Of a DNA stretch of 64,000 bases, positions 1 to 64,000 are shown piece after piece. The number at the start of each line of letters is the position of its first letter. Positions within the stretch are counted from its first letter, which is position 1. Location of the stretch: positions 48,715-112,714 of the forward strand of contig JAJQGT010000009.1 of NCBI GenBank assembly GCA_021201135.1. Reading direction: 5' to 3'. This stretch comes from Oscillospiraceae bacterium (GTDB lineage Bacteria; Bacillota; Clostridia; Oscillospirales; Ruminococcaceae). A program made the position numbers and the translations under genes. The notes under the pieces are model-generated. The model saw nothing but the letters and a program-made list of their open reading frames with translations. It was not told the origin of the DNA and did not search any database.

Positions 1-786
1 CAGAAACTTAGGATTGCCCGTAACGAGCACTCGATTGCTATCAATTCCCATATCAATCGCATAACTTTTTGTTAAGCCATTCCAAGCAAGAAAGTAATCA
101 GATACAACTCCTCTTAATTCCACTCCATCCTCTTCTGCGTTCGTTGCACTGTTAAGGGGAGAGCAAAACATTCCATGCTGAAGTGTTGCCGTATCGCAAC
201 AAGATATATCAGCAACCTGTGCAATAAAGTTCTGCCTTGCTTCTGCATCGCAAAAGAGTACAACCAATTCATATTTCTCCAGTGGAATATTCTGCAGGAT
301 GCGAATAGTATCCATGATATTTATCCAGTCAGGTAATGAATACATTACTTCAACTGAAGTTAGCCCATGTCTTTTTGCTAATCTAAAAAAGGCAGGAATT
401 GTTTTTATCAACCTAAAACATTTGCCAAAACTGATTCTTTTTCGAATCCTTTCAACAACGCTCTCATCCTTATTAACGTCGACAAATGACAACACACTTC
501 TAGGAGAGCAAAGTTCGCAAATTGACTCAAAAGACTGTTTGTAGTCGAGTCTAGGACCACGCATACTAATTGGCATCAAATTCACAAACAATACCGTCGA
601 TTTGTCCTGTTCTGCATAACTGACCTCATATTCAAGCAAAAGATCTCGCAGCGTCCAAAGCAAAAAATGCTTCAATGTTTCAAAAACACCTGTAGTAAAA
701 TGTGCCAGTTCTATTGGAACCGTGAACAGCTTTCGAAACCGCTCGTTATCTTCAAAAATATTGCTGTATTCACTTATCATCTTCAT
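1..786 (-). CDS. Polysaccharide-biosynthesis enzyme, N-terminal 262 aa only (ORF runs off the window start). Possibly TagB/TagF-like glycerophosphotransferase or a related GT-B enzyme.
   Basis: Hand translation of the minus strand from ATG at 786 (MKMISEYSNIFEDNERF...) stays open to position 1. It contains LQHGMF and VTGNPKF motifs reminiscent of the TagF family. It abuts the GT4 gene. It is absent from the ORF track because it has no stop in the window. Confidence 0.45.
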   Translation of the reverse strand, partial: MKMISEYSNIFEDNERFRKLFTVPIELAHFTTGVFETLKHFLLWTLRDLLLEYEVSYAEQDKSTVLFVNLMPISMRGPRLDYKQSFESICELCSPRSVLSFVDVNKDESVVERIRKRISFGKCFRLIKTIPAFFRLAKRHGLTSVEVMYSLPDWINIMDTIRILQNIPLEKYELVVLFCDAEARQNFIAQVADISCCDTATLQHGMFCSPLNSATNAEEDGVELRGVVSDYFLAWNGLTKSYAIDMGIDSNRVLVTGNPKFL

Positions 787-788
787 TT

Positions 789-1898
789 TCACTCACACAA
801 CACCTTTTCAAATTGCTTTCCCAGATTACTCCAATCATATTTCTTAAGATGTTCTTTTACTGCATTCCTATAATCATCGGTCTTCTCTGTTTCTAAAGCT
901 GTCTTAATTGAATTTGTTATTTCATCAATAGAGTATGGGTCAACACTCCATCCAAGGTCTCCAACCACCTCTGGTAGTGATGATACATTTGAAACAACCA
1001 CTTTAGCTCCACAAGACAGAGCTTCCAATGGAGGAATCCCGAACCCTTCGTAAAGAGAAACAAAGCAAAAAACATCACAGCATGTGTAAAGAGCTACAAG
1101 CTCCTCGTCCGTTACAAACCCAGGCAAAATTATGTCATTCTTATACTCTGACTCATTTATATACGCCTCAACAACTTCATATCCTGCCCCCGGCATACCT
1201 GCCAATATCAAGCTTCCTTCATAGTCTCCGTTTTTCTTAAGAGCCTCGAATGATTTAATCACAGACATTGCATTTTTTCCGGGGTGATCGATAGTTCCAA
1301 CATACAGTATGTAATTGTGAGACCACTTCCGTTCTTGAAAAATCCGATTACATTCCTTTTCTGAAATTGGCCTAAACTTTTCCTGATCAACACCGTTATA
1401 AATTACTGTAATTTTTTCATCCTTCACCTCAAGAAATTTCATTAAATCTCTTTTCGAATTATTAGATACCGTTATAATTTTATCAGCCCGTTTAGCTGTC
1501 ATTGGATTAGCAATCTTTGTACGATAAAACATTTTAAGTCTTGAGAACTTATTCGGAATGTTATATTCAATCAAATCGTGCATAATTACATACGTCGGTT
1601 TGAACTTTAGCAACAGCAATGTAAAATTGGGAATCAGAGCACGGTCAGCTTTTTCCTTCAGTACAACGAAGGGGAACACGAACGTTGTCCATAGCAAATT
1701 ACCCATCGAACTGTTTTTGCTAACTTTATATGTTTTCACAGTCACGTTTTGGTTGGTAAAGGTAAAATCTTCTGCCATATCCTCATTGACATAAATAACA
1801 AAACTGTTGCCACCAGTAGCATTATTCAATAGCGAAATTAAATTTCTGCCTATACCAGTAATCTTTTTTCCAACGTATCCGCTGATAACAATTTTCAT
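789..1898 (-). CDS. Glycosyltransferase family 4 (GT-B, retaining)
   Basis: 369-aa ORF with the C-terminal YEGFGIPPLEA motif typical of GT4/GT1 enzymes. Located in the EPS operon. Confidence 0.85.
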   Translation of the reverse strand: MKIVISGYVGKKITGIGRNLISLLNNATGGNSFVIYVNEDMAEDFTFTNQNVTVKTYKVSKNSSMGNLLWTTFVFPFVVLKEKADRALIPNFTLLLLKFKPTYVIMHDLIEYNIPNKFSRLKMFYRTKIANPMTAKRADKIITVSNNSKRDLMKFLEVKDEKITVIYNGVDQEKFRPISEKECNRIFQERKWSHNYILYVGTIDHPGKNAMSVIKSFEALKKNGDYEGSLILAGMPGAGYEVVEAYINESEYKNDIILPGFVTDEELVALYTCCDVFCFVSLYEGFGIPPLEALSCGAKVVVSNVSSLPEVVGDLGWSVDPYSIDEITNSIKTALETEKTDDYRNAVKEHLKKYDWSNLGKQFEKVLCE

Positions 1899-2009
1899 GC
1901 TATTATCCTTTCATCTGCTCTGTAATATCCGCTGCTACAATCTCTTTAGTAATCTTGCTGTTAAAGTGCTTAGTAATACAATCACAATAATTGCACCAGA
2001 ACATAATTC

Positions 2010-3092
2010 TCATGTCTGGAGTGTAAATGATTCTTCATATCTTTTCTTAACAATTCCTTCCACACACTGATATGCCTTAGCAAATACAAGAGCGCCGCCT
2101 GTTGTCCCGATACATACGAGTATGTAAGAAACCAATGTCTCACCCGCGATAGTTGCCAAGCCTAATTTATCAATTACTCTGAAAACCATCATATGTGCAA
2201 GATATATTTCAAAGCTTACGCCACTTACAAACTTGCTGACTGGATTACTCAAAAGTTTTGTATCCGGACACAAGGCTCCTATTATCATCATTCCATACCC
2301 AATTATGTTCTTTATCAGTCCAACTATCGTCTCTGTTGTTCCTTCACCCGAAAACGGGATCATATATACAACGGCGAATCCGACAAGTACAAACACAACG
2401 CCAAGCCAAGTCTTTCTCTCGAAGAATCTAACTATCGAATCTTTATACAAATACATCAAACCGCCAAGGACGAAATAGCACATCCATCTGAACATTAAAC
2501 TGCTACCGGAATCGAAATACTCACAACACAAAACGTAAATGACGCAGGTGATTGCAAAGCTGAACCATGCCCTTTTCTTGTTCCAAATCAGATATACAAA
2601 GAACGGGAAAAGAATATAGAATCCAAATATAATGCCGAGAGTCCATCCAACTCCTATCACACTCATGCCAGATGTTGTATAAAACCCAAACATCAAAGTT
2701 AGATTTGCAAATGCTTCTGCAATACTTCCGGCTGATATACCGCCGTCAAATACTAAACTTACAACCAAATCAATCAGAACAAGCAATGCAAAAAACGGAA
2801 GTATTCTCTCGTATCTTCTGCTGTAAAACTTATTCAAACTAATCTCATTATTCTTGATTCTTTCGTAATAGCCACAGCACATCGAAAAGCCGCTCAAGAT
2901 AAAGAACAGCTGAACAAATCCTCCCATCTGTGCTATCAGGGTATTAACTACATAGTCTGCAGTACCCCCCCACACAGCAACATCAAAACCAATATTTGCT
3001 CTGACGTGCATACAGATGACACCGATTGCTGCTATTGTGCGAAGAGCATCTAAGTTGTTGTATCGCTGTAGTCTTGTAATTTGAGTATCCAT
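2010..3092 (-). CDS. Membrane O-acyltransferase (acyltransferase-3 family, OafA/WecH-like)
   Basis: 360-aa polytopic membrane ORF with N-terminal NNLDALRTIAAIGVICMH motif. Located in the EPS locus. Carries an in-frame G7 tract at 2965-2971. Confidence 0.85.
   Translation of the reverse strand: MDTQITRLQRYNNLDALRTIAAIGVICMHVRANIGFDVAVWGGTADYVVNTLIAQMGGFVQLFFILSGFSMCCGYYERIKNNEISLNKFYSRRYERILPFFALLVLIDLVVSLVFDGGISAGSIAEAFANLTLMFGFYTTSGMSVIGVGWTLGIIFGFYILFPFFVYLIWNKKRAWFSFAITCVIYVLCCEYFDSGSSLMFRWMCYFVLGGLMYLYKDSIVRFFERKTWLGVVFVLVGFAVVYMIPFSGEGTTETIVGLIKNIIGYGMMIIGALCPDTKLLSNPVSKFVSGVSFEIYLAHMMVFRVIDKLGLATIAGETLVSYILVCIGTTGGALVFAKAYQCVEGIVKKRYEESFTLQT
2965..2971 (-). repeat. G7 homopolymer (C7 on plus strand) inside the acyltransferase CDS, in frame
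   Basis: Plus strand reads gcagtaCCCCCCCacac. Sense strand reads GTG TGG GGG GGT ACT GCA (VWGGTA). Confidence 0.95.
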
Positions 3093-3235
3093 TTTCTAAC
3101 TCCCACAAACTTTGAATTCTTTTCCCGTATAATTCCTTCAATGCTTCAAAAATACTGTATTCCCGCTTACATCCAAGTCCTGACCCGTGATTCCGGTAAT
3201 CAATGCTTTTTTCATAAAGTTTGCTCCTCAGATTT

Positions 3236-4552
3236 TTATTTTTCTATTTCGAATTTCTTCTTATCATCCACGCTGATGCTCTCGCCAATCTGAACCTCGA
3301 TGATGTCAAGATTCGTCTCGGCTTCGACCATATGCTTGCAACCGGTGGGAATCGTGATTACGTCGCCGGTCCGGAGCGTCTGCTCCTTGCCGTCAAGTGT
3401 GGCTTTGCCATTGCCGGAAATTACCGTCCAGACTTCTTCACGATAATCGTGGCTGTGGTAGCTCATGTGCTCGCCTGCCCGGATGGAGACCTTGACGGTC
3501 ATCGAACCGTGCTGAACATCCATGACCGTGTATGTTCCCCACGACTTCTCGGCAAACATTACGTCCGTACTGATTTTCTCGACAAACGGCTTCATATAGC
3601 CGCTTCGTTCTTTATCCGAAACAAGGATTCCGTCACCGCTTGCGGCGATTACCATGTCCTTGCAACCCATTGCAAGAATCGGAACGTTCAGCTCGTTGAT
3701 AATCTGCGTGTTCTCGCAGGATTCGTCCATGACAGCCTTGCCCTTGATGTTGTCGGACATAACCTCCGCCATCATGTTCCATGTGCCGACATCCTTCCAC
3801 GAGCCGGAATAGCGGACAACCTGGATGGACGGTTCTTTTTCAACAACGGCATAGTCAAAGCTAATTTTTGTCAGCGTTTCGTACTTGTTATATAAATCAC
3901 GGTAGTCGGTGAAGTCCACCATGCTGTGGGCTTTGTCAATCAAATATCCGAGCTTGAAGGCAAACACACCGGCGTTCCATAGGGCGTTTTGCTTCAAATA
4001 AACCTCCGCAGTCGCTCTGTCCGGCTTCTCTTTGAACTCTTTTACGTTGCTGACTTCTCCGTCTAACTCCGGAATGATATATCCATACTTCTCGCTCGGA
4101 TAAGTCGGCTCGATGCCCATAAGTGTGAGATTCGCAGTCCCCTGCTTTACCGTCTCTTCAAGCTTTTCGACGCACTCATAGTAGCTGTTTTCAACATACG
4201 GATCGACCGGACAAACCGCAACAGGCTCGTCCAGCCCGACGCCGAGTTCATCGTGAAGATACGCCGCCGCCAAGAGAATCGCCGGGAATGTATCCCTGCG
4301 GCACGGCTCCACGCAAATGGAAATCTTGTCCCCGAGCTGATTATGTATTGCGCTCGCCTGCGACTTGCTCGTGGCAATCGTTACCTTTGCCGCCGGGTCA
4401 ACCTCTGTTATCTGGCGGTAGACCCTCTGCACCATTGACTCATAGTCGCCGTTATTGTCTTTGAACAGCCTTATAAACTGCTTGCTCCGAACGTCATTCG
4501 ATAGCGGCCATAGGCGCTTGCCGGAACCGCCGGATAGGAGTATGATGGTCAT
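3236..4552 (-). CDS. manC: Mannose-1-phosphate guanylyltransferase with C-terminal cupin domain
   Basis: 438 aa. N-terminal LSGGSGKRLWPLSN nucleotidyltransferase motif and C-terminal cupin (EHMSYHSHDYREEVW). Confidence 0.88.
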   Translation of the reverse strand: MTIILLSGGSGKRLWPLSNDVRSKQFIRLFKDNNGDYESMVQRVYRQITEVDPAAKVTIATSKSQASAIHNQLGDKISICVEPCRRDTFPAILLAAAYLHDELGVGLDEPVAVCPVDPYVENSYYECVEKLEETVKQGTANLTLMGIEPTYPSEKYGYIIPELDGEVSNVKEFKEKPDRATAEVYLKQNALWNAGVFAFKLGYLIDKAHSMVDFTDYRDLYNKYETLTKISFDYAVVEKEPSIQVVRYSGSWKDVGTWNMMAEVMSDNIKGKAVMDESCENTQIINELNVPILAMGCKDMVIAASGDGILVSDKERSGYMKPFVEKISTDVMFAEKSWGTYTVMDVQHGSMTVKVSIRAGEHMSYHSHDYREEVWTVISGNGKATLDGKEQTLRTGDVITIPTGCKHMVEAETNLDIIEVQIGESISVDDKKKFEIEK

Positions 4553-4898
4553 GTACTGTCCCCTGTGTTACTTATTTGTTACTTCGAATGCCAAAGCAAA
4601 TTGAAATTCTTCAAATGCCAAGAATCCCAATTGTTTAGTGCAAGGTGAACTTCTCCACATTTCAAAAGAGCAAAAATAGTTCTGATTAAATATGCCAACG
4701 TAGACGTCTTATCGCCAAACTGCGAAAAATTGTGTTGATTTGCATAATTCCACAGTTTCTCCGATACGTCTAACTTCATGCTACATACCAAAGTTTTGGT
4801 CCAATCCCCGTGTGCTTAGTAAATATCCAAGCATGAAAACGCAGTTTCTACTCCATCACAATGATACATAAGTTTACATGTCGGCAATACTTCTACAT

Positions 4899-5915
4899 CT
4901 AATTTACTGCTTTTTTAATCTTTCTTTTTATATCCCTCGCAAACGGATATAACCACACATGTACCACATGGATTATCGCAAACATAAGCGCTTTCGGCAA
5001 AACCTGAGAAATTTTCGTCATCGCCTTTTTTGCTACAGGTGTTGGATCATCCCACAGTGGCTCATCCCTCCATGCCGTCATTGACCTATAACGTAGAAAC
5101 TCTTTTCTGTATGGATGATTATCTTTTTTAAACCACGGTCTCGTTCCTGAAAGAAAGCATGTCGTGAAATGCACTATCGTTGGGTCATTAACTCCAGAAT
5201 TAAATTCATCTTCAGTGTATGCCCAAACAGGTGCTCTACATGCTGTTAATCCCTTATATCCAAGATCATAGCAAGCTGTTAATGCATTGTATGATATTGG
5301 AAGAAGCTTAACCTTATGAATCGGCTGCAGGACTCCATTTAGTACCCCTTGATCAACATATGTTACGTCTCCGTGATACTTTATAATAAAATCTATAAAC
5401 ATTTTTTCGACGTTGTTTTCTCGCCATGTCGCCAAATCAATTACCATCAACCCGTTGTTGATATAGATTGAATCCATCGGAATACCAATATTCTCTCTGT
5501 ACATTTTCCCTCGGCAATCGTCGGAGCCCATAACCCAGGCACCTTCCATGTCCATATTCCAAAGTCCAACCAACGAGTGGCGTATTATCATATCGCAGTC
5601 GATATAAATAACCTTGTCCATTGTTTCAGGCATGACATGTAATAAAAAGAGTCTAGAATATGTACTGATGTGCCATCTTCCAACTTCGATTTTCTCATTT
5701 ACAATCTTCTCAACATCAAGATTCTCTAAGAAGTATAGTTTTCTATCATATTTATTTACTATGTCGTACAAGCCGCTTTTATGCTTTTCAGTGATTCCCT
5801 TATCAATAATATAGACATTGATGCAGTCAGCATCTTTACTGTTTTCAAGCAACGACACAATAGAAGCCGCAGCCATTTCCGAGTAAGAATCACTGCTCGA
5901 ATAAACAACATTCAT
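4899..5915 (-). CDS. Glycosyltransferase family 8
   Basis: 338 aa. N-terminal GT-A fold (NVVYSSSDSYSE...), DxD motif (IDCDMII), GT8-like C-terminal half. Confidence 0.8.
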   Translation of the reverse strand: MNVVYSSSDSYSEMAAASIVSLLENSKDADCINVYIIDKGITEKHKSGLYDIVNKYDRKLYFLENLDVEKIVNEKIEVGRWHISTYSRLFLLHVMPETMDKVIYIDCDMIIRHSLVGLWNMDMEGAWVMGSDDCRGKMYRENIGIPMDSIYINNGLMVIDLATWRENNVEKMFIDFIIKYHGDVTYVDQGVLNGVLQPIHKVKLLPISYNALTACYDLGYKGLTACRAPVWAYTEDEFNSGVNDPTIVHFTTCFLSGTRPWFKKDNHPYRKEFLRYRSMTAWRDEPLWDDPTPVAKKAMTKISQVLPKALMFAIIHVVHVWLYPFARDIKRKIKKAVN

Positions 5916-5938
5916 ATCTCATTTCTCCATGTTTCTAG

Positions 5939-6517
5939 TTAATTTTTACTTCTTTGCCGCTCTTTGTATTCTTCTAAACTCATCAGCTTTTTATCTTTCT
6001 CACTGATAATCAGATTCTCAACTCCGCCAATCAGTTCAAACGGCCATTCAATACCGATATCTGGATCGTTATACATAATGCCGGAATCACCCTCACCATA
6101 GAACACTTCAGCGCACTTGTAGCTGACCACAGAATCTTCGATAACAAGATACCCATGACCGAAATACGCCGGAACCAAGAGCATTTCCGTATTCTCACCG
6201 GTCAGGTGGAATCCTCTCCACTGCCCGAATGTTGGTGAATCCGGGCGCAAATCAACAATCACATCGTAAACGTGACCACTGATACAGCGCACAAGTTTCG
6301 GTTGTTGTTTCACTAGCTGAAAGTGAGTCGCACGGATAACCCCGCGCTTAGAAACTGTATAGAATGCTTCCCTTAGCTCATGATCAATACCGTTTGCCTT
6401 GAAGGTATCAACATTATAGTCTTTAATCAGACCACCACGCTCATCCGTAGCGTAAAATGGCTTTATATGATAAGCTCCCTTTAAATCAAGCTCTTCAAAC
6501 TCAAATTTCTGTACCAT
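5939..6517 (-). CDS. NDP-4-keto-6-deoxyhexose 3,5-epimerase (RmlC/AscE-like cupin)
   Basis: 192 aa with RmlC-like sequence (GGLIKDYN..., RATHFQ, GHGYLV). Lies next to the CDP-glucose pathway genes. Confidence 0.8.
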   Translation of the reverse strand: MVQKFEFEELDLKGAYHIKPFYATDERGGLIKDYNVDTFKANGIDHELREAFYTVSKRGVIRATHFQLVKQQPKLVRCISGHVYDVIVDLRPDSPTFGQWRGFHLTGENTEMLLVPAYFGHGYLVIEDSVVSYKCAEVFYGEGDSGIMYNDPDIGIEWPFELIGGVENLIISEKDKKLMSLEEYKERQRSKN

Positions 6518-6535
6518 CGTTTCTCCTCCAAGTCA

Positions 6536-7456
6536 TCAAAGGCTCTTTAGCCATTCCATGGTCATTCTTGTTCCCTGTGCGAAAGATACCTCCGGTTCAT
6601 ATCCACAGTCTTCTTTTGTCGCAGTAATATCAAACGTACTAAGTGGCATATTGGTTCCCGTGAATGGTATGTCCCCAAACAACGGGACAGCATCCGGAGC
6701 GCACTCTTTCTGCATTTCAAAAATAAATTCCTTAAGTGGTCTCGCATTACCGCTACCAATCATATACTCACAGAATGACTTACCGTTCTTGGCTATCAGG
6801 TAAAACGCCTTTGCCACATCGGATACATAAACAAAATCATAGTTTTGAGTAGCCGTTGTAAATTGCAAGGGCTCTCCACTTATAACCTTGCGAAGTGTTG
6901 TGTTTACGAAACGAGGAGACAGTTCTCCAACACCATACGCATTAGTAATCATTGCCCAAACAAGTTCAATACCGATATCCACAGCAACTGACTTACACAT
7001 ACAATGAGCGATATGCTTTCCCATGCCGTAAATATATCCCATTCCAGGATGGCTTCCCTGAGCGTGAACAGCGGCTTCTGCTTCATATTCCATTATGCTT
7101 CCAGCACAAACGAACCTTTTGCACCCCAATTCTTTAGCCACTTTCATGCACTCAACAGTATTGAGAGCATTTTGCATCTGAAGATTGTAATCAACTCTTG
7201 CTGAGCCTGCTGAACCAGCCCATGCAAAGTGGATAAATGTATCATAGTAATCATGTTGAATACTCTTCAGCATTGCTCTTGTATCAGAGACATCGCACTG
7301 CATATATTTTAAATTATTATGTGCTTTTAGTCTCTTAGGCTCTGCACCAACATCCAATGCTAGAACATCGCAACCCTCAGCAATAAACTTGTCTACTGTA
7401 TGACTTCCAACAAAGCCATCGGCACCTGTGATAATCACTCGGTTCATCTTATTCAT
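6536..7456 (-). CDS. NAD-dependent epimerase/reductase (extended SDR), probable CDP-4-keto-6-deoxyhexose reductase
   Basis: 306 aa with TGADGFVGSH Rossmann motif and YGMGK (YxxxK). 4-nt overlap with the rfbG stop region. Confidence 0.75.
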   Translation of the reverse strand: MNKMNRVIITGADGFVGSHTVDKFIAEGCDVLALDVGAEPKRLKAHNNLKYMQCDVSDTRAMLKSIQHDYYDTFIHFAWAGSAGSARVDYNLQMQNALNTVECMKVAKELGCKRFVCAGSIMEYEAEAAVHAQGSHPGMGYIYGMGKHIAHCMCKSVAVDIGIELVWAMITNAYGVGELSPRFVNTTLRKVISGEPLQFTTATQNYDFVYVSDVAKAFYLIAKNGKSFCEYMIGSGNARPLKEFIFEMQKECAPDAVPLFGDIPFTGTNMPLSTFDITATKEDCGYEPEVSFAQGTRMTMEWLKSL

Positions 7457-8511
7457 TCCTCTCTTAGGAATCCTTCAATCTGCTCATCCATACATGCTCT
7501 CACATCTCCGCCGGACATCCAGCACTTACTCCACTCCACGACCTTTTCAATCGCCGTGTCGAGGTTCCAATGCGGCTTCCAACCGAATGTAGACTTGAGT
7601 TTCGAGCAATCTAACTTAAGGAAATTAGCCTCATGGGGGCCACCATCATAGCGGTCAATCCACTTCATGCCTTCACCCCATTTGCTGACGAACAAATCAA
7701 CCAGAGCTCCGGTTTGGAAGCAATCAACATCATCGGGACCTACATTGTAATAATCAGCATACTTGCCATCTTCGTATTGCATCGCCGCAATCATCAGGTA
7801 AGCGTATAGCGGTTCAAGAACGTGCTGATACGGTCTTGTTGAATAGGGATTGCGGACGATAATATCTTCATGCTTCTGTGCCGCACGGATGCAGTCGGGA
7901 ATTATTCTATCGTTAGCGAAATCTCCGCCGCCGATAACATTACCGGCTCTTGCCGTGGAAATCGCTACATGACCGTCTCCGAAGAAACTGCGCTTATATG
8001 AGTGTGTCACAAGCTCCGAGCATGACTTTGAGTTGGAATATGGATCATAGCCATCCAACTCTTCATTTTCCCGATAGCCCCAATTCCACTCCTTGTTGAG
8101 ATAAACCTTGTCTGTAGTCACGTTCAGGAACGACTTCACGCAACTGCTGTTGCGAACACATTCAAGAATATTGACAGTTCCCATGACATTGGTTTCGTAT
8201 GTATAAGCGGGGTCTTTGTAACTGTCACGGACTATCGGCTGTGCCGCAAGATGCAGGACAATCTCCGGTTGTGCTTCATCAAAAGCAGATTTGAGCGTAT
8301 TGTAATCCCTTATGTCGCCGATAACAGAGTGAATGTCTGATGCAATGTCAGCAATCTCAAATAGAGAGGGATTTGTCGGAGGATTAAGAGAGTATCCTGT
8401 AACCTCTGCTCCTGCGTTCACAAGCATTTTGCAAAGCCAAGATCCTTTGAAGCCAGTGTGACCGGTTACAAATACTTTTTTGCCTTTATAGAATGACATG
8501 TCGAACATCAA
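7453..8511 (-). CDS. rfbG: CDP-glucose 4,6-dehydratase
   Basis: 352 aa. N-terminus FYKGKKVFVTGHTGFKGSWL is typical of RfbG/DdhB. Adjacent to rfbF. Confidence 0.9.
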   Translation of the reverse strand: MMFDMSFYKGKKVFVTGHTGFKGSWLCKMLVNAGAEVTGYSLNPPTNPSLFEIADIASDIHSVIGDIRDYNTLKSAFDEAQPEIVLHLAAQPIVRDSYKDPAYTYETNVMGTVNILECVRNSSCVKSFLNVTTDKVYLNKEWNWGYRENEELDGYDPYSNSKSCSELVTHSYKRSFFGDGHVAISTARAGNVIGGGDFANDRIIPDCIRAAQKHEDIIVRNPYSTRPYQHVLEPLYAYLMIAAMQYEDGKYADYYNVGPDDVDCFQTGALVDLFVSKWGEGMKWIDRYDGGPHEANFLKLDCSKLKSTFGWKPHWNLDTAIEKVVEWSKCWMSGGDVRACMDEQIEGFLREE

Positions 8512-9294
8512 TCAACCCTCCCAAAGCTTCCATGGAGCGTTGCCACTATTCCACAAAGCTTCAAGCCTCTGCTTTTCACGCAATGTGTCCATACACTGCC
8601 AGAACCCTTTGTGTGTATAAGCCGCTAACTCGCCTTTATTTACCAGCCTGGTGAGCGGTTCCTTTTCAAAAACAGTAGAATCGCCATCAATGTAGTCAAA
8701 AAGTGCAGGTTCAAATACGAAAAAGCCGATATTGATAAGGTCGCCATCAAAATCCGACTTTTCTCTGAACGAGCCAACAAGTCCATCATCCCCGACCTCG
8801 ACAACGCCCTTGTTCTGCCCGAAATTGTAAACCGAAACGGTACCTATCTTTCCAGATGCCTTGTGGTATTCGAGCAACTTCTTTATGTCGACATCACCAA
8901 CAGCATCGCCATATGTAAGCATGAAGGTTTCATGACCCACATAATCCTTTACCCTCTTAACACGTCCGCCTGTCTGAGTATTCAGTCCTGTATCTACAAT
9001 CGTTACTTTCCACGGCTCAACGTGTTTATTATGTACAATCATCTCGTTGTCGCCATTTGTATAGTCAAAGGTAATATCAGAAGTATGAAGAAAGTAATCC
9101 GCAAACCACTCCTTGATAACATGTTGCTTGTAACCGGCGCAGATGATAAACTCATTAACGCCGTAGTATGAATACTCCTTCATGATATGCCACAGGATTG
9201 GCATTTCCCCAATCTCAATTAAAGGCTTAGGCTTGTAAGCTGATTCTTCAGATATTCTTGTGCCGAATCCGCCAGCTAAGATTACAGCTTTCAT
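8512..9294 (-). CDS. rfbF: Glucose-1-phosphate cytidylyltransferase
   Basis: 260 aa. MKAVILAGGFGTRISEES..KPKPLIEIG is typical of RfbF/DdhA. Confidence 0.9.
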   Translation of the reverse strand: MKAVILAGGFGTRISEESAYKPKPLIEIGEMPILWHIMKEYSYYGVNEFIICAGYKQHVIKEWFADYFLHTSDITFDYTNGDNEMIVHNKHVEPWKVTIVDTGLNTQTGGRVKRVKDYVGHETFMLTYGDAVGDVDIKKLLEYHKASGKIGTVSVYNFGQNKGVVEVGDDGLVGSFREKSDFDGDLINIGFFVFEPALFDYIDGDSTVFEKEPLTRLVNKGELAAYTHKGFWQCMDTLREKQRLEALWNSGNAPWKLWEG

Positions 9295-9328
9295 TCAACT
9301 GTCCTCCGTATTTTACTCATTCTATGCT

Positions 9329-10585
9329 TTAATCCCTGCGGAATAAATCCCTTGTATATACTTTCTCAGCCACATCATCCAGGCAACTATCATACCTATT
9401 CGCAATAATCGCCTGTGACTGCTCCTTGAAACTTTCCAAGTCATTAACGACCTTGCTCCCGAAGAACGTACTTCCGTCTTCGAGGGTCGGCTCATAGATA
9501 ATCACTGTTGCACCTTTTGCCTTGATGCGCTTCATAACGCCTTGGATACTGCTCTGGCGGAAATTATCGCTGTTACTCTTCATAGTCAAGCGATAAACGC
9601 CGATGACACAAGACTTCTCTTCGTCAGCGTTATAATCTCCACGATTGTAATAGTCATAATAACCTGCGATATTGAGAACTCTATCGGCGATGAAGTCTTT
9701 TCTCGTGCGATTGGATTCAACGATTGCCTGAATCAAATTTTCGGGAACATCTTCGTAGTTTGCGAGAAGTTGCTTTGTATCCTTCGGCAAGCAATAACCG
9801 CCATAGCCAAAGCTCGGATTGTTATAGTGAGAGCCGATTCTCGGATCGAGGCAAACGCCCTCTATAATCTGCTGAGTATTCAAGCCTTTCATCTCAGCAT
9901 AGGTGTCGAGCTCGTTAAAGTAGCTGACACGGAGAGCGAGGTAGGTATTAGCGAAGAGCTTAACAGCCTCAGCTTCGGTCAGACCCATGATAAGGGTATC
10001 GATGTTTTCCTTGATTGCACCCTCTTGGAGAAGTCCGGCAAATGTGTTTGCCGCCTTCACAAGGCGTTCGTCTTCCAAATCTGTGCCAACGATGATTCGG
10101 GACGGATAAAGATTATCGTAAAGAGCTTTCGATTCACGGAGGAATTCAGGGCTGAAAATAATGTTATCGCAGTGGAATTTCTCTCTTATCGACACAGTAT
10201 ATCCAACAGGAATCGTGGACTTGATTACCATGATGGCATTCGGGTTATTCTCGATAACGAGCTTAATTACGTCTTCGACCGCACTTGTGTCAAAATAGTT
10301 CTTCTTACTATCGTAGTTAGTAGGCGTCGAGATAACGACGAAGTCGGCATCTTTGTATGCAGATGCGCCATCCAAAGTTGCTGTCAAATCGAGGTCTTTC
10401 TCTGCAAAATATTTCTCTATGTACTCATCCTGAATCGGAGATTTCCGCTGATTAATCAGGTCAACTTTCTCAGGTATGATGTCTACGGCTGTGACCTTGT
10501 TGTGCTGTGCCAAAAGGACAGCGAGACTCATTCCTACATAACCCGTTCCGGCAACAGCGATATTAATTTTTGATTGATTGTTCAT
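9329..10585 (-). CDS. ugd: UDP-glucose 6-dehydrogenase
   Basis: 418 aa with N-terminal [11 protein letters not shown] Rossmann motif and GGYCLPKD catalytic-Cys motif. Confidence 0.92.
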
Positions 10586-10637
10586 AATCGTGCTCCTTAT
10601 AAATTTTGAATTTCATATTATATACCTGCAGTAGAAA

Positions 10638-12110
10638 TTATCTACGCTTAAATACCCTACGCACCACGGTGTCCAAAGTGTCAAGAAAAAGTCTATTGTT
10701 AGTCACCTTGAAGTAAATCAAACATCCAACACAATAAATAACAACGCCAATGACAATTTGAATCAATAGCGTCAGCACGCCGCTATCAAGGAATCCGCCT
10801 GCGATGTAAACAGTCAAGGACATCAAGATACCCAAAGCAAGGAAGAACACACTATGTTTCAAATAGCTAAATACCGGCAAGTGCTTCGCACAATATACTG
10901 CCTGAACAATGCACACTGTCAACTCTGCAAAAACAGTTCCGACAACCGCTCCTAAAGCACCGAGTCTGCCAATAAGCAATGCGTTTATTATTATGTTGAC
11001 AACAGCACCGAGACAAACAGATATTGTGTATGCCTTGTCCATTCTGTTAGGTATCAGGTATTGAGTCCGTAATACCTGCGCATACGCTTTGACGGGTATT
11101 ATAATGCTCAACAATGCCATCAATATGAAGCAGTCAGAGAATTCTTCGCCCCAGAATACCTGAGGGAAAACTCCGGAAACACCCGCAAGTCCAAAAGCGA
11201 GTGCAAAAGCTATAAATAAAACAACCTGCATTGACGACTCAATGCTTTTCTTCTGACCTTCGGTGTCTCCGTTTGCAACCATATTTGACATTCTCGGCAT
11301 CATTACGGTTCCGAATGCCGCAATTATCGAAAACGCAACAGAAATGATTTTCTCGGAATTCTCATACAGTCCTAGCTGAGTATCGCCTGAGATAGCCCCT
11401 AACATTATCTTATCCATGAGGTTATACAAGCTAATAGCTATAGTAGGTATAAACAGCACAAATAACTGAGGGAGATGTCCTACAACCGACGAAAACGGAA
11501 CCTTTCTGAATTTCACCAACCGGGGGACGAAAGTCCATAAATATACTTGGCTCAGGAAAGACCCAAGAGCAAGAATCAAAACGTATTTCCAGACATCATC
11601 TGCGTTCTTGACAAACACAAAAACACATAACACAGTTACGATCTTGATCAGAGAATTCCGTATGACGGTTACCTTGAAAAACTCAAGACCGTCAAACAGC
11701 CACGTTATATCCAGAACCGCACCGATGACATACAAGCTCTGTATCATTGCATAAGTACGATATTCGCCTGCAAAGCAGAAGATATACACTATGTATCCGA
11801 CCAGAACGATAGATGAAACTATAACATGCAGATAGAAAAGGCTACTGAACGTCTCGTCCAATTTTTCTTCATCATCCCGATTTCGGGCTATTTCCCTGTT
11901 GCCATAGTTCTTTATCCCAAGAGCGGCAAACATAACAAAATAATTTGCTATGGTATAGGTGTACGAATACACCCCAACCCCCGCCGCTCCAAGAACACGG
12001 GATATATACGGCGAAGTTATCAGCGGCAAAATCAACGCCAAAACTTCGTAAACCATCTGATATGCAAAATTTTTTCTTACACTTTCGTGGTGTAATGCGT
12101 TTTGAGACAT
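10638..12110 (-). CDS. wzx: Wzx-type oligosaccharide flippase (MOP/PST family)
   Basis: 490-aa multi-TM ORF with N-terminal polysaccharide-biosynthesis-protein pattern (FAYQMVYEVLALILPLITSPYISRVLG). Confidence 0.85.
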   Translation of the reverse strand: MSQNALHHESVRKNFAYQMVYEVLALILPLITSPYISRVLGAAGVGVYSYTYTIANYFVMFAALGIKNYGNREIARNRDDEEKLDETFSSLFYLHVIVSSIVLVGYIVYIFCFAGEYRTYAMIQSLYVIGAVLDITWLFDGLEFFKVTVIRNSLIKIVTVLCVFVFVKNADDVWKYVLILALGSFLSQVYLWTFVPRLVKFRKVPFSSVVGHLPQLFVLFIPTIAISLYNLMDKIMLGAISGDTQLGLYENSEKIISVAFSIIAAFGTVMMPRMSNMVANGDTEGQKKSIESSMQVVLFIAFALAFGLAGVSGVFPQVFWGEEFSDCFILMALLSIIIPVKAYAQVLRTQYLIPNRMDKAYTISVCLGAVVNIIINALLIGRLGALGAVVGTVFAELTVCIVQAVYCAKHLPVFSYLKHSVFFLALGILMSLTVYIAGGFLDSGVLTLLIQIVIGVVIYCVGCLIYFKVTNNRLFLDTLDTVVRRVFKRR

Positions 12111-12137
12111 TATTTTAACTCCTGTAGCAGGTATACT

Positions 12138-13400
12138 TTACTGAAGAGTCTTTCTCAATACAAACTTATATTTTTTGGCGCTATTTTTTACAACTGTTCC
12201 ATCATACTCTCTAACATAATCAATATTCATAGCCAAAACAAACATCGGATAGAATAATACCGTAGACGTTATAGATTCCGTTATACTCATTACTAAAAAA
12301 CAGCACAAAGCGAAAAGAATTATTTTGCTACCTATATAGTCGCTATTCTTCCATAGTTGTATGCTCGAGAAAATAACAATCATCACAAAAACCAAGATGA
12401 GTGCCACGCCACCAATCATTCCTAGGTATAGCAATAGATTATGTGGATGGGTGTATACCCTATGCCCTAACATCTCACCAAACTCGTTTGACGACAAATA
12501 TCCATATCCAAACAATGGTTTTTCTGCTATATACATAAACGCTTTCGCCCAACATGTTAATCTGGTTGTAAAGGTTAAATCCCTTCCTAAAACGCCTTCA
12601 ATCAACCATGCAAAATTATTTTGCACTCCAAAGAACAGGATTGCAACAAACATAAGTACAACAGCAATAAAGACATTTATTAGAGAAAAGACTTTCGGCA
12701 ACCGTTTTTCTTTCTGATGAAAAAGTAATAGCAATAGCACAAAAATAGTAAACCCAACCAACGCTGTCGAAGAATCTGCCAAAACAAAAGTAAGCATTGA
12801 ACATATCATCAGCACATAACTGCGAATGGTAATTCTGTTCTTTTCCCAGTAAGATCTTATCAAACTCACAGACACTATCGGTAATATTGTTCTTATTTGT
12901 GGATTTTTGTACCCCAAAAACCAGTTATGTGAATACAATTCACTCTTATACATACCATCTGGAAACAAGAGTACAGTAAAAAGGTTAATATAAATGTATA
13001 TTTCTAATATTCCGATTGCATTGAAAAGTACTCTAACGTTATGTTTGCTCCACAAATCAATCATCAAACACATTCCCAAAATTGGAAAGTATGTAGCACA
13101 ATATTCATACACGTTTCCACTTCCGAAAATCGTTGTTAGTAAAATCGTCCCAAAGAACAAGTAGATACAAATGGACGATATATTCCATTTTCTTTCGATA
13201 ACTGATAAAATCAGAAGAAATACTGTAAAAAAGAGTTGAGCATATGTATATACATCATCTAATACTTCAAACTGCCCAAAATACGCCGGCTCAACAAACA
13301 CCATAGCCAAAATAACCGCAAAAATCTGACTATCATATATTGACTTCCCGTTAATTCTTAAATCCAAACTACCATCTCCCCAAAGATAAATAATAATCAC
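12138..13400 (-). CDS. wzy: Wzy-type polymerase / O-antigen-ligase-family membrane protein
   Basis: 420-aa polytopic ORF with a Wzy_C-like loop (GYGYLSS...HPHNLLLYLGMIGG). The GTG start is uncertain. Confidence 0.75.
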   Translation of the reverse strand: MIIIYLWGDGSLDLRINGKSIYDSQIFAVILAMVFVEPAYFGQFEVLDDVYTYAQLFFTVFLLILSVIERKWNISSICIYLFFGTILLTTIFGSGNVYEYCATYFPILGMCLMIDLWSKHNVRVLFNAIGILEIYIYINLFTVLLFPDGMYKSELYSHNWFLGYKNPQIRTILPIVSVSLIRSYWEKNRITIRSYVLMICSMLTFVLADSSTALVGFTIFVLLLLLFHQKEKRLPKVFSLINVFIAVVLMFVAILFFGVQNNFAWLIEGVLGRDLTFTTRLTCWAKAFMYIAEKPLFGYGYLSSNEFGEMLGHRVYTHPHNLLLYLGMIGGVALILVFVMIVIFSSIQLWKNSDYIGSKIILFALCCFLVMSITESITSTVLFYPMFVLAMNIDYVREYDGTVVKNSAKKYKFVLRKTLQ

Positions 13401-13560
13401 TTAGGACATTACCAAAACTACATGACAAAGTATTAAACAGAATATAATGTCCATATTGCTATGAATATCTTTTCAGCAGATGTATAATCAATTTTTCTGA
13501 ACCTGATTATCATATTTTTCCTTCCTTGATATGCCTTAACTTCAGAATAAAACATCTCGC

Positions 13561-14466
13561 CTATCTCAGCAAGGCATTTATTTTTCTTGTTTTCTGCCTA
13601 TAGAGCAGACAGATTCTCAATATCCCCAACTTGCACGCAACATACTTCAAGTAGCTTTTTGCGCTGTGAGAAAGTCGGCATAATTCTTTTAGTTCTGCCG
13701 ATGCATCATAGCCTGCGAGAGTCTTACTGGTAGAATACCTGTTTAAAAGTGTAATTTGAAGCCCAACGTTGTCTGCATAACAATTTTCGAATTTGTGATA
13801 CAAATATAAATCATTCCCCATTCGAGCCTCATAATCAAACGCCATATTAAGAGTGATTGAGACCTTCTGCATATACTGGTCAACCAAAGGCTCGGCTAAC
13901 AAGTAAAATGAGTATTTCTCCCCTGCCCGTATTGACCACTCATAATCCTGAGATTTCCTGACATTTGTATCAAACAGACAATCTTTAAAGACATAGCTCT
14001 TAGCGAATATCGTTTGTGTGCTGACTCCTCCTTTTTCACACAAGGTTTCATACGCCACAAATCCTTCGCTAATTTCAATAGGAAATAAGAATGTTTTGTT
14101 GCCCTCAACACTGTGTTTCATAAGAACACAAAAGCAAACATCAGCACTCGATTTATTTAACACTTCTATTTGAGTTTCTAACTTATGCTCTCGCCAAACG
14201 TCATCACTGTCCTGAAAAGCTATATATTCACCGACAGCCAATTCAATGCCTTTATTCCTCGCAGCACAGGCACCGGAATTATGTTCCAATCTGTAATACC
14301 TCACCCTGCCGTCATTAATTGATTGGACAACTTCTGCTGTATTATCGGTTGAGCCATCATCGACAACAATACATTCCAGATCGCTGTAGGTCTGGTTCAA
14401 CACACTTCGTATTGATCTTTCAATGGTTTCGCTTCTGTTGTAAGTAGGAATTATAACTGAAATCAT
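13561..14466 (-). CDS. Glycosyltransferase family 2
   Basis: MISVIIPTYNR..., VDDGSTD and QDSDD motifs. I chose the ATG at 14466, which overlaps the stop of the upstream small ORF by ATGA. Confidence 0.88.
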   Translation of the reverse strand: MISVIIPTYNRSETIERSIRSVLNQTYSDLECIVVDDGSTDNTAEVVQSINDGRVRYYRLEHNSGACAARNKGIELAVGEYIAFQDSDDVWREHKLETQIEVLNKSSADVCFCVLMKHSVEGNKTFLFPIEISEGFVAYETLCEKGGVSTQTIFAKSYVFKDCLFDTNVRKSQDYEWSIRAGEKYSFYLLAEPLVDQYMQKVSITLNMAFDYEARMGNDLYLYHKFENCYADNVGLQITLLNRYSTSKTLAGYDASAELKELCRLSHSAKSYLKYVACKLGILRICLLYRQKTRKINALLR

Positions 14467-14627
14467 GCGGCAACACCCCATCTTGAAAGGGTGTCCACTG
14501 TTGACTTGTCAATAAGCGCATAAGCCTTCACATCAGGCAAAGCCTTTTTAGATTCAATAGATAAAATGACCTGTTCAAGGTAAGTATCGTTCTCGTTACT
14601 TACCAGGACATACAGTGCATCCAACAA
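14463..14627 (-). pseudogene. 54-codon ORF resembling only the N-terminus of a GT8/GT-A glycosyltransferase (probable gene remnant)
   Basis: GGAGG followed by a TTG start. The peptide MLDALYVLVSNENDTYLEQVILSIESKKALPDVKAYALIDKST parallels the N-terminus of the GT8 at 4899-5915. It is far too short to be a GT. Confidence 0.35.
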
Positions 14628-14685
14628 TTAATTTTTCCTCCAAATCAGTCGTCGGAACACTGTAAGTACAATTGCAAGGCTTAAA

Positions 14686-15623
14686 TCATGAAGCGTTCCA
14701 ACGTTTATTTTTTATTTTTGTTCTTAACTTTAAACACATGCTTGCGACATGCGGAAGGAAGGTTGAAAAATACAAGGGCACAACTTTAAAATTATGACCT
14801 TTCAAAATTGCTTCTTTAAAGTACTTCTTCGCATCTTCAAAAGCTTCATTCCTCAGACATAATTTTCCCAGATATTCATTGTATACAGCGAATATTTTTG
14901 CAGTACCCCCCCACATGACGAGGCTGACTCAAGCAACTTATTCATTACCATTTTTGTACCTTCCTCTCTTTTGCGCCAATTTCCGCTGATTCTTTGATGA
15001 CTGTCATCACAATGTAGCGTAACAAGCGGTTTTCTTATATATTTAACACTTCCGAATTTGCAGACGCGAAGCCACATATCAAAATCCTGTCTGGCAGGAA
15101 GGGCAGTATCAAACAAACCGGCTTTATACAATGCTTCTTTCTTTACAGTTACAGCACTGGTCTGATTAACAATATCCTTAAAGATTAAATCATTATATAT
15201 GTAGCCGTCCTCATGGGTATGGCTCGTAATCCTGCTAGTTCCGTCAGAAAACAGGGCGATAAGATCGCAGGATGTCAATGAAAAAGAACCAGACATATAT
15301 GCCTTCGACACTTCTTCAAGATATGTTTCATCCCACTCGTCGTCGCTATCCAAAAAAGCTATGACCTCGCCGTTGGCATTCTCTATCCCCGTATTCCTTG
15401 CCGCATTTGCCCCAAGGTTGTCGGAATGAAAAATAAACCTCACCCGCTCGTCCGCCATCTCGGAATACTCTTTGATTTCGTCCTTCCATTCAGAGCCCGC
15501 TTCATTATCATCGACAACAATAATTTCAAAGTCATTGTATGTCTGGTTCAGAACACTTTTGATAGAGCGTTCAAGCATCTGGTGATGAGTTTTATAAGTT
15601 GGTATAATAACAGAAATAAGCAT
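14686..15623 (-). pseudogene. Glycosyltransferase family 2 split by a frameshift at a G7 tract (catalytic part 14853-15623, C-terminal helical part 14686-14916)
   Basis: MLISVIIPTYK, VDDNEAGS and LDSDDEWD motifs. The reading frame ends 50 nt after the G7 tract. The -1/+2 frame continues as WGGTAKIFAVYNEYLGKLCLRNEAFEDAKKYFKEAILKG..., a typical GT2 C-terminal extension. Confidence 0.65.
14906..14912 (-). repeat. G7 homopolymer at the GT2 frameshift point
   Basis: Plus strand reads gcagtaCCCCCCCacat. G8 (or G5) would fuse the two GT2 ORF pieces. Confidence 0.95.
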
Positions 15624-15727
15624 AATTCCATCCTTCATTCATAGCTTCAAACACAGTTTTTAGTACAAAAAGTCATCTTTTCATCCGTAAAATTCAAGCA
15701 CTTACTGATGTATCTGCAACGGTTGCA

Positions 15728-17692
15728 TTATATCCTTTTCGCTTTCATCGAATACCTATGCACAGTCTCAACATATGCTTTCGGAATCCCCACATCAAAG
15801 CTTTCTCCATCAATGAGAACGCCTGTAACGTCTTTTTCTTCGAGAACCTTGCAAAGAGTGGATGTAAGCTGTATCTCTGAATTGTCACCGTTTGCGTCAT
15901 GCTCGGCTATATCCTTTTCGAGGAAATCAAAAACATCCGGTGTAAGTACATATTGCCCGAAAGTGCAATAGTAATTTTTCACATTGCCTTTGCCTGATAC
16001 ACCAAGATATTCTTTTGCGTATTCGACAGTAGGCTTTTCGCATATCTCGGTAACATTCATTATGGGTGTCTTACTGTTTTCAAAATTGCCCTTGAGAATA
16101 CCGTAATGAACCACATTCTCAAGCTCAACAGGCTTTATAGAAACCGTCAACTGACCACCGGAGCGCCTGTATGCCTTAATGGTCTGCATAGTACAGCTTG
16201 TAGCTGTATTACTTCTGTAGATAAAGTCTCCCAACATAAGCAATACCGGCTCATTGTCAAGATACTTTCTTGCCTGATACACCGCATGTCCGAAGCCTCT
16301 GCGTTCCTCTTGAACAGCAAACCTAAGCTTCTTTCCTATCTTTGAGATAACACGTTCGTAATCACGCACTCTCTCCGGCAACTTTGCAATATGCTCCTCG
16401 GAAAGCGTATCACCAAACATCTTTTGAAATTCGAGCAACTCATCTTTTCCTACTATCAGGATAATCTCCTCTATGCCCGCTTCGTCAAGTTCCTCAAGAA
16501 GATACATAAGAACCGGCTTTGCAGTGCCGTTTTCATCAACTATGGGAAGAAACTCTTTTTTTACAAACCTTGTTTCGGGATACATTCTTGTTCCGAATCC
16601 TGCAACGGGAATGACTGCTTTTCTTACTCTGTCACTTGCGGGTAACTTGAAGGAATATGCTTCGAGACCGATGCTGTTAAGGTAATCGACGAGCCCTTGC
16701 TGATTTTCCTCGTCTTTTGCAACGAACTGCACCATGCCGTCTCCTTGCGAGCCGACACCCTTGCCTCCAAAACTGAATTCCATTACCTTCGGATCGTTCA
16801 AAACAGAATGAAGTTTAGGAGCAGTAAGCTCCTCGGGACAACCGATAGCTATCTTTTCATCAAAAATGCGCTGAGCTTCGGTCATCAGTTCGCCCAATCT
16901 TCTGGCGTCGCCATCAGCAATAGCCTTTGACGCCTCGGAAACTATTCTGCGATTATCCGAGCCGAGACCTTCATGAATTTTTCTATCTGTGTCCGTCTGA
17001 GCAAAAGGATACGCCTTGTTTAAATCGGAAAGAATCTTCTTTGTATTCTTCTTGGCTTTAAGGTCGGCAAATACCATATACAAGCTTTTACCGACTTTGA
17101 GCTTGTCCACAAATATATCGTCTCCGGAAAACTCCATGCAAACAGGATTTATGCCATATGCACAAGCCTGATCCATTCTTCCGCAACGTGAGCTTGTAAG
17201 CATCTCTCCACGATACGCTGCTTGCATCTCGCCATTCACATTCATTTTCAGATGATAAAGCTCATTGAATGCCCTTGCAACAAGAACACATATAGCCGCA
17301 CTTGAGGACAACCCCTTTTTTATCGGAAGTGTGACCTTGTTTATTGTTAAGGAAATGCCACCTATCCGATAATTCTCAAGGAGATACGCCGCCACTCCAC
17401 AGGCATAGCAAAAATAATTCGGTTTAGCTGCTTCATCACGAAGCGTTTTCAAATCCATTTCACACGAAAACGAAACCGTATTGCCCTTTTTATCTAATGA
17501 AACAACAGAAAACTTATCGTTCTTGCTTGCATTTGCATATATTCCAAGGTCTATTCCCGTAACTATTGCATAGCCCGGCAACACCTCAGCATTCATATCT
17601 GTGTATCTGCCCGCCCAGTCTGTATGTTCCCCAAAAAGGCACAACCTGCCAGGGACAAATAGCTCTATTGATTCCATAATATCAGCCCTCAT
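15728..17692 (-). CDS. Bifunctional sugar-1-kinase (GHMP family) / sugar-1-phosphate nucleotidyltransferase (UDP-sugar pyrophosphorylase-like)
   Basis: 654 aa. The N-terminus has GRLCLFGEHTDWAG and PIKKGLSSSAA GHMP motifs. From about aa 355, KAVIPVAGFGTRMYPETRFVKKEFLPIVD is GalU-type. An alternative start is the ATG at 17677. Confidence 0.8.
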   Translation of the reverse strand: MRADIMESIELFVPGRLCLFGEHTDWAGRYTDMNAEVLPGYAIVTGIDLGIYANASKNDKFSVVSLDKKGNTVSFSCEMDLKTLRDEAAKPNYFCYACGVAAYLLENYRIGGISLTINKVTLPIKKGLSSSAAICVLVARAFNELYHLKMNVNGEMQAAYRGEMLTSSRCGRMDQACAYGINPVCMEFSGDDIFVDKLKVGKSLYMVFADLKAKKNTKKILSDLNKAYPFAQTDTDRKIHEGLGSDNRRIVSEASKAIADGDARRLGELMTEAQRIFDEKIAIGCPEELTAPKLHSVLNDPKVMEFSFGGKGVGSQGDGMVQFVAKDEENQQGLVDYLNSIGLEAYSFKLPASDRVRKAVIPVAGFGTRMYPETRFVKKEFLPIVDENGTAKPVLMYLLEELDEAGIEEIILIVGKDELLEFQKMFGDTLSEEHIAKLPERVRDYERVISKIGKKLRFAVQEERRGFGHAVYQARKYLDNEPVLLMLGDFIYRSNTATSCTMQTIKAYRRSGGQLTVSIKPVELENVVHYGILKGNFENSKTPIMNVTEICEKPTVEYAKEYLGVSGKGNVKNYYCTFGQYVLTPDVFDFLEKDIAEHDANGDNSEIQLTSTLCKVLEEKDVTGVLIDGESFDVGIPKAYVETVHRYSMKAKRI

Positions 17693-18553
17693 TTACTGAT
17701 TATCTCTTTTGAATACCACACCTACAGTGCCAAGAATAATCTTAATATCCGTTAAGAAAGAACGTTCTTTTATGTACCGCAGATCATACTCAATCCACTT
17801 ATCAAAATCATCATGAGCCGTCGGATCAAGAGCCGCATAGCACGAAAGACCGGGTTTAACTAACAGACGTTGAGATTGATATTCATCACAAGCCGCCTGT
17901 TCCGATACAGGAAGCGGTCTCGGTCCAATAATAGACATTTCGCCCTTTACCACGTTAATTAATTGTGGTAATTCATCTAGGCTTGTTTTACGAATAAATC
18001 TACCTACTTTTGTGATTCGTGGGTCATCCTCTATTTTAAAGATAGGACCGTCAGCCTTGTTTTTCTCCATCAGTCCGGGTTTAAGTTTCTCCGCATCGAC
18101 AACCATGCTACGAAATTTATACATTTTGAAGTTCTTGCCGTTCTTCCCTGTCCTTTCTTGTACAAAGAAGGGATTGCCGAAATCATCAACCATGATACAT
18201 ATCGCGGTTATGGCAAAAACAGGGCTCAAAACAATTAATCCCAAAAGCGATACTATAACGTCAAAAAGCCTTTTAACAAAATCGTAAAAAGGCTTCTTAA
18301 TAAATACAAAATCCTCTGCACGCTTAATAAGGCGATAGACCTTTTTGGAAGATTCAACCTCCTCCCGAGTGATAAGATCGCCCTTATCTCCGTCGGGATT
18401 GCCCTCGCCGTGTGATGTTTCTGTTATTTCTATTTCTGTCTCTTTAATCTCTGAATATGTACGCTCTTCGCTATCGACTTTTGCTGTCGAAGCTAAAGCC
18501 AATACCTCACTCTGCATTGCTTTACCAGCCTTCCACGAGCTATTCAAATACAA
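17693..18553 (-). CDS. Initiating undecaprenyl-phosphate sugar-phosphate transferase (bacterial sugar transferase, WbaP/CpsE-like)
   Basis: FKMYKFRSM...DDPRITKVGRFIRKTSLDELPQL...GPRP motifs. The start may be the ATG at 18517 rather than the TTG at 18553. Confidence 0.88.
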   Translation of the reverse strand: MYLNSSWKAGKAMQSEVLALASTAKVDSEERTYSEIKETEIEITETSHGEGNPDGDKGDLITREEVESSKKVYRLIKRAEDFVFIKKPFYDFVKRLFDVIVSLLGLIVLSPVFAITAICIMVDDFGNPFFVQERTGKNGKNFKMYKFRSMVVDAEKLKPGLMEKNKADGPIFKIEDDPRITKVGRFIRKTSLDELPQLINVVKGEMSIIGPRPLPVSEQAACDEYQSQRLLVKPGLSCYAALDPTAHDDFDKWIEYDLRYIKERSFLTDIKIILGTVGVVFKRDNQ

Positions 18554-18660
18554 TGTTGAAAATTATAATGTTCCTCTATCCCGGAGTCGGCGCCGCTCGC
18601 CGTCCGCGTGAGCTCTTCTCAACATATGCCCACTCACCTTATCTCTAATCCACAACCTAC

Positions 18661-18689
18661 ATTATAACAAAGAATACGCCTATTGTCAA
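18661..18689 (-). promoter_or_regulatory. Sigma-A-type promoter of the EPS operon
   Basis: Minus strand reads TTGACA, 17 nt, TATAAT, about 110-145 nt upstream of the first EPS gene. Confidence 0.6.
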
Positions 18690-18787
18690 CAGTGCAATTT
18701 GTTATTTTATTGAGGTTTGGAAATTGTGTACAAACAAAACTTTGTGGACGAAACCCAAATTATCAATTTTTACGGCGGAGCCGTGTA

Positions 18788-18794
18788 CCCCCCC
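18788..18794 (-). repeat. G7 homopolymer about 100 nt upstream of the EPS promoter -35
   Basis: Plus strand reads gtgtaCCCCCCCacaaaa, in an intergenic region. Confidence 0.95.
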
Positions 18795-18898
18795 ACAAAA
18801 TATCAGGATATTCAACAGTTACTCAAATTCAATCACAATTTTGTGGAATATGTTTTTATACAAGTACGGAAATTTTTGCCGCAGATTTTTTTCAGTCA

Positions 18899-19009
18899 TC
18901 AATCTTCGTTTTCTTTTCGGAGACTTATACCGCTCGTTCCCATAAAGAAGAGAAGCACCAAGACCCCGAAGGTTCCTCCGACCATCATTCCCAACAAGAA
19001 GCACAGCAT
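18899..19009 (-). CDS. 36-aa hydrophobic peptide (MLCFLLGMMVGGTFGVLVLLFFMGTSGISLRKENED)
   Basis: GGGAGGG lies 7 nt upstream of the ATG. The peptide has a single predicted TM segment and a charged tail, and has its own promoter at 19028-19056. It is below the ORF-track size cut-off. Confidence 0.45.
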   Translation of the reverse strand: MLCFLLGMMVGGTFGVLVLLFFMGTSGISLRKENED

Positions 19010-19014
19010 AGCTC

Positions 19015-19111
19015 AGCCCTCCCGAATAATATAGCATAGTTTGCCCGAAATGTCAAAGGAAATTCCGACCGATCGAAGCAAACTATACTATTATTATATT
19101 CGGAAAGGGCT
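19015..19111. repeat. Long imperfect inverted repeat (arms about 30/34 nt, loop about 33 nt) downstream of the radical-SAM gene
   Basis: Left arm is AGCCCTCCCGAATAATATAGCATAGTTTGC. The reverse complement of the right arm is AGCCCTTTCCGAATATAATAATAGTATAGTTTGC. Confidence 0.7.
19028..19056 (-). promoter_or_regulatory. Candidate promoter for the 36-aa peptide gene
   Basis: Minus strand reads TTGACA, 17 nt, TATATT. Confidence 0.45.
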
Positions 19112-19140
19112 TAAAAACACGCGTAGCATCAAAAATTCCG

Positions 19141-20238
19141 CTATTTGGAATTCAGAAGCTCCTCAACCTTGTCTCTCCTCTCAAAGAGCACACAGCCGCC
19201 GGCATGGTCTTCGACGAGAACGTCGCCGTCTCTCAGCTCCGTAAACAGCCTTGAGTGAAGAGCTTCCCTGACGGAAGTATCCTTGACGCTGATATCGGAA
19301 TACGGCGAGAACGGGCAGGGCTCAGCTCCACCGTGGGAATTGATGTGGAAGAAGCCTCTCCCCGCCGCAAGACAGCCGCCTGTCGCCTTTTCGTCTCCCG
19401 GGAAGGAAACGAAAATCATCTCCTGATACTTCTCGCGGAGCTCCGTCATCTTGTTCCTCAGAAACTCTCTTTCGGAATCTCCGGGAGCGAGCTCTGTACT
19501 GTCATCGGTTACCGGAACGAATTCCACATAAATAACCGCCTTACAGCCCCGCTCCTGAAGACCCATAAGGAAGTCATCCGACACAACCTCGTTTATATTC
19601 GAAGTCGTAACGGTTACGGAAGCGCCGAAAATCAGGTGATTTGACTTGATTTTATCCATCGCCTTGACCAACAATTTATAGATTCCGTCGCCACGTCGTT
19701 CGTCGGTCTTGTTTTCATCGCCCTCGATACTCAGAATCGGCACAAGATTTCTTGCGCTGTCGAAAAGCTTGATATAGTTGTCGTTCATCATAGTGCCATT
19801 GGTGAAGACGGGAAACAGGATTTCAGGATACTCCGCCGCCTTTTGGAGCACATCCTTCCGCATCATCGGCTCGCCGCCGGCAAGAAGAATAAATCCGATG
19901 CCCAAATCCCTCGATTCCTCGAATATTCTTCCCCACTCGTCAGCCGTCAACTGGTCGTATGCCACTTCATCCACGCACGCGTGATTCTCTCTTGCATAGC
20001 AACCGGCACAATGGAGATTGCAGTTGCTGGTTATACTTGCGATAAGAAACGGTGGGATATGCTCGCCCTGTGTTTCAAGCTCGGCGCGCCTCTTTGTCGA
20101 CTCACGGCTCGAGAGTGCGAACTTCGCCATAAAAATGCTCTCCTTCGGGTCTTTCAGTGTTGCCCTGATTGCACCCTTCACAAGATTCTCGACCCCGCCC
20201 GCCATATATTCCGACAGATTAAATTCTTTTTCAGACAT
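19141..20238 (-). CDS. Radical SAM protein (C-terminal Cys-rich auxiliary-cluster-like region), function unknown
   Basis: 365 aa with CNLHCAGCY (CxxxCxxC) and a C-terminal GGCLAAG...EPCPFSP...GGC region. Confidence 0.8.
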   Translation of the reverse strand: MSEKEFNLSEYMAGGVENLVKGAIRATLKDPKESIFMAKFALSSRESTKRRAELETQGEHIPPFLIASITSNCNLHCAGCYARENHACVDEVAYDQLTADEWGRIFEESRDLGIGFILLAGGEPMMRKDVLQKAAEYPEILFPVFTNGTMMNDNYIKLFDSARNLVPILSIEGDENKTDERRGDGIYKLLVKAMDKIKSNHLIFGASVTVTTSNINEVVSDDFLMGLQERGCKAVIYVEFVPVTDDSTELAPGDSEREFLRNKMTELREKYQEMIFVSFPGDEKATGGCLAAGRGFFHINSHGGAEPCPFSPYSDISVKDTSVREALHSRLFTELRDGDVLVEDHAGGCVLFERRDKVEELLNSK

Positions 20239-20239
20239 G

Positions 20240-20665
20240 TTACTCTCCTTTTAAAACTGCACATGCAAACTTTTTGGCGGCTTTCAGGTCGTCGTCATTC
20301 GGATGACCCTTGTGAAGCGCAGTAAATTCGCCACGACAGTAGAAATTCTTTTCTTCAACTCTGATGCCTTTGTCCTGCAACCTCTGCTTGATTTGTGGAA
20401 AAGCCCGCTCGGCGAGTGCGGAGGTTGAAAAGACAACCACTTTGCCGATTTTGTCCTTATCCAGCTTGTCGATAAACTCCTTGACGTCGGAGCTGATTCC
20501 GCCCCAGTATACGGAAGCACCCAAGAAAAGCAAGTCAACACCGGCATCAACCGGCACAGATATCGGCATTGCCGTGCAATTCAGCGCTCCGGCTATTGCT
20601 TCCGCCACCTTCTTTGTGTGTCCTGATTTTGAAAAATATCGCACTGCTACCTTCAGATTGTCCAT
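20240..20665 (-). CDS. Flavodoxin-family protein
   Basis: 141 aa with KVAVRYFSKSGHTKKVAEAIA. Its stop lies directly adjacent to the radical-SAM start. Confidence 0.8.
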   Translation of the reverse strand: MDNLKVAVRYFSKSGHTKKVAEAIAGALNCTAMPISVPVDAGVDLLFLGASVYWGGISSDVKEFIDKLDKDKIGKVVVFSTSALAERAFPQIKQRLQDKGIRVEEKNFYCRGEFTALHKGHPNDDDLKAAKKFACAVLKGE

Positions 20666-20822
20666 TAAAATACCTCCGATTTTAAAATTTGTTCTTAAAA
20701 AAGTCTTTACTCTTGATTTGATACCTGCTATAATGTAATTATACCACGCGGCAATTCAATGTCAATTACGCAGTTTTTGCGGATTAAGTAAGAATTAAAG
20801 TACCTGTAGAGGAGGAATTTTA

Positions 20823-21170
20823 ATGGCACATGAACACGTTTGCCCTTGCACGGTCGGATGTCCCTTACAGAAGACGATGAGCGCAATCGGCGGAAGGTGG
20901 AAGATGTCCATCATCTGCTCGCTGTCTCAGGATGGGGCGACGAGGTATAACGACCTCAAGCGCAAGATGAGTGGCATTTCGAACACCATGCTTGCCAAAT
21001 CCCTGAAAGAGCTCGAGGACGACGGGCTCGTCAAGAGAACCGAGTATATGGAAGTGCCGATAAGAGTCGAGTATGAGATAACCGACGCCGTCCGGTCTCT
21101 GACGCCGATTCTTGCGGAGCTTGCGGTCTGGGGAAGCCAACTGCCGGATAATGAAAAGAGCGACTGTTGA
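20823..21170 (+). CDS. HxlR-family winged-helix transcriptional regulator
   Basis: 115 aa with CPLQKTMSAIGGRWKMSIICSL. Divergent from the flavodoxin/radical-SAM operon. Confidence 0.88.
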   Translation: MAHEHVCPCTVGCPLQKTMSAIGGRWKMSIICSLSQDGATRYNDLKRKMSGISNTMLAKSLKELEDDGLVKRTEYMEVPIRVEYEITDAVRSLTPILAELAVWGSQLPDNEKSDC

Positions 21171-21183
21171 GCCGCTCTTTTTC

Positions 21184-21858
21184 TTATTTATTTTCTTCGG
21201 ATAATTTCCTGCAAATCTTCTCCACCACAGGGAAGAACACCCCGCCGACGGCGTTTCCGAGGGAGACTGTGAGAAGCCGGAGAATCGACTGCCCGAAGTC
21301 CTCGAAAATCACGCCCGAGATGCACCAATAGTACATGTCGGCGATGCTGTGCTCAGTGCCACTCAGGATAAAAACTGAAACGCCCAGGAAGAGCGAAAGA
21401 TACTTGCCCAGGTCATGCGGGCACTTGGCGAAGCCGTTGACGGCGACGAAGATACAGACGTTGCAGATTATTCCTAAGATAAAGAGCGACAGAAGCGACG
21501 AATCCATCTTCGACTCGACCATCTCCCGTGCCGTGACGTTGATTCCGGAATCCGTCCCGCAAAGCCCCGTGAGCTTTTCGAGCCCCGCCATCAGCATACA
21601 GCCGCAAAGATTCCCGAGCCAGACGACTGCGAGAAACAGAAGATACTTCGGCTTGTTGTCGAATATGTAGCACGCCTTGCCGGTGAAGAGGTTATAGCCC
21701 CGGGTGCAGATGATGAACAGCCCGATTGCAAATAAGAGCGCACCGACCACATTTCCGCCGGTAAAGGCGTCTTTAAGTCTTAAGAACACAGTCCCGCCCA
21801 AGCCGATTGAGAAGCCGGCGAGGACTGCAAGCAGGAAATCGCGTAAGTATTTTTTCAT
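21184..21858 (-). CDS. Formate/nitrite transporter (FNT) family channel
   Basis: About 224-aa six-TM ORF with FNT-like sequence. The ATG at 21858 is preferred over the GTG at 21870. Confidence 0.7.
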   Translation of the reverse strand: MKKYLRDFLLAVLAGFSIGLGGTVFLRLKDAFTGGNVVGALLFAIGLFIICTRGYNLFTGKACYIFDNKPKYLLFLAVVWLGNLCGCMLMAGLEKLTGLCGTDSGINVTAREMVESKMDSSLLSLFILGIICNVCIFVAVNGFAKCPHDLGKYLSLFLGVSVFILSGTEHSIADMYYWCISGVIFEDFGQSILRLLTVSLGNAVGGVFFPVVEKICRKLSEENK

Positions 21859-21969
21859 GTATAAGTGCACCGCCTGTCTGAAGGGTTTTTAGTATTATAG
21901 CATAGATATGAGTATAAATCAAGGAACACATCTCGCAACATTTTTATCGAGAAATTTGTTGCTGATAGG

Positions 21970-21998
21970 TTGACAAAAATGTATTACAGTGATATACT
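21970..21998 (+). promoter_or_regulatory. Promoter of the antitoxin gene
   Basis: TTGACA, 17 nt, TATACT. Confidence 0.5.
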
Positions 21999-22022
21999 AT
22001 CAGTAAGGAGGTGAACGGCATC

Positions 22023-22343
22023 ATGTTGAATCTCAGAAGTGCGATTGAAAATACCGTTCCGATTACTCTGTTCAACCGAGGACAGGCAGGCAAAATTTTT
22101 GAAGATGTCAAACGTGACGGCGCAAAGGTCGTAATCAAAAACAACGTCGCCGAGTGTGTCCTCCTCTCGCCGGAGGAATATATCAGGCTGATGGATGAGA
22201 TTGAAGACGCAAGACTTCTCACTATAGCCAATGAACGCATGGCACGCTATGACCCGAGTAAAACCATTCCTGCGGAGGAGGTTTACAAAGAGCTTGGAAT
22301 TACTGAAGAAGACCTCGAAGACGTAGATGTTGAAATTGAATAG
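22023..22343 (+). CDS. Phd/YefM-family type II antitoxin, no cognate toxin gene adjacent
   Basis: AAGGAGG RBS followed by the ATG at 22023. Contains VVIKNNVAECVLLSPEEYIRLMDEIEDARLL. The gene is followed by a hairpin (22363-22390), not a toxin ORF. Confidence 0.7.
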   Translation: MLNLRSAIENTVPITLFNRGQAGKIFEDVKRDGAKVVIKNNVAECVLLSPEEYIRLMDEIEDARLLTIANERMARYDPSKTIPAEEVYKELGITEEDLEDVDVEIE

Positions 22344-22423
22344 ATATAGTTAATCCCCACCCATGCTCGAATTTAGCACAGGTGGGGGTTGCATTTTCAT
22401 CCAAAACATGCTATAATAGCATT

Positions 22424-22531
22424 GGTGGTGGGTGAGGCGATTTGCCTCTCCGCCGTCCCTGCTTAGCAGGAAACTGATTAAGAAATCTGCAATCGCAGGA
22501 ATCATTTCTTGCGATTGCAGGTTTCTTTTTT
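22424..22531 (+). ncRNA. Candidate ~105-nt structured small RNA or leader (promoter to intrinsic terminator)
   Basis: TTGCAT (22389-22394), 17 nt, then TGcTATAAT (extended -10, 22409-22417). Internal hairpins GAGGC/GCCTC and CCTGC/GCAGG. Terminator is a CTGCAATCGC/GCGATTGCAG stem (22487-22520) plus a T-run. No ORF with an RBS lies inside. Confidence 0.45.
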
Positions 22532-22605
22532 ATTTACAGGACAAATTTTGGGACTGACATTTGGCTTTTTGCCGATATCAGTCCTCTTTTTAGTACTAGC
22601 TTTGA

Positions 22606-22634
22606 TTGACACATGGATTTTGCAGTGGTACAAT
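22606..22634 (+). promoter_or_regulatory. Promoter of the tandem small-peptide genes
   Basis: TTGACA, 17 nt, TACAAT, preceded by TGg (extended -10). Confidence 0.55.
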
Positions 22635-22666
22635 GTGCTTGAAAGTAAACGAAAGGAGGCATCTGT

Positions 22667-22777
22667 ATGAAAATTGTAATAGTTTTAAGTATGATAAGCA
22701 TTGCGCTTTCGGCAGTCTCAGTTGTACTCGCTGTCATATTGCTCGTGAAAGCCATCAAAGCCTTTAAGGAGAAGTAA
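22667..22777 (+). CDS. 36-aa single-TM peptide (MKIVIVLSMISIALSAVSVVLAVILLVKAIKAFKEK)
   Basis: GAAAGGAGG lies 7 nt upstream of the ATG. Hydrophobic core with a Lys-rich tail. Below the ORF-track cut-off. Confidence 0.55.
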   Translation: MKIVIVLSMISIALSAVSVVLAVILLVKAIKAFKEK

Positions 22778-22830
22778 GCGTTGTCAATGCGATAACCGCG
22801 GTATGGTCATCTCAGAAAGGAGACAAAATC

Positions 22831-22932
22831 ATGAGAGCCTTAAGATTTTTAAGCGCGTATTTTTTCGCGATTGGTGCTTTCAAGCTTATAATCGCGTTGG
22901 TAATGCTCGCAAAAGACAAAAAGCAAAACTAA
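22831..22932 (+). CDS. 33-aa single-TM peptide (MRALRFLSAYFFAIGAFKLIIALVMLAKDKKQN)
   Basis: GAAAGGAGA RBS. Hydrophobic core with a Lys-rich tail. The terminator follows immediately. Confidence 0.55.
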   Translation: MRALRFLSAYFFAIGAFKLIIALVMLAKDKKQN

Positions 22933-22953
22933 GCGACCCTGGTCGCTCTTTTG
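22932..22953 (+). terminator. Intrinsic terminator
   Basis: AGCGACC-CT-GGTCGCT followed by CTTTTG. Confidence 0.6.
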
Positions 22954-23074
22954 CCTCATAATTCGGATTTAGTCTGATGCATCTTTATCCAGAATATGCT
23001 ACAATTAGTTTAGAAACATCAGAAAAGGTATAAACGAAAGAAGCAGTCCGCCGTTACAGCGAACTGCTTTTCTA

Positions 23075-24385
23075 TTACAGAATATAGCTCGTCACGCAAT
23101 CGTACCAATGGACAAACCTATTCCCGTTGACGGTGATGATCTCGTTCTCCGGCAGGAGCTCGCTCCAGGGCTTCTTATACTTCCCTATCGCCCAGGTGTC
23201 GGCGTTGAAGCGGCGCCAGAGGACGGTTTTGCCATTCTCGTCAAGATACTGCTCGCTGGCGACGCCGTCCTGGTAGTTCTCGATGTCGACGACACAGACT
23301 GTGTCGTAAACTTTGCCGCCGATGGTGACGGTGTAGCGTCCGACAACATCAAGGACATTCTTCGAGCCGGTGCAGGTGATATTGTCACCGTCCCTCCGGA
23401 TGATGCCCTTCGGGGCGAGGTTCACCTCGTTGCCGCAGTTATCCTCGCCGAAGCCCCAGTTATCGAGGAAGTCGTCGCCGTCAAGGAAGGTGTAGAGCTT
23501 GCGGACGCCGTCCTCAATATGACTTTCGGCTAAGATTCTTGAGTGCGTGTCGGTGAGCTGAGCGACGAAGGTGCGGCAGACGGGGTTGTCGCCGGTGGCG
23601 TTTTGGTCCATCGGGTCAAATTCGGTTGCGTGAATCTCGACACCCTCAATGCCGTGAACCACAGCTTTACCGATGACTTCCATCATGACCTCCTCGGTCT
23701 TTTTCTTTTCGGGGAAGTCGTACATCGCCCAGCTGAGCTTTTCGCCGATTCTCGGAACGACGAACCAGCCCATCATCTCCTCCCACCTGACCGGGAACGG
23801 CTCGAGCGGGGACTTTTCGATTCTGTAATTCGGAATGAGCTCCGGCATGATGTTTAGTGTGTTGTTCATAATAACCTCTTCTTTCTTGGGGTTAAGCCGT
23901 TCGGGGAACTTCCCTCGCAAGCGGCTTTTCGCGTAGTGCAGGCGGCTTTTGACGGTGCCGACGGGGATTCTGAGTATCCTCGCGATATCCGCCTGCGGAA
24001 GCTGTTTGAGATAGTAGAGCCGGAGGATTTCGCTGTCGCGGTCCGAGAGCTCACCGAGTGCCTCCGAGACGTCGCTCCTGAGCGAGATTCCGTGGATTCC
24101 GATTGAAAGCTTCTCCTCGGGGACGCTTTCGATATCCACGAGCTCGAGCTCGCGTGCCATCTCGCGGTAGCGGTCGCGGCACTTGTTGCGGGCGATGCCG
24201 ATAATCCAAGCCTTGAAGCTGTCGCGGTTCTCAAGCCTCTCAAAGCCGAGATACGCCGCAAGATAAACCTCCTGCAGGACGTCTTCGGCTTCGCTTACCG
24301 GGATTTTGAACTTGACGTATCGTTCAACAGCGTTCCTGTTCTCCCGCAAAAGCCTTTCAAATTCTGTCTGCAAAGCAGTTTCCAA
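23075..24385 (-). CDS. ECF-type sigma-70 family factor (about 165 aa) fused to an uncharacterised, non-membrane ~270-aa C-terminal domain
   Basis: GGAGGTGAGG RBS followed by a TTG at 24385. Region 2 is DVLQEVYLAAYLGFERLENRDSFKAWIIGIARNKCRDRY. Region 4 is LSDRDSEILRLYYLKQLPQADIARILRIPVGTVKSRLHYAKSRL. The same frame stays open for about 270 more codons. The track's longer ORF reads through tRNA-His. Confidence 0.8.
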   Translation of the reverse strand: METALQTEFERLLRENRNAVERYVKFKIPVSEAEDVLQEVYLAAYLGFERLENRDSFKAWIIGIARNKCRDRYREMARELELVDIESVPEEKLSIGIHGISLRSDVSEALGELSDRDSEILRLYYLKQLPQADIARILRIPVGTVKSRLHYAKSRLRGKFPERLNPKKEEVIMNNTLNIMPELIPNYRIEKSPLEPFPVRWEEMMGWFVVPRIGEKLSWAMYDFPEKKKTEEVMMEVIGKAVVHGIEGVEIHATEFDPMDQNATGDNPVCRTFVAQLTDTHSRILAESHIEDGVRKLYTFLDGDDFLDNWGFGEDNCGNEVNLAPKGIIRRDGDNITCTGSKNVLDVVGRYTVTIGGKVYDTVCVVDIENYQDGVASEQYLDENGKTVLWRRFNADTWAIGKYKKPWSELLPENEIITVNGNRFVHWYDCVTSYIL

Positions 24386-24473
24386 AGGCCTCACCTCCGA
24401 ATACTTATTAAAACCGGTTTCACTTATATAGTCGCGCAAATCGCGAAAAAGGTTCAAGCACTTTTCAGGAAAA

Positions 24474-24507
24474 GTGCAAAAAAGCGGCTTCAAATCGAAA
24501 CCGCTTT
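24474..24507 (-). terminator. Intrinsic terminator after tRNA-His
   Basis: Minus strand has an AAGCGG...CCGCTT stem followed by TTTTTT. Confidence 0.5.
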
Positions 24508-24512
24508 CATTC

Positions 24513-24590
24513 TGGGGTGGATAATCGGACTCGAACCGATGGTCTTCAGAACCACAATCTGACGCGTTAACCAACTACGCTATACCCACC
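24513..24590 (-). tRNA. tRNA-His (GTG)
   Basis: 78 nt on the minus strand: GGTGGGTATAGCGTAGTTGGTTAACGCGTCAGATTGTGGTTCTGAAGACCATCGGTTCGAGTCCGATTATCCACCCCA. Anticodon loop is TTGTGGT. It has the extra 5' G (G-1) and an encoded CCA. Confidence 0.93.
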
Positions 24591-24679
24591 ATTTGCTGAA
24601 CAACAGTGTGATTATATCACAAGTTGCGGGAAAATGCAATAGGGAATTTGAAAAAGTTTTTTGGAAAAACAGAGCGACC

Positions 24680-25540
24680 TTAATGGTCGCTCTGATTTTT
24701 CCAGTCATATTTTTTCTTCCTCGGGAAGGAAGCGACGACAAACAAGAGGATTATCAGCGGGATTGCAACGCAGATGGCGACGATTATCGTGTCTATCTTC
24801 GTCGCCTCGGCGGTCACCCTTATCTGCTTGACCTCCGTCGTCTCGACACGCGTGCCCCGCACAAGAAGCCGATGGGTATTGATTCCATATGGCGTGCAGG
24901 TCATGAGCGTCACATAATCCTTCCCGTCCTCGATATAGAGATATTCCATCTCCGAGGGCAGGACTATTGCAATCTGATCGACTTCATATGTGAGAACCTC
25001 GCCCAAGACCGTGATAGTGAACGTGTCCCCTATCTCGAGATCATCAAGGTGGGTGAAGAGCGTTGCGCTCGGCAGTCCGCGATGAGCAGAGATTACCGCA
25101 TGGGTGCTCTCCCCACCGACAGGCAGGCTCGAGCCCTCCATATGTCCCGCACCCGAAGCGAGCACGCCACTCGAGGTGCCGTGATAGATGGGGAGCTCCA
25201 CGCCGATTGACTCAATCGTCACATAGCCCATGACCCCCGAGCCGGTGAGGTCCAAAAGGTCGTAATAGCCGTACTCCTCGAGCAAATCCGTCTGGGAATA
25301 AGCCGCCGCCGAGCCCATTTTCGCCACAAGCTCGTTAAACTCCTGCGCCGCCTCGAGGTATGCCGAATAATCCGCCGCCGACAACGAAGCCGCCGCCTCG
25401 TCATACTCCGTGACAAAGTGCGAAGCGATATTACTGTTCCACCAGTTACTGACGGTAGGGTACAAGAGGACCAGCACTCCCACAATGAGCACCATCAAGA
25501 GCCCCAAAGACCCCAACCATCCTCTTATACTCTTTCGCAT
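24680..25540 (-). CDS. Class C (pilin-polymerising) sortase
   Basis: GGAGGGG RBS followed by the ATG at 25540. N-terminal TM segment, HRGL, the TLMTCTPYGINTHRLLVRGTR catalytic-Cys motif, and the C-terminal TM anchor typical of class C. Confidence 0.88.
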   Translation of the reverse strand: MRKSIRGWLGSLGLLMVLIVGVLVLLYPTVSNWWNSNIASHFVTEYDEAAASLSAADYSAYLEAAQEFNELVAKMGSAAAYSQTDLLEEYGYYDLLDLTGSGVMGYVTIESIGVELPIYHGTSSGVLASGAGHMEGSSLPVGGESTHAVISAHRGLPSATLFTHLDDLEIGDTFTITVLGEVLTYEVDQIAIVLPSEMEYLYIEDGKDYVTLMTCTPYGINTHRLLVRGTRVETTEVKQIRVTAEATKIDTIIVAICVAIPLIILLFVVASFPRKKKYDWKNQSDH

Positions 25541-25652
25541 AAACCCCTCCGGCACTTCGTGCCACCTCCCCTTCCGTGGGAGGCTATAAGTTCGCGTTGC
25601 GAACTTAGGAAGAACGCAAAAGCGTTCTTCCGTTTGTTCTCTCAAAACTTTT

Positions 25653-27257
25653 TTACTTGTCTTCGTCCTTCATTCTCTTTTTGGTGATAAGAAGGATGAC
25701 AGCCCCAATAACCAACACTCCGCCTACAACATAGAAGATGGTAGTACCAATGCCACCGGTGGTGGGCATGGCGCCTGAGGTGGAGTTTGCAACCTCAATC
25801 GCGTAGTATGTGCTGTTATAGGTATTACTAAAATTATCTGCCAATAGCACATAACTACCGTTTCCCGTTTCGGCAATTACAACAGAGGTTGTATTAGGTG
25901 ACGGCATAGCATAACCTGTAGGTGCTGTTGTTTCAGTCAATGTATATGTGCCGACGTCAAGCCCTTGTATGTGAATATAACCATCACTACCGGTGGTGAT
26001 ATAACAAGCATCCACCAAGCCAGATACCCAACCGGTTAAATATCCACTCGAATCAAAAGTGGCATAATAAGTACCATCGCTCAATGTAAACACCGCACCA
26101 GAAAGTGGTGTACGAGGAGTGCTCGTACCAGAAGAATCGTACTTATAGACATAGAACTCATAGATATAAGTTGAGACTGTTGCCTTTCTTGCATCGTCGG
26201 CATCACCGCTCACATAAAGATACGCTGTATTGACATTAGCATTAGCTGTACTGGTAGTGCTGATATCAACACTGCTTGCCGTGCTAACTTTTACTGCATA
26301 CTCAATAACAATATACGCATCTGCAGGTGTAGTTGTATTAAGAACATAGTTATAATAGTTACCTGATGTGGTCTCTGCAAGCAATTCTGCAAAGTCTATC
26401 TCAAAAGAGCAGTCAGTAACTGCAGGATTTGCCGAGCAAGTAGTTGCTGAATAATCATAATCACTATCTGTTAGTACAACTGATTTACTATCGCAGTCAT
26501 ACAACGTTACTGTCATCGTAACATCAGAGTCTAATTCATATCCGTCAGGCAAAACATCGTGAAGTACGAGAGTAGTCGCTTCGTCAATTCCTTTAATGGT
26601 TATCTGGTAATAGAGAGTATCGGTTAAATCTGCCGTACTTACAGAACCGTATGTGCCAGTTGAACCCGTCTTTACCTCTTTTGTAAGAATAGGCTTTGTG
26701 TTTTTATCGTTTACTGTTGCTATCAAGTTTGTCGTTGTCAGTTCAACAAGTGAACCTGCATCTGAAGAAACGAGGTAGTAACCAAGAGCCAAATCGTTGA
26801 ATGTTACTGAACTATTGGCGCTTGCTGTATCGGTAGCTATTACAGTCGGAGTCGAAGAAGTGGTATAATCCGATGCCAACTGTGCAAAAGCCTGAACGAC
26901 CGAAGTAGATGTGTCACCAATCCATGTGACATAGTACTTGCCATCAGCACTGTTATAAGTAACAGACACATAATTTGAAACGTTAGTTGCAGTTCCACCG
27001 TTTCCCGAATTTAGCGTACTGTCCCAGAAGAAATTCAGCCACCCATCCGCAACGGTGTATGAATAAGCGTCAGCTCCATCCCAAGTGAGGTCGAGCAGTT
27101 TATATAACTTATATGTTGCTGATTCTGTGGTGGAAGTATTCTTTACAGTAATCGAACCGGTAGTCGCTTGCGATGTCGCCCCTACCTGCACGGCGCACAA
27201 ACTCATCATCATGACAACCGCAAGCAGTAGGCTTACTATTTTCCTAAGTTTTTTCAT
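25653..27257 (-). CDS. Sortase-dependent pilin / surface protein with Cna-B (SpaA-like) fold and an MPTTG sorting signal
   Basis: AAAGGAGA RBS followed by the ATG at 27257. Signal peptide MKKLRKIVSLLLAVVMMMSLCAVQVGA. E-box-like YTLTETTAPTGY. C-terminus is AMPTTGG, a hydrophobic segment, then KKRMKDEDK. Confidence 0.85.
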   Translation of the reverse strand: MKKLRKIVSLLLAVVMMMSLCAVQVGATSQATTGSITVKNTSTTESATYKLYKLLDLTWDGADAYSYTVADGWLNFFWDSTLNSGNGGTATNVSNYVSVTYNSADGKYYVTWIGDTSTSVVQAFAQLASDYTTSSTPTVIATDTASANSSVTFNDLALGYYLVSSDAGSLVELTTTNLIATVNDKNTKPILTKEVKTGSTGTYGSVSTADLTDTLYYQITIKGIDEATTLVLHDVLPDGYELDSDVTMTVTLYDCDSKSVVLTDSDYDYSATTCSANPAVTDCSFEIDFAELLAETTSGNYYNYVLNTTTPADAYIVIEYAVKVSTASSVDISTTSTANANVNTAYLYVSGDADDARKATVSTYIYEFYVYKYDSSGTSTPRTPLSGAVFTLSDGTYYATFDSSGYLTGWVSGLVDACYITTGSDGYIHIQGLDVGTYTLTETTAPTGYAMPSPNTTSVVIAETGNGSYVLLADNFSNTYNSTYYAIEVANSTSGAMPTTGGIGTTIFYVVGGVLVIGAVILLITKKRMKDEDK

Positions 27258-27333
27258 TGTAAAGTCTCCTTTATAATAATATTTTTTGGTTTCCGTGTTT
27301 TGGTGAACACTTGGCAAATGAAAGAGGCATTTT

Positions 27334-30300
27334 TCAGATGTTCCACCTCCACTTGCACTTTCGCCTTTGTTTTCTATACAAAAGGTACCCGCCACTGCAC
27401 ATGAGCAGTAAGCCGACCGTTGTATACAGTTTAGTCCCCCGCCCGCCGGTCTGGGGCATCTCGGGTCCGCCGGTTACCACCTCGGCGTAGGTGTTGGTGA
27501 AGGTGATGGTGAGGGAGGAGCCACTGGTAGGTGTAAACTCATATTCACCAATGGCGTTGTTCGCAGAAGACACTCCGCCAACCGTGACCGTCAGATTATA
27601 GTTATCAAGGTAAGTTCCGGTATAGTTGACCGATTCGCTTATCGTGTAGGTTTCCCCTGCTGTAAGCCCGATTGTATATGTCGAAGCAACACCGGTTTCA
27701 CCAACGTTGACTTTGAGCGTCTCGACCGTATTACCGTTGCTGTCCTTGATTGTGAAGGTTACTGTGTAGGTTTCGCCGTCAAGCAAATCGTCAAGCTGGC
27801 TTTCAGTCAAGCCTCCGATTTCCTTGACAACCGTCACAACAGGCGTGCTCAGGTAAACGCTCAGATACATTGTGCCTGAATTTATTCGTATACCTGTGGT
27901 GGTGTATTCGTCGAACATGCTTGTATAAGAACCTGTCACTGTTCCACCAGACATGTAATCCATCGGGTTCTTACCGCCGCTCGCCGTTCCCGTTACGCTT
28001 CCGACCAAGCCGTAGCCTGCGGCTGTGTAGGTGCTGATGTTGGCATAGACGTTCGTATAAGGATAAGCAGTATCAGTTTCAGTTTTCACCAGAGTATATG
28101 TACCGGAGTTCTGTTGTCTTGTCCAGTACTCGATAACGTAGGTGATGTCCTGCGAGAAGGTTGCATAGTCAATCAAGTTGCCGACAGTGTTATTCTCTGT
28201 CTGTTGGGCGGTGTCGTAACCACTCGTCTTGGATACGAAGAAGAATCTCGTAACATACTGTTCATCCGGTACGGTGTAGGTTCCGGAATTATATGTCCAC
28301 TCGCCCGTCTGATAGCCATTTGTTGACGATACAGTCCAGATGGTCGCTGTAACAGTATCGCCCTCGTAATCGCCATCTGCCAACTTATAAGTGCCTGAGC
28401 CATCTGTGTTGTTGCCCAGGATACTTTCGATCATTGTTGTGAGTGTTTCCTGCTGGGCATCCTGGCTTATGCCTGCCAGAAGCTTTTCTGCATCTTCGGT
28501 TGACATGATAACGACATACATCTCATCCGTGATATTAGTTCCCTGCCAGCTACCGCCATCGGCAGTTCTCGCTCTGTGGTAGAACGCCCAGTTCAGGGAT
28601 TCGCCACCTATTGTAAGAACGTCCTGATACAAAGCTCCGGCAGAGTTGGCGTTCAGTTCTGCAAAATGGTCTCCGGCAGCAGCCTGGCTTCCTCCGGCAT
28701 AGATGCCGTTTGTGCCGTAATAGTAATCAGGGTCTGTATATGCTCCTATTTCTATCGCGCCGTCCTCAGTAGTTGTTCCCCAGAATGGAACATCAGTTGA
28801 GCTATTGCTATATTCAAAACTACAATTCAGAAGCTCTGCCGCATATGGGACATGCTTGACAGCGCTTGTATAAGTTGTATTGGTTTCACTGTCGTAAACT
28901 TCTACATAGTAATAACACAGACCGCCTTGGTCGATAGCTACGTTTACGGTGGAGTTATTGTCACCCAGAGCATCGGAGTTAGTAACCTCACTGTAATTTT
29001 CATTGTTTGTGCAGGTACTCAGGTCGGCGCTCAGTGTGTAATCCGATTTATACCAAGTAACGGTATATCTTGAATCGGTCAGGTCGACCGCCACGTTGTC
29101 GATAACCAGATGTGCCTCATATTCGCCGTCCGTAACCAGGTTATCAATAATGGTGAGACCGTCTGTATTTACAACTACGCAAAGTGTTTGCCACTCGTTG
29201 TCTCCGCTATCACTCCACGGACCGAAATAAGAATTACCGTTGTATCTGTTTACAGCCATGCCATCGGACGACGTAAGTCTGACTTTTCCGCCACTTGCAG
29301 ATACAGTAATCGCTTGCCTAGTAGAGCTGACTGTAACTGCAGATGAAGATATATTCAGGTATTTACCGTTGCCATCGCTGATGTAGTAAACGCCATCTGT
29401 GCCGGTGGATTCAAATGTCCATACAGTAACGCCATCGCCTTCAACATAGGTAGTATCATCCTCTGTATATGTGGTAACCGAAACGCCTTGAAGATGTGAA
29501 TTGTCATACTCAGTAGATGTCAGTGCATATTTACTTGTCAAGTTTACAATAGCGTAACTCTTGCCGTCAAGGTCAGTAAGCAAAACTTCGCCTTCGCCTG
29601 CGGTTGCTTCAGTGAGCGTGTATAAAACCAGATAGTCGCCGGTATCAGTTCCCGTGTGACTATATCCCTTGAAAGGATTATTAGCATTATCGCCACCGTA
29701 GTTATTTATGTAATATGTGTCCCTATCCGGTCTTGCTGAGATTGTAATTACACCGGTATCTATGTATGTGACAGTAAACACGGTTGCGTTGTTTGTGCCA
29801 GTCACAAGGCTCAGATTACCGTTGTTATTCATTCTCAGGTAATACCCACCGGAAGAGATGTAATAACCATTTCCCGATTTAGTAAAAGTCCATTCCGAAA
29901 GCGTTGATGAATCGGTGCTCGAAACTTCGGCTTTCAACATACCGTTGTTGCTTTCCGTTGCCATCATTGCGTACGTTCCGGTATAGCTTATGATTATGTA
30001 GCTGTTCCCATCCAATTCGTCCGTGCTGGTTATTGTTGACCGGGTTAATTCACCAGAGCCAACCACCGTCACAACCGCGAATACCGAGAAGCCCTCGGTC
30101 TGGAAAGTCAGGATTTCTTGGTCGTTGGAAGTACCGCTCACAAGTGAGACGGTATCAAGCACAACAGGCTCGGTGCCGATTTCTTCATAGTGAAGAACGG
30201 AAACCGACGAGCTTTCTTGCGAAAGTGTTGTTTCTTTAAAGGTAAGGGTAACTATTGCAGAATTGCTGACGGAGATATACTCCCCACCGTCCTCATAAGC

Positions 30301-31521
30301 GGCATAGAAGCTGATATCATAGAAATGAACTTCGTCAATTTTGCCGTCGACTGCGGATTCAGCTTGTTCCGTCAAGGTTTCATAATCGTCATCCTCATCG
30401 CTGAGCTCTGTGACTACAAGCACAGCATTTTCCGGAACACTGCTGTCCGAAGGAAGAATAACATTTACCGAAATATTGTCGTCCTCATAGCTGTATGTGC
30501 GGATATATGAAGCGACTTCCCACACTTCCTCGGTTTCTTCCTCAGCCTCTTCGATAACTTCGATTATTTCAGTCTCTTCCGTTTCTTTGACTTCTTCGGT
30601 CTCCTCTTCGGTTTCGTCTATTTCTATCTCTTCGGATTCTTCTGTTTCTTCAATTTCTTCGTCTGTTTCTTCTGCTTCCGCATCTTCCGTCTCTTCTTCT
30701 GCTTCTTCCGAAACGGCGATGATGCCGTAGCCGGAGATGGTGGGGTCGTTGAGAGCATAGATATGTTCACATACGGTGTCGACTTCGGAGACGGTGTAGT
30801 CGCCCTCGATGATGGTCACAACTCCCCCGCTGATGTCGGTGGAAGCGACAATTCCGACGCGGTCGATTCTTCCGTCATAGTCCGAGTCGAAGAAGACGAT
30901 GTCTCCGGCAAGCGGAGTGTAAGCAGAAGCCTCGGCGTAGGAACCGATTTCCGAGAGCTCAACAGCCCACGAATAGGCTCCGGAATTGAGCGGGAAGGCG
31001 GTTCTGTCGATGCCGGCATAATTCAGGCAGAAGGAGACGAACATCGCGTCCCAAGTGCCGTATTCGTTGCCGTACCACGCGCCGTAGCGGGTGTAGCCAT
31101 AGCGGGTTACGCCGTCTTCTCCGGGCGAGAAATTGGCGGTGGATTCTGTGTAGCCGAGCTGACTGTAGGCGATGTTCACGACGTCCGTCCGCAAATCTCC
31201 TGTAAGCTCGGGGAGAGTCGCCTTCCAGACGGTGGCGTCCTCAACGTCGGCATTGAGATTTATCAGGCAGTCGACCGTGTGGGAGTGCTCTTCGAGCTCA
31301 CAAATGAGGTTGCCCTCCTCGTCGTAGCACTCTTCGGTGTGGACATGCTCCTCATAGCCGCAGAAGGTCTCGTTCGACATGGTGATGCCGGTGTAGCGGA
31401 GCTGCCAATAGACGATGAGAGAGACGATTACGGCTAAAAAAAGCAAAACAGAACCAAGCACCAATCGTTCGCGACGATTTTGCCTGAATCTGTCTATATA
31501 GGTCAATAAGGTACTTTTCAT
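27334..31521 (-). CDS. Large (~1395 aa) sortase-anchored surface protein: N-terminal TM/signal anchor, duplicated Cys/His knuckle, CHAP/NlpC-P60-like domain, Glu/Thr-rich linker, long beta-rich region, MPQTG sorting signal
   Basis: CGYEEHVHTEECY...CELEEHSHTVDC. NIAYSQLGY...WDAMFVSFCLNYAGI...GDIVFFDSDYDGRIDRVGIV. C-terminus is PEMPQTGG, a hydrophobic segment, then RKQRRK. The start is the ATG at 31521 or the TTG at 31548. Confidence 0.8.
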   Translation of the reverse strand: MKSTLLTYIDRFRQNRRERLVLGSVLLFLAVIVSLIVYWQLRYTGITMSNETFCGYEEHVHTEECYDEEGNLICELEEHSHTVDCLINLNADVEDATVWKATLPELTGDLRTDVVNIAYSQLGYTESTANFSPGEDGVTRYGYTRYGAWYGNEYGTWDAMFVSFCLNYAGIDRTAFPLNSGAYSWAVELSEIGSYAEASAYTPLAGDIVFFDSDYDGRIDRVGIVASTDISGGVVTIIEGDYTVSEVDTVCEHIYALNDPTISGYGIIAVSEEAEEETEDAEAEETDEEIEETEESEEIEIDETEEETEEVKETEETEIIEVIEEAEEETEEVWEVASYIRTYSYEDDNISVNVILPSDSSVPENAVLVVTELSDEDDDYETLTEQAESAVDGKIDEVHFYDISFYAAYEDGGEYISVSNSAIVTLTFKETTLSQESSSVSVLHYEEIGTEPVVLDTVSLVSGTSNDQEILTFQTEGFSVFAVVTVVGSGELTRSTITSTDELDGNSYIIISYTGTYAMMATESNNGMLKAEVSSTDSSTLSEWTFTKSGNGYYISSGGYYLRMNNNGNLSLVTGTNNATVFTVTYIDTGVITISARPDRDTYYINNYGGDNANNPFKGYSHTGTDTGDYLVLYTLTEATAGEGEVLLTDLDGKSYAIVNLTSKYALTSTEYDNSHLQGVSVTTYTEDDTTYVEGDGVTVWTFESTGTDGVYYISDGNGKYLNISSSAVTVSSTRQAITVSASGGKVRLTSSDGMAVNRYNGNSYFGPWSDSGDNEWQTLCVVVNTDGLTIIDNLVTDGEYEAHLVIDNVAVDLTDSRYTVTWYKSDYTLSADLSTCTNNENYSEVTNSDALGDNNSTVNVAIDQGGLCYYYVEVYDSETNTTYTSAVKHVPYAAELLNCSFEYSNSSTDVPFWGTTTEDGAIEIGAYTDPDYYYGTNGIYAGGSQAAAGDHFAELNANSAGALYQDVLTIGGESLNWAFYHRARTADGGSWQGTNITDEMYVVIMSTEDAEKLLAGISQDAQQETLTTMIESILGNNTDGSGTYKLADGDYEGDTVTATIWTVSSTNGYQTGEWTYNSGTYTVPDEQYVTRFFFVSKTSGYDTAQQTENNTVGNLIDYATFSQDITYVIEYWTRQQNSGTYTLVKTETDTAYPYTNVYANISTYTAAGYGLVGSVTGTASGGKNPMDYMSGGTVTGSYTSMFDEYTTTGIRINSGTMYLSVYLSTPVVTVVKEIGGLTESQLDDLLDGETYTVTFTIKDSNGNTVETLKVNVGETGVASTYTIGLTAGETYTISESVNYTGTYLDNYNLTVTVGGVSSANNAIGEYEFTPTSGSSLTITFTNTYAEVVTGGPEMPQTGGRGTKLYTTVGLLLMCSGGYLLYRKQRRKCKWRWNI

Positions 31522-31597
31522 GCTAACCGACCCCGCAAACTCCCCCAATGTTGATTACGACTGATTTATGGAACCGGATCTCCATGCGGAAATCTTT

Positions 31598-31636
31598 TTG
31601 CAAATAAGCAAAATGCCTCCCACGGAAATGGGAGGC
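31598..31636 (-). terminator. Intrinsic terminator inside the 5' leader of the pilus operon (attenuator candidate)
   Basis: Minus strand reads GCCTCCCA-TTTCCG-TGGGAGGC followed by ATTTTGCTTATTTG. It lies about 135 nt downstream of the predicted promoter and about 75 nt upstream of the start codon. Confidence 0.6.
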
Positions 31637-31730
31637 AAAGGCTCAGAACTCGGAAGCATGATATATTTACATAATATAAATATAGCACAAGCGAGCAGTT
31701 TTCGGCAACAATTCCGTGCCGGAGGCACTA

Positions 31731-31737
31731 CCCCCCC
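31731..31737 (-). repeat. G7 homopolymer in the pilus-operon leader
   Basis: Plus strand reads cactaCCCCCCCacgc. It lies about 35-40 nt downstream of the predicted transcription start. Confidence 0.95.
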
Positions 31738-31779
31738 ACGCTATTTATAGTATATCAAAATACGACTTTATGTATGTAC

Positions 31780-31809
31780 AGTTTAACATTTTCGCTCCGA
31801 GTTTGTCAA
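31780..31809 (-). promoter_or_regulatory. Promoter of the pilus operon
   Basis: Minus strand reads TTGACA, 18 nt, TAAACT, with an extended -10 (TGt). Confidence 0.5.
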
Positions 31810-31988
31810 CAGCTATTTCTGAATTGTCTTAAATTTTGTACGTTATCACAATTTTGTTGTCACAAGCCGTGCGATTTTGTTCAAAACAAGGGGTGTTAGA
31901 AAGATAATTATGCCCTATAAAGCATATGACAACCCCTGCCAGGGACAATCATCCCAGACAGGGGCTCTGTTACTATGCTTTCGGCATG

Positions 31989-34900
31989 TTATCTTCTCTT
32001 TGCCGAGGCAACAGCAAGTGCAGCTATCACCATCGGAAGAATCGACAGCGCAATTCCCGTTTTCGGATTGCTTTCCGTCTCAGAAGCTTCTGTGGCTTTC
32101 CCATCCTCTTCCTCGTCGGTATTCGTCGCCTCTACGGGTTCCTCGATTTCTACCACAGGCATGTAGGTGTTGGTTATCGTGAACGAGCCGTTCCCGCCGG
32201 TGACCGTCGCCGTGTATTCTGCCGGGACATCCAACTCTACAACTGTATAATTGTAAGCCGCCGTTCCGCAGTAGACGGGAAGATGCGTGAAGCTTGCGGT
32301 CCAGTTGTTGGCTTCCGAAAGGGTTATCGTCCTGCCGGTTGCTACACCGTCCCGATAGAGCGCAACGGTTATGCTCGCGGGTCTGAGCCCGTCGGCATTG
32401 TTGTCGTCATTCCAGACCTTCGTTACCTCAATACCGGTATAAACCTGCGAAGGCTCAACATGCGGAGTGTGGGAGTTGGTTACGGTAAATCCGTTTTCGG
32501 CATCGCCGGTAATGGCGCTTGTGTAGCCATCAACCTTCACTTCTTCGAGTGTATACTCAATTTCCGCGCCTTCGTTCCAATATACGGGAAGGTCAGTAAA
32601 TGTGTACTCCCAGTTGTTGTCCTTGGTGAGCTCGGCGGTGTAAGTGTTGCCATCCGAGCCGGTCAAGGTGACGGTGATGCTGTCGGGGCGTACTCCGTCG
32701 TAATCTCCCGCATCGCTCCAGACCTTGGTAACAGAGACTTCGGTCTTATAAGGAGTATGAGAATTGGTTATCTCAAAGCCGGTTGCGGCATCTCCGATAG
32801 GGTCGCTCGCCGTGTATCCGCTCGGGACACCGGTCTCTTCAACGGTATATGAAACCTCATACTGCGTTCCGTTGACTGTCTCATATGTCGGAAGCTCTTT
32901 CCATGTATAGGTCAGGGTATTCGCAGGAAGAGTCTGCGAATCAACCTCAGTCTCAACACCGTTCACTGTCTTGTAAAGAGTTACGGTGTAATCTTCGCGC
33001 AAACCGTCCCGATTATCCTCATCATCCCAGACCTTATTAACGGTGACTTCGGTAGTTATCTGAGTATTCGTGAAGTTATAGACATCTTGCTTCGATGTAT
33101 AACCGCTTACCGTCGCTTCCTTCACAGTATACACATACGCATGACCGTCGGTCAGGTCGTACTTATCCAATCCGGTGAACTCGTATGTAGTTGTGCCGTC
33201 AGAAAGCGTGACGTCATCAATCTTCGTGCCATCCCGATACAGTTCAATCGTAATGTCAGGGTGAGTCGTCCCGGTCGGGTCTACCCATGTTTTTGTGCCG
33301 CTAACGGAGATAGTATCTTGTGCAATGGTATTGGTGAAATCATAGCCGCTCTGTTCCGATGTGTAACCACTTACCGCCGCTTCCTCCACGATGTACTCGT
33401 ACGCATGACCATCGGTCAGGTCGTACTTATCCAAGCCGGTGAATTCGTATGTGGTGGTGCCATCGGAAAGAGTTGTGCTCATGAGGTACGCACCGTCCCG
33501 ATACAACTCAATCGTGATGTCGGGGTGAGTCGTGCCGGCAGGGTCTACCCATGTCTTTGTGCCACTGACAGAGATGGTAACTTGTGCAATGGTGTTTGTG
33601 AAATTGTTGCCGCTCTGTTCCGACGTGTAACCGCTGACCTCCGCTTCCTTCACAGTATACACATACGCATGACCATCAGTCAGGTCGTACTTGTCAAGAC
33701 CTGTGAACTCGTATGTTGTTGTTCCGTTGGAAAGCGTGACATCGTCAATCTTTGTGCCGTCCTGATATAGCTCAATCGTGATGTCGGGATGGGTTGTACC
33801 GGTCGGGTCTACCCATGTCTTGGCGCCAGTTATGACAACTTCATCCTGCTTGATGGTATTGGTGAAGTCATAACCTGTTGAAGTTTGCTCAGGTGTCGAC
33901 GTATAACCGCTAACCTCTGTCTCCTCGACTTTGTATGTGTAAGTCTTACCGGTTGAAAGGTCATACTTATCAAGATTGCTGTAGGTGTAGGTGTTGCCAC
34001 TCCACGATACGGTTGCGCTGACTTTGTCCCAGTCGCTGTCGGTGGGATTATCTGCGGTTGTTCTGTACAGGGTCAGAGTAATCTCGGTGGCATTATCATG
34101 CGTAAGACCGCCGTCGACCCATGTCTTGGCGCCACTGACGGAGATGGTGACCAGCGGTGGCTCATAGGTGTTGGTGATAGTATAACCATTATCGGCATCG
34201 CCGGTGATGTCACTTCTATAGCTGTTGACGGTGACCTCTTTGACGCCGTAAGCTATCGGGTCGCCGTTTTCATCATTTACGGGAAGGCTCTTGAAGCTAC
34301 CTGTCCAGTTGTTACCGGCGTTCAACGTGATTGCCTGGGTAGAATCGGAACCGTTCTTGGTAAGAACCACGGTAATTTCACTCGGACGGGCGCTGAGATT
34401 ATTGTCGTCACTGACCCAAGCCTTGGTAACTTTGACTTCGGTTGTCTTGAAACTATAGCTATTGATTATGGTATAGTTATTCGAAGAATTGCCTTCACCA
34501 CTGCTTGTGTATATCGAAGAAACGCCTTCTTCTTCGACAGTATAAACTATCTTATTACCGTTAGTATCATACACATCAAGATTGGTGAATGTATAACTCC
34601 ATGTGTTGTCGGCAGTCTCATTCGCATCGGTCAGGTCAACACTCGCAATCTTACTGCCGCCTGCAAGAAGGTTTATGGTGATTGAAGTACGGGTTTTATC
34701 CCTGTTTCCACCATCATCCCAAACCTTGTAAACCGTGATTGATGTCTTGGCAACATTGGTCACTGAGACGGTGTTGGAACTATTGCCATTCACAACGCCA
34801 TCAACAATTGTGATCGTTACGTCTGATGCCGCTGTGTAGCCGTCGGGTACATCCGTCTCGGACAAGGTGTATGTGCCGTTGTATTCAAGACCTGTGAACT

Positions 34901-37376
34901 CGCCTGTGTTTGCACCGGTAATCTTGACGGTCTGGGCAGAACCTGCTGTGCCGTTTGCAGGCGTGAGAGTAAACTCAGCTACCAAACTGTCAATATCAGT
35001 TCCGCTCAAAGTGTTGCCGCCTGCATCTGCATAGGACTTGGAAACTGTGAGAGTTGCTGTCTGAGCCGCGGTCTTGTCTGCCTTGTTGGTGACGGTGACA
35101 GTGTTATTACTACAACCGCTCACAACGCCGTCGACTATTGTTATTTCAATCTCCGTCGCGTCAGCAGTGAAGCCTGACGGTCCGTTTGTTTCGGTGAGCT
35201 TATAGGTGCCGTTGTAGGCAAGGTCGGAGAACGTTTCCGCGTCTGAGCCGGTGATTGTGAATGTCTCGGAATATGTGTCCGTATTTCCGGTAGATACGAG
35301 AGTGAACGTCGCCTCGTAGCTGTCAAGTCCGGTTGTCAGCGCAGTTCCCTCGGAGTCGGTGTAGACCTTGGAAACTGTGAGAGTTGAAGTCTTATAGGTA
35401 TTAGTGATAGTATAACCATTATCGGAATCACCGGTGATTTCGCTAGCATAGCCACTGACGGTAACCTCTTTGACACCGTAAGCTATCGGGTCGCCGTTTT
35501 CGTCGTTTACGGGAAGGTTCCTGAAGCTGTCTGTCCAGTTGTTGCCGGCGTTCAACGTGATTGTCTGGGTGGAATCGGAACCGTTCTTGGTAAGAACCAC
35601 GGTAATTTCACTCGGACGGGCGCTGAGATTATTGTCGTCACCGACCCAAGCCTTGGTAACTTTGACTTCGGTTCTGCAAATTTCGTGGGTGTTGGTGATT
35701 TCGAAACCGTTGACTCTTCCTGTGTACCCGCTCGGTGCAGTCGAAACGCCATTTGCATCAACTTCGGCGACTGTGTAATCGATTTCAAAGCCGTTATCGT
35801 TCTTCGGGAGATTATCCCAAGTGTATTCCCAACCGTTTGCCTCGGTGACACTGACGGTATCAACTATCGTGCCGTCTGCAAGAAGGCTTACCGTTACTTC
35901 CGTCGGGCGGAGCTTGTCGCGGTCGCTGTCGTCCTCCCACTTCTTGGTGACGGTGACGCTGGTGGTCTGCGGCTGAGTGGTGTCAACATCGTCCTCGACG
36001 GTTATGGTCTTCGTACTGCTGCCGTCAATCTTGCCGTCGGCAACCGCGAAGGTGACAGGGTCAGCAACCTTATAGCCACTCGGGGCGACCGTTTCGGTCA
36101 GTGTGTAGCTTCCGTCCGGCAAGCCATAGAATTCTATGGCGGTGTCCGTGGTGGTGAAGCTCAGGCTGTAGTTATCGGAGCTCAGGGTAAAGGCTTGGTT
36201 GGCGGTTACGCTTTCAAGAGAAGTGTTCGCCTTAAGGGTGAATGTCGCTCCGGGAAGCTGTGTCGACCCGCCGGTGGCGTACTTGTTGATGGTGAGGGTA
36301 ACGGAGGGAGTGTTAGTGATTCGGACAGATGCGCTGTAGTAGTTGGTAGGTGTAACGTCTTCCTTGATATAGCTTCCGGAAGTGTTCGTTGTGGCGATAA
36401 CCGTACCGGACGAGTCAACCGTCAATGTAGCCTCATCGGTACCGCTCGTAACGTAATAGGTTCCGGCAGTGAGTCCCACTACATTTACCCACCAGTATGG
36501 GTCATCCTTCTGACCCGCAAAGGAACCGGCATAGGTTACCGTGGCTTCGTTTGAGCTGTTCACGGTAACAATGATGTTATAATCACTTTCGAAATTCTCT
36601 GCGGAAAGCGAGCCGTCGGTCGTTGTGATAGTCAGCACTGCACCCTCGGCGGCTTTGATTTTTACCTTCGGAGTGACCGTTATGTCGGTGGTGCCGCCTT
36701 TGAACACGGTAATCGGAATACCGTTGATGTTATCTATCGTCAATGCGCTTGCGCTCTGAAGATAGACATAGTGAATATCCTGGTCCGCCGTGTAACCGTC
36801 GGGCGTGCCTGTTTCTTTGATTTCGTATATTACGTCGTAGTTGATAATGACGGTGTTATTTCCTTTGTCTACCGTCAGTTGCTGATACGACGAACTGCGC
36901 GCAGTTCCGTCCTCATTTACGGGAGTTACGGTGAAGGTCGCACCATAGATGGGCGCCAAGCTTATGGAATCCAGCTTGTCAATAGAAAGTGTAACCTGCC
37001 TTCCCGTGATTTCGGAGGTCAGCTTGTAGGATACGGTATAGGATTTTTCACTCGAATCTATAGCCACGCTGTCTGAGCCGCTTATCGTGACGGTATTGTC
37101 AAGCTCACCGCTTGTATAAGCACCGTTGTCAAACAGGATTTCACAATAGTATATGATAGTGATAGGTGTCGAATCCGGAATCGTAAATGTGATTATATGC
37201 GTGTCGTAATCATAGCTTACGGTGTAATCGGAGCCGCGTTCGAGAAGCTCATAGCAATAAAACGAGTTATATGCGTCTATTATGATGTTATCGGCTTTAA
37301 GCACCATGACGTTTGACGGATTGTTTATAGTTGTGCTGTAGCGATTATAAAGATTATTGGCATCGTAGCCTGACAC
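31989..37376 (-). CDS. Giant Cna-B-repeat (collagen-adhesin-like) surface protein with NPKTG sorting signal. Apparently 5'-truncated (no signal peptide, no RBS); possible pseudogene.
   Basis: 1795 codons. More than 10 Cna-B-type repeats (VTKxWxDxxNxDGxRP...) and the SpaA-like YTLTETVAPSGY. C-terminus is NPKTG, a hydrophobic segment, then KRR. The frame stays open upstream of the first GTG and runs into the 3' end of the MmeI-like gene. Confidence 0.8.
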   Translation of the reverse strand: MSGYDANNLYNRYSTTINNPSNVMVLKADNIIIDAYNSFYCYELLERGSDYTVSYDYDTHIITFTIPDSTPITIIYYCEILFDNGAYTSGELDNTVTISGSDSVAIDSSEKSYTVSYKLTSEITGRQVTLSIDKLDSISLAPIYGATFTVTPVNEDGTARSSSYQQLTVDKGNNTVIINYDVIYEIKETGTPDGYTADQDIHYVYLQSASALTIDNINGIPITVFKGGTTDITVTPKVKIKAAEGAVLTITTTDGSLSAENFESDYNIIVTVNSSNEATVTYAGSFAGQKDDPYWWVNVVGLTAGTYYVTSGTDEATLTVDSSGTVIATTNTSGSYIKEDVTPTNYYSASVRITNTPSVTLTINKYATGGSTQLPGATFTLKANTSLESVTANQAFTLSSDNYSLSFTTTDTAIEFYGLPDGSYTLTETVAPSGYKVADPVTFAVADGKIDGSSTKTITVEDDVDTTQPQTTSVTVTKKWEDDSDRDKLRPTEVTVSLLADGTIVDTVSVTEANGWEYTWDNLPKNDNGFEIDYTVAEVDANGVSTAPSGYTGRVNGFEITNTHEICRTEVKVTKAWVGDDNNLSARPSEITVVLTKNGSDSTQTITLNAGNNWTDSFRNLPVNDENGDPIAYGVKEVTVSGYASEITGDSDNGYTITNTYKTSTLTVSKVYTDSEGTALTTGLDSYEATFTLVSTGNTDTYSETFTITGSDAETFSDLAYNGTYKLTETNGPSGFTADATEIEITIVDGVVSGCSNNTVTVTNKADKTAAQTATLTVSKSYADAGGNTLSGTDIDSLVAEFTLTPANGTAGSAQTVKITGANTGEFTGLEYNGTYTLSETDVPDGYTAASDVTITIVDGVVNGNSSNTVSVTNVAKTSITVYKVWDDGGNRDKTRTSITINLLAGGSKIASVDLTDANETADNTWSYTFTNLDVYDTNGNKIVYTVEEEGVSSIYTSSGEGNSSNNYTIINSYSFKTTEVKVTKAWVSDDNNLSARPSEITVVLTKNGSDSTQAITLNAGNNWTGSFKSLPVNDENGDPIAYGVKEVTVNSYRSDITGDADNGYTITNTYEPPLVTISVSGAKTWVDGGLTHDNATEITLTLYRTTADNPTDSDWDKVSATVSWSGNTYTYSNLDKYDLSTGKTYTYKVEETEVSGYTSTPEQTSTGYDFTNTIKQDEVVITGAKTWVDPTGTTHPDITIELYQDGTKIDDVTLSNGTTTYEFTGLDKYDLTDGHAYVYTVKEAEVSGYTSEQSGNNFTNTIAQVTISVSGTKTWVDPAGTTHPDITIELYRDGAYLMSTTLSDGTTTYEFTGLDKYDLTDGHAYEYIVEEAAVSGYTSEQSGYDFTNTIAQDTISVSGTKTWVDPTGTTHPDITIELYRDGTKIDDVTLSDGTTTYEFTGLDKYDLTDGHAYVYTVKEATVSGYTSKQDVYNFTNTQITTEVTVNKVWDDEDNRDGLREDYTVTLYKTVNGVETEVDSQTLPANTLTYTWKELPTYETVNGTQYEVSYTVEETGVPSGYTASDPIGDAATGFEITNSHTPYKTEVSVTKVWSDAGDYDGVRPDSITVTLTGSDGNTYTAELTKDNNWEYTFTDLPVYWNEGAEIEYTLEEVKVDGYTSAITGDAENGFTVTNSHTPHVEPSQVYTGIEVTKVWNDDNNADGLRPASITVALYRDGVATGRTITLSEANNWTASFTHLPVYCGTAAYNYTVVELDVPAEYTATVTGGNGSFTITNTYMPVVEIEEPVEATNTDEEEDGKATEASETESNPKTGIALSILPMVIAALAVASAKRR
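33062..33853 (-). repeat. Three tandem 264-bp (88-aa) coding repeats within the adhesin
   Basis: The units ...TKTWVDPxGTTHPDITIELYxDG...YEFTGLDKYDLTDGHAYxYxVxEAxVSGYTSxQ...FTNT occur three times consecutively. A fourth, more diverged unit lies upstream. Confidence 0.85.
34171..34443 (-). repeat. Dispersed intragenic repeat, copy 1 (273 bp)
   Basis: Hand alignment with 35401-35673 shows 23 mismatches in 273 nt. Both copies encode TEVKVTKAWVxDDNNLSARPSEITVVLTKNGSDSTQ... Confidence 0.85.
35401..35673 (-). repeat. Dispersed intragenic repeat, copy 2 (273 bp)
   Basis: See copy 1. The offset between copies is 1230 bp, which preserves the frame. Confidence 0.85.
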
Positions 37377-37462
37377 ATAGGTGTAAGAGGATATCTGTGC
37401 ACCGTTCTCAACGGCACTTGCGCTCCAGAGAGCAAGACCTGAACCGAGCTCATCCGTTACAG

Positions 37463-40336
37463 TCAGAGGGTTGCCGTTGTTAAGAGTCTCCCCGTCATCT
37501 CCCGATACATCTTCATCAGCATCGCCACAATCTCCGCCTCCGGCATATCCTTCGGAATCCCATAAGCCGCCGCCACCGCCGCATCATTAGCCTGATGCGC
37601 CTTAACGAGCTCTGGATAAAGATACATATGCTCGCCATACATATCAGCAAGGCTTGCCTCTGGATACTTTGCACGAGCATCGAGAATAGCTTGAGCCGTC
37701 TTTTCGATTTTCGCCTTTTGCTCATCAGTAGGGCTACACCATGGGAAATTGTTGTAGACGACATTGATAGAATAGCAATATCTCATTTCAAGTCTTCCAC
37801 AGACAGCTCTTGTCCAAGCCATATGCACGCTTGAAGTTAAAACGCCAAAATGATACAAGGTTGCATTTTGACTGATTTTAACACGATTACTGCATAGAAC
37901 ATCTGGAGTCATAAAGCCCATTGGAATATATAATCGCTTTTCTGAAGTGATTTCCGGTATAACTATATAGCTATCAGTTGGAAAATTCTCAACGTGAAAC
38001 TTTGTAGGAAAGTTTGCAATTTTTCTTGTACCTTCACTTTTACTCGAAAGGCGATATTGGCGCACAGAATCAACACGCTTTAGGCACTCTGACATACTCA
38101 TTAACTCGCTTGGTGGGCAATGCTTTAGCCATAAACAATAGCGCGGTTTACTGTTTAGAAATTCGTCTGCTCCATACCATAGCTTAAAATACTTTTCTGC
38201 CTTCGGCTCTACCTTGAGAAATTCGTCTTTTTCTTCCTCAGTAAACAGATAAAATCCATTGTCAATCGGCTTATTACCGATTCCAAATCTAGGAACATCA
38301 CAAATTGGCTTGCTTCGGCTTTCGACGAAGACATTATCGGCATCGATAAGATAGCCGTTGATATTTTTGACTTCTTGCACTTCGCCGTTTTCGTAAATTC
38401 TTTTTGGCTTACTGCTAAATGCATAGCTAAATCCTACTATAACGCAATGGACATGAGCTTTCATGCTGGCTTCGCTGTCCCAACGGAAAGTTCTGTGGGC
38501 AAAGTCTATGTGCACACCATCTTCATATAGTGGTTTCCATAGGTTTGCCACACTTTCGCCCTGACAAATCGAGTTTGTCGAAACTAGTGCGGCTATTGTG
38601 TTTGTGCCTTTGATAAGGTCTGCACACTTTTTGTACCACCCAGAAACATAGTCAAGATTACCGACATTCTTCCATTCCTTGCCGAAGACAGATAAAAGGT
38701 CATCCTTTTGCTCTTTCGACATCATTCTCGCACCCACAAATGGTGGATTTCCCATTATGAAGTCTACATTACGGTCGTCGTGTTCTTTGATAACATCGTT
38801 CCAGTCTAATCGGAGGGCATTTCCTTCTTTGATAAACGCGTTGGTTTTCAGGGGCAGGAAGTCGAGGGATTGGTTGATTATTTTTTCAGTTTCGCGCATC
38901 ATCTGGCTTTCGGCTATCCATAGGGCGGTTTTGGCGACGGAGACGGCGAAGTCGTTGATTTCGATGCCGTAGAACTGCCCGATGGAGACCTTGATGAGCT
39001 CTTCTTCGGAGACGCCGCCGAAGACAATCTGATTCTCTATCTGCTTCTTGCGGAGACTGATGAGCTCGGCGATGACCTTGTTCTCAAGCTTTCGGAGCGA
39101 GACATAGGTCTCGGTCAGGAAGTTGCCCGAGCCACAGGCGGGGTCGAGAAACTTGAGACTTGCAAGCTTGTTCTGATAGTTTGTGAGCTTCTGCTTTCTC
39201 TTTTTTAGGTCCTGCTCCACCATGATTCCGTCAAGCTCAGCTTTCAGGTCGTCGAGGAAAAGCGGGTCGATGACCTTGTGGATGTTTTCGGGCATGGTAT
39301 AGTGCATGCCGCCGTTGCGACGGGTTTCGGGGTTCAGGGTGCTTTCGAAAATCGCACCGAAGATGGTCGGGCTTATCTCCGACCAGTCAAAACCAGAGCT
39401 CGCATCGCGCAAAAGAAGATTCCTGATTTCATCGTTGAACGGCGGGATGACGTGCTTCTTTTCGAAAAGACTGCCGTTGACATAGGGAAATTCCGCCAAA
39501 AGCGGCTCGTCATCCTTGAGGAAAGGGTCGCGCTCGTCCATCGGCTGATTCAGGACGTCAAAGAGGTTCTGGAGCGCCTTCCTCGTGTGCTGGGTGTCGA
39601 AGCTACGGAGATACTTGTTGAACTTGAGGTGCTCACCGAAAATGTCGGCGTCCTCGGCATAAAGGCAGAACACGAGACGGACGCAGAGGACGTTCAAGTC
39701 TTGATATGTCCGTTCATTGTGCGGCTCGGGATATTGCTTGAGTAGCGCATCGTAAAGCTCGCCGACAATCTTGCCCGCCGCCTGCGATATTTCAAGCTCA
39801 CGCTCGGTGTTGTCCGCCTCAATGTCAACGAGGAAGTCGAGACGGTGGTATTCTTTTTCAAGGTCTTTGAGCTCAATCACTTCCGGCTCGCCGTACGAGT
39901 CCGCCATGTCATAGACGTGGAAGGTTTGGAAATTGCAGATGACGAGCCAGCGGTTCTTGTCGAAATAGCCGAGGCTGTCGTCGTATCTCTTCGCCTGCTC
40001 AAACGGTGTTTTCAGGGTGCCGTCCGATTGCTTTATCTTCTCGGTGAGGCTTTTATTGATGCTCTTCTGTTCAATCAGGACTTTGGTCTTTGGAATTCTC
40101 GCGTCGATAAAGCTCGTGTGCCCGAGCTGAACTTGCTCCTCGAAGATAACGTATTCCTCGGGGTGCTCCACGCCGTAAACGTCCCGCAAAAGAGAAGTCC
40201 AGAAGGATTGACTTTGCCCCTTCTCATAGCCCTTCCCTTCCCAGAACTCCGCAAACTTCTTTGCATTAACTTTCCTCTGAGTATCCGTCACAATAATCCC
40301 GTCCTTCGCAGTCAGTATAAATACATTATACCCCAA
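37463..40336 (-). CDS. MmeI-family type IIL restriction-modification enzyme (single-chain endonuclease + N6-adenine methyltransferase + target-recognition domain)
   Basis: 957 aa. N-terminal D...EXK nuclease motif (SFIDARIPKTKVLIEQKS), SAM motif I LDPACGSGNFL, motif IV GNPPFVG, and a long C-terminal TRD. Confidence 0.85.
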   Translation of the reverse strand: MGYNVFILTAKDGIIVTDTQRKVNAKKFAEFWEGKGYEKGQSQSFWTSLLRDVYGVEHPEEYVIFEEQVQLGHTSFIDARIPKTKVLIEQKSINKSLTEKIKQSDGTLKTPFEQAKRYDDSLGYFDKNRWLVICNFQTFHVYDMADSYGEPEVIELKDLEKEYHRLDFLVDIEADNTERELEISQAAGKIVGELYDALLKQYPEPHNERTYQDLNVLCVRLVFCLYAEDADIFGEHLKFNKYLRSFDTQHTRKALQNLFDVLNQPMDERDPFLKDDEPLLAEFPYVNGSLFEKKHVIPPFNDEIRNLLLRDASSGFDWSEISPTIFGAIFESTLNPETRRNGGMHYTMPENIHKVIDPLFLDDLKAELDGIMVEQDLKKRKQKLTNYQNKLASLKFLDPACGSGNFLTETYVSLRKLENKVIAELISLRKKQIENQIVFGGVSEEELIKVSIGQFYGIEINDFAVSVAKTALWIAESQMMRETEKIINQSLDFLPLKTNAFIKEGNALRLDWNDVIKEHDDRNVDFIMGNPPFVGARMMSKEQKDDLLSVFGKEWKNVGNLDYVSGWYKKCADLIKGTNTIAALVSTNSICQGESVANLWKPLYEDGVHIDFAHRTFRWDSEASMKAHVHCVIVGFSYAFSSKPKRIYENGEVQEVKNINGYLIDADNVFVESRSKPICDVPRFGIGNKPIDNGFYLFTEEEKDEFLKVEPKAEKYFKLWYGADEFLNSKPRYCLWLKHCPPSELMSMSECLKRVDSVRQYRLSSKSEGTRKIANFPTKFHVENFPTDSYIVIPEITSEKRLYIPMGFMTPDVLCSNRVKISQNATLYHFGVLTSSVHMAWTRAVCGRLEMRYCYSINVVYNNFPWCSPTDEQKAKIEKTAQAILDARAKYPEASLADMYGEHMYLYPELVKAHQANDAAVAAAYGIPKDMPEAEIVAMLMKMYREMTGRLLTTATL

Positions 40337-40390
40337 GGCAAAATTTTGTCAAGCTTGGCATAACATAAAAAGAAGACGCCAAAAGGCGCT

Positions 40391-41241
40391 TTAGAAATGC
40401 GAAGAAGCCCAGAACAAAGTTCGGGGCTTCTTCAGCAGAAAACAAGTCTCTGACTTGTTTTCTGTTGGTGCAGTTTTCCAATCCAAATCCGAACCGTTTC
40501 CATACTTATTTAGGACATCCTTCACATCATCAAACGCAATCGTCTTTGTACCATCCTTGAAGTTGAACGTCAGAAGCATTTTGTCGTCGTACAGGTAAAT
40601 CGCATTGACAAACGTGTCTATCAGCATCTTGCGGTGGGGCTTCTGACTCACGTCAAGCTTGCGGAAGCGATGAAGCCAAAAAATCATGAACTCCTTACTT
40701 ATCTTTGGCTTTGAAATCTTCTCGTTCGCAATCTTAATCTCTAAATCCTATTTTGCCGCCTCTAATTCTTCAAGCCGTGACTTTGTGGATTTTGTAAGTT
40801 TGCCCTGTTGGATAGCGTTTAAGATGTTCTGAATTGCGGTTTCTGTTTCTCTGAGTTGTTGCTCATAAAGTGGGAGGTTGACGTTCTCCCTGTCCTGTAA
40901 GTCCATGAGCATGGAAACGATAGCTTCAATCGCTGCATCATCCATAACCATCTTCATGGTTGCTTCAACAACTAAATCCTCAATTCACATCTTTCTGACA
41001 GGTTTCTTGTGGCACTCTTTACGTTTTTTCTTCACGGAAGAACACTTATAATAGTGATGAACAGCTCCCGTTCGGCTTGTCCCGCTTTCTCCACAGAGTT
41101 ATGAATATTTCTCGCACCTCACTCATTAAGTATATCTTTGGTTTCAGTCATAGTCGAGCCTTCGTCATAGAGCTTGAAAGCTTCCAGCACGAACGGTGCT
41201 GTTATAGGGTCAACCTGAAAATACTGCTCACTGTCAATCAT
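40391..41241 (-). pseudogene. Degraded large serine recombinase (catalytic resolvase domain missing; recombinase, zinc-ribbon, coiled-coil and C-terminal parts lie in different frames)
   Basis: The fragments are: MIDSEQYFQVDPITAPFVLEAFKLYDEGST...; YYKCSSVKKKRKECHKKPV (zinc ribbon); the ORF at 40748-40957 (NILNAIQQGKLTKSTKSRLEELEAAK); and the ORF at 40391-40687 (IDTFVNAIYLYDDKMLLTFNFKDG). Stops and frame changes separate them. Confidence 0.75.
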
Positions 41242-41347
41242 GTACCCAAATATAACCAGAAAGGATTACCGTTTATTGAACCGACGCAAGAAGCTGATTA
41301 ACAACTCCGTCATGAGCGGAAGATGGAGAGAAGTAAGAGCCAACTTA

Positions 41348-42121
41348 TCACAGTGCAGAGTAATCCAGAAACAGATAGCGGGTGTCCTGAATATTATCAA
41401 TATATTCGTTGCCATGGCGAGTGCCGGTGTAGACCAAATCCCCGTTTCGATAGACACAAAGCGTGGTAAAAGGCATCGGCTCCCAGTTGTGTTTACTCAA
41501 CGGCACCGTAGCAAACAGCGTGCCGCCCTGCGTATTCAGGTAATAAAGCGAATTTGCGTAATTTGTGTGGGCATACATATACTCGCTGTCGCTGAGAAGA
41601 AAATTCATTTTGTTGCCCGGCGTCATCCGGCAGACAAGGTTATCTATCAAAGAAAACCTCTCCGTTGCTGTCAGCTCCCGCCCAGCATCAGTAATCGCCT
41701 TATTGATATTATCCACAAAGCAATAAAGAACCCGCTCCGAGTCCGTTGCGCCCTCCTGCACATGATAATATCCGTCCAGCATCGGGCAGTCAAACATGGT
41801 TCCGTTGTGTGCAAATGTCCAGCAACGGTGGCTTAAGTCCCTCAGCACAAAAGGATGGCAGTTTTCATAATCCATTGTGCCGACGGTCGCTTTTCGGATA
41901 TGAGCAATCATGGCGCAGGTTTCGACTTTGTGTGACAGCCGGTGCCTGAGGTATTCACTGTCTGTCGCAGTAACCGGTTCCTTTTCGAGTGAAGTCGAAT
42001 TCCCATAAAAGGTCGCAAGCCCCCACCCGTTCGGATGGCGCACACTGTGCGAGAAGAATTCCCTGAGCAGGTCAGTCACATCAATATGTGTTGCGGCACT
42101 CACACCGAACAGTTCACACAT
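41348..42121 (-). CDS. Class II (Ntn) glutamine amidotransferase-like hydrolase (YafJ/EgtC-like)
   Basis: N-terminal MCELFG (nucleophile Cys2), HPNGWG, AHIRKAT...NCHPF. Its ATG overlaps the stop of the upstream gene by 8 nt. Confidence 0.75.
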   Translation of the reverse strand: MCELFGVSAATHIDVTDLLREFFSHSVRHPNGWGLATFYGNSTSLEKEPVTATDSEYLRHRLSHKVETCAMIAHIRKATVGTMDYENCHPFVLRDLSHRCWTFAHNGTMFDCPMLDGYYHVQEGATDSERVLYCFVDNINKAITDAGRELTATERFSLIDNLVCRMTPGNKMNFLLSDSEYMYAHTNYANSLYYLNTQGGTLFATVPLSKHNWEPMPFTTLCVYRNGDLVYTGTRHGNEYIDNIQDTRYLFLDYSAL

Positions 42122-43394
42122 AAAAAGACTCCTCCCTTCGCCTTTTTGCGAGCTCAAGACCTTTCTTTGCAAACCCGCCGGAAAATTCTTTACAGATTTT
42201 CCATGCGTAGCGATTCTCGGTATCTATAAATTTTGCTTCCTCAAAGTCCAGAATTTCGAGTACTTCAGACGGATAATCGCAGTAAAAATCTCTCATAAAG
42301 CCTATAAGATTTCGTGCGGCATGAGCTACGGAGAAAAATTCACCCGCAGGAGTTACAAGATTGACAGTTTTCAGGTCGTAGTGCGCCGCGTTTTTGAAAT
42401 TCTGCACCGCCTGTATCTGATCCTTTTCGGAAAGGTCTTGATCAGGAGAGGCGGCAAGCCAACCAAGCAGTAGTTCGGCAAATGCAACATCCTTTTCCTC
42501 GACGCCGGCATAAACCAGAGGATTGAGGTCAAACATACGAAGCTCAATGTGATCAACTCCATTTGCTTCAAGAGTATCAAGCCGGTTCAGTCCTGCCGGC
42601 TTAAGGCGAACGGGATAATAGAGCTCTGTCGGAGCCATCAGCCAGCCGTCTCTGACGTATCTACGGATGCTTTCTGTATAGGAAGTGATATTCGAATAAT
42701 CGAAAATTGGCACAAAAGCATTCCAGTACCCAAGTTCACTGCATCGAACTGAGGCGAGACCCTGAAAGACGTCGCCGTCAAATACGTTCTTTTCCACATA
42801 TGAGCTATCGAGCAAGGGGCTTGCCGCCGTTATCGACACTAAAATCCAACCGTATGCCACAACTCTACGGGCTAACATCAGATAAAGATCGTTTTTATAT
42901 TCTGTAAAGCTTTCAAATCCACTGCGCTGAAAATCCGCCCTCAGAAGCTCTTCGTTAAAAGAGTAATTCACATGAATGCCGGATAATGCCATCTTATACC
43001 GCCCATATCTGTGTGACAGGTAATCCCGATATGAGGTTTTTGAGGATTCCACTCCGCCGAATTGTGCTACCGGAATGTCATCTTCATTTCGGATATACGA
43101 TGGATTGGAGAAAGACCAAAGATACTCCCCGGTCTCAAGCGAAGCCAAGGTTCTGTGAATTTCACGGGTGTATTCCTTAAGGCTCTCAACTGCGGCATGA
43201 TAGCCAACGCAGACGGGTGTATTTATTTCGGTCTGATTTTCACAGAAGTCTCTGACTATATGCTTGTTATCCGGAAAAGGGTGTCTCGTGTGAGCCATGA
43301 ATCCGTTCTCGTCCACCCGCAGACCTTCTTTCTCCAGTCCGAAATTGCCGGAGAGCAATAGCTTGCGTAGTTCCGGCGTATCAATGTGTAGCAT
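42114..43394 (-). CDS. gshA: Glutamate-cysteine ligase (GshA-type, like the N-terminal module of GshF)
   Basis: 426 aa with LSGNFGLEKEGLRVDENG...RDFCENQTEINTP. Confidence 0.75.
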   Translation of the reverse strand: MLHIDTPELRKLLLSGNFGLEKEGLRVDENGFMAHTRHPFPDNKHIVRDFCENQTEINTPVCVGYHAAVESLKEYTREIHRTLASLETGEYLWSFSNPSYIRNEDDIPVAQFGGVESSKTSYRDYLSHRYGRYKMALSGIHVNYSFNEELLRADFQRSGFESFTEYKNDLYLMLARRVVAYGWILVSITAASPLLDSSYVEKNVFDGDVFQGLASVRCSELGYWNAFVPIFDYSNITSYTESIRRYVRDGWLMAPTELYYPVRLKPAGLNRLDTLEANGVDHIELRMFDLNPLVYAGVEEKDVAFAELLLGWLAASPDQDLSEKDQIQAVQNFKNAAHYDLKTVNLVTPAGEFFSVAHAARNLIGFMRDFYCDYPSEVLEILDFEEAKFIDTENRYAWKICKEFSGGFAKKGLELAKRRREESFYV

Positions 43395-43420
43395 TTCGGT
43401 GCCACTCCTTTCATGACTGT

Positions 43421-44617
43421 TCAGACTTTATGGGAAAGTATAAATTCCGCCTGTTCCCATATCTCATCTGTCGAATCGGCACGAATAAGATAGACGTGAC
43501 TGCCCATACCGCCGGAGATGGATGACGGCGGCGCATTTTCCAGAAGTATTCTGTTCCCGTACCTGCCAAATACTTCGTCCCGGGAATGCTCATAGCTCTC
43601 CCTGTCACTCTGCGCGAAATGGGTCACATAGGATTGAAAATGGTATTCCGGGAAAGAGCGGTTTTCATCAAACATAAGGCTCTCAGCCCATATCTGATAA
43701 ACGTCTACATTATAGGCATAGTTCATTTTATCCGGGATATATCCGCCCGGCGCACGCATATTCACTTCGAGTCCGACAATGTCTCCCCTGTTTCCTAACC
43801 CCGGCTTATCAACATCCAGACGGAAAAATTCAAAATGAAAGAATCGGTTGCGTAACCCAAAAGCGGCAACTACCCGTGGTCCTATCTCACTCAGATCTGT
43901 CTGCTGAACATTTTGAGTATAGCTCACGTTTTCTCCGTTACCAAGGAGCATATCCAACGGTGTGACAGCCATGACCTGACCTGAACAGAACAGGATATTG
44001 CCTCTGCTGTCGGTAATTCCGTCAAATGTTTCGATATGACCGGGTACAAACTCCTCCATAATGTACGGCTGTTCACGCTTGCCGAAGATAAACCTCTCAA
44101 GCTCATCATCGGAACTGAGCTTCCATGTGTTCGCCGCACCCACACCATTGTCCGGCTTGACGATTACAGGATAGCCCACCTGAGAAACGAACTGCCGGCA
44201 TATATCCGCACAATCTGCCGGAACATATCTCGCTGTTCTGACACCGGCTCTTGAATATCCCGCCTTCATCCGTGACTTTAGCTTGACGTTTTCGAGCTCC
44301 TCCGGCAGATAGCCGGAGCGGACATTGAAATCAGCACGCAGTCGGGCTTCAAGCTCCAACCAATATTCATTCTGACTTTCGATATAGTCTATCCGACCAT
44401 ACTTGGATATGTAAAAGGCTACCGCACGATAAACATCATCATATCTTCCCAGACTGGGCAGATAGTAATAGTCAGTCAAAGAATTGCGGCAGTTGTCGCT
44501 GAGGTCGTTCCATGGGCAATCGCCGATTCCGAACACATTTGCCCCAAGAGCTTTCAGGCGGTCACAGAAATTATAGAAATGCGACGGAAAGTTGGGCGAA
44601 ATAAAAATTACATTCAT
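43421..44617 (-). CDS. ATP-grasp carboxylate-amine ligase (candidate second-step gamma-glutamyl-peptide/glutathione-like synthetase)
   Basis: AAGGAG RBS followed by the ATG at 44617. YPVIVKPDNGVGAANTWK..., IMEEFVPG and EVNMRAPGG are ATP-grasp motifs. Confidence 0.7.
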   Translation of the reverse strand: MNVIFISPNFPSHFYNFCDRLKALGANVFGIGDCPWNDLSDNCRNSLTDYYYLPSLGRYDDVYRAVAFYISKYGRIDYIESQNEYWLELEARLRADFNVRSGYLPEELENVKLKSRMKAGYSRAGVRTARYVPADCADICRQFVSQVGYPVIVKPDNGVGAANTWKLSSDDELERFIFGKREQPYIMEEFVPGHIETFDGITDSRGNILFCSGQVMAVTPLDMLLGNGENVSYTQNVQQTDLSEIGPRVVAAFGLRNRFFHFEFFRLDVDKPGLGNRGDIVGLEVNMRAPGGYIPDKMNYAYNVDVYQIWAESLMFDENRSFPEYHFQSYVTHFAQSDRESYEHSRDEVFGRYGNRILLENAPPSSISGGMGSHVYLIRADSTDEIWEQAEFILSHKV

Positions 44618-44630
44618 GTGTTTCAACTCC

Positions 44631-45383
44631 TTACAGCCATAAAAATTGCATCCATGTGGGAACCTGAATCTCCCAACTTGCTTCGTTGTGCACGCCGCCT
44701 TGCTGACAATAAAGATACGTTTGCACCTGTTTTTCCATAAGCTTCGCTTCGAGATAACAGATGCTATCAGCAATGTTCTGCACCCGCTCAGGTGTGTCTT
44801 CTGCAGTACCCCAACTAAAAAACACCTTGGTATCCGGAGACAGGCTGTCTTCCCTGATCTCTTTATCAAAGGATTCCATTGCGGGTAACAGAGAGGGCGA
44901 GATCACCGCCGCTTTTGAAAAGAAGCGGTTGTAACGCAGTACTGAATAAAGCGCAGTCATGCCACCATTGCTGTAGCCGGCGATTGCGGTTGATTCCCGG
45001 AACGGGTATGTCCGATAGGTTCTGTCTATGTAGGGCTTCAGGTCTTCAACAATCCAACGAAGGGTATCGTCACCTCGTCCCCACACCTCACCATAGATTC
45101 TGCTGTATATATGATACGGACAATATTCATGCAATCTTTGCACATCGTCATTTGAACACTCAATCCCTACTACAATAAGCTTTTTACCCCAATGATCCAG
45201 AAACTGCTTCAGCCCAAGTGATTTGCCATATGTGGCATCAAAATCGAAAAACAGATTGTGACCATCAAACATATAGAGCGTCGGATACCTTTCGCCACAG
45301 AAATCGTAGTCATCGGGGAGATACAGATGAATCCGTCTGACCTGCGATGCGGCAGGAAAGTAGTAATCAAATTTGTAAACCAT
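44631..45383 (-). CDS. Alpha/beta-hydrolase 'putative esterase' family (esterase D / S-formylglutathione-hydrolase-like fold)
   Basis: About 250 aa with YPTLYMFDGHNLF and the GYSNGG nucleophile elbow. Confidence 0.7.
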   Translation of the reverse strand: MVYKFDYYFPAASQVRRIHLYLPDDYDFCGERYPTLYMFDGHNLFFDFDATYGKSLGLKQFLDHWGKKLIVVGIECSNDDVQRLHEYCPYHIYSRIYGEVWGRGDDTLRWIVEDLKPYIDRTYRTYPFRESTAIAGYSNGGMTALYSVLRYNRFFSKAAVISPSLLPAMESFDKEIREDSLSPDTKVFFSWGTAEDTPERVQNIADSICYLEAKLMEKQVQTYLYCQQGGVHNEASWEIQVPTWMQFLWL

Positions 45384-45430
45384 ACAATGCCTCACTTGAA
45401 CTCTGAATTTTTAATATGCTAATGCGGACT

Positions 45431-45459
45431 ATTATATCATCAATAACCTACTATGTCAA
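45431..45459 (-). promoter_or_regulatory. Promoter of the esterase/ATP-grasp/gshA/amidotransferase operon
   Basis: Minus strand reads TTGACA, 17 nt, TATAAT. Confidence 0.6.
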
Positions 45460-45463
45460 TAGG
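45447..45463. promoter_or_regulatory. Operator-like site CCTAC-N7-ATAGG overlapping the -35 of the thiol operon
   Basis: Reads CCTACTATGTCAATAGG. It is one of three related sites in the window. Confidence 0.4.
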
Positions 45464-45520
45464 TTTAATAGGCTTTACAAAAATTTTTCACTCCTGCACA
45501 GTATCTGCGAGCTCTGCCGT

Positions 45521-45549
45521 TTGACATTGGCGTCATTGTAGGCTATAAT
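45521..45549 (+). promoter_or_regulatory. Promoter of the cystathionine lyase/synthase operon
   Basis: TTGACA, 17 nt, TATAAT. Confidence 0.6.
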
Positions 45550-45560
45550 AAAGTGGTTCG

Positions 45561-45577
45561 CCTACTTAAATGGTAGG
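45561..45577. promoter_or_regulatory. Operator-like site CCTAC-N7-GTAGG just downstream of the -10
   Basis: Reads CCTACTTAAATGGTAGG, with perfect 5-bp inverted arms. Confidence 0.4.
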
Positions 45578-45605
45578 CAATGAATATACGAAAGGTGCAT
45601 CATAG

Positions 45606-46766
45606 ATGAAACGTGGTATCGAAACAAAGTGTATTTACGGAGACGGTGCAAAATTTGATGGGGACAAGACCGGCTCAATCAGCTTTCCTATCTACCAGAC
45701 CGCCACATTCGCCCACCCTGAAGTGGGGCAGAGTACCGGCTTTGATTACAGCCGTATGCAAAATCCAACCCGACAGCAGTTGGAGCAGGTAGTCGCCTCT
45801 CTGGAAAACGGAGTGGATGCTCTGGCGTTTTCAAGTGGCATGGCGGCGATGACCGCATTGATGGAACTGTTTCACCCTGGAGACCACATTATTACAGACG
45901 CTGATTTATATAGCGAAAGCATCCGTCTGTTCCGCTCAATAAGCCAGAAAAACGGCATTACATTCAGCTACATTGACTGCACAAAAGAGGATGCAGAATC
46001 ATATATTCAGGAGAACACCAAGGCAATTCTGATTGAAACTCCCACTAATCCCATGATGAACGTAATAGACATCCGCAGTATGGCGGAGATAGCAAAGCGA
46101 CACGGATTGCTTTTCATCGTGGGCAACACTTTCCTGTCGCCCTATTTCCAGAAGCCTCTGACCCTTGGAGCGGACATCGTGCTTCACAGCGGGACAAAAT
46201 TCCTCGGTGGACACAACGATACGTTGGCAGGCTTTCTTGTGACAGGAAGCAAGGAGCTATCCGAAAAATTTCGTTATATTTTCAAGACAGTCGGCTCCGG
46301 ACTGGCTCCATTTGATAGTTGGCTGATCTTGCGAGGCATCAAAACCCTTCCCATCCGCATGGAACGGTCACAGGAAAACGCTCAAGCCATTGTAGCGTTT
46401 CTGCAGGGAGAACGCAGGGTGCGTAGAGTCTGTTATCCCGGCATTCCCGGCACTCGATCCTATGAAATATGTAAGAGACAGGCAAGCGGCTTTGGCAGTA
46501 TGATTACCTTTGAAGTGGAGTCCAAGGAGATGGCACTCCATATTCTCAAGAATACGAAGCTGATCCCGTTCGCAGAAAGCTTGGGCGGCGTAGAGACATT
46601 ATTGACCTATCCCATCACTCAGACGCACGCCGATGTACCAGCGGATGTGTTACAGAAAAATGGCATCACAGATCGGATTCTGCGCCTGTCGGTCGGCATT
46701 GAAACCAAAGATGACCTGATCCAGGATTTGAAGCAGGCGATGGATTCCTTTGAAGCATCGCACTGA
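45606..46766 (+). CDS. Cys/Met-metabolism PLP enzyme (cystathionine gamma-synthase / beta- or gamma-lyase family)
   Basis: 386 aa with YSRMQNPTRQQLE, SSGMAA and HSGTKFLGGH (PLP-Lys). Confidence 0.85.
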   Translation: MKRGIETKCIYGDGAKFDGDKTGSISFPIYQTATFAHPEVGQSTGFDYSRMQNPTRQQLEQVVASLENGVDALAFSSGMAAMTALMELFHPGDHIITDADLYSESIRLFRSISQKNGITFSYIDCTKEDAESYIQENTKAILIETPTNPMMNVIDIRSMAEIAKRHGLLFIVGNTFLSPYFQKPLTLGADIVLHSGTKFLGGHNDTLAGFLVTGSKELSEKFRYIFKTVGSGLAPFDSWLILRGIKTLPIRMERSQENAQAIVAFLQGERRVRRVCYPGIPGTRSYEICKRQASGFGSMITFEVESKEMALHILKNTKLIPFAESLGGVETLLTYPITQTHADVPADVLQKNGITDRILRLSVGIETKDDLIQDLKQAMDSFEASH

Positions 46767-46782
46767 AAGGAGAAGAAAAGCC

Positions 46783-47973
46783 ATGGGAGAACGAAATCTG
46801 GACTTTGACAGAATTATTGACCGGCGCAATACAGACTGCCTGAAATACGACTTTGCGAAGCGCAGAGGCAAGCCCGAAGATGTCCTGCCACTGTGGGTGG
46901 CTGACATGGATTTTCCTACATCCGGTTATGTGTTGGATGCTCTTCAGGAGAGAGTAGCTCACGGGATTTTCGGATACACCGAAATCGGAGACAGCTATTT
47001 TGAAGCGGTTGCAGGATGGATGGAGCGCAAGCACGGTTGGCAGGTGAAGCAGGACTGGTTAGTGAAAACGCCGGGTGTAGTTTTTGGGATTGCTATGGCA
47101 GTGAAAGCGTTCACAAAAAAAGGAGACAGCATCCTCATCCAACAGCCGGTGTATTACCCATTCAAAGAAGTCATTGAGGACAACGACAGGCAGGTTGTCA
47201 GTAGCGATCTGGTATTGGGGTCAGATAATCGCTATCATATTGATTTTGCAGATTTTGAACGGAAAATTATTGAGAATCAGGTTAAGCTGTTTATTCTATG
47301 TAGCCCACATAACCCTGTGGGACGTGTCTGGAAAAGAGAAGAACTGCTAAAAATCGGTGATCTCTGTCTGAAATACGGAGTGTTAGTAGTCAGTGATGAG
47401 ATTCATCAGGATTTTGTCTATGGGGAAAACAAGCACCTGGTGTTCGCTAATCTGGCACCCGAATTTGAGAAGATTTCCATCACCTGCACCTCACCTGCGA
47501 AAACCTTTAACCTCGCCGGCTTGCAGGTGTCCAACCTGTTTATTCCCGACTCCAAGTCGCGTGAGGTGTTTTGCAAGCAAATTGCCGCTTCCGATTACAG
47601 CCAGCTGAACACCTTGGGACTGACTGCCGGAGAGGCGGCATATCGGTTCGGAGAGGAATGGCACAATGGCGTTATCGACTATCTGGAGCAAAATATCATC
47701 TATCTGAAATCGTATCTTAATCAGGAGCTGCCGGAAATACGCATGATAGAGCCGGAGGGAACATATCTTGTGTGGCTTGATTTTCGTGGGCTGGGACTGA
47801 AAGTCCCGGAACTGGAGCATATGATTATCCACAAGGCAAAGCTCTGGTTGGACAGCGGTGCTATCTTTGGAGCGGCGGGAGAAGGATTTCAGCGAATTAA
47901 CATCGCCTGCCCACGAGCTACGTTGAAGCAAGCACTCGAACAGCTGAAACAAGCTGTTAAAGAAATAGGTTAG
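46783..47973 (+). CDS. MalY/PatB-type aminotransferase-fold cystathionine beta-lyase
   Basis: GAAAGGAG RBS followed by the ATG at 46783. Contains FDRIIDRRNTDCLKYD, LWVADMDF and SPAKTFNLAG. Confidence 0.85.
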   Translation: MGERNLDFDRIIDRRNTDCLKYDFAKRRGKPEDVLPLWVADMDFPTSGYVLDALQERVAHGIFGYTEIGDSYFEAVAGWMERKHGWQVKQDWLVKTPGVVFGIAMAVKAFTKKGDSILIQQPVYYPFKEVIEDNDRQVVSSDLVLGSDNRYHIDFADFERKIIENQVKLFILCSPHNPVGRVWKREELLKIGDLCLKYGVLVVSDEIHQDFVYGENKHLVFANLAPEFEKISITCTSPAKTFNLAGLQVSNLFIPDSKSREVFCKQIAASDYSQLNTLGLTAGEAAYRFGEEWHNGVIDYLEQNIIYLKSYLNQELPEIRMIEPEGTYLVWLDFRGLGLKVPELEHMIIHKAKLWLDSGAIFGAAGEGFQRINIACPRATLKQALEQLKQAVKEIG

Positions 47974-47990
47974 CAGGAGGGCAATAAATA

Positions 47991-48155
47991 GTGTTGAATC
48001 AGTTTTCAAGGACAGAGCTTCTGCTTGGAAAAGACGGAATGGAGCGTTTATCGGAGTCCCGTGTAGCAGTATTCGGCATCGGAGGCGTCGGTGGTTATGC
48101 TACAGAAGCACTTGCCAGAAGTGGGGTCGGTCACCTCGTACTATTGGTGAAATGA
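47991..48155 (+). pseudogene. tcdA: N-terminal 54-codon fragment of tRNA threonylcarbamoyladenosine dehydratase (TcdA/ThiF family)
   Basis: GCAGGAGGG RBS followed by a GTG. The peptide MLNQFSRTELLLGKDGMERLSESRVAVFGIGGVGGYATEALARSGVGHLVLLVK stops where full-length proteins continue (LIDxD...). Confidence 0.6.
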
Positions 48156-48172
48156 AAGTTGAGGCATCAATC

Positions 48173-48664
48173 ATGAGCAAAATAAGAACAAAATTTTTCA
48201 CAGGAGTCATCGCAGTAGCTATGACGTTTGTTATGGTCGGTTGCTCTTCCGAAGCAGAGTCTGTGGAAACACAGGAAAGTACATCCGACATAGCGGAGAC
48301 AGGAATCGAGATTCACATAGAAGATATAAGCACCAACGCCAGTTATTACGATACGACAGTTGACGGAATTAATGTTGAGATTTTCGCAGTTCTCGCTTCT
48401 GACGGCACAGTTCGACTCGCAATGAATACCTGTCAGGTGTGCAACGGTTCGCCATACGCTTACTTTGTGCAGGAAGGTGACTACTTCGTCTGTCAGAATT
48501 GCGGAAGTAAATTCTCAATAAACAATATAGGTGTGGTAAGCGGAAGTTGCAATCCCGTCCCGATAACCTCTGATGATTATTCCGAAGAGGAAAGTGTAAT
48601 TACAATTTCATCAGAATTTCTGAGCGATAACGCTTATCGCTTTACAAACTGGAAGAACTTCTGA
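48173..48664 (+). CDS. Lipoprotein with Cys-rich DUF2318-like metal-binding domain
   Basis: Signal peptide with lipobox (FVMVGC). Contains CQVCNGSPYAYF...FVCQNCGSKF...SGSCNP. Confidence 0.7.
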   Translation: MSKIRTKFFTGVIAVAMTFVMVGCSSEAESVETQESTSDIAETGIEIHIEDISTNASYYDTTVDGINVEIFAVLASDGTVRLAMNTCQVCNGSPYAYFVQEGDYFVCQNCGSKFSINNIGVVSGSCNPVPITSDDYSEEESVITISSEFLSDNAYRFTNWKNF

Positions 48665-48676
48665 GGTGCCTGATAT

Positions 48677-49963
48677 ATGAAAAAATCGGTTATTCATGTC
48701 ACTGGAATGACCTGCCGGAATTGTGAATGCAGGGTCGAGGGCGCAGTATCGGCTATCGAGGGAGTATCATCCGCAACCGCCGATTGCGGAAAGGGACAAC
48801 TGACTGTCGAGTACTCGTCTCCGTGCACAGAAGCGAAAATAAAAGCCGCAATAGAGGAAACGGGTTACGGCGTGAGCGAAACAGGTAAGAAGCTTGGCGA
48901 TACGGTAGCAATTCTCGTTATCATACTTGCATTGTATGTAATAGCAAGGCATATGGGCTGGCTCGAAATCTTCCAGAACATACCAATAATCGGTGAAGAG
49001 CAGATGAGCTATTTCGCACTGTTTCTGATAGGGCTTCTCACCTCAGTTCACTGCATCGCTATGTGCGGTGGGCTTAACCTTGCCCAAAGCATCTCCGAGG
49101 GCAATACAAAACCCCTCAAACGAAGCGTTCTGTATAACTTGGGCAGACTCACAAGCTATACGATAATTGGCGGCGTTCTTGGATTTATCGGAGAGAAAGC
49201 CGCAATTACATTGCAGGTTCGGGGAATTATAGGACTCATAGCGGGAGTGTTCATGCTCATAATGGGGATAAGAATGCTCGGCGGATTTCAGTTTCGCATC
49301 CGTCTTTTTCCGAAGCTATCCGCAAAGATTTCTCAGAAGATTCAGCGTATTGGCAGACACAGCTCCTTTGCTGTCGGGCTTGCAAACGGATTCATGCCGT
49401 GCGGGCCGCTCCAGTCCATGCAGATATACGCTATCGCAAGCGGAAGCATGATTGCAGGTGCACTGTCGATGTTTTCTTTCTGCCTCGGAACCATTCCGCT
49501 TGTGTTTGTTTTTGGAATGGCTGCGGGAATGCTTAAGTCACATTGGCGTACCAGAATGCTGCAGGTTGGCTCCGTCCTTCTCATTGTGATGGGAATCTTT
49601 ATGCTTCAAAATAACCTTGTGCTTACGGGCTTCACAACAACCAGCTCTACTACTTCAGGCTCTGATGATGTCATAGTGTCAACCGTTGACGGCGATGTTC
49701 AATATGTCACAACCGCACTTCATTCAAACGGATATGATGACATTCAGGTCACGGCAGGAATCCCTGTGGTGTGGACAATAGAAGTTGACGAGAGCAGTCT
49801 GAACGGCTGTAATAATGAGATTGTACTGTCGGCATTCAATCAGCAAGTAAAGCTTACTACAGGTGAGGTTGTGATAGAGTTTACACCTGTTGAAGAAGGA
49901 ACATATACCTATTCCTGTTGGATGGGAATGCTGAAAAATACGATTACAGTCGTTGAAGAATGA
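48677..49963 (+). CDS. HMA-domain / polytopic membrane (DsbD_2/TauE-like) / C-terminal cupredoxin-like protein; putative metal handling
   Basis: HVTGMTCRNCE (GMTCxxC), about 6 TM segments with SVHCIAMCGG and MPCGPL, and a C-terminal EGTYTYSCWMGM. Confidence 0.7.
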   Translation: MKKSVIHVTGMTCRNCECRVEGAVSAIEGVSSATADCGKGQLTVEYSSPCTEAKIKAAIEETGYGVSETGKKLGDTVAILVIILALYVIARHMGWLEIFQNIPIIGEEQMSYFALFLIGLLTSVHCIAMCGGLNLAQSISEGNTKPLKRSVLYNLGRLTSYTIIGGVLGFIGEKAAITLQVRGIIGLIAGVFMLIMGIRMLGGFQFRIRLFPKLSAKISQKIQRIGRHSSFAVGLANGFMPCGPLQSMQIYAIASGSMIAGALSMFSFCLGTIPLVFVFGMAAGMLKSHWRTRMLQVGSVLLIVMGIFMLQNNLVLTGFTTTSSTTSGSDDVIVSTVDGDVQYVTTALHSNGYDDIQVTAGIPVVWTIEVDESSLNGCNNEIVLSAFNQQVKLTTGEVVIEFTPVEEGTYTYSCWMGMLKNTITVVEE

Positions 49964-50067
49964 GTTAAAGACAAAGAGAGTGTGCACAACGCTTGCTGAG
50001 CTTCAGCCCAGCTGTGTTGTGCACACTTATCCGTTACCTAAGTGATATAGTTATAGGCAGATAACGC

Positions 50068-50937
50068 TCACTTACAAGTCATGAGGCTATTTACGGAAGT
50101 ATATATCCTTCTGCCGACATAGGAGTTATTCATCACATACAGATGGATTCCGTCTACGCCCTGTGTAATCAGGTCTACGATCTGGTCAACAGCATAGGCA
50201 ATACCGGCATCACGCATAGCAATCGGATTGTTTTCATATCGTTCCATAATCTTCAGGAACTTTGTCGGAAGCGTTGCACCGCAGAGAGAAACCATCCTCT
50301 CAATCTGTTTGCGGTTTGTGACAGGCATGATTCCCGCTTCTATCGGGACGTTGATTCCGGCAATCTGACATCTTTCCAAAAACGAATAGAAGCAATTATT
50401 GTCGAAGAAAAGCCGAGAAATGAGACGGTCTGCACCCGCATCAACTTTTTTCTTGAGATTAAGTATGTCCTCAGCCTTGCTTGATGCCTCAATGTGACCT
50501 TCGGGGTAGCAAGCTCCCGAAACGTCAAAGTCGCCGTTTTGCTTGATGAAAGAAATCAGGTCAGACGCATACTCAAAATCGCCTTTCGGAACCTCGCTGC
50601 CATCCGTAGGCATATCGCCACGCAAAGCTAAGATATTCTCAACACCGATTCGTTTCAGTTCATCAAGCTTTTCAAGAATATCAGCCTTTGTCATTCCAAG
50701 ACAGGTCAGGTGTGCGGCACTTTCGATGCCGTTGTTTTTTATTGCGGAAGTGATTTTGAAGGTCTCTGTGTTGTTTTTGCCTCCCGCCGCCCCGTATGTG
50801 ACACTTATGAAGTCGGGGGAGAGATCCCGAAGCTCTGCAAGTGTGTCATATACGGAGTTTACCGATGATGTGGTTTTCGGCGGGAAGACTTCGAAGGAGA
50901 AGACCGTCTTTGTCTTGAATATTTCAGATATTTTCAT
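50068..50937 (-). CDS. metF: Methylenetetrahydrofolate reductase
   Basis: [21 protein letters not shown]..., SVTYGAAGG and LALRGD. Its ATG at 50937 overlaps the metE stop. Confidence 0.9.
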
Positions 50938-53197
50938 TTCTAAGCTCTCTTGCCGCCTGAACGAGGTTTCGAAGGCTTGCCTCTGTTTCGACGGTGCCTC
51001 TTGTTTTAAGTCCACAGTCGGGATTTACCCAAAGCTTGTCTGGCTGAACCTTGCCAAGCATTTTGTGAAGTGCCGATTTGATTTCCTCAACAGAGGGAAC
51101 TCTCGGCGAGTGAATGTCATAAACTCCGGGACCAACCTCAGTCTTGAAACCGGATTCTTTGAGGGAATCCAGGATCTGAAGGTCGGAGCGGGAAGCCTCA
51201 AAGGTGATAACATCGGCATCCATGTCGTCGATTGCCTTGATTATGTCGGTGAATTCGCTGTAGCACATATGAGTGTGAATCTGGGTTTCCGGCTTGACGC
51301 CGCTGTGAACCAGACGGAAAGCGGGAATTGCCCAGTCGAGGTATTCGCTGTACCAGTCACTCTTTCTTAAGGGAAGTTTTTCTCTCAGAGCGGCTTCGTC
51401 AATCTGGATAACTCTGATTCCGCTCGCTTCAAGATCCAGAACCTCATCCCTTATTGCAAGAGCAATCTGATATGTACTCTCTTTGGTGGATATGTCCTCA
51501 CGAGGGAACGACCAGTTGAGAATTGTAACCGGACCTGTGAGCATTCCCTTGAGCGGCTTGTCGGTCAGGCTCTGGGCATATGTTGACCATTCAACCGTAA
51601 TCGGCTTGATTCTTGAAACATCACCCCAGATAATCGGAGGCTTTACGCATCTGGTGCCATACGATTGCACCCAAGCCTTCTCCGTGAACAGGAAGCCCTT
51701 GAGCTGTTCGCCGAAATACTCAACCATGTCGTTTCTTTCGTATTCGCCGTGAACCAGAACGTCAAGCCCGATATTTTCCTGAAGCTCGATACATTCAGCA
51801 ATTTTCTTGCGGTTAAACTCTTTATACTCTTCCTCGGTTATAGTTCCCTTTCTAAATGCAGTACGATTTGCTTTGACATCCTGAGTCTGAGGGAAAGAAC
51901 CGATAGTTGTTGTCGGGAACTTGGGAAGGTTGAATTCTTTCTTTTGGATTTTTTCTCTTTCGGAGAAAGCAGGAAGTCTTTCAAAATCAGCCTCCTTGAT
52001 TTCAGAAACACGTTTTCTTACGCTTTCATCTGTCGCTCCCTCGCGCTTTTCAAATAGAGCTTCGTTTTTCTTGTATGCTTCCGAAATGCTTCTGTCGGTT
52101 TCGGGGAATAATGCCTTGATTTCAGAAAGCTCCGAAAGCTTCTCCTCTGCAAAGGCAAAATGATTCTTGAAGTCCTCAGACAGCTTAGTTTCGTTATCAA
52201 GAGTATACGGAACGTGCAGAAGCGAACATGATGTGCTGATTACGGCGTTAATTCCTGCATCCGATAAAGTATCAAGGACAGCCAAGGTGCGACTGTAATT
52301 GTTTCTCCAGATATTTTTACCGTTGACGAGACCCGCGAAGAGGAGCTTATCATCCGGGAAACCATTCTTATTGACAAGTGCAAGTGTCTCTCTGCCCTCA
52401 ACAAAGTCGAGTCCAATTCCGTCAAAATCAAGCTTTGCGACATCATTGTAGCAATCTCTTATATCGCCGAAATAGGTTTCAAGGAGAACCTTTACAGAGC
52501 CCTTTGCAGAAAGAATTTTGCTATAAAGTCTTTCAAAAAGCTCTATGTCATCTGCGCTCAGATCATGGACAAGATATGGCTCATCAAACTGAACCCACTT
52601 TGCTCCGAGAGATGAGAACTTCCTCAAAATCTCCGAATAAGCCTCAGCTACGCTGTCTGCAAAATCCGCCGTTTTCCTCTCGCCGGTGAATTTCGTGAGC
52701 TTCAAAAGAGTGAACGCGCCAACTATAACCGGCTTTGTCTCTACTCCCTCAGCTTTTGCTTCAAGATATTCGTCAAAAGGCTTTGTTCCGACGAGCCTGA
52801 CTGAAGTATTGTCGTCAGCTTCTGGAACCATATAGTGATAATTGGTGTTGAACCACTTTTTCATAGCAAGTGCCTTGACATCGCCCTTTTCGCCCTGATA
52901 GCCTCTTGCCATTGCGAAATATGTATCCAATTCCGAAAGCCCAAGCTCAGAATATCTTTCGGGAATAATGTTCAGAAGAACCGCCGTGTCGAGCGTAGTA
53001 TCGTAGAATGAGAAATCGTTTGACGGGATATAATCAAGCCCGGACTCTTTCTCTATAGCCCACTGTGACTTTCTGATCCCGGAAGCGACAGAATAAAGCT
53101 CACTTGACCCCATCTCATTACGAAAATACTTTTCTGTCGCAAATTTGAGTTCTCTCTGGCTTCCTACTCTCGGATAGCCTATGATTGATGACTGCAT
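50924..53197 (-). CDS. metE: Cobalamin-independent methionine synthase
   Basis: AAGGAGAGGA RBS followed by the ATG at 53197. [25 protein letters not shown], about 757 aa, with a C-terminal HMCYSEF zinc motif. Confidence 0.92.
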
Positions 53198-53380
53198 GAA
53201 TATATCCTCTCCTTGTACAAAATCATGTGACCGTTCGTCGGCATAATTATAGCATATTTCGCCCGTTGTCTTCCAATACAATCTTTGAATGCTCAGGTAT
53301 AGATTCAATCTATAGCTTTAAATTTGTTTTCTTTCTTTGACGCTTTTGAAACCTCCGGGTTGAGCTTTACTAAATTAAAA

Positions 53381-53397
53381 CCTATCAACATAGTAGG
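53381..53397. promoter_or_regulatory. Operator-like site (minus strand CCTAC-N7-ATAGG) immediately downstream of the metE -10
   Basis: Minus strand reads TATAAT-C-CCTACTATGTTGATAGG. Confidence 0.4.
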
Positions 53398-53398
53398 G

Positions 53399-53427
53399 AT
53401 TATATCATAAGACAGTCTCGCTGTCAA
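53399..53427 (-). promoter_or_regulatory. metE-metF promoter
   Basis: Minus strand reads TTGACA, 17 nt, TATAAT, with an approximately 195-nt leader. Confidence 0.6.
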
Positions 53428-53465
53428 TACGTTTTTTGAATTCTGAAAAAATTTTCGAAAAGGTA

Positions 53466-53494
53466 TTGACAAAAGAAAATATATCGGTTATAAT
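53466..53494 (+). promoter_or_regulatory. metY promoter
   Basis: TTGACA, 17 nt, TATAAT, with an approximately 200-nt leader. Confidence 0.6.
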
Positions 53495-53551
53495 CCCCGT
53501 AATGCATATCGTTTTAGTATGTGTTTTATTTCGATTGGGAGGAAGGATACT

Positions 53552-53626
53552 ATGCCTACAAATTTCACAGTTCTATTAAGACATAACTTCAGATTCGGTC
53601 GAATGTGTGTACACTGTTGCTGTTGA
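53552..53626 (+). CDS. 24-aa leader peptide MPTNFTVLLRHNFRFGRMCVHCCC (Cys-codon-rich upstream ORF of metY)
   Basis: A strong RBS, GGGAGGAAGGA, lies 6 nt upstream of the ATG. Four of the last six codons are Cys and are preceded by Met. The ORF lies inside the metY leader. Confidence 0.5.
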   Translation: MPTNFTVLLRHNFRFGRMCVHCCC

Positions 53627-53698
53627 TACAGATACAATAACAACGCTTCTTTATCAGAAGCACAGAACAACTTTATCTTACCAAGGAGTGTATACACA

Positions 53699-54991
53699 AT
53701 GAAATACAATTACGAAAACAACTTTAAGTTTGAGACCATCCAGCTCCATGCAGGTCAGGAGAATCCCGATCCCGTAACCGATTCAAGGGCTGTCCCCATC
53801 TACCAGACAACCTCTTATGTTTTTCATAACTCAGCTCACGCCGCAGACCGCTTTGGACTCCGTGATTCCGGCAACATCTACGGCAGACTGACCAATTCCA
53901 CACAGGACGTTTTCGAGTCAAGAATCGCCGCTTTAGAGGGTGGAGTTGCGGGACTTGCGCTTGCTTCCGGAGCGGCGGCTGTTACATACACAATTCAGGC
54001 ACTCGCTCAGAAAGGCGACCATATTGTCGCACAGAAGACCATCTACGGCGGTAGCTACAATCTTCTTGCCCATACTCTTAAGTTAAGCGGAATCGAAACA
54101 ACCTTTGTCGACGCTCATAATCTGGAAGAAGTTGAAGCTGCCATTCAAGATAATACAAAGGCAATCTATCTTGAGACCTTGGGCAATCCTAACAGCGATA
54201 TACCCGATGTTGATGCCATTTCTGAAATTGCACACAGACACGGTATTCCTGTTGCAATCGACAACACATTTGCAACTCCCTATCTTTTCAGACCTATTGA
54301 ACATGGAGCGGACATAGTAATCCATTCTGCGACCAAGTTCATTGGCGGACACGGAACAACTTTAGGCGGAGTTATCGTTGATGGTGGAAAGTTCGATTGG
54401 AAGGCAAGCGGTAAGTATGCACCGATAGCTGAACCGAATCCGAGCTACCACGGAATTTCCTTTGCTGACGCAGTGGGTCCTGCGGCATTCGTAACCTACA
54501 TAAGAGCAATACTTCTGAGAGATACGGGAGCTACAATTTCGCCTTTCAATGCTTTTCTTCTGTTACAGGGAACCGAAACTCTTTCCTTAAGAATTGATCG
54601 TCATGTTGAAAACACAAAGAAAGTTTTGGACTTCCTTGTAAATCATCCGAAGGTCGAAAAAGTAAATCATCCGGCACTGCCCGACCATCCTGACCACGCT
54701 CTGTACGAGAAGTATTTCCCGAACGGAGGCGGCTCAATATTCACATTCGAGATTAAGGGCGGTCAGAAAGAAGCTCACGAGTTTATAGACAGCCTCAAAG
54801 TATTCTCTCTTCTTGCTAACGTAGCCGATGTAAAGAGTCTCGTCATCCATCCGGCAACCACGACACATTCTCAGCTTTCGGAAGAGGAGCTTCTGGATCA
54901 GGGAATAAAGCCGAATACAATCCGCCTATCTATCGGTACTGAGCATATCGATGACATCATTGCCGACCTTTCACAGGCATTTGGGGATTGA
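53699..54991 (+). CDS. metY: O-acetylhomoserine sulfhydrylase (aminocarboxypropyltransferase)
   Basis: 430 aa with [19 protein letters not shown] and [11 protein letters not shown]. Confidence 0.92.
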
Positions 54992-55038
54992 TGACTCGAT
55001 CACGATCGATATAAACATAAAATTTATCAGAGAGCATA

Positions 55039-55075
55039 AGAGCAGCCTCATAGCACATGGGACTGCTCTTTATTT
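55039..55075 (+). terminator. Intrinsic terminator after metY
   Basis: AGAGCAG...CTGCTCT stem followed by TTTATTT. Confidence 0.5.
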
Positions 55076-55285
55076 AAGAATTTATAACTTTTTGCAAAAT
55101 TGTGCCTTGACAAATTGAGGCTCAATGTAGCACCTGAACTGCCTTGCCTGTTCTCTACTCGAAATAAACAAAAAATCCGAATCCATCACCAATCGGAAAC
55201 GGGTTCGGATTATTGTTGACTTGATTGCATCATGCAAAGAAGACGCCATAAGGCGTCTTCTTTGGTAGCTCGCTTCGCGAGCTAT

Positions 55286-55371
55286 TGGTGCCGCTGACCG
55301 GACTTGAACCGGTACGCTTTAGGGGCGAGGGATTTTAAGTCCCTTGTGTCTGCCGATTCCACCACAGCGGC
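55286..55371 (-). tRNA. tRNA-Leu (TAA)
   Basis: 86 nt on the minus strand: GCCGCTGTGGTGGAATCGGCAGACACAAGGGACTTAAAATCCCTCGCCCCTAAAGCGTACCGGTTCAAGTCCGGTCAGCGGCACCA. Anticodon loop is CTTAAAA. It has a long variable arm and an encoded CCA. Confidence 0.92.
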
Positions 55372-55477
55372 GTTACCGCTTTCAATATTATCACAACCGG
55401 CGCGAAAAGTCAATCTTTTTCAAAGAAAAAAGGGACTCTCCCGCAGGAAAGTCCCTTAAAATCATTTCAATCCGAAA

Positions 55478-56833
<1,356 letters not shown>

Positions 56834-56894
56834 TTATAGCACGGTTTTTCTCAGTTGTAAACCTTGTTTTTGCGAAATGTTTGTGAAATGAGGA

Positions 56895-56930
56895 AAAATA
56901 AAAAAGAACAATCCACAAGGACTGTTCTTT
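56895..56930 (-). terminator. Intrinsic (bidirectional-looking) terminator
   Basis: GAACAATCC/GGACTGTTC stem flanked by an A-run and a T-run. Confidence 0.55.
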
Positions 56931-56951
56931 TTAATGAAATATAATACTAGA

Positions 56952-57515
56952 TTATCCCTGGATTGCAGAACCGCAATACTCACATTCGCCCACTTGTCCT
57001 TCTTGAATGGTGTTCATTCCACCACATCCGCTGCATTTTACAGATACAAGCTTCTGGCCTGTAACGGGAGCTGATGAAGTCTGATTCGTGCTTTGCGGAG
57101 TAGTTCTGGGGCTTGAAGAACCGCCGACAAAGATAGAATTTGAATTCTGATCAATGTAGGCATTGACGAAATATCCTCTCTTAATCATCAGTTCTAAGTT
57201 CTTCTTAACAACATCTTCAGATGTATTCAGGCTTGCTGCTAAATCAGGGATGAAGCCACCTTGTGTGGAGATAGCCGAAACATATACCTTGAAATTGCTG
57301 ATAAGCTTGCTATTTTTGCGGGAAACAACGGTACACCATATACCGATTGCCAAAATAATTATGCAGAAAAGCAAGAAGCCAAATCCGAATTCCTGAAAAT
57401 CAGAAAAACATACAATTATCATAAGCAGAGAAAACGCATCTACACACGCCCCGATTATCAGCGTTACCTTGCTTGCAAGTGAATCTACAACGAGTTTTGT
57501 TTTTGACTTATTCAT
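56952..57515 (-). CDS. Membrane protein (2 TM) with cytoplasmic winged-helix-like segment and C-terminal zinc ribbon
   Basis: 187 aa. Two hydrophobic helices, then DLAASLNTSEDVVKKNLELMIKRGYF, a Ser/Thr-rich linker, and CSGCGG...CEYCG. Confidence 0.6.
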   Translation of the reverse strand: MNKSKTKLVVDSLASKVTLIIGACVDAFSLLMIIVCFSDFQEFGFGFLLFCIIILAIGIWCTVVSRKNSKLISNFKVYVSAISTQGGFIPDLAASLNTSEDVVKKNLELMIKRGYFVNAYIDQNSNSIFVGGSSSPRTTPQSTNQTSSAPVTGQKLVSVKCSGCGGMNTIQEGQVGECEYCGSAIQG

Positions 57516-57565
57516 AATAATAACTCCTATCTAAATTTTTATGTAGGGATACTTTCCCATAGGTA

Positions 57566-58867
57566 CTATTGCAACTTTTCGCCACATTCAGGGCAGAACT
57601 TAGGCGAGCCCTCAATTGGTGCATTGCACTTTGGACAGTTTTTTGAAAGGGTGCCTCCACACTCAGGACAGAACTTCACCTTTGGTGATACGGCTGCTCC
57701 ACAATGAGGACAAGAAATCGGGACATCCTCATTACAATTTGGGCAAGAGGTAGAACCTTCTGGAATATCTGCACCACAACTCTTACAATGGTTTATTCTT
57801 CGCCCACACTCGGGACAGAATTTCGTCGATTTGTTTATCGTTCCGCCACAAGCTGAACACTTAAGAATGTTCTCTTGCTTCTTAGTCGCCTCTGTATCGC
57901 AACCACAAACACCACAGAACCGCTGAGTAGAAGGAATTAGCGAATGACACTTCGGACATTCTTTCTTAGATGCTTCATCAGTGGATGTCTTAATTTCTTG
58001 TGCCATTCCACCGAATCCAGCACCTACAGCATTACCCATCCCAAGCCCCATGCCAATACCCATGCTTGCGCCAGCTACAGATGAAGCAGTTGAGCCTGAA
58101 TTTTTAGCTGCACCCTCGAGAGTGTCAAATGAGCGCTCTTGCTGATAACTATAGCCGATTATGTTCATTTCAGCACGCTTTGCTAAAGCGTTTTTCAGTT
58201 GCTGGACAGCAGAATCGTCTTCAGGCACGCTGATTTCGTTAACATAGAAGGAAACAAGTTCGATACCGTAATCATCCATAGTCGGTTGAATTCTTTCCTT
58301 CATATACTGTGAAAGCTCATCAATATAGGCGTTGATTTCGAGAATGCTTATCTGCTTATGTACTAAATAAGACGAAATTGAATCCTTGACTTTTGTAACA
58401 TAGAGGGATCTAAAATACTTGGTGACAGAGTTTTTATCAAAGCTACTCATTGTTCCGACTAACTTGACGAGGAACTTCCTTGAATCAGAGATTCTTATGC
58501 CAAAAGCACCGTTAGAGCGGACGGGCACGAAAATGCCGTACTTAGGGTCTTGCAACTGAATAGGAGTTGGTGTTCCCCACTTGACATCCAGATTATACGC
58601 CTTGTTGATGTACCAAACTTCTGCTGTAAAAGGCGATCTGCCACCAAACGGCAGCTTTACAACGTTTATGAGAAGGGGAATATTTGCAGTGTCAAGCGTA
58701 TGCCTTCCACTACCGAAAACATCGTAAACCTTGCCACCTTTAACAAGTATCGCTTCCTGTGACTCATTGACAACAAGCTGAGTCCATGTGCCAAGCTCTT
58801 CACTCGGATATTTCCAAGCAAAGACATCGGGACCGCCATTATATTTAATTACTTCTACAATAGCCAT
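57566..58867 (-). CDS. SPFH/band-7 (YdjI-like) domain protein with five C-terminal zinc-ribbon units
   Basis: GGAGGG RBS followed by the ATG at 58867. MAIVEVIKYNGGPDVFAWKYP... is the SPFH-type N-terminal half. Five CxxC-N10-14-CxxC units follow (CPKCHS...CGVCG, CSACGG...CPECG, and so on). Confidence 0.75.
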   Translation of the reverse strand: MAIVEVIKYNGGPDVFAWKYPSEELGTWTQLVVNESQEAILVKGGKVYDVFGSGRHTLDTANIPLLINVVKLPFGGRSPFTAEVWYINKAYNLDVKWGTPTPIQLQDPKYGIFVPVRSNGAFGIRISDSRKFLVKLVGTMSSFDKNSVTKYFRSLYVTKVKDSISSYLVHKQISILEINAYIDELSQYMKERIQPTMDDYGIELVSFYVNEISVPEDDSAVQQLKNALAKRAEMNIIGYSYQQERSFDTLEGAAKNSGSTASSVAGASMGIGMGLGMGNAVGAGFGGMAQEIKTSTDEASKKECPKCHSLIPSTQRFCGVCGCDTEATKKQENILKCSACGGTINKSTKFCPECGRRINHCKSCGADIPEGSTSCPNCNEDVPISCPHCGAAVSPKVKFCPECGGTLSKNCPKCNAPIEGSPKFCPECGEKLQ

Positions 58868-58899
58868 TAATTTTCCCTCCATAAAAAAATCACAACTAC

Positions 58900-58931
58900 A
58901 TTGTACCCCCCCCCGCAAACCCTTTTGTCAA
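58900..58931 (-). promoter_or_regulatory. Promoter whose -35/-10 spacer contains a G9 tract (spacer 20 nt as sequenced)
   Basis: Minus strand reads TTGACA-aaagggtttgc-GGGGGGGGG-TACAAT, about 33 nt upstream of the ATG at 58867. Confidence 0.5.
58906..58914 (-). repeat. G9 homopolymer in the promoter spacer
   Basis: Plus strand reads ttgtaCCCCCCCCCgcaaac. Confidence 0.95.
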
Positions 58932-58980
58932 TACTTTTTTCAACCTTTTTTAACAAACGGTTAGGTTTTAGTATTAGAAC

Positions 58981-59005
58981 AACAAAAACCGCCCCATCGG
59001 GGCGG
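58981..59005 (-). terminator. Intrinsic terminator
   Basis: Minus strand reads CCGCCCC-GAT-GGGGCGG followed by TTTTTG. Confidence 0.7.
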
Positions 59006-59013
59006 TCAGGTGG

Positions 59014-59169
59014 TCAATCTTTCAAAATTTCATCCATCGCCTCTTTAAAAGAGGCATATCTTTTGTACTTTTCGGGATTCTCTTTCATCTCAGCAAGCTC
59101 GTTGAGGGCTTCGGTTGTCTCAGGATTCGGGGCTTCTCGCAATTCGAGAACCTGTTCTCTATTTTTCAT
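59014..59169 (-). CDS. 51-aa protein resembling the C-terminal part of RelB/DinJ-type antitoxins
   Basis: MKNREQVLELREAPNPETTEALNELAEMKENPEKYKRYASFKEAMDEILKD. Its ATG overlaps the ANT(6) 3' end by 11 nt, and the terminator follows. Confidence 0.35.
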   Translation of the reverse strand: MKNREQVLELREAPNPETTEALNELAEMKENPEKYKRYASFKEAMDEILKD

Positions 59170-60010
59170 ACATACCACCCTTCACATTCATCATATACAG
59201 TCTTGCTCCCGCTTCTTCCGAGGCGTTATAGTCGAGCCCGAGGTCAGCGGCGACTATTCTTGCGAGGTCGGAGAAGAGTTTGCAGGTGTTGATTAGGCTC
59301 GTCCAGATGCGGGCGGGATCAGAAGTTGTGTAGGTTTTCAGGTATTTCCCATAGATGCTGTCGGGAAGATACTTTTTAAAGTACTTCCCCATTTTACCGG
59401 TCGAGACGGAGAAGTCGGAGATGGTGCCGATGTACCATTCAACAACTTTGTTGAGCTGTGGGCGGAGGGTTTCCTCAAACATCGACTTTGCATAGGGAAT
59501 CTCTTCGCGCTTCAAGCCCTTGGCGACGTTATTCAGGCACCACCAGAACTCGTTACAGCAGGCGGAGAACTCGGCTTGCGTGGGTCTATGGACCATGTAG
59601 CACTCGTTGTCGAGGTTGTCCTCAAGGTGCCCTTCCCTGTCGAAAAGAACCTTCATCGGTTCGTTGCCCCAGTCGGGCATGGCGGTCGTGACCGTGAGGT
59701 CGAGGCGCACGCCGTCCTCAAAAATCGAGAGATATGTAAACCGCTCGGCGGTTTCGACCGTCAATCCCGGGTTATCCAGAAGGTCGGGCATCTGCATTAT
59801 GAGGACTTTGCCGAAAGCTCTCTCGATAAAGCAGGGGTTGTTGAAATACGGCGACAGGTCCCTGACGAGAAACGCAACGTCGTAATCCTGATAGACATCC
59901 CGGGGTCTCGAAGAGTCCGCCCTCGAGCCGCTCAGGACAGCCGCACGGACATTCGGGTCTCTTTCGGCGGTGTCGGTAATAAGCTTTAACATTTCCTCGG
60001 TTGAACGCAT
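59159..60010 (-). CDS. Aminoglycoside 6-nucleotidyltransferase, ANT(6) (AadK/AadE family)
   Basis: AAGGAGGG RBS followed by the ATG at 60010. Contains MRSTEEMLKLITDTAERDPNVRAAVLSGSRA...DYDVAFLV. Confidence 0.85.
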   Translation of the reverse strand: MRSTEEMLKLITDTAERDPNVRAAVLSGSRADSSRPRDVYQDYDVAFLVRDLSPYFNNPCFIERAFGKVLIMQMPDLLDNPGLTVETAERFTYLSIFEDGVRLDLTVTTAMPDWGNEPMKVLFDREGHLEDNLDNECYMVHRPTQAEFSACCNEFWWCLNNVAKGLKREEIPYAKSMFEETLRPQLNKVVEWYIGTISDFSVSTGKMGKYFKKYLPDSIYGKYLKTYTTSDPARIWTSLINTCKLFSDLARIVAADLGLDYNASEEAGARLYMMNVKGGMYEK

Positions 60011-60076
60011 AAAATACCCTCCTTGTGCTTTGTTAAGATAATTATAGCACAAAGAGGGGATAAATGCAATAAGTAG

Positions 60077-60095
60077 GGGCGGATATTATCCGCCC
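60077..60095 (-). terminator. Hairpin terminator after htrA
   Basis: GGGCGG-ATAATAT-CCGCCC, with a weak T-tail. Confidence 0.4.
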
Positions 60096-60117
60096 GTTAT
60101 TTCGTTGCGATGAAGGT

Positions 60118-61698
60118 TTAAATTATATCATCCGAACCGTTGCTGTTGCCGGAGCCGCTGTCGGAATTTGAGCTGTTGCCGTTGCCGAAGCCAAAGTTTC
60201 CGAAGATGTCGCCCCAAGGTGATGTTGAACTGCCCGACTGACCGTCAGAGCCGGAATTTGAATCAGAGTTGGAATCCGAATCGGAATCGGCGCTCGAATC
60301 TGTTGTATCAGAATCGGGAAGAGCCGACTGGGTGGTTGAGCCGACGGTTACGACGATTACTCTTGTCTCGCCGTCTCTGTAGACCTCAAGGACGAGCTCG
60401 TCGCCGACTTCGAGTGATGCAACATAGTTCGAAAGCGAGCTTGCACCGGTGACTTCGGTGTCGTCAGCCTTAAGGATGATGTCGCCGACCTCAAGACCCG
60501 CTTCGTCTGCGGGAGCACCTTCGGTCACGCTGTAGACAACCGCTCCCGAAGTGATACCGGTGCTGTAGTAAACGCTGGTGGTCACGTCGGTGACGGTGAC
60601 GCCGATGTAGCTCTTCTCATAGGTACCGGTCTCGATGATGCTGTAGACTATCTCCTTGACGGTGTTAATCGGGATTGCAAAGCCGATGTTGTCGATGGAC
60701 GCCTCAGAAGAGGAACTGCTCGAATACTTCGCGTTGGTGATGCCAATCACTTCGCCGTACATGTTGAAGAGTGCGCCGCCCGAGTTACCGGAGTTGATGG
60801 CACAGTCTGTCTGGATGAGCTCCATGGTGGTTCCGGTGGAAAGAGTTACCGAGCGGTCAAGAGCACTGACTATTCCCGCAGTGAGGGAGAATGTGAGCTC
60901 TCCCAAGGGGTTGCCGATTGCAACTACCGAGTCGCCGACATTGAGTGCATCGGAGTCGCCGAGAGTTACGGTGCTGAGATCTTCAGCTTCGATCTTCAAG
61001 ACTGCGATATCGTTACTTTCGTCATAGCCGACGAGGGTTGCCGAATAGCTTTCGCCGTTATAGAGGCTGACGGTTATCGAATCGGAATCCTCAACGACAT
61101 GGTAGTTTGTGAGAATATAGCCGTCGGAAGAGATTATGAATCCCGAGCCGGAAGCCGCCGATGTGGTCGTATAGCCGAAATAGTTGGTGGTAATCGAGGT
61201 TGTGATACCGACGGTGGCGTTGACGTTATTTGCGTAGACTTCCGCCGCTGTCATCTCCTCGCCCGCCTCAACCTCGTTGAGGACAACCTCCGAGCTGTGA
61301 CTGCTCGTGTTGATGACCGTTGCCGAAGAAGCGTTGGTTGCGCCCGAGGATGTCGGAATCACCGAGCCGTCGGAGGTGACAAGAGCCGTCACGGATGCGC
61401 CGATTCCTCCGCCCAAGATTGCGCAGACGAGCGCCAATGCAATCATCGCTCCCCAAGGGGTTCTCGAGGACTTCTCCTTCTTCTGCTTCTTTTGCTTCTT
61501 CTGAGTCGGCTGTTCGTAGGCGACATATTCCGCCTTCGGCTGAGAATTGCTCTGCCACTGATAGGTGTAGTCGCCCTGATATGCCGACTGCTGAGCTGCG
61601 CCGGTATTCTCGGTGCTTTCAGTATTCTCGCTTTGTGAGACGGTTTCGCTTGTGGTTTCGCCGGTTACTTCATTAATATTGTCATTGTAGTTATCCAT
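60118..61698 (-). CDS. htrA: HtrA/DegP-family serine protease (S1C) with PDZ domain, N-terminal TM and Ser/Asp/Gly-rich tail
   Basis: GSGFIISSDGYILTNYHVV, DIAVLKI, GNSGGAL and a PDZ region (GAVVYSVTEGAPADEAGLEVGDIILK). Confidence 0.9.
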   Translation of the reverse strand: MDNYNDNINEVTGETTSETVSQSENTESTENTGAAQQSAYQGDYTYQWQSNSQPKAEYVAYEQPTQKKQKKQKKEKSSRTPWGAMIALALVCAILGGGIGASVTALVTSDGSVIPTSSGATNASSATVINTSSHSSEVVLNEVEAGEEMTAAEVYANNVNATVGITTSITTNYFGYTTTSAASGSGFIISSDGYILTNYHVVEDSDSITVSLYNGESYSATLVGYDESNDIAVLKIEAEDLSTVTLGDSDALNVGDSVVAIGNPLGELTFSLTAGIVSALDRSVTLSTGTTMELIQTDCAINSGNSGGALFNMYGEVIGITNAKYSSSSSSEASIDNIGFAIPINTVKEIVYSIIETGTYEKSYIGVTVTDVTTSVYYSTGITSGAVVYSVTEGAPADEAGLEVGDIILKADDTEVTGASSLSNYVASLEVGDELVLEVYRDGETRVIVVTVGSTTQSALPDSDTTDSSADSDSDSNSDSNSGSDGQSGSSTSPWGDIFGNFGFGNGNSSNSDSGSGNSNGSDDII

Positions 61699-61819
61699 AA
61701 TGATTTTTCTCCTTTACTTGTACTGTGAGCATATTGTAAAACTCCAATATTAAAAGTAAAGGTGCATTTCATTAATGATTGATAAACACTTTTTGACGGG
61801 ATGGTGAAAAAGCAGTGAC

Positions 61820-63169
61820 TTATACCGTCAATACACTGCCTTCTGTCTCAAGAAGTATTAAAATATCCTCTTCTTCGCCGGTTTCCGTGTTGACGTAGAC
61901 CAATACTGTTTTGCCGTCGGTGGACTGGCATCTGTACTCATAGCAGAGCTTTTCCTCGACGCTATCGGAGGGAATTACCGCCATTCCGGAGTCAATAACC
62001 GTCAGCATCGGCGAGAGTTTCGACTGGCATTCGGTCTCCGAGAAAGTCGGCTCGCCGAGTTCGCGCTCGACGTGATTCATAAGAAATCCCCTTGCATCAT
62101 AGCCGATAATCTCGCTGTCATCGAGGGCAACGGCAACTTTGATGAGGTCGGTATAGCAGGTCACGCCGTCCTCGGAGTAAGCGAAATTCACCGTGCAGAC
62201 GCCGTTATAGGTCTCGTAGTAGGTTTCGGTCATATCCTCTATCCCGAGATTCTCAAGATAGGTCTGCGCCGCTTCGACTGCCTCCTCGGCGTCGAGATTA
62301 CTCGTCTTCACTTCCTGCCGTTTCAGCATATAGCAGACATAGCCGCCGTTTTTCGTGACCGAGCAGGTGACGCCATTCGAGGTGAAGCGATAGGACGGCA
62401 TCGTGCCCTCTTCGGAATACTCGGCGGTCTTCATCCGGTAGGCTTCGAGACCGCAGTATGAAGCGGCAATCTCCCGGGCTTCATCCTCAGTGACTTCTTC
62501 AGCGTTCTCTAACATCTCTGAAGTCTTCTCCAAAATATGGTCGGAGAAGGGTCCGTCATAGATGAGCTTCGGGGTGTTCTCGAAGCCCTCTTCGACCGTC
62601 GAGAGCCCGTCAGCCAGAAACGACTCGCCGCCGTCCTCAAGCTCGCTGAAGAGCTCCGTAATCGTCTTGTCGTTCGAAAGAAGCTTCGACTTGAGACTCC
62701 AGAGTTCGCCTGCGAACGCTTCGGCGTTGTCGCAAAGGGCGCTCATCGTCTGGTAATCCTCGTATGAGGGCGTTGTGCCGTCCGCCGCAGTCGCCGACAT
62801 GGCATAGGCATAGTTTCCTATCTGCGAGAGAAACTTCTCGGTCTTTTCAAGGTTCGAGGTCGCAACGGGGAGCTTCGTGAGTGCATTCTTGGCGTTCGAC
62901 GCCTCGCTCAGGAGCTCGCTCGAAAGCTTCTGCATCATCTGCGGAGAAGAGGCATAGAGCCCCTTCGTGAGTGTTGCCGAAATCTTGTCGGCACTCTGCG
63001 CCAGCTCCTCGACCGCCTCCTGATAGCCGTACTCAATCGAGCTCTCCGCCCGGGAAAGCCTGCACATATACACAATATCCGCCGCCGCAAGGACAGCGAT
63101 TATAGCCGCCGAAAAAGAAATAATCCGCACCAGCGTGCGCCGTGAAATAATGGTTTTCAAAGTAATCAT
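61820..63169 (-). CDS. ypeB: Spore germination protein YpeB (PepSY domains)
   Basis: 449 aa. N-terminal TM segment, YGYQEAVEELAQSADKISATLTKGLYASSPQ and C-terminal PepSY-like repeats. Confidence 0.8.
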   Translation of the reverse strand: MITLKTIISRRTLVRIISFSAAIIAVLAAADIVYMCRLSRAESSIEYGYQEAVEELAQSADKISATLTKGLYASSPQMMQKLSSELLSEASNAKNALTKLPVATSNLEKTEKFLSQIGNYAYAMSATAADGTTPSYEDYQTMSALCDNAEAFAGELWSLKSKLLSNDKTITELFSELEDGGESFLADGLSTVEEGFENTPKLIYDGPFSDHILEKTSEMLENAEEVTEDEAREIAASYCGLEAYRMKTAEYSEEGTMPSYRFTSNGVTCSVTKNGGYVCYMLKRQEVKTSNLDAEEAVEAAQTYLENLGIEDMTETYYETYNGVCTVNFAYSEDGVTCYTDLIKVAVALDDSEIIGYDARGFLMNHVERELGEPTFSETECQSKLSPMLTVIDSGMAVIPSDSVEEKLCYEYRCQSTDGKTVLVYVNTETGEEEDILILLETEGSVLTV

Positions 63170-63232
63170 CCTTTCTTGCTTTTTCTTAGGATTTCACAAT
63201 GTGGGAGGATTACACTTGGGAAATTTTTCGGC

Positions 63233-63263
63233 ATAGAAAAATCCCCACCGTGTGGTGGGGATT
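63233..63263 (-). terminator. Intrinsic terminator
   Basis: Minus strand reads AATCCCCACC-ACAC-GGTGGGGATT followed by TTTTC. Confidence 0.7.
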
Positions 63264-63378
63264 CTTTCTCTTCTGTAAGCGTATGCCGTGGATGGCATTT
63301 CTTAATCTTTTGGATGGAAAGACTCTTGACGGAACCGTCTCAAACAGAAGCTGATATTTGAAGAAAACGGACTATCAA

Positions 63379-64000
63379 TTATCTTCTCTTGGAAGTAACA
63401 ACTGCGAAGCCTGCGATTGCCATCGGAACGAGTGCGAGAACTGCGCCGGTAGTCGGGTTGGTCTCGGTTACTTCCTCAGCATCGGTGTCGTCAACGTCGA
63501 GCTCATCGTCTTCGGTCTCGCTGTTGGTGTCCTCAGCGGGCTCATCAACATCGACGGTTTCGGTGACTACAGTGCCAACAGGAATGAGAACCTGAATGCT
63601 GGTGATATTGTAAGAAGCAGAAGTGTTGGAGATGAGTACATAAGAGCTCAAATCAGCAAGACCTGCATCGGGCAAAGCCGCATAAACGGTTGCACCGTCA
63701 TAAACTACGACATAGCAGTCATCTGAAGTGCAATCTACATCAACAGACGCCTCATCGGCAGAAGTATGGTACCCGGTTCCGAGCTGAACATAGGTACTGT
63801 CGTCCTTACCAAGCATGAACTTGTCATATCCACCATCAGCAAAGGAAACAACAGTCTCGGTATCTCTGGTGATTACAAGTTTTGCGCCTTCAGTATTCAA
63901 AGCTGCCGCAAGAGTAGAATCGCCGATAGTGACCTTGTTCCAGTTGCCAGACGCAATAGCCGTGTCGTATACAAACGCCTCAACATACTCAACGCCGTCA
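63379..64000 (-). CDS. C-terminal part of a cell-wall-anchored surface protein with NPTTG sorting signal (ORF enters from beyond the window end)
   Basis: The frame is open from position 64000. The C-terminus has an acidic stalk, then ETNPTTG, a hydrophobic segment, and KRR. Confidence 0.75.
   Translation of the reverse strand, partial: DGVEYVEAFVYDTAIASGNWNKVTIGDSTLAAALNTEGAKLVITRDTETVVSFADGGYDKFMLGKDDSTYVQLGTGYHTSADEASVDVDCTSDDCYVVVYDGATVYAALPDAGLADLSSYVLISNTSASYNITSIQVLIPVGTVVTETVDVDEPAEDTNSETEDDELDVDDTDAEEVTETNPTTGAVLALVPMAIAGFAVVTSKRR

Follow-up and report, generated by a model that had tools for sequence, protein, structure and literature searches.

Long G tracts in a 64,000-nt stretch of DNA (hereafter, the window) from uncultured gut-type Clostridia of the family Oscillospiraceae probably constitute a multi-locus slipped-strand phase-variation set, that is, a group of simple-sequence contingency loci. 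The first-pass annotation had offered contingency loci that switch surface structures as one of two explanations, and this proposal is supported by the placement of the tracts in reading frames and a promoter spacer, by OFF genes with intact downstream ORFs, by differences in tract length, by the functions of the genes involved, and by the many N-terminally truncated homologues of the tract-1 acyltransferase. Frame simulations, together with the location of tract 5 between a -35 and a -10 element, indicate that a change of +/-1 at the tracts alters a reading frame or promoter spacing. The association with the cell surface extends over EPS acyl- and glycosyl-transferases, the EPS operon, an LPXTG/pilus gene, and a membrane SPFH protein.

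Long G runs and their common flank

Exactly five G/C homopolymers in the window reach 6 nt, namely four C7 and one C9, all with C on the plus strand and hence G on the minus, gene-sense strand (Table 1). This confirms the earlier count of only five runs of at least 7 nt, all C on the plus strand, and there are none of 6 nt either. The plus-strand contexts, gTA-C7-ACa (three tracts), cTA-C7-ACg (one), and gTA-C9-GCa (one), match the TA described before all five (gTA in four) and the AC after four. A sixth tract, G8 and in the ON state, is found 3.4 kb past the left end of the window. Counted on both strands of the window, G/C runs number 721 at 3 nt, 138 at 4 nt, 11 at 5 nt, none at 6 nt, four at 7 nt, and one at 9 nt; given this bimodal distribution, the long runs form a class of their own instead of continuing a geometric decay. 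While long repeats are over-represented relative to run-length decay, the bare G7 word is only weakly enriched, with 7 occurrences versus a mean of 2.8, a count reached by 4 of 100 dinucleotide-preserving shuffles (P ~0.04 for the count alone). Significance rests on context, strand, and bimodal lengths, not on the G7 count. A search of the window with the 16-mer TGTGGGGGGGTACTGC, allowing up to three mismatches, returned 5 matches versus 0.19 expected. Four of these are tracts 1-4 and the fifth, at 32681, has no G run; tract 5 is beyond the three-mismatch limit.

Table 1. Tracts and associated features in the window, with coordinates counted from its first nucleotide.
Feature	Coordinates	Strand	Details
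Acyl_transf_3 (O-acyltransferase) gene	2010..3092	-	Contains tract 1
Tract 1	2965..2971	-	G7, tgTGT-G7-TACtgca, codons 41-43 of Acyl_transf_3 gene
GT2 gene	14686..15638	-	Frame split by tract 2; frame A = 14853-15638
Tract 2	14906..14912	-	G7, caTGT-G7-TACtgca, in GT2 gene
Bac_transf priming glycosyltransferase gene	17693..18517	-	First EPS operon gene, downstream of tract 3
EPS operon promoter	18661..18689	-	Consensus sigma-70-type, TTGACA-17-TATAAT with TG
Tract 3	18788..18794	-	G7, tttTGT-G7-TACacggctccgccgt, non-coding, followed by 5-bp hairpin
LPXTG-anchored surface protein gene	27334..31548	-	Sortase/pilus cluster, downstream of tract 4
Terminator-like hairpin	31614..31637	-	Between tract 4 and LPXTG gene; 10-bp stem and T run
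Tract 4	31731..31737	-	G7, agCGT-G7-TAGtgcc, non-coding
SPFH/Band-7 and zinc-ribbon protein gene	57566..58867	-	433 aa, driven by tract-5 promoter
SPFH gene promoter	58900..58931	-	-35 TTGACA (58931-58926), -10 TACAAT (58905-58900), sequence read directly
Tract 5	58906..58914	-	G9, ttTGC-G9-TACaat, fills promoter spacer

Ten further tracts were found in four related MAGs. In a census of 134 kb from four related genomes, 16 G/C runs reach 6 nt or more (5 of 6 nt, 8 of 7 nt, 2 of 8 nt, and 1 of 9 nt, next to 20 runs of 5 nt). TA follows 15 of these 16 runs and GT precedes 13, versus 4-7% and 7-10% for runs of 2-5 nt, which upholds, on much stronger evidence, the initial impression that the flanking context is not random. 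The compact flank motif is GYGT-Gn-TAM; conservation is limited to positions -4 to +4, and at orthologues of tract 3 the motif is kept despite diverged neighbouring flanks. Given that it occurs at coding sites in differing reading frames as well as at three non-coding sites, one of them a promoter spacer, the motif would act at the DNA level. Long G runs in unrelated taxa (L038 and L040) are found in other contexts.

These features raise the question of whether GYGT-Gn-TAM is a functional address, by which the tracts are marked for a sequence-directed or transcription-coupled process and are not just passively unstable repeats. Candidates would be a factor that binds the ends of the run, a context in which a polymerase or repair enzyme slips, or instability promoted by R-loops with G on the non-template strand, and switching would be confined to, or tuned at, motif-bearing tracts. 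The difference between long and short runs, the narrow and persistent conservation, the DNA-level character of the motif, the sense-strand G in all 11 coding tracts, and the other contexts in unrelated taxa are all in keeping with an address. However, it is unlikely that a protein reads both flanks over a spacer of 6-10 nt, just 13-16 tracts make up the sample and the five genomes they come from are closely related, and the motif may stem from a mutable context that was selected, or from founder effects that arose by chance in a single clade. On balance, we regard a functional address as rather unlikely.

The second of the initial explanations was a strand-polar architecture motif, G-rich and co-oriented with replication, either Chi-like (AddAB) or KOPS/SRS-like (FtsK/SpoIIIE). 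All tracts are indeed on one strand, which by GC skew is G-rich across 1-20 kb, and several of the 5' flanks read AGCGTGG, which we take to resemble the Firmicutes Chi. Chi (RecBCD/AddAB) and KOPS/SRS (FtsK/SpoIIIE) are fixed-length words that occur densely and genome-wide and are tolerated in ORFs, which they leave unbroken. The tracts are like them in being G-rich and oriented on a single strand within the window, but they vary in length from 6 to 10 nt, are sparse, disrupt reading frames (at least 3 of 11 coding copies break the ORF), and are confined to promoters and to accessory, horizontally variable glycan genes. Tracts are absent from the 26-kb housekeeping stretch of the window (32-58.9 kb) and from ~34 kb of non-redundant outgroup sequence (17 loci, repeatedly sampled: ~21 kb of a sister species seven times and ~13-21 kb of a more distant relative ten times). 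Chi and KOPS sites occur at densities far above that of the tracts, which is about 1 per 8-13 kb in the sequence sampled and in accessory regions only. Genes and G-rich strand alike share the orientation of the copies, and the window has no ori/ter switch that would separate the two. The data do not support a polar motif, and we give it hardly any credence.

Tracts inside glycan-decorating genes

In all, 11 tracts are located inside polysaccharide-decorating genes, each with G on the sense strand. These genes are of the Acyl_transf_3 (three genes), Hexapep, GT2, GT8/Nucleotid_trans-like, and GT-D-like types. For tract 1, simulation places G7 in frame, giving an ON allele of 360 aa, with products of 47-49 aa for G6 and G8. 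Tract 2 is out of frame: G7 gives 261 aa, and G8 (or G5) restores 316-317 aa. The conserved C-terminal 56 codons of this GT2 gene are in the next frame, running to the TGA at 14686-14688, and GT2 homologues (308-316 aa, 46-50% identity) align with the C-terminus of the G8 frame. The acyltransferase L009b (48 aa with the G7 present, 338 aa with G8) and the hexapeptide acyltransferase L052b (52 aa with the G6 present, 220 aa with G5 or G8) are likewise OFF, and ON alleles are found at tracts 1 and 6, L008b, and L052c. The downstream ORF is intact in all three OFF alleles, such that at least 3 of the 11 coding tracts of the clade break a frame whose downstream part is preserved. Both states of one gene within one lineage were not seen among the assemblies compared.

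The family of the tract-1 acyltransferase has Gly-Gly at the tract site in many Clostridia MAGs, and its closer members carry GG or GGG at this position. About 19 of the closer homologues are called N-terminally truncated, two of them starting with 'MGGG' exactly at the tract, and distant homologues without GG are not truncated. In some cases, the apparent truncation could be due to a gene that is cut off by the end of a contig. The conservation of GG/GGG at the protein level is compatible with the idea that the tracts are ordinary, slightly mutation-prone runs, in part Gly-Gly codons kept by function, and that the frameshifted genes are pseudogenes within an EPS locus that is decaying or variable, without reversible, selected switching. 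The weak excess of G7 over dinucleotide shuffles would also fit, as would the identity of four of five compared tracts between sister samples and the fact that indels between close strains generally fall in homopolymers. However, Gly-Gly can be encoded without a homopolymer, and past the tract the frames of the OFF genes are conserved as well as intact. In addition, truncation at the same site recurs in many independent MAGs, run lengths are bimodal with no 6-nt runs in the window and few otherwise, and the same motif is present at the three non-coding sites, including the promoter spacer. We consider simple gene decay improbable.

Tracts in a promoter spacer and in upstream regions

Tract 5 is inside the 20-nt spacer between the TTGACA and TACAAT elements of the SPFH promoter, in which an optimal 17-nt spacer would need G6. 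Its length is G9 in both the window and SRR15221304 and G10 in the sister sample SRR15221305, where the flanks are 99.94% identical; in another species (L052), the orthologous promoter has G6. The spacer is therefore 15, 20, or 21 nt, non-optimal in 3 of 3 genomes, and the ON configuration (a spacer of 17-18 nt) does not occur among the three genomes compared. The promoter precedes the SPFH gene in the window and small unknown ORFs in L052. Promoter-spacer homopolymers serve as switches for porA, opc, and fetA in Neisseria meningitidis and, as C-tracts, for the fim genes in Bordetella. As in the porA/opc type, tract 5 is placed between a consensus -35 and a -10 element and its length varies both between near-identical strains and between species. 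In contrast to that type, tract 5 is combined with the optimal 17-18 nt spacer in no genome observed, and its cargo differs among relatives.

The sites first assigned to the tracts, two inside EPS-modifying genes and three in promoter or leader regions of the EPS operon, the pilus operon, and the SPFH gene, hold with the exception of tract 3, which is 99 nt upstream of the -35 element of the EPS operon promoter and so is not in the leader of this promoter. The length of tract 3 differs across lineages, with G7 in the window and G8 in both L009 and L063. Tract 4 is found between two promoter-like sites, within a leader-like region that folds strongly; the terminator-like hairpin and the gene for the 1404-aa LPXTG protein are downstream of the tract. 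Since tract 4 is non-coding whatever its length and is in a structured upstream region, an effect, if any, would be on transcription or on the leader.

Length variation, known switches, and a model for switching

Tract lengths were taken from consensus assemblies. A comparison across relatives, suggested in the first-pass annotation, revealed differences at tracts 3 and 5; between sister samples, which differ by 1-2 SNPs per kb, only the longest tract has changed in length, and tracts 1, 2, 3, and 6 are equal. Between the sister samples, indels in the window affect 1 in 4 long tracts versus 1 in 155 A/T runs of at least 5 nt (33.7 kb compared), so that the contrast is weak (Fisher P = 0.05), and between strains of a sister species indels are found in ordinary A/T runs and in short G/C runs too. 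Homopolymer lengths are error-prone, and annotated G-tract lengths may differ from the real ones, as pointed out in a Bifidobacterium breve study (PMC9187656), which would be in line with sequencing or assembly artefacts. Against artefacts, identical tracts are present in the independent Logan assemblies of two samples, with which the NCBI MAG agrees as judged from proteins. In addition, the reading frame of a conserved protein is maintained at tract 1, MAGs of different projects show the motif again, and the tracts are interior to high-coverage contigs. We attach next to no probability to this explanation.

Poly-G contingency loci are found in the capsule, LOS, and flagellar-glycosylation clusters of Campylobacter jejuni. 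As in C. jejuni, there are several G runs per genome here, mostly inside genes that decorate surface glycans, their placement would allow ON/OFF switching by frameshift, and OFF alleles are present in sequenced genomes. In contrast to C. jejuni, the host is an uncultured member of the Clostridia, the tracts are shorter (6-10 nt), and they share the flank GYGT-Gn-TAM with G on the sense strand. We know of no comparable flank consensus for Campylobacter, and to our knowledge the established switches of the poly-G kind (Campylobacter, Neisseria) are without such a common flank. Among the tract lengths known for quick switching, G6-G8 ranks low, which counts against contingency loci, as do the equal lengths of most tracts in the sister samples, the failure to see both states of one gene within one lineage, and the non-optimal spacer of the tract-5 promoter in all three genomes.

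The C. jejuni poly-G loci are mentioned in PMC9187656 and PMC11868660, the former of which describes a G-tract slippage switch of sortase-dependent pilus clusters in B. breve UCC2003. The system proposed here is similar in that a Gram-positive commensal would use replication slippage at a G-tract that is linked to a sortase/LPXTG pilus locus. The B. breve tract is G11-12 and inside the first pilus gene (PMC9187656), whereas tract 4 is G7 and non-coding.

In the contingency-locus model that we favor, slipped-strand mispairing during replication would cause a run of 6-10 G to gain or lose one base. For a first class of intragenic tracts, located in EPS-decorating genes either close to the 5' end or in the C-terminal portion, the resulting frameshift would lead to ON/OFF switching or truncation; tract 1 and the sixth tract would currently be ON, and tract 2 OFF or truncated. 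In the second class, the promoter spacer, the length of tract 5 would set the -35/-10 distance of the SPFH promoter, which may be weak or off with G9 or G10 (20-21 nt) and on with G6 or G7 (17-18 nt). Tracts 3 and 4, a third class linked to the EPS operon and the pilus/LPXTG gene, most likely would tune transcription, either through the spacing of upstream elements or through the fold of the leader RNA. We infer an influence of tracts 3 and 4 on expression, as well as fast and reversible switching. If this is correct, a clonal population would be mixed with respect to surface glycan decoration, the pilus, and the expression of a membrane protein.

Long G runs and their shared flanks

The first-pass annotation had described five long G runs on one strand of the window in a shared, non-random context, and both observations are borne out. 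The window (45.9% G+C) holds exactly five G/C homopolymers of at least 6 nt, four C7 and one C9, and each C run on the plus strand is a G run on the strand where, over the first 45 kb, nearly all genes lie. On both strands together there are 721 runs of 3 nt, 138 of 4 nt, 11 of 5 nt, none of 6 nt, four of 7 nt and one of 9 nt; the long runs form a distinct class instead of continuing a decay. Taken alone, the number of G7 words is marginal (7 vs 2.8 in dinucleotide-preserving shuffles, P ~0.04), and it is their context, strand and bimodal lengths that carry the finding. A 16-mer common to the tracts, TGTGGGGGGGTACTGC, allowed up to three mismatches, has five matches in the window against 0.19 expected, at tracts 1 to 4 and at one site lacking a G run.

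Across 134 kb from four related genomes, TA follows 4-7% of G runs of 2-5 nt and GT precedes 7-10% of them, and for runs of at least 6 nt (n = 16) the counts are 15/16 and 13/16. The sole long run that lacks TA corresponds to an ordinary G5 at the orthologous window site. A position matrix built from the first 11 independent tracts, with orthologous copies left out, gives the motif GYGT-Gn-TAM: upstream, G at -4 in 6, T or C at -3 in 10, G at -2 in 10 and T at -1 in 9; downstream, T at +1 and A at +2 in all 11, then C in 6 and A in 3 at +3. Conservation gives no signal farther than about +/-4, and two G6 tracts outside this matrix are likewise followed by TA. Literature searches with the motif string returned unrelated matches only.

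Copy-paste or gene conversion was rejected as the origin of the flank. Some non-homologous pairs have 17-22 nt in common (column permutation P = 0.09-0.15), and since a pair shares no more than position-specific composition predicts, a compact motif suffices. Coding constraint cannot account for the motif either, since tracts are read in different ON frames (V-W-G-G-T, C-G-G-G-T, R-G-G-G-N, S-V-G-G-Y and V-G-G-V-I) and three tracts are non-coding. All coding tracts (11/11) have G on the sense strand. Flank and orientation together would mark 'addressed' hypermutation if a clade-specific factor or a transcription-coupled process created, maintained or tuned slippage only at such sites; we regard this functional address as unlikely.

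The first-pass annotation had also offered a Chi- or KOPS-like polar motif. The single-strand orientation speaks for such a motif, although it is confounded with gene orientation, and the reading fails because the runs have no fixed length, are too sparse and in at least three of 11 coding copies break an ORF. Chi-like k-mer skew was set aside, as 134 kb is too little sequence and the skews mirror coding-strand composition. A sequencing artefact is excluded by the presence of tracts in independent assemblies and in metagenome-assembled genomes (MAGs) from other projects.

Consequences of tract length for reading frames and promoters

Slipped-strand phase variation in three modes is the best-supported reading. 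The first-pass suggestion of contingency loci on surface genes is judged most likely correct. The sequences themselves show the tract positions, the frame and spacing effects (see the table), the length differences between lineages, the enrichment and the motif. The tracts have the structure of contingency loci and are candidate switches; we infer that they would switch reversibly at a high rate, with an effect on phenotype.

Coordinates of the G tracts and neighbouring features (window positions unless a contig or locus is named)
Feature	Position (strand)	Description
Tract 1	2965 (C7 on +)	In a 360-aa Acyl_transf_3 gene, at codons 41-43; G7 in frame, G6 or G8 gives 47-49 aa peptides (frame simulation)
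Tract 2	14906 (C7 on +)	GT2 gene; G7 gives a stop at 261 aa, G8 gives 317 aa
Tract 3	18788 (C7 on +)	Upstream of a perfect TTGACA-17-TATAAT promoter, 99 nt from its -35; the priming sugar transferase follows
Tract 4	31731 (C7 on +)	Flanked by two promoter-like sites; region folds strongly (z = -3.2); then a terminator-like hairpin and the LPXTG gene of the sortase cluster
Tract 5	58906 (C9 on +)	Occupies the whole spacer region of a textbook promoter (TTGACA-20 nt-TACAAT); terminator precedes; RBS and ATG of the SPFH/zinc-ribbon gene 33 nt on
Tract 6	L001 16479-16486 (= L005 17626-17633), ~3.4 kb beyond window position 1 (strand as window tracts)	ctggTGT-G8-TAAtag; in frame, codon 34 of a 328-aa GT8/Nucleotid_trans-like gene
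Segment ending in tract 3	18790-18900 (-)	~130-150 nt, with hairpin
Regions lacking this segment	L052 11150-11520; L045 11150-11540	Small ORF runs straight into promoter-proximal sequence
36-aa ORF	18898-19008 (-)	Own near-consensus promoter at 19056-19028
Tract-5 promoter module	56950-58935; L052 2900-3600	Between adenylyltransferase and enolase genes
264-nt tandem repeat	33093-33828	2.8 copies, 80% matches
MmeI-family type IIG restriction-methyltransferase gene	37463-40336 (-)	Full-length; adjoins the pilus cluster
MmeI-family orthologue, sister species	L045-L051, about 1387-4150	1-nt indels at G-run (1437) and C-run (3068)
Sulfur/methionine block	41348-54991
Serine recombinase cluster	L053-L062, about 11.8-20 kb	Beside radical-SAM gene
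Shared contig breaks	14239; 17936-17941; 25570	Second GT2 gene; priming transferase; sortase gene

In the first mode, an intragenic frameshift would switch glycan-decorating enzymes on or off. The tract 2 consensus is a truncating frameshift with the downstream frame intact, because the C-terminus gained at G8 aligns to homologues of 308-316 aa at 46-50% identity. A sixth tract lies on contig L001, which reaches 8 kb past the left end of the window, and is of equal length in the sister sample. Further non-orthologous tracts in relatives lie in two more Acyl_transf_3 genes, a hexapeptide acyltransferase gene, a GT-D-like gene, two ORFs that have no assignment and a gene whose translation resembles an F420H2-dehydrogenase-type EPS protein. 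Two of these tracts, L009b and L052b, are out of frame, and one base restores a full-length ORF in each (48 to 338 aa and 52 to 220 aa).

The second mode would be a promoter-spacer switch at tract 5, where G6 would set a 17-nt spacer. Tracts 3 and 4, which are non-coding whatever their length, would constitute a third mode, acting from upstream or leader positions. The tract 4 run is predicted to pair inside a long leader hairpin upstream of the terminator-like hairpin, so that a length-dependent leader fold is one possibility; another is that its length alters the spacing of upstream elements. No Rfam family was found at the non-coding tract regions, those of tracts 3 and 4 included, at gathering or E<=1 thresholds. 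Alignment gave no support for homology between the upstream modules of tracts 3 and 4, and a role for every tract in a -10 element was rejected, since the hexamer after the tract has T at position 6 only in tract 5 and its L052 orthologue. PADLOC gave no hit to the SPFH gene as a known defence gene.

The window, L009 and L063 have the segment that ends in tract 3, and L052 and the sister species locus L045 lack it; tract 3 therefore appears to have been brought in by a lineage-specific insertion. Between the radical-SAM gene and the EPS promoter lies a conserved, hydrophobic 36-aa ORF (MLCFLLGMMVGG...), which is found in L009, L052, L045 and L063 and is mostly missed by gene callers. The tract-5 promoter module is syntenic in the window and L052 and carries different cargo, SPFH/zinc-ribbon and 187-aa proteins in the window vs 93-aa and 31-aa Ltp-like ORFs in L052.

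Length differences among relatives and nearby variable features

Logan contigs of sample SRR15221304 match the window with 100% identity, and the window's proteins match NCBI MAG entries. In the sister sample, SRR15221305, there are 1-2 SNPs per kb; there, tracts 1, 2, 3 and 6 are unchanged in length and tract 5 is G10 instead of G9. Comparison over 33.7 kb of the window gave one other indel, A5/A4. This indel excess at long G tracts (1/4 vs 1/155 A/T runs, P = 0.05) is suggestive but weak.

A genome scan with the priming transferase yielded 35 loci, of which only the two closest, L008 and L009 (both Oscillospiraceae MAGs), have G runs of at least 7 nt in the same context; in the unrelated high-GC taxa among them, G runs sit in other contexts. 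L052 and L063, two more MAGs from other projects, were reached via radical-SAM neighbours. The comparison of lengths across relatives that the first-pass annotation had proposed gives differences at the orthologous sites of tracts 3 and 5. Tract 3 is G7 in the window and G8 in L009 and in L063, with partly diverged flanks that retain GT and TA. Tract 5 is G9, G10 and, in L052, G6, which leaves a 15-nt spacer in a promoter that drives different small ORFs and no SPFH gene. No runs of at least 6 nt were found in the sister species (seven samples) or a more distant relative (ten), in regions that mostly lack the EPS gene cluster. A metagenome search for tract-3 orthologues with the pattern TTTTGTGGGGG-N0-10-TASACGGCTCC gave one non-homologous chance match only.

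Among homologues of the tract-1 acyltransferase at ~45% identity or more, read from the proteins of MAGs labelled Lachnospiraceae, Ruminococcus, Clostridia and Oscillospiraceae, GG or GGG stands exactly at the tract position. About 19 of the closer homologues are N-terminally truncated calls. Two of these begin 'MGGG' at the tract, the expected gene-caller output after a frameshift, as the GT flank and the first G of the run form GTG. Farther family members lack the GG loop, and none is truncated; at the protein level, this family signal is indirect. Plain pseudogenisation or conservation of Gly-Gly does not explain the set, since either leaves the bimodal lengths, the non-coding copies and the recurrent truncation at one site unaccounted for. 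No plasmid homologues of this acyltransferase were found.

Other features of the neighbourhood also vary. The MmeI-family orthologue in the sister species is intact (920 aa) in three samples and split (573 + 347 aa) by 1-nt indels in two, a strain-level on/off variation of a restriction-modification gene at short runs. The tandem repeat, within the gene for a 1795-aa Cna_B/SpaA-domain surface protein, could also contribute to length variation in the pilus cluster. In JGI samples 33000178xx, several large serine recombinase genes (Resolvase/Recombinase/Zn_ribbon_recom) vary by sample in order, orientation and length (e.g., 522 aa vs 356 + 147 aa), which suggests recombinase-mediated rearrangement or nested mobile elements. 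Three Logan contig breaks common to SRR15221304 and SRR15221305, none at a G tract (0/3), may reflect repeats or strain mixtures. The sulfur/methionine block comprises genes for a glutamate-cysteine ligase-like protein, MetE, MTHFR, an aminotransferase and two Cys_Met_Meta_PP enzymes. At the Rfam gathering score, the whole window gives matches to tRNA-His and tRNA-Leu only, and to neither a SAM riboswitch nor a T-box.

Relation to known phase-variable systems

To our knowledge, nearly all cases of repeat-driven phase variation at multiple loci come from pathogens. A 2025 review leaves open why only pathogens seem to have genomes rich in such loci, and mentions Clostridia only for the invertible elements of Clostridioides difficile (PMC11868660). 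We found no literature tying homopolymer phase variation to Oscillospiraceae. The set described here would work like the poly-G phasome of Campylobacter, the promoter tracts of Neisseria and Bordetella and the pilus G-tract of Bifidobacterium breve (PMC9187656). Unlike those systems, it has an uncultured, gut-type clostridial host, short tracts and a conserved flank and strand, and we found no report of a conserved flank and strand in phase-variable tracts.

The flank provides a simple searchable signature, GYGT-G6+-TA, and raises the question of whether context sets the slippage rate. If it did serve as an address, Oscillospiraceae, and perhaps many gut Clostridia, would have a programmed, motif-defined phasome as opposed to accidental repeats. 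In about 70 kb, an uncultured Oscillospiraceae lineage carries six or more candidate switches, and one tract-bearing acyltransferase family takes the pattern into MAGs labelled Lachnospiraceae and Ruminococcus. If the switching is real, 'frameshifted' EPS genes in MAGs should not be taken as pseudogenes, and strains of gut Clostridia would differ in their surface glycans in ways that bear on escape from phages and immunity and that consensus MAGs partly hide.

Follow-up and report, generated by a model that had tools for sequence, protein, structure and literature searches.

In this study, we analysed the region that precedes the sortase-pilus operon in a stretch of 64,000 nucleotides (the window, by which the whole stretch is meant), and found that it is one divergent member of a many-copy family of leaders which is confined to its lineage, a group of gut Oscillospiraceae, and stands before pilus and other surface-protein genes. 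We read the region as the 5' leader of the operon and as a divergent member of a family of cis-acting leader attenuators that would be OFF by default, a reading to which we give a probability of about 60%. The family serves many surface-protein genes and is not a pilus-specific device. What makes the layout in the window more than chance is its recurrence, not the single locus.

A promoter, a U/G7 tract, a small hairpin and a U-tailed terminator follow one another in that order on the minus strand ahead of the sortase-pilus operon (Table 1), and the promoter, tract and terminator lie before the first pilus gene just where a first-pass annotation of this DNA had placed them. The same annotation credited the leader with a promoter of its own and with an intrinsic terminator inside it, and the elements agree with this. 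The promoter matches 10 of 12 consensus positions and carries the TG extension; the U-tailed stem-loop has the form of an intrinsic (Rho-independent) terminator, with 10 pairs, six of them G-C, a 4-nt loop and the tail TTTTGCTTAT (31637-31601). Its 5' arm carries the CCUCC core of the family, it lies about 95 nt beyond the G tract, and it is kept in two orthologues, in one of which a compensatory change turns a G-C pair into A-U. Transcription is predicted to start at about 31773, which would give a leader of about 252 nt, and all leader elements fall within the 467-nt gap between the adhesin stop codon and the next ATG. The 1395-aa protein encoded by the first operon gene carries a membrane segment at its N-terminus, repeats rich in Cys and His, and an LPXTG-type anchor at its C-terminus.

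Table 1. Leader elements and neighbouring genes in the window.
Feature	Position	Strand	Details
Sigma-70-type promoter	31780..31809	(-)	-35 TTGACA 31809-31804; 18-nt spacer; extended -10 TGtTAAACT 31788-31780
A/U-rich leader 5' segment	31739..31773	(-)	Equivalent of the family's variable P0 hairpin region
U + G7 tract, proposed antiterminator strand	31731..31738	(-)	U31738, G7 31737-31731; complementary to CCUCCCA 31635-31629
P1 hairpin GUGCC-UCC-GGCAC	31716..31728	(-)	After the UA 3' of the tract; two-sided changes at 5/5 P1 pairs in the family
Long-helix 3' strand, ACUGCUCGCUUGUGCUAU	31682..31699	(-)	Partner AUAGCGUGGG.GGGUAGU; MFE and centroid folds
Intrinsic terminator	31601..31637	(-)	Stem-loop UGCCUCCCA-UUUC-CGUGGGAGGCA 31637-31614, then U-rich UUUUGCUUAUUUG to 31601
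First operon gene, 1395-aa LPXTG protein	27334..31521	(-)	ATG at 31521
SpaA-fold pilin	25653-27257	(-)	Downstream of the 1395-aa LPXTG gene
Sortase	24680-25645	(-)	Downstream of the SpaA-fold pilin
1795-aa Cna_B-repeat adhesin	31989-37376	(-)	Upstream of the leader
MmeI-type restriction-modification gene	37463-40336	(-)	Upstream of the adhesin

Several further observations were made at this locus. A scan of 1.5 kb gave six promoter-like sites, against 1.5 +/- 1.2 in shuffles. One of them lies between the G tract and the terminator (31679-31708, minus strand; TTGCCG, 18 nt, TGcTATATT); it is not kept in the more distant orthologue, overlaps the helix that sequesters the tract (see below), and is probably not a promoter. 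The Cna_B/SpaA-repeat adhesin ORF opens at GTG without an evident signal peptide, 87 nt downstream of the MmeI-family gene, and a long imperfect hairpin with a weak U tract right after its stop codon (31908-31989, minus strand) may terminate the adhesin gene. On the other side, a 499-aa sigma-70 r2/r4 ORF (23075-24589, minus strand; TTG start as listed) with a long C-terminal extension adjoins the sortase gene; it overlaps a tRNA gene (24516-24589), so its real start must lie further in. In sequencing run X2, one 611-nt contig of low depth (5.55) joins 31524 to 31712, with 187 nt of the leader absent, and may come from a paralogue or a relative with a shorter leader.

The recurrence of the leader was established by several searches. 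BLAST against 61 genomes (the window's own and 60 relatives) found the 25-nt G-tract/hairpin segment again elsewhere in the same genome and in relatives; the part of the first pilus gene that encodes the protein's N-terminus also recurs, separately, as paralogues. A regular expression (G6 or more, then a small hairpin) found five copies in the window's 2.33-Mb genome (48.7% G+C). An IUPAC pattern run over 185,579 species, with one genome each, gave 70 matches, 17 of them with full context and all 17 labelled as Oscillospiraceae, Clostridiales or 'Ruminococcus sp.' metagenome-assembled genomes; the other 53 were chance hits in coding or GC-rich sequence. In each of the 22 copies found first, TTGAC and an extended -10 stood at the equivalent place, with the -10 box starting 42-64 nt before the tract. 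In addition, a C-rich and mostly CCUCC-type 5' arm of the downstream hairpin was present in 21 of 21 evaluable copies, the remaining one ending at a contig end; the first hairpins of class C copies carry CUCUCC, CCCUCC or CCCCCU. Because neither search pattern contains CCUCC, its association with the pattern-found copies is not circular. Genome-wide, CCTCC occurred in the 5' arm of 49 of the 1474 terminator-like hairpins of the window's genome (3.3%). As a separate observation, GGAGG occupied that arm in only two such hairpins of the same genome, an asymmetry larger than the eight known copies account for.

A covariance model was then built from 15 copies, all of which contain CCUCC, so that the presence of CCUCC in model matches is partly circular. 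The model gave 126 matches (E up to 0.01) in 12 of the 40 genomes of the genus, eight of them in the window's genome, where the promoter/G-tract/hairpin/CCUCC-terminator layout occurs at least eight times. Positive genomes carried 4-19 copies, except for one (G009) with a single weak match. Another 150 genomes of the family (149 of other genera and one more of the genus), searched with stricter filters, gave zero model matches. The 12 positive genomes share a slightly different NusG score band, which fits a single subclade. Ninety of the 126 matches entered the first analysis and 36 lay outside it; 30 weaker ones served later as a hold-out set, and two cut by contig ends were omitted. The window copy itself scores only 23 bits, and has neither the RCCC/linker core nor the second hairpin described below. 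A canonical leader lies about 770 nt past the window's right end (L131; G000:C20:113486-113561, minus strand), before a gene for a secreted protein starting MLKKLLCVMISALMVVSLLP.

The common architecture was derived from a renewed search of the loci, which returned 101 matches; four reverse-strand or partial artefacts were dropped, 95 of the remaining 97 had a G run of at least five, 91 of these were unique, and 83 of the 91 parsed as canonical once copies with CCUCC or CCC inside P1, which the layout parser had misread, were corrected. The canonical layout is Y-G(5-9)-UA-P1-RCCC-linker-CCUCC-R-...-GGRGG-U tail. UA stands directly 3' of the tract in 81 of the 83 copies, and the base before CCC is A in 58 and G in 23, hence pairable with the U that follows the tract in 81 of 83; the last three G's of the tract and this U pair with RCCC just past P1. 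The linker is A-rich and 7-10 nt long in 79 of 83 copies, with A as first base in 69 and an AA end in 75. P1 is present in 59 distinct sequences, and larger branched inserts replace it in some copies. In the model alignment, which was fitted to the model and favours its structure, 96.2% of cells pair, compared with 85.5% in shuffles (none of 500 reached the observed value). The covariation score of this model-fitted alignment was 0.206, against 0.088 when shuffled and at most 0.027 with slid partners, and P1 covaried strongly in it. From the predicted start to the G tract there are about 36-55 nt; the P0 region at the 5' side varies between subfamilies and is thus unlikely to be a shared aptamer. 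Outside the helices, conservation is seen in the A-rich linker and in an A bulged out behind GGGU; besides the pairing segments, we recognised no ligand-pocket-like conserved core, and no leader peptide was seen.

The terminator hairpin that opens with the CCUCC arm, P2, is followed by a U-rich tail in 71 of 77 copies. The usual further element is a second CCUCC...GGAGG hairpin whose 3' arm is the Shine-Dalgarno sequence of the gene, and the CCUCC/GGRGG core is kept in the consecutive hairpins. Among the 77 canonical copies with an identified downstream ORF, the Shine-Dalgarno sequence is hidden in P2 or in the following hairpin in 60: the 3' arm of P2 lies at most 20 nt from the start codon in nine, and 51 have a further hairpin of the form 'pyrimidine arm ... 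AAGGAGG ... start', with at least four U's between Shine-Dalgarno sequence and start in 48 of the 51. Neither arrangement was found in 17.

Central to the proposed switch is the pairing of the G tract with the 5' arm of the terminator. For the window, the first-pass annotation had described seven pairs, one of them G-U, between the tract and CCUCCCA, and these can be read from the sequence: U31738 faces A31629, G31737-G31735 face C31630-C31632, G31734 faces U31633, and G31733-G31732 face C31634-C31635. The window class thus follows the canonical rule shifted by one base, with U and six G's opposite CCUCCC and A. Complementarity of tract and terminator arm is present in all copies. As the G's and CCUCC are invariant, the alternative helix draws its covariation support from one flanking pair only, Y:R, in which Y precedes the tract and R follows CCUCC. 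Across the 83 canonical copies, Y:R was C:G in 44, U:A in 23, U:G in 15, A:G in 1 and C:A in none. The corresponding counts were 21, 10, 7, 1 and 0 for clusters at 80% identity, 10, 4, 5, 1 and 0 for clusters at 70% identity, and 20, 5, 4, 0 and 0 for the 29 hold-out copies (30 fetched, 29 with a G run; five parsed by hand). The pair could therefore form in 82 of 83 canonical and 29 of 29 hold-out copies, and about 12 C:A cases would be expected under independence among the 83. Fisher p-values were 1e-10 by sequence, 4e-5 at 80% clusters and 0.03 at 70% clusters; they overstate independence, the copies being related paralogues and orthologues, and set an upper limit to how strong the evidence can be. 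In the model, Y and R are unpaired positions, so the pattern cannot stem from it. Covariation in homologous leaders had been named as a check on the annotation, and the ability of Y and R to pair was kept there; these comparative sequence data support the putative helix between tract and terminator arm. Two other candidate pairings were judged by eye and set aside: 5' linker with 3' linker, and an antiterminator extending beyond Y:R, both of which lacked consistent complementarity.

Folding predictions gave a divided answer on the length of the tract, on which, according to the first-pass annotation, the stability of the alternative structure would depend. In both the MFE and the centroid fold of the window leader, the tract sits in a long helix with ACUGCUCGCUUGUGCUAU and the terminator forms independently, with z-scores of -3.3 and -3.9 against shuffles. 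AUAGCG, at the 3' end of the A/U-rich segment, is part of this helix, and both the sequestering helix and the terminator persist when the window is folded to a consensus with its two orthologues. The sequestering helix is specific to class A copies, where it stands in place of the RCCC of the family. When the tract of the window leader was set to 4-11 G's, the terminator-forced fold was better by 8.2-16.0 kcal/mol without any trend with length, and the probability of the terminator pair was 1.000 throughout. In the canonical copies, by contrast, the predicted median ddG (antiterminator minus terminator) fell from 14.2 kcal/mol at n=4 to 9.9 at n=5, 10.2 at n=6, 7.7 at n=7, 4.7 at n=8 and 3.7 at n=10. 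The dependence on tract length is thus partly supported, being predicted by the models of the canonical family and not by those of the window's divergent copy. With eight or more G's, the CCC and CCUCC helices are predicted to be able to form side by side and stack. The predicted energies favour the terminator in nearly all canonical copies, which implies that the antiterminator cannot form unaided at equilibrium.

These results suggest the following mechanism. A strong housekeeping-type promoter would start the RNA about 40-55 nt upstream of the G tract. If the 5' G's of the tract and the preceding pyrimidine pair with CCUCC-R, the 5' arm of the terminator would be withheld and antitermination would follow; the freed GGRGG could then take the next CCUCC, by which the ribosome-binding site would be released. 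The leader would in this way form a chain of alternative pairings running from G through CCC, CCUCC, GGRGG and CCUCC to the Shine-Dalgarno sequence. Since the terminator fold wins without help, expression would need something that favours the G-tract helix, and the leader would be OFF by default. In the window copy, the pairing of U+G6 with CCUCCC+A would be available, with the tract predicted to be locked in the class-specific long helix and no second hairpin. This leader may exert read-through control of pilus expression, as the first-pass annotation had proposed.

Two triggers appear about equally likely. First, a ligand or factor might bind the junction with the bulged A-rich linker; if the antiterminator formed as modelled, 8-9 nt of linker would bulge out between two stacked helices, which makes the linker a plausible candidate binding site. 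Second, the balance might be tuned heritably by slippage of the G tract. Two specific triggers were considered and rejected. For c-di-GMP, no GGDEF domain was found in the 100%-complete genome, while the control search was positive in 8 of 14 genomes; RF01051 and RF01786 gave no match either, and the RF01051 control also matched nothing, so the RF01051 result is uninformative. As regards antitermination by LoaP or another NusG paralogue, 39 of the 40 genomes of the genus had one NusG-domain match and one 83%-complete genome had none; all 12 motif-positive genomes had exactly one each.

The second trigger can be developed into a reading of its own, in which the G tract would work as a dial, hypermutable and heritable, with its effect exerted through RNA folding, that is, phase variation by way of a leader attenuator. 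Gain or loss of G's by replication slippage would make the G-tract:CCUCC helix more or less favourable relative to the terminator, and the succession of CCUCC/GGAGG hairpins would relay this change to transcription read-through and ribosome access. The lengths found in nature are consistent with a variable tract: the 83 copies have 5 (1 copy), 6 (26), 7 (45), 8 (9) or 9 (2) G's, and tract length differs in 8 of 17 clusters with flanks at least 90% identical, where assembly error is possible. Summed over pairs, length differences came to 27 nt over about 259 tract positions, against 56 gap columns over 5180 flank positions, an indel density about 10 times that of the flanks in assemblies that may contain errors. 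Tract length is the main difference between near-identical copies, and in run X1 a contig of about 90% identity has one G fewer at 31731. Length polymorphism among close relatives, one of the marks of phase-variable tracts, is thus seen at assembly level. We consider this reading possible but tentative, and would sooner doubt it than adopt it; no report of phase variation through a leader RNA attenuator was found in the open-access literature. If it were true, the 4-19 leaders per genome (the weakly matching genome excepted), each of which precedes the gene of a different secreted protein (pilus, BspA-like or other), could allow combinatorial surface variation without invertible DNA.

It is also conceivable, though unlikely, that the leader is a constitutive attenuator without any switch, in which the terminators merely damp a strong promoter, the G tract and P1 form a 5' stabilising or processing structure, and the likeness of the tract to the 3' arm of the terminator has no regulatory use. 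Such an attenuator would agree with predicted energies that consistently favour the terminator and with the lack of a recognised pocket-like core beyond the pairing segments. However, the covariation of Y:R, with zero C:A in 83 and 29 copies, is hard to explain without pairing. The conservation of the CCUCC/GGRGG core across consecutive hairpins and the rarity of CCUCC arms in ordinary terminators, given above, also speak against it.

The copies might, moreover, be independent trans-acting sRNAs, units of about 130-170 nt from promoter to terminator that merely lie upstream of genes. Each unit does have its own strong promoter and its own terminator, and there are many per genome (4-19, with the one exception mentioned). 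We nevertheless hold this to be improbable: every examined copy is oriented toward the adjacent gene, the last hairpin holds the Shine-Dalgarno sequence of that gene in 60 of 77 copies, at most 20 nt from the start or just before it, and no separate promoter was found in the interval between terminator and start codon of the window. An element acting at the DNA level, either an operator for a DNA-binding regulator or a phase-variable promoter spacer, is very improbable. The G tract with its inverted repeat does keep a constant distance from the promoter, some 50-65 nt downstream of the -35 box, and the homopolymer varies in length, as such an element might; but the P1 arms covary freely (59 sequences, two-sided changes at 5/5 pairs) as in an RNA helix and unlike DNA recognised by a protein, and the tract lies downstream of the -10 box, outside the promoter spacer. 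Finally, the terminator sits between two same-strand genes and could in principle belong to the upstream Cna_B adhesin gene, with G7 and hairpin incidental, but some 350 nt separate it from the upstream stop codon, a consensus promoter precedes it, and chance juxtaposition is already contradicted by the recurrence of the whole layout before unrelated genes in 12 genomes and can hardly be entertained.

Most ORFs downstream of the leaders open with a shared signal peptide of the MAKRLLCV..LSVLM..LP..A type. A Pfam scan of 52 of the 96 distinct downstream proteins found BspA-type LRR_5, GLUG, fn3, C-type lectin, Big_2 and Listeria-Bacteroides repeats, as well as DUF11, Wzz, signal peptidase S26, PP2C, FHA, dynamin-like and Sel1 matches, and 21 of the 52 had no Pfam match. 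Two downstream ORFs without a Pfam match look pilin-like, by eye, at the start after the signal peptide. Large LPXTG proteins like that of the window occur as paralogues under canonical leaders in the same genome. This range of genes indicates that the regulon is the secreted and surface proteome and not pili alone. Unrelated passenger domains follow a nearly identical signal peptide right after the leader at loci L092-L181, and near-identical signal peptides suggest that a promoter-leader-signal-peptide cassette was duplicated or recombined onto many genes. The class C copies (L005, L006, L011) stand before a gene for a small coiled-coil protein that matches DivIVA weakly, behind which comes a gene for signal peptidase I, and at L007 and L013 a paralogue of the window's pilus protein comes directly after such a signal peptidase gene.

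The leader matches no known riboswitch or RNA family in Rfam 15, in agreement with the earlier remark that it belongs to no recognised riboswitch class. A cmscan of the leader region (E up to 10) gave only five chance-level matches of at most 19.5 bits, the 19.5-bit one, to a viral CRE at 31908-31989, being dismissed as chance. Across the whole 64-kb window the Rfam scan matched two tRNAs and nothing else, and nine other copies of the family (E up to 1) gave three unrelated sub-threshold matches and no family. No description of the motif was found in a literature search that covered the listings and abstracts of open-access papers.

Gut Oscillospiraceae are abundant and their gene regulation has barely been explored. 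The findings suggest that one RNA device serves pili, BspA-type LRR, GLUG, lectin and Ig-like proteins, a signal peptidase and an exopolysaccharide chain-length factor. Its architecture is short and simple: a single G-rich strand and repeated CCUCC/GGAGG arms would couple the control of termination with that of translation. If a ligand or factor flips the switch, the family would amount to a new, orphan class of riboswitch-like RNAs, whose clear regulon could help in guessing the signal; if tract length sets expression, it would offer commensals an additional RNA-based route to surface variation.

Among known systems, the pyrG attenuator of Bacillus subtilis, which works by CTP-sensitive reiterative transcription, comes closest in mechanism. 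According to the published account, G's at the 5' side of its leader bind the pyrimidine-rich 5' arm of a downstream terminator hairpin and prevent termination; at low CTP, RNA polymerase slips on the GGGC start site and adds the extra G's (PMC7039003). The likeness lies in poly-G pairing with the terminator 5' arm, which is backed here by the covariation of Y:R. Unlike in pyrG as described there, the tract is template-encoded, internal and partly held by a CCC partner, and the genes served are surface-protein genes and not pyrG. By prediction, the G run does not stand at the start site, a consensus promoter lying 42-92 nt upstream of the tract in the copies examined. A promoter at the tract itself was considered and rejected: A-rich, -10-like hexamers occur 5-7 nt before the tract without a -35, and the consensus promoter and the covarying P0 lie upstream.

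In trp-type 1:2/2:3/3:4 attenuators and in riboswitch expression platforms, exclusive helices choose between terminator and antiterminator, and some platforms hide the Shine-Dalgarno sequence. The leader family resembles them in its mutually exclusive helices; it differs in that no leader peptide was seen and no aptamer recognised, and in that all competing segments share a G-rich/CCUCC core. Homopolymeric contingency loci are familiar from Neisseria, Campylobacter and Bordetella, where the known tracts act in coding frames or promoter spacers. A poly-G of 6-9 beside surface-protein genes, with a length that varies between near-identical copies, recalls these loci, whereas the tract described here would act through RNA folding in a leader.

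Follow-up and report, generated by a model that had tools for sequence, protein, structure and literature searches.

Within the 64,000-nt stretch of Oscillospiraceae DNA analysed here (the window), the leader of metY contains a short open reading frame (uORF) that, by its sequence, is a member of a large and so far uncurated family of leader peptides. We propose that this cis-acting leader peptide gene forms part of a ribosome-pausing attenuator for sulfur amino acids, in which methionine would be the invariant signal and cysteine an accessory one, a reading to which we assign a probability of about 0.6. The sequence features, the conservation of the peptide and of its codons, the regulon and the alternative RNA structures as a function of ribosome position were determined computationally.

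The metY leader and its upstream ORF

The features of the locus are compiled in Table 1. The transcript start predicted from the promoter lies near position 53500, which would give the uORF a 5' UTR of about 50 nt and metY a leader of about 200 nt, which matches the length given in an earlier sequence-only reading of this DNA. That reading had also described a 24-codon uORF with a good ribosome binding site (RBS) ahead of metY, and both were recovered (53552-53626, with the Shine-Dalgarno (SD) motif GGGAGG); the duplex of the uORF SD with the 3' end of 16S rRNA was computed in the sister strain L001 at about -8 kcal/mol. One Met and four Cys codons stand among the last seven codons of the uORF, so that Cys accounts for four of the final six, and the Met18 codon is separated from the metY start codon on the same strand by 96 nt. 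The MetY protein encoded in the window scores 639 bits against TIGR01326 (cut-off 495) and belongs to the bifunctional O-acetylhomoserine/O-acetylserine (OAH/OAS) sulfhydrylase subfamily.

In Firmicutes, metY, metE and metQ are usually controlled by the S-box (SAM-I) riboswitch and the Met-specific T-box. Using Rfam at gathering score, we found in the whole window two tRNAs only and no SAM-I/S-box, other SAM riboswitch or T-box, and at E<=10 the segment 53100-53800 gave chance-level matches only (E>4). Likewise, no S-box or T-box was detected at gathering score upstream of metY at 40 related loci. The covariance-model search thus bore out the initial impression that the leader holds neither element, and returned no known riboswitch there.

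Table 1. Coordinates of the metY leader elements in the window.
Feature	Position	Strand	Remarks
metY promoter, TTGACA (53466-71), 17 nt, TATAAT (53489-94)	53466-53494	+	12/12 sigma-70 consensus matches
uORF SD, GGGAGGAAGG	53537-53546	+	includes GGGAGG (53537-53542), 9 nt 5' of the ATG
Leader ORF, MPTNFTVLLRHNFRFGRMCVHCCC	53552-53626	+	SD-led, 24 codons plus TGA (53624-53626); member of conserved family
Conserved peptide core, codons 8-18, LLRHNFRFGRM	53573-53605	+	N12, R14, G16 and M18 family-invariant
Codon pair CGA-AUG (Arg17-Met18)	53600-53605	+	CGA 53600-02, ATG 53603-05; proposed pause/sensing site
Helix 5' arm, UGUGUGUACACU	53604-53615	+	+1 to +12 from the A of the Met18 AUG, within the footprint of a ribosome paused there
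Cys-rich tail, C-V-H-C-C-C	53606-53623	+	proposed accessory pause codons; Cys enrichment family-wide, tail missing from some members
Small hairpin, GCUUCU-UUAUC-AGAAGC	53645-53661	+	in the loop separating the helix arms; no U-tract, hence not a terminator on the + strand
metY translation initiation region	53683-53701	+	SD AAGGAG 53683-88, ATG 53699-701
Helix 3' arm, AGUGUAUACACA	53687-53698	+	part of the metY initiation region
metY, O-acetylhomoserine/O-acetylserine sulfhydrylase, 430 aa	53699-54991	+	proposed regulated gene; PF01053, TIGR01326

Conservation of the peptide, and its putative target genes

The family, termed NFRxGRM, is defined here by a short SD-led ORF that encodes [LVIM]-R-x-N-[FY]-R-x-G-R-M, has the codon pair CGA-AUG with its Met at about residue 18, and precedes a gene for methionine synthesis or uptake by 55-300 nt on the same strand. 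Of 80 genomes with a close metY, 31 contain the exact nucleotide pattern AAYTWYMGNNNNGGNCGAATG, in every case 5' of metY and in the same orientation, and for 113 of 120 metagenome matches the same peptide is encoded in a short ORF. Conservation of the uORF in related genomes, the check proposed in the sequence-only reading, is therefore given for the peptide, in 31/80 genomes and more than 100 metagenome contigs. Altogether 87 distinct peptides were recovered, with the consensus M-x3-F-x2-L-L-R-x-N-F-R-x-G-R-M-(C...), and the Met is residue 18 in 65 of them. The uORF of the window carries the core, the CGA-AUG pair and Met at residue 18 and lies 5' of metY; when its core was aligned with 50 others, N12, R14, G16 and M18 were invariant. 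Synonymous positions vary around these constant residues, the Arg at -4 from the Met being encoded by all six of its codons, Gly by all four and Asn by both, which indicates selection at the amino-acid level. The Arg directly before the Met behaves differently: 29 of 31 members encode it by CGA, a codon used for 15 of 138 (11%) Arg residues elsewhere in these ORFs.

The length of the C-terminal tail varies greatly, from 0 to 33 codons, and some members lack it altogether. In short tails, Cys makes up 56 of 159 codons (35%) across the family. Members free of Cys codons comprise L011, L016 and about eight metagenome forms, all of which end in GRM-stop, and also L025. In sister forms the NFRxG peptide is replaced by runs of Met and Cys (MMCCCRM, TMMMCMRM, CMMCMRM), while the CGA-AUG pair is kept in all of them. 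At 24 metY loci devoid of CGAATG, no SD-led uORF rich in Met or Cys was found. Searches of NCBIfam and Pfam gave no protein family matching the leader peptide, and its database relatives, including 228 clusters annotated as hypothetical proteins, are all unnamed or “hypothetical”. The window itself holds no further copy of the element in its 64 kb, even when two mismatches are allowed.

The gene downstream of the leader ORF is MetY-like in 93 of 112 cases, and the other cases encode NlpA/MetQ lipoproteins, an ABC ATPase, an MtaA-like methyltransferase and a ThiF-like protein; judged from these neighbours, the targets of the family are genes of methionine synthesis and uptake (metY, metQ, metN). 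Carriers belong to the Clostridia and to a small number of further lineages from gut and rumen, with Oscillospiraceae, Lachnospiraceae, Faecalibacterium and some Treponema represented; cultured candidates are Faecalibacterium, which has the long, terminator form, Treponema zioleckii kT3 and Roseburia lenta. Many of the related promoters have operator-like palindromes nearby, which points to a further, DNA-level tier of regulation. The divergent metE leader was also considered as the site of a sister element, and this was rejected: beyond the promoter there was no similarity, SD-led uORF or CGAATG, and the structure z-score was +1.1 (not significant).

Taken with the Met runs of the sister forms, the Cys-less members and the methionine-gene targets show that a “Cys-sensing” attenuator, as the element had been called at first, is too narrow a description, even though the enrichment of Cys in the tails and the geometry by which the RBS would be unmasked agree with it. 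Nor is the Cys run the defining feature it had been taken for: the invariant part is LLRxNFRxGR followed by a single Met in a CGA-AUG context. Methionine is probably the primary signal and cysteine an added input at the locus in the window.

RNA structure as a function of ribosome position

In the window, TGTGTGTACACT (53604-53615) pairs with AGTGTATACACA (53687-53698) through 11 Watson-Crick pairs and one G-U, exactly the 12-pair complementarity that had been pointed out before. Its description can be made more precise in two details. The 3' arm does reach the base before the metY ATG but begins at the last two bases of the SD, not at the last one, and the 5' arm, formerly called the Cys-codon segment, includes Cys19 but also Val20, His21 and only the first base of Cys22, and begins inside the Met18 codon. 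The 12-bp helix belongs to the minimum free energy fold of the leader (fold z = -2.4), and a duplex of equal strength between the leader and the metY start occurred in 1.45% of 2000 dinucleotide-preserving shuffles (p ~0.015); by shuffle statistics alone, the evidence that the helix is a real element is suggestive, not overwhelming. Both arms are unchanged in L001, the one near-identical strain available for the lineage of the window. They are also self-complementary (palindromic) at the DNA level, which makes a DNA-level reading of the helix possible.

Constrained folding was used to follow the metY start site as a function of ribosome position. Opening the start site costs 14-16.6 kcal/mol when the leader is free of ribosomes or a ribosome occupies codons 1-15, and with any of codons 18-23 in the ribosomal A site the cost drops to 5.4-5.8 kcal/mol. 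The suggestion that a ribosome stalled at the Cys codons would block the pairing and open the metY start site thus holds in silico. No intrinsic terminator was found in the window leader, where the + strand from the uORF to metY contains no hairpin followed by a U-tract, and the sole terminator-like match lies on the opposite strand.

Relatives of the element differ in output. An intrinsic terminator is present in 16 of 86 leaders (about a fifth), and in terminator-type relatives the 5' strand of the terminator is perfectly complementary to a stretch lying 6 nt beyond the AUG, so that in the long forms the coding sequence also serves as the antiterminator strand. In constrained folding of these relatives no terminator is seen as long as the A site has not passed the AUG, and one to two codons further on it has formed, the flip codon shifting by roughly one with the footprint assumed for the ribosome. 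RBS sequestration as a family-wide mechanism was rejected, since own-locus pairing averages -8.95 kcal/mol as against -8.18 kcal/mol for cross-locus pairs. Nevertheless, locus-specific pairing of -16 kcal/mol or stronger occurs in 8 of 75 leaders versus 1.4 expected from cross-locus pairs, with paired sequences that differ from locus to locus. Pairing, whose conservation had been named as a further check, is accordingly found in a subset of relatives but is not a feature of the whole family. At the closest MetY relatives (L005-L008) the start sites are weakly structured and a paused ribosome would change nothing there; an output, terminator or RBS helix, could be assigned for fewer than half of the members.

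Two other kinds of output were considered. By eye, L005 and L007-L009 show a striking pairing of the sensor region with the start of the leader itself (GGCACAUU with GAAUGUGCC). As a candidate mechanism it was discarded, being overall no better than in shuffled sequences (mean z = -0.5). The other is Rho-dependent attenuation. The spacers are A-rich with a weak excess of C (C/G 1.27, with C exceeding G in 38 of 67; in the spacer of the window the fractions are 0.24 for C and 0.09 for G). A spacer of the tna/speF type, which would be rich in C, poor in G and able to load Rho, was not evident among the 67, and their weak C bias speaks neither for nor clearly against this output.

Proposed mechanism, rival explanations and known systems

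We propose that the leader peptide is translated from its own SD and that, when charged tRNA-Met is low, the ribosome would linger at AUG18, which then occupies the A site, while Arg17 (CGA) is in the P site. At the locus in the window, low charged tRNA-Cys would cause the same pause at the four following Cys codons. The paused ribosome would cover 53604-53615, the segment that otherwise pairs with the metY SD/start region (53687-53698), by which the metY RBS would be freed and MetY made; with Met and Cys plentiful, the ribosome would reach the stop codon and depart, the helix would re-form and metY translation would be held down. In relatives the same sensor would be coupled to an intrinsic terminator/antiterminator instead. 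The pausing, its signal and the roles of the peptide and of CGA are what we infer from these data: CGA, which is poorly decoded, and the conserved nascent chain may slow the ribosome at one Met codon, such that a single codon would suffice. Starvation is not usually sensed through one Met codon, which speaks against this best reading, and the strong conservation of the peptide could point to another signal, e.g. a small molecule.

A sensor of cysteine only, in which the ribosome stalls at C19 or C22-24 for want of Cys-tRNA and thereby unmasks the metY RBS while the Arg-Met pair and the upstream peptide have no part in sensing, would account for the Cys content of the window uORF and of the short tails, for the opening of the start site in silico by a stall anywhere on codons 19-23 and for the placement of MetY in the bifunctional subfamily, and polycysteine sORFs of mycobacteria have been shown to work in this manner. 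We consider it unlikely, as some members lack Cys codons altogether, what does not vary is NFRxGR and CGA-AUG, the targets are Met genes, Met importers included, and in terminator-type relatives a ribosome on the Cys codon after the AUG is, under most footprint assumptions, already beyond the switch point. Another view of the conserved peptide is that the ribosome is arrested by LLRxNFRxGRM acting jointly with a small molecule, located in the exit tunnel or at the peptidyl-transferase centre, the supply of aminoacyl-tRNA not being the signal. TnaC is arrested in this way with tryptophan and SpeFL with ornithine, both stalling at their own stop codons, and the GRM-stop ending of some members resembles them; amino-acid conservation extends over the 11 residues adjoining the pause site, and the fixed distance of Met18 from the start is a hallmark of arrest peptides that classical codon-run leaders do not need. 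Yet a pause at R-M predicts that the gene is ON in both output types, so that a ligand signalling sufficiency (Met, SAM) would regulate the wrong way and one signalling need would have to be postulated. The exchange of NFRxG for Met/Cys runs in sister forms that keep CGA-AUG fits sensing at the codon level, and a Rho-loading spacer of the tna/speF type is not evident; we hold ligand-dependent arrest to be decidedly improbable.

If, on the other hand, any ribosome crossing the end of the uORF simply melted the helix, coupling to metY translation would be constitutive, and regulation, if any, would take place elsewhere, e.g. through a transcription factor at the promoter. The start site is indeed opened in silico by a ribosome on any of the last eight codons, stop included, and many of the related promoters have operator-like palindromes close by. 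We give little credence to this arrangement, which leaves unexplained the amino-acid conservation, the invariant CGA-AUG, the enrichment of Met and Cys and the exclusive association with Met genes, as well as the terminator/antiterminator versions that switch at the invariant codons. It seems scarcely credible that the uORF encodes a trans-acting Cys-rich micropeptide (e.g. for metal or sulfur handling) merely co-transcribed with metY, or that the palindromes GTGTACAC and GTGTATACAC are DNA operators whose complementarity is incidental. The conserved peptide sequence, the 228 database clusters of hypothetical proteins and the self-complementarity of both helix arms would suit such a proposal, but a tail that varies so widely and can be lost, and a long-form coding sequence that doubles as antiterminator strand, do not. 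Moreover, in relatives with a helix of this kind (L036/L044, L156, L165 and L197) the arms complement each other and are not individually palindromic, which argues for RNA pairing rather than for operators.

The attenuator that we favour resembles several known systems. Polycysteine leaderless short ORFs of mycobacteria are Cys-responsive attenuators (Canestrari et al., bioRxiv 10.1101/834739). With them the window uORF shares a short length, Cys codons near its end and an association with sulfur amino-acid genes; that a stalled ribosome would block an RBS-sequestering duplex is, for the window, a prediction of the structure calculations. The mycobacterial sORFs are actinobacterial, defined by the Cys run alone and translated from transcripts that start at the AUG, whereas the window uORF is SD-led with a predicted 5' UTR, carries an 11-residue conserved peptide and Arg(CGA)-Met before the Cys codons and precedes methionine genes; the two are unrelated in sequence. 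Classical attenuators are represented by trpL, hisL, pheL, thrL and leuL in Proteobacteria and by predicted Cys leaders of Actinobacteria (PMC1262725), and rare leader-peptide cases in Firmicutes include the his leader of bacilli (PMC2965389). As in these, the leader has codons for the amino acid that the pathway makes, where the ribosome stands would determine which RNA structure forms, and the long relatives of the window element possess a textbook terminator/antiterminator pair. In contrast, classical leaders conserve the regulatory codon run only, while the NFRxGRM family conserves a peptide and one codon pair, often with a single Met as candidate sensor, and the window version, having no terminator, would act on translation.

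A conserved leader peptide of more than 10 residues that ends at a defined codon and has a fixed length is a trait shared with TnaC, SpeFL, SecM, MifM and ErmCL, and a paused ribosome that remodels the downstream RNA, here on the basis of modelling, is another. There is no sequence similarity to these peptides, in line with the lack of a Pfam or NCBIfam match, and arrest is putative here; unlike in ligand-induced arrest, a pause that turns a biosynthetic gene ON fits the sensing of starvation. The element occupies the same regulon and the same leader position as the S-box and T-box, and its predicted output is likewise termination or RBS sequestration, but those are protein-independent RNA sensors of SAM or uncharged tRNA, whereas the NFRxGRM element needs translation. 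Literature and database searches gave no description of a clostridial Met/Cys leader peptide, of a methionine-linked arrest peptide or of these peptide strings; for Cys-rich regulatory uORFs, the literature gave actinobacterial precedents only, as had been supposed from the outset. We know of no described methionine leader peptide.

As a bolder and more tentative extension, which we hold to be possible rather than probable, LLRxNFRxGR with CGA in the P site may constitute a new class of bacterial arrest peptide, in which one AUG gauges methionine status via Met-tRNA or a small molecule in the tunnel. It would govern the methionine regulon of gut Clostridia where the S-box and T-box do so elsewhere, and its outputs would be exchangeable, with a terminator, the unmasking of the RBS and one or more further mechanisms among them. 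In abundant gut and rumen bacteria, a clade of metY, metQ and metN genes carries a leader ORF instead of an S-box or T-box. If confirmed, this would be the first methionine-responsive leader peptide known to us and among very few leader-peptide attenuators in Firmicutes, unusual in that the peptide sequence and the CGA-AUG pair, not a regulatory codon run, are conserved. It opens the question of how one codon can sense a nutrient and thereby of nascent-chain and codon-pair effects in bacteria. The family also offers a compact Met/Cys-responsive expression element for anaerobes and a simple rule by which hundreds of mini-proteins now listed as “hypothetical” in microbiome data can be annotated.

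The metY leader and its peptide family

In the window, metY is preceded by a leader whose parts are listed in the table together with those of the divergent metE side. The sequence-only reading had described a 24-codon ORF with a good ribosome-binding site, and a 12-bp pairing with one G-U between its distal codons and the metY start region; both are present as claimed, and the minimum-energy fold of the leader contains the helix (z = -2.4), a start-region duplex of equal strength arising in 1.45% of dinucleotide shuffles. Its statement that the leader holds no S-box or T-box agrees with the covariance-model check, as Rfam gave no family for the leader, neither at the gathering score nor at E<=10; the sole Rfam matches in the 64-kb window are two tRNA genes. 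The plus strand of the leader holds no terminator. Almost the same sequence is found in a metagenome-assembled Oscillospiraceae genome (L001).

Features of the metY leader and the metE side in the window
Feature	Position	Strand	Remark
metY promoter	TTGACA 53466-71, TATAAT 53489-94	+	17-nt spacing; perfect sigma-70 match; predicts ~200-nt leader
Leader-ORF SD GGGAGG	53537-42	+	precedes ATG 53552
Leader ORF, peptide MPTNFTVLLRHNFRFGRMCVHCCC	ATG 53552 to TGA 53624-26	+	from translation
Helix 5' arm TGTGTGTACACT	53604-15	+	complementary to 53687-98, one G-U
Hairpin	53645-61	+	without U-tract
metY SD AAGGAG	53683-88	+	metY ATG at 53699
Helix 3' arm AGTGTATACACA	53687-98	+	starts within metY SD, ends one base before metY ATG
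metY product		+	O-acetylhomoserine/O-acetylserine sulfhydrylase (TIGR01326, 639 bits)
metE and metF	metE ATG 53197	-	divergent from metY
metE leader	53198-53392	-	~190 nt
metE and metY promoters	53399-53494	both	mirror each other; both 12/12 to sigma-70 consensus
Promoter-flank inverted repeat TGTCAATACGTTTT/AAAAGGTATTGACA	53422-35/53458-71		14 nt
Shared promoter flank GGGATTATA/TATAATCCC	53396-404/53489-97		
Operator-like palindrome CCCTACTATGTTGATAGGTTTTA	~53376-53395	-	just past metE -10
21-codon ORF	53244-53179	-	overlaps metE SD and start
metE end/metF ORF start overlap	50924-51015	-	
tRNA genes	55289-55371 and 24516-24589 (minus strand)		

Among species-representative genomes, we translated the upstream regions of the 80 closest metY loci and repeatedly found the same peptide. 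The nucleotide pattern AAYTWYMGNNNNGGNCGAATG occurs in 31 of these 80 loci, every time on the metY strand and upstream of metY, so that the ORF is conserved in related genomes. A stricter pattern was matched in at least 120 metagenome contigs; among the matches listed, short ORFs encode the same motif in 113 of 120 contigs. Altogether, the 87 distinct peptides have the consensus M-x3-F-x2-L-L-R-x-N-F-R-x-G-R-M-C, with the invariant Met at residue 18 in 65 and at residue 17 in 10. N12, R14, G16 and M18 are invariant across the aligned family peptides. Searching the protein database with a profile returned 228 clusters, none with a Pfam domain and every named one “hypothetical”, and neither NCBIfam nor Pfam has a model for the peptide. 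The ORF in the window is thus a member of a large, widespread and uncurated family of Met/Cys leader peptides. The leader also accompanies this metY clade in Treponema (L013, L051 and L077, including the isolate T. zioleckii kT3), Coriobacteriaceae (L035, L049) and Anaerovibrio (L076). The occurrence of leader and metY clade beyond Clostridia suggests horizontal transfer of the gene plus its regulator, mis-binning being another possible explanation for those carriers that are metagenome-assembled genomes.

Selection on the peptide, and its Met and Cys codons

All six Arg codons are used at the invariant Arg at -4 and likewise at the usually-Arg position -8, while the invariant Gly is encoded by four of four codons and Asn by both. 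Such synonymous variety at fixed residues indicates that selection acts on the amino acids, which makes translation of the leader ORF very likely. For the Arg immediately 5' of the invariant Met, 29 of 31 members use CGA, a codon that makes up 15 of the 138 other Arg codons of the same ORFs. Two sister forms, ..MMCCC-R-M.. and ..HF-R-M-C.., likewise keep CGA-AUG without exception. CGA decoding depends on an inosine-adenosine wobble and is inefficient. The peptide portion of the element has a fair chance of being a novel module for ribosome arrest or pausing.

The tail 3' of the invariant Met is hypervariable (0 to 33 codons). Cys accounts for 56 of 159 codons (35%) in short tails, the type found in the window, and for 11% in long tails, where Met makes up 5%; one long tail (L025) has zero Cys, and the tail is missing altogether in L011 and L016 (GRM-TGA) and in about eight distinct metagenome forms. 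Sister forms have Met/Cys codon runs in place of NFRxG before the same CGA-AUG (e.g. MMCCCRM, TMMMCMRM, CMMCMRM); no SD-led Met/Cys-rich ORF was found in the 24 metY loci without CGAATG. The Cys enrichment of the tails, the members ending in GRM-stop and the Met/Cys runs of the sister forms together point to translational sensing of sulfur amino acids, with Met as the constant signal and Cys as a frequent addition. The Cys-sensing translational attenuator proposed earlier is right in outline as a candidate mechanism at this locus. The label “Cys sensor” says too little, since Met is constant and some members have no Cys tail.

Proposed coupling of the leader to metY expression

A canonical intrinsic terminator is present in 16 of 86 leaders, 88-142 nt 3' of the invariant AUG. 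In these leaders a nucleotide-conserved segment, UCCCGGRC, begins exactly 6 nt past the AUG and is reverse-complementary to the 5' strand of the terminator; the antiterminator duplex (-23 to -48 kcal/mol versus -9 to -19 for the terminator) is usually better with the partner of its own locus than with those of other loci. The ribosome was simulated by holding a ribosome-sized stretch single-stranded, stepping it along the ORF and refolding the leader. Under this constrained folding, 9-10 of the 16 leaders lack the terminator when no ribosome is placed or when the A site has not moved beyond the invariant AUG, and it appears one to two codons further on; raising the assumed footprint from 9 to 15 nt shifts the switch point by about one codon. 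Because the terminator flips just past the AUG, CGA-AUG would be the last position at which a waiting ribosome still permits read-through, and the modelled logic would be that of a starvation-sensing attenuator in which a pause means ON.

In the window, where there is no terminator, the 5' arm occupies positions +1 to +12 counted from the A in AUG18 and pairs with the metY start region. The computed cost of opening this region (-14 to +4) is 14.3 kcal/mol without a ribosome and 12.1-16.6 kcal/mol with the A site anywhere from the start codon to codon 16, versus 5.4-5.8 kcal/mol on AUG18 through UGC23 and about 7 kcal/mol on the last Cys codon and the stop codon. In 15 of 75 leaders a paused ribosome cuts the cost by more than 4 kcal/mol; a mock ribosome at the ORF start does so in 4 of 75. 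Regarding conservation of the pairing, locus-specific pairing of <= -16 kcal/mol recurs in 8 of 75 leaders versus 1.4 expected from cross-locus pairs, but it is not family-wide, own-locus pairing being on average no better than cross-locus pairing; the closest MetY relatives (L005-L008) show no such lowering of the cost by a paused ribosome. Unmasking of the RBS thus appears from the folding to be the design of a minority of the family. The arms could also be read as DNA operators. The paired sequences of the loci with this strong pairing (L036/L044, L031, L119, L156, L165 and L197), however, differ from one another, with the 5' arm always starting at or just past the invariant AUG, and the arms in these loci are not individually palindromic, which argues against operators and favours an RNA helix. 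Rho-dependent termination is not clearly indicated in the family, since the C/G of the leader-to-gene spacers is just 1.27. In seven loci of the closest MetY relatives (L005, L007, L008, L009, L087, L097, L194) the spacer between the leader's SD and start, GGCACAUU(U/C), can pair at -17 to -19 kcal/mol with its complement GAAUGUGCC, which lies at the invariant codons; such pairing could limit re-initiation on the leader, and family-wide it is not better than in shuffles.

We rate ribosome-mediated attenuation as the reading of the window element with moderate confidence. If the leader ORF is translated, a shortage of Met-tRNA would hold a ribosome at the point where CGA occupies the P site and AUG the A site, and a shortage of Cys-tRNA would hold it on the Cys codons; either pause would free the start site of metY. 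The conserved nascent chain and CGA may slow decoding of the next codon, so that one Met codon would suffice as sensor. The main alternative is that the conserved peptide mediates ligand-dependent arrest of the TnaC/SpeFL kind; the sign of regulation is a difficulty for it, because a pause predicts ON in terminator and RBS outputs alike. The principle predicted for the window matches one demonstrated in mycobacterial polycysteine leaderless sORFs: ribosome stalling there prevents the duplex masking a downstream RBS (bioRxiv 10.1101/834739). The window element does not belong with these sORFs, as it is SD-led, unrelated in sequence, would control Met genes and is defined by peptide plus codon pair. 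For its long relatives, the predicted mode of action is that of classical trp/his-type attenuators. Leader peptides are rare in Firmicutes, a 2010 survey having treated the his leader of bacilli as the first case (PMC2965389), and actinobacterial surveys found Cys leaders and no methionine leaders (PMC1262725). Full-text searches of literature outside subscription journals turned up neither a description of a Met leader peptide in Clostridia nor the peptide strings.

The metE side and the target genes

The mirror-image metE and metY promoters with their common flanks suggest a duplicated or co-evolved divergent pair. In the metE leader we found no Rfam match, SD-led uORF, CGAATG or significant structure (z = +1.1). 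The 21-codon ORF at the metE start, which is without an SD, has the same first four residues as the metY leader ORF in nearly the same 12 nt, probably a coincidence. The end of metE overlaps the listed start of the metF ORF, which makes translational coupling of the two probable. An operator-like palindrome, CCTAYC-N5-7-GRTAGG(W)TT, recurs in L005-L009, L013, L077, L111, L152, L156, L193 and others, often in two copies, over the -35 and near the transcript start; the window has its copy at the metE promoter, not at metY. Of 84 leader ORFs, 28 have a TAGG-type half-site, used as proxy for the palindrome, in the 100 nt ahead of them, versus 0 in control regions. The palindrome appears similar to one end, ATAGGAATT, of the CymR box in B. 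subtilis. In L003, L004 and L056 the gene that ends immediately 5' of metY is of the Rrf2 type. A few hundred bases 5' of the metY leader lie a Gut-1 RNA in L016 (2625-2700, 58.5 bits) and a TwoAYGGAY RNA in L002 (2428-2592, 89.9 bits).

Among the matches listed, 93 of the 112 leaders with a readable downstream gene precede a MetY homologue, and the other genes include about 14 NlpA/MetQ-type lipoproteins, an ABC-transporter ATPase, an MtaA/URO-D-like methyltransferase and a ThiF-like protein. Genes of methionine synthesis and uptake in Firmicutes are usually controlled by an S-box or a Met T-box; Rfam scans of 40 related loci showed neither of them ahead of metY. The targets of the leader family form a methionine synthesis and uptake regulon.

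Follow-up and report, generated by a model that had tools for sequence, protein, structure and literature searches.

A run of nine G residues (G9), read on the minus strand, fills part of the spacer between a consensus -35 hexamer and a near-consensus -10 hexamer in front of a two-gene operon coding for an SPFH/zinc-ribbon protein and a smaller partner protein. The explanation that we favour, and in which we place middling confidence, is that the G tract, lying in the spacer of the sigma-A-type promoter of an acquired SPFH/zinc-ribbon cassette, is prone to slippage, that its length controls the spacing of the two hexamers, and that the promoter now stands in a weak or OFF state. On the sequence evidence the G9 promoter is a plausible further case of homopolymer-in-spacer switching, and its reading as a phase-variable promoter is partly supported. 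The main rival is a crippled promoter whose tract is drifting.

Structure of the G9 promoter

The elements of the promoter and of the operon are listed in Table 1, together with the copies of a short G7 motif (s1 to s4) described below. Positions refer to the window, the whole stretch of 64,000 nucleotides that was analysed.

Table 1. Coordinates of the G9 promoter, the SPFH cassette and the G7 motif copies in the window
Feature	Position	Strand	Description
A-rich stretch TTAAAAAAGGTTGAAAAAAGTA	58932..58955	minus	directly 5' of -35; from the sequence
-35 hexamer TTGACA	58926..58931	minus	6/6 consensus
Spacer AAAGGGTTTGCGGGGGGGGG (AAAGGGTTTGC + G9)	58906..58925	minus	20 nt, read from the sequence
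AAAGGGTTTGC part of the spacer	58915-58925	minus	11 nt
G9 tract within the spacer, TGC-G9-TAC	58906-58914 (run at 58906)	minus	one mismatch to GTGGGGGGGTA
-10 hexamer TACAAT	58900..58905	minus	5/6 consensus
Predicted 5' UTR	58868..58893	minus	about 26 nt, from the predicted start site
T7 run	58883-58889	minus	in the predicted 5' UTR, between -10 and RBS
RBS GGAGGG	58875-58880	minus	20 nt 3' of -10
SPFH (Band_7_1) protein	57566..58867	minus	433 aa, C-terminal double zinc ribbon array
187-aa partner protein	56952..57515	minus	two N-terminal hydrophobic helices, C-terminal CxxC...CxxC ribbon
Upstream intrinsic terminator, GACCGCCCC-GAT-GGGGCGGTT + T-rich tail	58987..59007	minus	9-bp stem, 7 GC pairs
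Downstream intrinsic terminator	56901..56932	minus	14-bp stem, ends the two-gene operon
SPFH cassette (terminator, G9 promoter, two genes, terminator)	~56906..59029	minus	from sister-lineage comparison
51-aa ORF, 3' remnant of relB antitoxin gene	59014..59169	minus	74% nucleotide identity
s1, TGT-G7-TACTGCA	2963..2973 (run at 2965)	minus	in frame (VWGGTAD), acyltransferase-3 gene, polysaccharide locus
s2, TGT-G7-TACTGCA	14904..14914 (run at 14906)	minus	frameshifts family-2 glycosyltransferase gene
s3, TGT-G7-TAC	18786..18796 (run at 18788)	minus	intergenic
s4, CGT-G7-TAG	31729..31739 (run at 31731)	minus	intergenic

The G9 promoter has no TG extended -10 element; the dinucleotide at -15/-14 is GG, and TG is found at this place in 8 of the 12 best promoter sites of the window. 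The A-rich stretch resembles an UP element and might act as one. Transcription is predicted to start near G58893, 7 nt past the -10 hexamer. The ATG of the SPFH gene, at 58867, follows the GGAGGG ribosome binding site at a distance of 7 bases. A longer, 450-aa frame opening at TTG 58918 was rejected as the gene, because the match in 80 orthologous loci opens at the equivalent of ATG 58867, where the start codon is preceded by a GGAGG-type site. The T7 run of the predicted leader did not differ between the two populations compared below.

On its own the G9 run is only mildly unusual: the window has one where 0.12 are expected, and at least one turned up in 11 of 100 shuffled sequences. No run of G9 or longer was present in 539 kb of related Clostridia loci. 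The hexamer pair TTGACA-N15-22-TACAAT occurs twice in the 64-kb window against 0.05 expected, and the placement of the G9 run between the hexamers is therefore not due to chance; the second occurrence is an ordinary promoter with a 17-nt spacer.

Promoter spacing in the window

All -35/-10 pairs of the window having at least 5/6 matches in each hexamer and a spacing of 14-23 nt were scored. Seven sites matched sigma-A-like consensus at 12/12 positions, and all of them had spacers of 16-17 nt. Pairs with a perfect TTGACA and a score of 11/12 were mostly spaced by 17 nt, with two at 19 nt. The G9 site, likewise 11/12, was the sole such match with a 20-nt spacer. Since the 12/12 matches are all at 16-17 nt, G9 represents three bases too many and G6 would restore 17 nt; the corresponding spacers are 18 nt for G7, 19 nt for G8, 20 nt for G9 and 21 nt for G10. 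Sigma-70-type promoters with a 20-21-nt spacer are weak. Because the strongest matches have 16-17-nt spacers, tract length should set the strength of the promoter.

The sequence-only reading had described a 20-nt spacer, too long for efficient use, that tracts of G6 or G7 would bring to 17-18 nt. Coordinates, hexamers and spacer length all proved correct as read on the minus strand, the arithmetic for G6 and G7 holds, and the judgement that 20 nt is too long agrees with the spacing of 7/7 of the window's 12/12 matches.

A gene for an MmeI-family restriction-modification enzyme (37463-40336, minus strand) has a promoter at 40352-40325, TTGACAAAATTTTGCCTTGGGGTATAAT, of similar layout to the G9 promoter (TTGACAAAA...TTTGC...G run...TA); its spacer, however, is 16 nt long and contains just G4.

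The SPFH operon and its boundaries

A Pfam scan identified the SPFH domain as Band_7_1 (PF13421, E=7.7e-51, residues 22-231), and the protein also carries four double zinc-ribbon repeats, in agreement with the earlier claim that an SPFH/zinc-ribbon gene lies downstream of the tract. Set against more than 2,000 homologues, the protein is full length. The gene for the 187-aa partner begins 50 nt past the SPFH gene. A homologue of the partner is located 3' of the SPFH gene in many orthologous loci, many of them with one extra gene in between, and the pair is for this reason regarded as a conserved module.

The operon is bounded by terminators on both sides. The upstream one ends the transcription unit consisting of ANT(6), an adenylyltransferase gene, and the relB remnant; to judge by its stem it is strong and insulates the SPFH operon from read-through. 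Past the downstream terminator, the enolase gene has its own promoter (TTTACA-17-TATAAT). The 110 nt that separate the upstream terminator from the ATG contained no promoter match with a 16-18-nt spacer. With terminators on both sides and no other match between them, the G-tract promoter is the sole candidate for a promoter of the operon. The claim that the tract sits in the spacer of the operon's promoter is thus upheld to this extent: by sequence match, it lies in the only promoter-like site of a terminator-bounded cassette.

Origin of the cassette

A sister lineage was located through ANT(6) proteins more than 90% identical to that of the window. Its gene order is YpeB, HtrA, ANT(6), relB, yafQ, enolase, with the relB-yafQ toxin-antitoxin pair intact. 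The window is 91% identical to it at the nucleotide level as far as the ANT(6) stop codon, and homology resumes, at 96%, at position 56905, 130 nt 5' of the enolase gene. At the place of the cassette the sister lineage carries the last part of relB followed by the yafQ toxin gene, and the 51-aa ORF of the window shares 74% nucleotide identity with the part of the sister relB that codes for its C-terminal half. Because homology to the sister lineage breaks there, the segment 59030-56905 is interpreted as a cassette standing in place of the yafQ gene. In the light of these comparisons the SPFH operon is a recently acquired cassette. The G9 promoter lies entirely within it, away from its junctions.

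In a third relative, 91% identical in nucleotide sequence over enolase, the same site is occupied by a DNA methylase/HTH module. The interval between ANT(6) and enolase (its contents are seen in loci L217-L222 and L095) is regarded as a hotspot for accessory modules, since relatives hold different modules there. The cassette itself was absent from the enolase-anchored relatives.

A G tract upstream of the SPFH gene was found in none of the 80 orthologous loci (61-74% protein identity), from which it follows that the G run is not required by the SPFH family. No upstream synteny was shared among these 80 loci, and an orthologous promoter for comparison was found neither there nor in the relatives and the sister lineage described above. 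Neither cassette protein matched a PADLOC defence model.

Length of the G tract in other populations

The species is rare in public data: exact-protein look-ups with the SPFH protein, the 187-aa protein and the 51-aa ORF product yielded no more than two Logan contigs, one each from runs SRR15221304 and SRR15221305. A search for SPFH homologues gave nothing above 75% identity, and no match came from scanning metagenomes for the promoter with its gap left variable. A cluster look-up added one 553-nt ENA fragment from a different species; the G tract was absent from the 57 nt that this fragment contains 5' of the start codon.

The SRR15221304 contig has G9 and is 100% identical to the window over 6.1 kb; the contig and the window are probably the same data. 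The contig from the other run, SRR15221305_2949, has G10, corresponding to a 21-nt spacer, and differs from the window by two SNPs (at 60611 and 56871) in 6.58 kb plus the one extra G. Over the 20.9 kb that could be compared, the two populations showed 27 SNPs and two indels, and they diverge by about 0.05-0.3%. One of the two indels is at the G9 tract, and the other is an A5/A4 difference beside another G-tract site. The G7 tracts s1 (2965) and s3 (18788) had the same length in both populations. Unchanged G7 tracts next to a varying G9/G10 tract fit a mutability that rises with tract length.

The G9 tract is an indel hotspot between near-identical populations, as slippage predicts, in n=2 samples represented by consensus assemblies. 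Length polymorphism in relatives, proposed with the sequence-only reading as a check, was therefore observed, as G9 versus G10 in two consensus assemblies of n=2 independent populations. Alleles of G6-G8, the lengths at which transcription is predicted to rise, were not present among the window and the two Logan contigs, all of them consensus sequences. The spacers seen were of 20 and 21 nt only, and the G10 allele is further from the optimum than G9. As to the proposed phase variation, the layout of the promoter and the polymorphism of the tract speak for it; the lengths seen are only those predicted to be weak or OFF, and an ON allele did not appear.

The proposed switch and the possibility of a silenced promoter

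According to the spacer-switch model, with G9 or G10 the hexamers would be separated by 3-4 bp more than is optimal and turned out of register, RNA polymerase would bind poorly, and the SPFH operon would be weakly transcribed or OFF. Replication slippage to G8, G7 and G6 (19, 18 and 17 nt) would then raise transcription stepwise. The outcome would be a heritable and reversible switch, acting at the level of the population, for a membrane-scaffold or stress module. Against this model, only lengths predicted to be weak or OFF were seen, the second allele, G10, moves away from the optimum, the independent populations are two in number, and a homopolymer miscall is possible in consensus assemblies. 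The tract moreover differs by one mismatch from a G7 motif of constant length, so that its cause may be unrelated to spacing, and a single T-to-G change in a copy of this motif would yield G9 with the spacing still at 20 nt.

The main rival holds that the promoter of a horizontally acquired cassette is decaying or has been silenced, that the G run grew in length or was created by a T-to-G change, and that G9 and G10 represent neutral drift. Any expression would then be weak residual activity or read-through of the terminator. We consider this rather unlikely, though it accounts directly for the fact that both alleles seen are off-optimal and on the weak side, and it suits a cassette that recently replaced yafQ at an accessory-module hotspot. 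The frameshift caused by the G7 tract of a glycosyltransferase gene (s2, see below) is moreover found in both populations, indicating that G tracts in this genome can sit fixed in the OFF state. What argues for the spacer switch over decay is the state of the cassette: both genes are intact and of full length, whereas an operon silenced for good would be expected to decay, and both hexamers are still at or near consensus. Substantial read-through is also made unlikely by the strong upstream terminator.

A recurring G7 motif

The 11-mer GTGGGGGGGTA occurs in four exact copies in the window, all on the minus strand, and the G9 tract matches it with one mismatch. At up to one mismatch there are five matches against 0.37 expected, and 0 of 100 shuffled sequences reached five. 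The five G runs of at least 7 in the window are all on the minus strand and have similar flanks. The exact copies, s1 to s4, contain exactly 7 G preceded by T and followed by TA, and three of them have the full TGT...TAC; s1 and s2 share a 17-mer, TGTGGGGGGGTACTGCA. Homology among the five G-tract sites is confined to 11-17 nt and is not part of a larger repeat. The numbers of G runs in the window are 138 for G4, 11 for G5, 0 for G6, 4 for G7 and 1 for G9, with G8 absent, as compared to counts decaying smoothly in other Clostridia loci (1201, 255, 41, 2 and 2). The sequence at s4 (GCGTGGGGGGGTA) and that at the G9 promoter tract (GCGGGGGGGGGTA) have a single difference, and one T-to-G change would fuse G+T+G7 into G9, leaving the spacer still at 20 nt.

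Copy s3 is situated about 100 nt 5' of the TTGACA-17-TATAAT promoter of a sugar-transferase gene, and s4 between a Cna_B/SpaA pilin-like gene and a gene for a 1404-aa LPXTG surface protein. In the glycosyltransferase gene containing s2 (14686-15638, minus strand), a tract of G8 or G5 restores a protein of 316-317 aa, of which homologues cover 97%; the frameshift was confirmed by a homologue search with the G8-restored query. A near-identical Logan relative (P0244, 97% identity) is recorded with the same glycosyltransferase frameshift. A representative-library search with the 76-aa ORF past the glycosyltransferase G7 was uninformative.

Both intergenic copies are followed by TA and a minus-strand hairpin with a TCC loop: ACGGC-TCC-GCCGT, with a 5-bp stem, at s3 (18760-18800) and GTGCC-TCC-GGCAC at s4 (31705-31740). 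The stems of the two hairpins differ on both arms with pairing kept. The A5/A4 indel of the other population is located just past the s3 hairpin. A 499-aa protein encoded at 23075-24574 on the minus strand contains sigma-70 regions 2 and 4 and a long C-terminal extension. Its gene adjoins those of a sortase, a Cna_B pilin-like protein and an LPXTG protein, and the 499-aa protein may serve specifically to regulate this surface-protein locus.

These loci can be looked at in two ways: they may carry contingency-type G tracts, which would favour phase variation, or they may share a sequence-specific motif with another purpose. In the second interpretation the G9 tract would be a mutated member of a strand-specific motif of fixed length, 11-13 nt, (T/C)GT-G7-TA(C/G), marking surface-polysaccharide, LPXTG adhesin and SPFH loci. 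That unrelated loci carry an exact G7 within the same flanks would call for a sequence-specific process, either a recognising protein or an installing mechanism. We hold this interpretation to be quite doubtful. If it were true, a targeted system of contingency or regulation, so far undescribed, would be at work, and the promoter tract would be the case in which one base change freed length variation. The G7 motif, if real genome-wide, would be a subject in its own right.

Applied to the promoter, the corresponding explanation is that the G run is a copy of GTGGGGGGGTA recognised by a protein or process, for example a regulator of surface loci, which represses or remodels the promoter; variation in length would have come as a by-product when a T-to-G change fused the runs. 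Such an explanation is improbable in our estimate. It derives its appeal from the excess of matches over expectation and over shuffles, on one strand only, from the excess of G7 without G6, and from the exact G7 with T before and TA after in all four copies. The single base separating s4 from the promoter tract and the position of the four copies at polysaccharide or LPXTG-protein loci add to this. Against these stand the small number of instances (n=5) and the fact that two of the copies are within coding sequence, where the run encodes Gly-Gly. A candidate binding protein was not found, nor was a conserved partner element at a fixed distance from the G7 motif. Rfam gave no family at the gathering threshold for the three intergenic G-tract regions, with only chance-level matches at E<1. 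A metagenome scan for TGT-Gn-TACTGCA returned mostly scattered single matches, consistent with chance, and the same 17-mer occurs sporadically in unrelated metagenome contigs.

Other explanations of the long spacer

Near-consensus -35 and -10 hexamers separated by 19-20 bp are the hallmark of promoters activated by the MerR family, such as merT, zntA and bmr, and the G9 promoter with its 20-nt spacer shares this feature. A long-spacer promoter that needs an untwisting activator of the MerR type, or another sigma factor, would have a tract whose length is fixed and functional; to this we give little credence. Unlike the MerR promoters, the spacer has no dyad operator (only CAAA/TTTG arms of 4 bp and no inverted repeats), and its length is not fixed. 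There was no MerR-family gene among the 26 neighbouring proteins scanned with Pfam. The 21-nt spacer given by G10 in the other population would disturb a geometry tuned to an activator. The MerR-type model was rejected for want of both a dyad operator and a MerR gene among the 26 proteins scanned. As regards another sigma factor, the consensus sequences of sigma-54, sigma-B, sigma-F, sigma-H, sigma-I and ECF promoters were compared with the G9 promoter by eye, and none appeared to fit it. SPFH/PspA-type modules are stress-induced through sigma-W in Bacillus subtilis (PMC8581546), which is a point in favour of this possibility.

A pure sequencing artefact, in which the true tract is shorter or invariant and G9/G10 is a homopolymer miscall, is unlikely, and we assign it a very small probability. 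Homopolymers of 9-10 G are error-prone, contigs of only about 8 kb suggest modest coverage, and the window and SRR15221304 are not independent if, as their identity indicates, they are the same data. Nevertheless, two separate runs each gave at least nine G, the G7 tracts were reproduced exactly in both runs, and SRR15221305 represents a distinct strain with SNPs scattered elsewhere. An inverton was ruled out, as no pair of inverted repeats brackets 58900-58931.

Comparison with known systems

Poly-G tracts occupy the region from -35 to -10 in Treponema pallidum tp0126 and Neisseria porA, the optimum spacer being 17 nt (PMC7864442). In T. pallidum tprL the majority allele is G9, which is weak, and the active allele is G8 (PMC7864442). 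The G9 promoter resembles tp0126, tprL and Neisseria meningitidis porA in that a G homopolymer (about 8-11 nt in those genes) fills the spacer of a sigma-70-type promoter. The tracts of those genes vary by +/-1 within and between isolates; here the difference is G9 versus G10 between populations. A homopolymer of at least about 8 nt between recognisable sigma-70-type hexamers, typical of the porA/tp0126 class, is present in the G9 promoter (11 nt + G9). Natural lengths giving 17 +/- 1 nt also belong to that class, whereas only 20-21 nt were seen here. Switching of tp0126, tprL and porA was demonstrated with reporters and fragment analysis, whereas the present case is known from sequence alone. 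Those genes encode outer-membrane antigens of host-restricted pathogens, whereas here the tract precedes the gene of a cytoplasmic or membrane-scaffold SPFH protein. The earlier remark that the gene class is unusual for such a switch is borne out by this comparison of a YdjI-type SPFH scaffold with antigens. The host is unusual for such a switch as well, being an uncultured spore-forming member of the Clostridia with Oscillospiraceae metagenome-assembled genomes as its closest named relatives.

The cassette has a counterpart in the pspA-ydjGHI (samGHI) operon of Bacillus subtilis, where an SPFH gene of the Band_7_1 type, as we take YdjI to be, stands beside a gene for a small membrane protein. 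The SPFH protein of the cassette is of the same Band_7_1 type and likewise has a small membrane protein as neighbour, the 187-aa zinc-ribbon partner. This is the only other gene of the cassette, in contrast to pspA and two membrane partners in the YdjI/SamI module, and zinc ribbons are fused to the SPFH protein. The B. subtilis operon is under sigma-W control; a repeat tract plays no part in it. Membrane partners recruit YdjI, which is a soluble SPFH protein, and this protein links PspA to the membrane (PMC8581546).

Most documented examples of repeat-driven promoter switching concern surface antigens and come from a small number of host-adapted pathogens. A confirmed spacer switch would add to these an uncultured spore-forming bacterium of the gut-type Clostridia and a module for membrane scaffolding or stress on a mobile cassette, and would suggest bet-hedging over membrane physiology or over whatever role the SPFH/zinc-ribbon pair has. 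A switching promoter would also provide a natural ON/OFF handle on the function of this widespread pair, of which Clostridia contain more than 2,000 close homologues.

The G7 tracts recall the poly-G phasome of Campylobacter and Helicobacter, in that tracts of G7 or longer occur at surface loci and one of them frameshifts a glycosyltransferase gene. The tracts of those bacteria have varied lengths and unrelated flanks, whereas four of the tracts in the window are exactly G7 and share their flanks. Unlike those contingency tracts, the G7 tracts of the window did not vary between the two populations. As a separate observation, two metagenome contigs, L140 (minus strand, 69-710) and L166 (299-1547), represent one locus from two samples. 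It contains a gene resembling those of cytosine-5 DNA methyltransferases, with five or six runs of G7-G9 at Gly-Gly codons. The reading frame shifts at several of these runs, and at one tract the two samples differ, G7 against G8.
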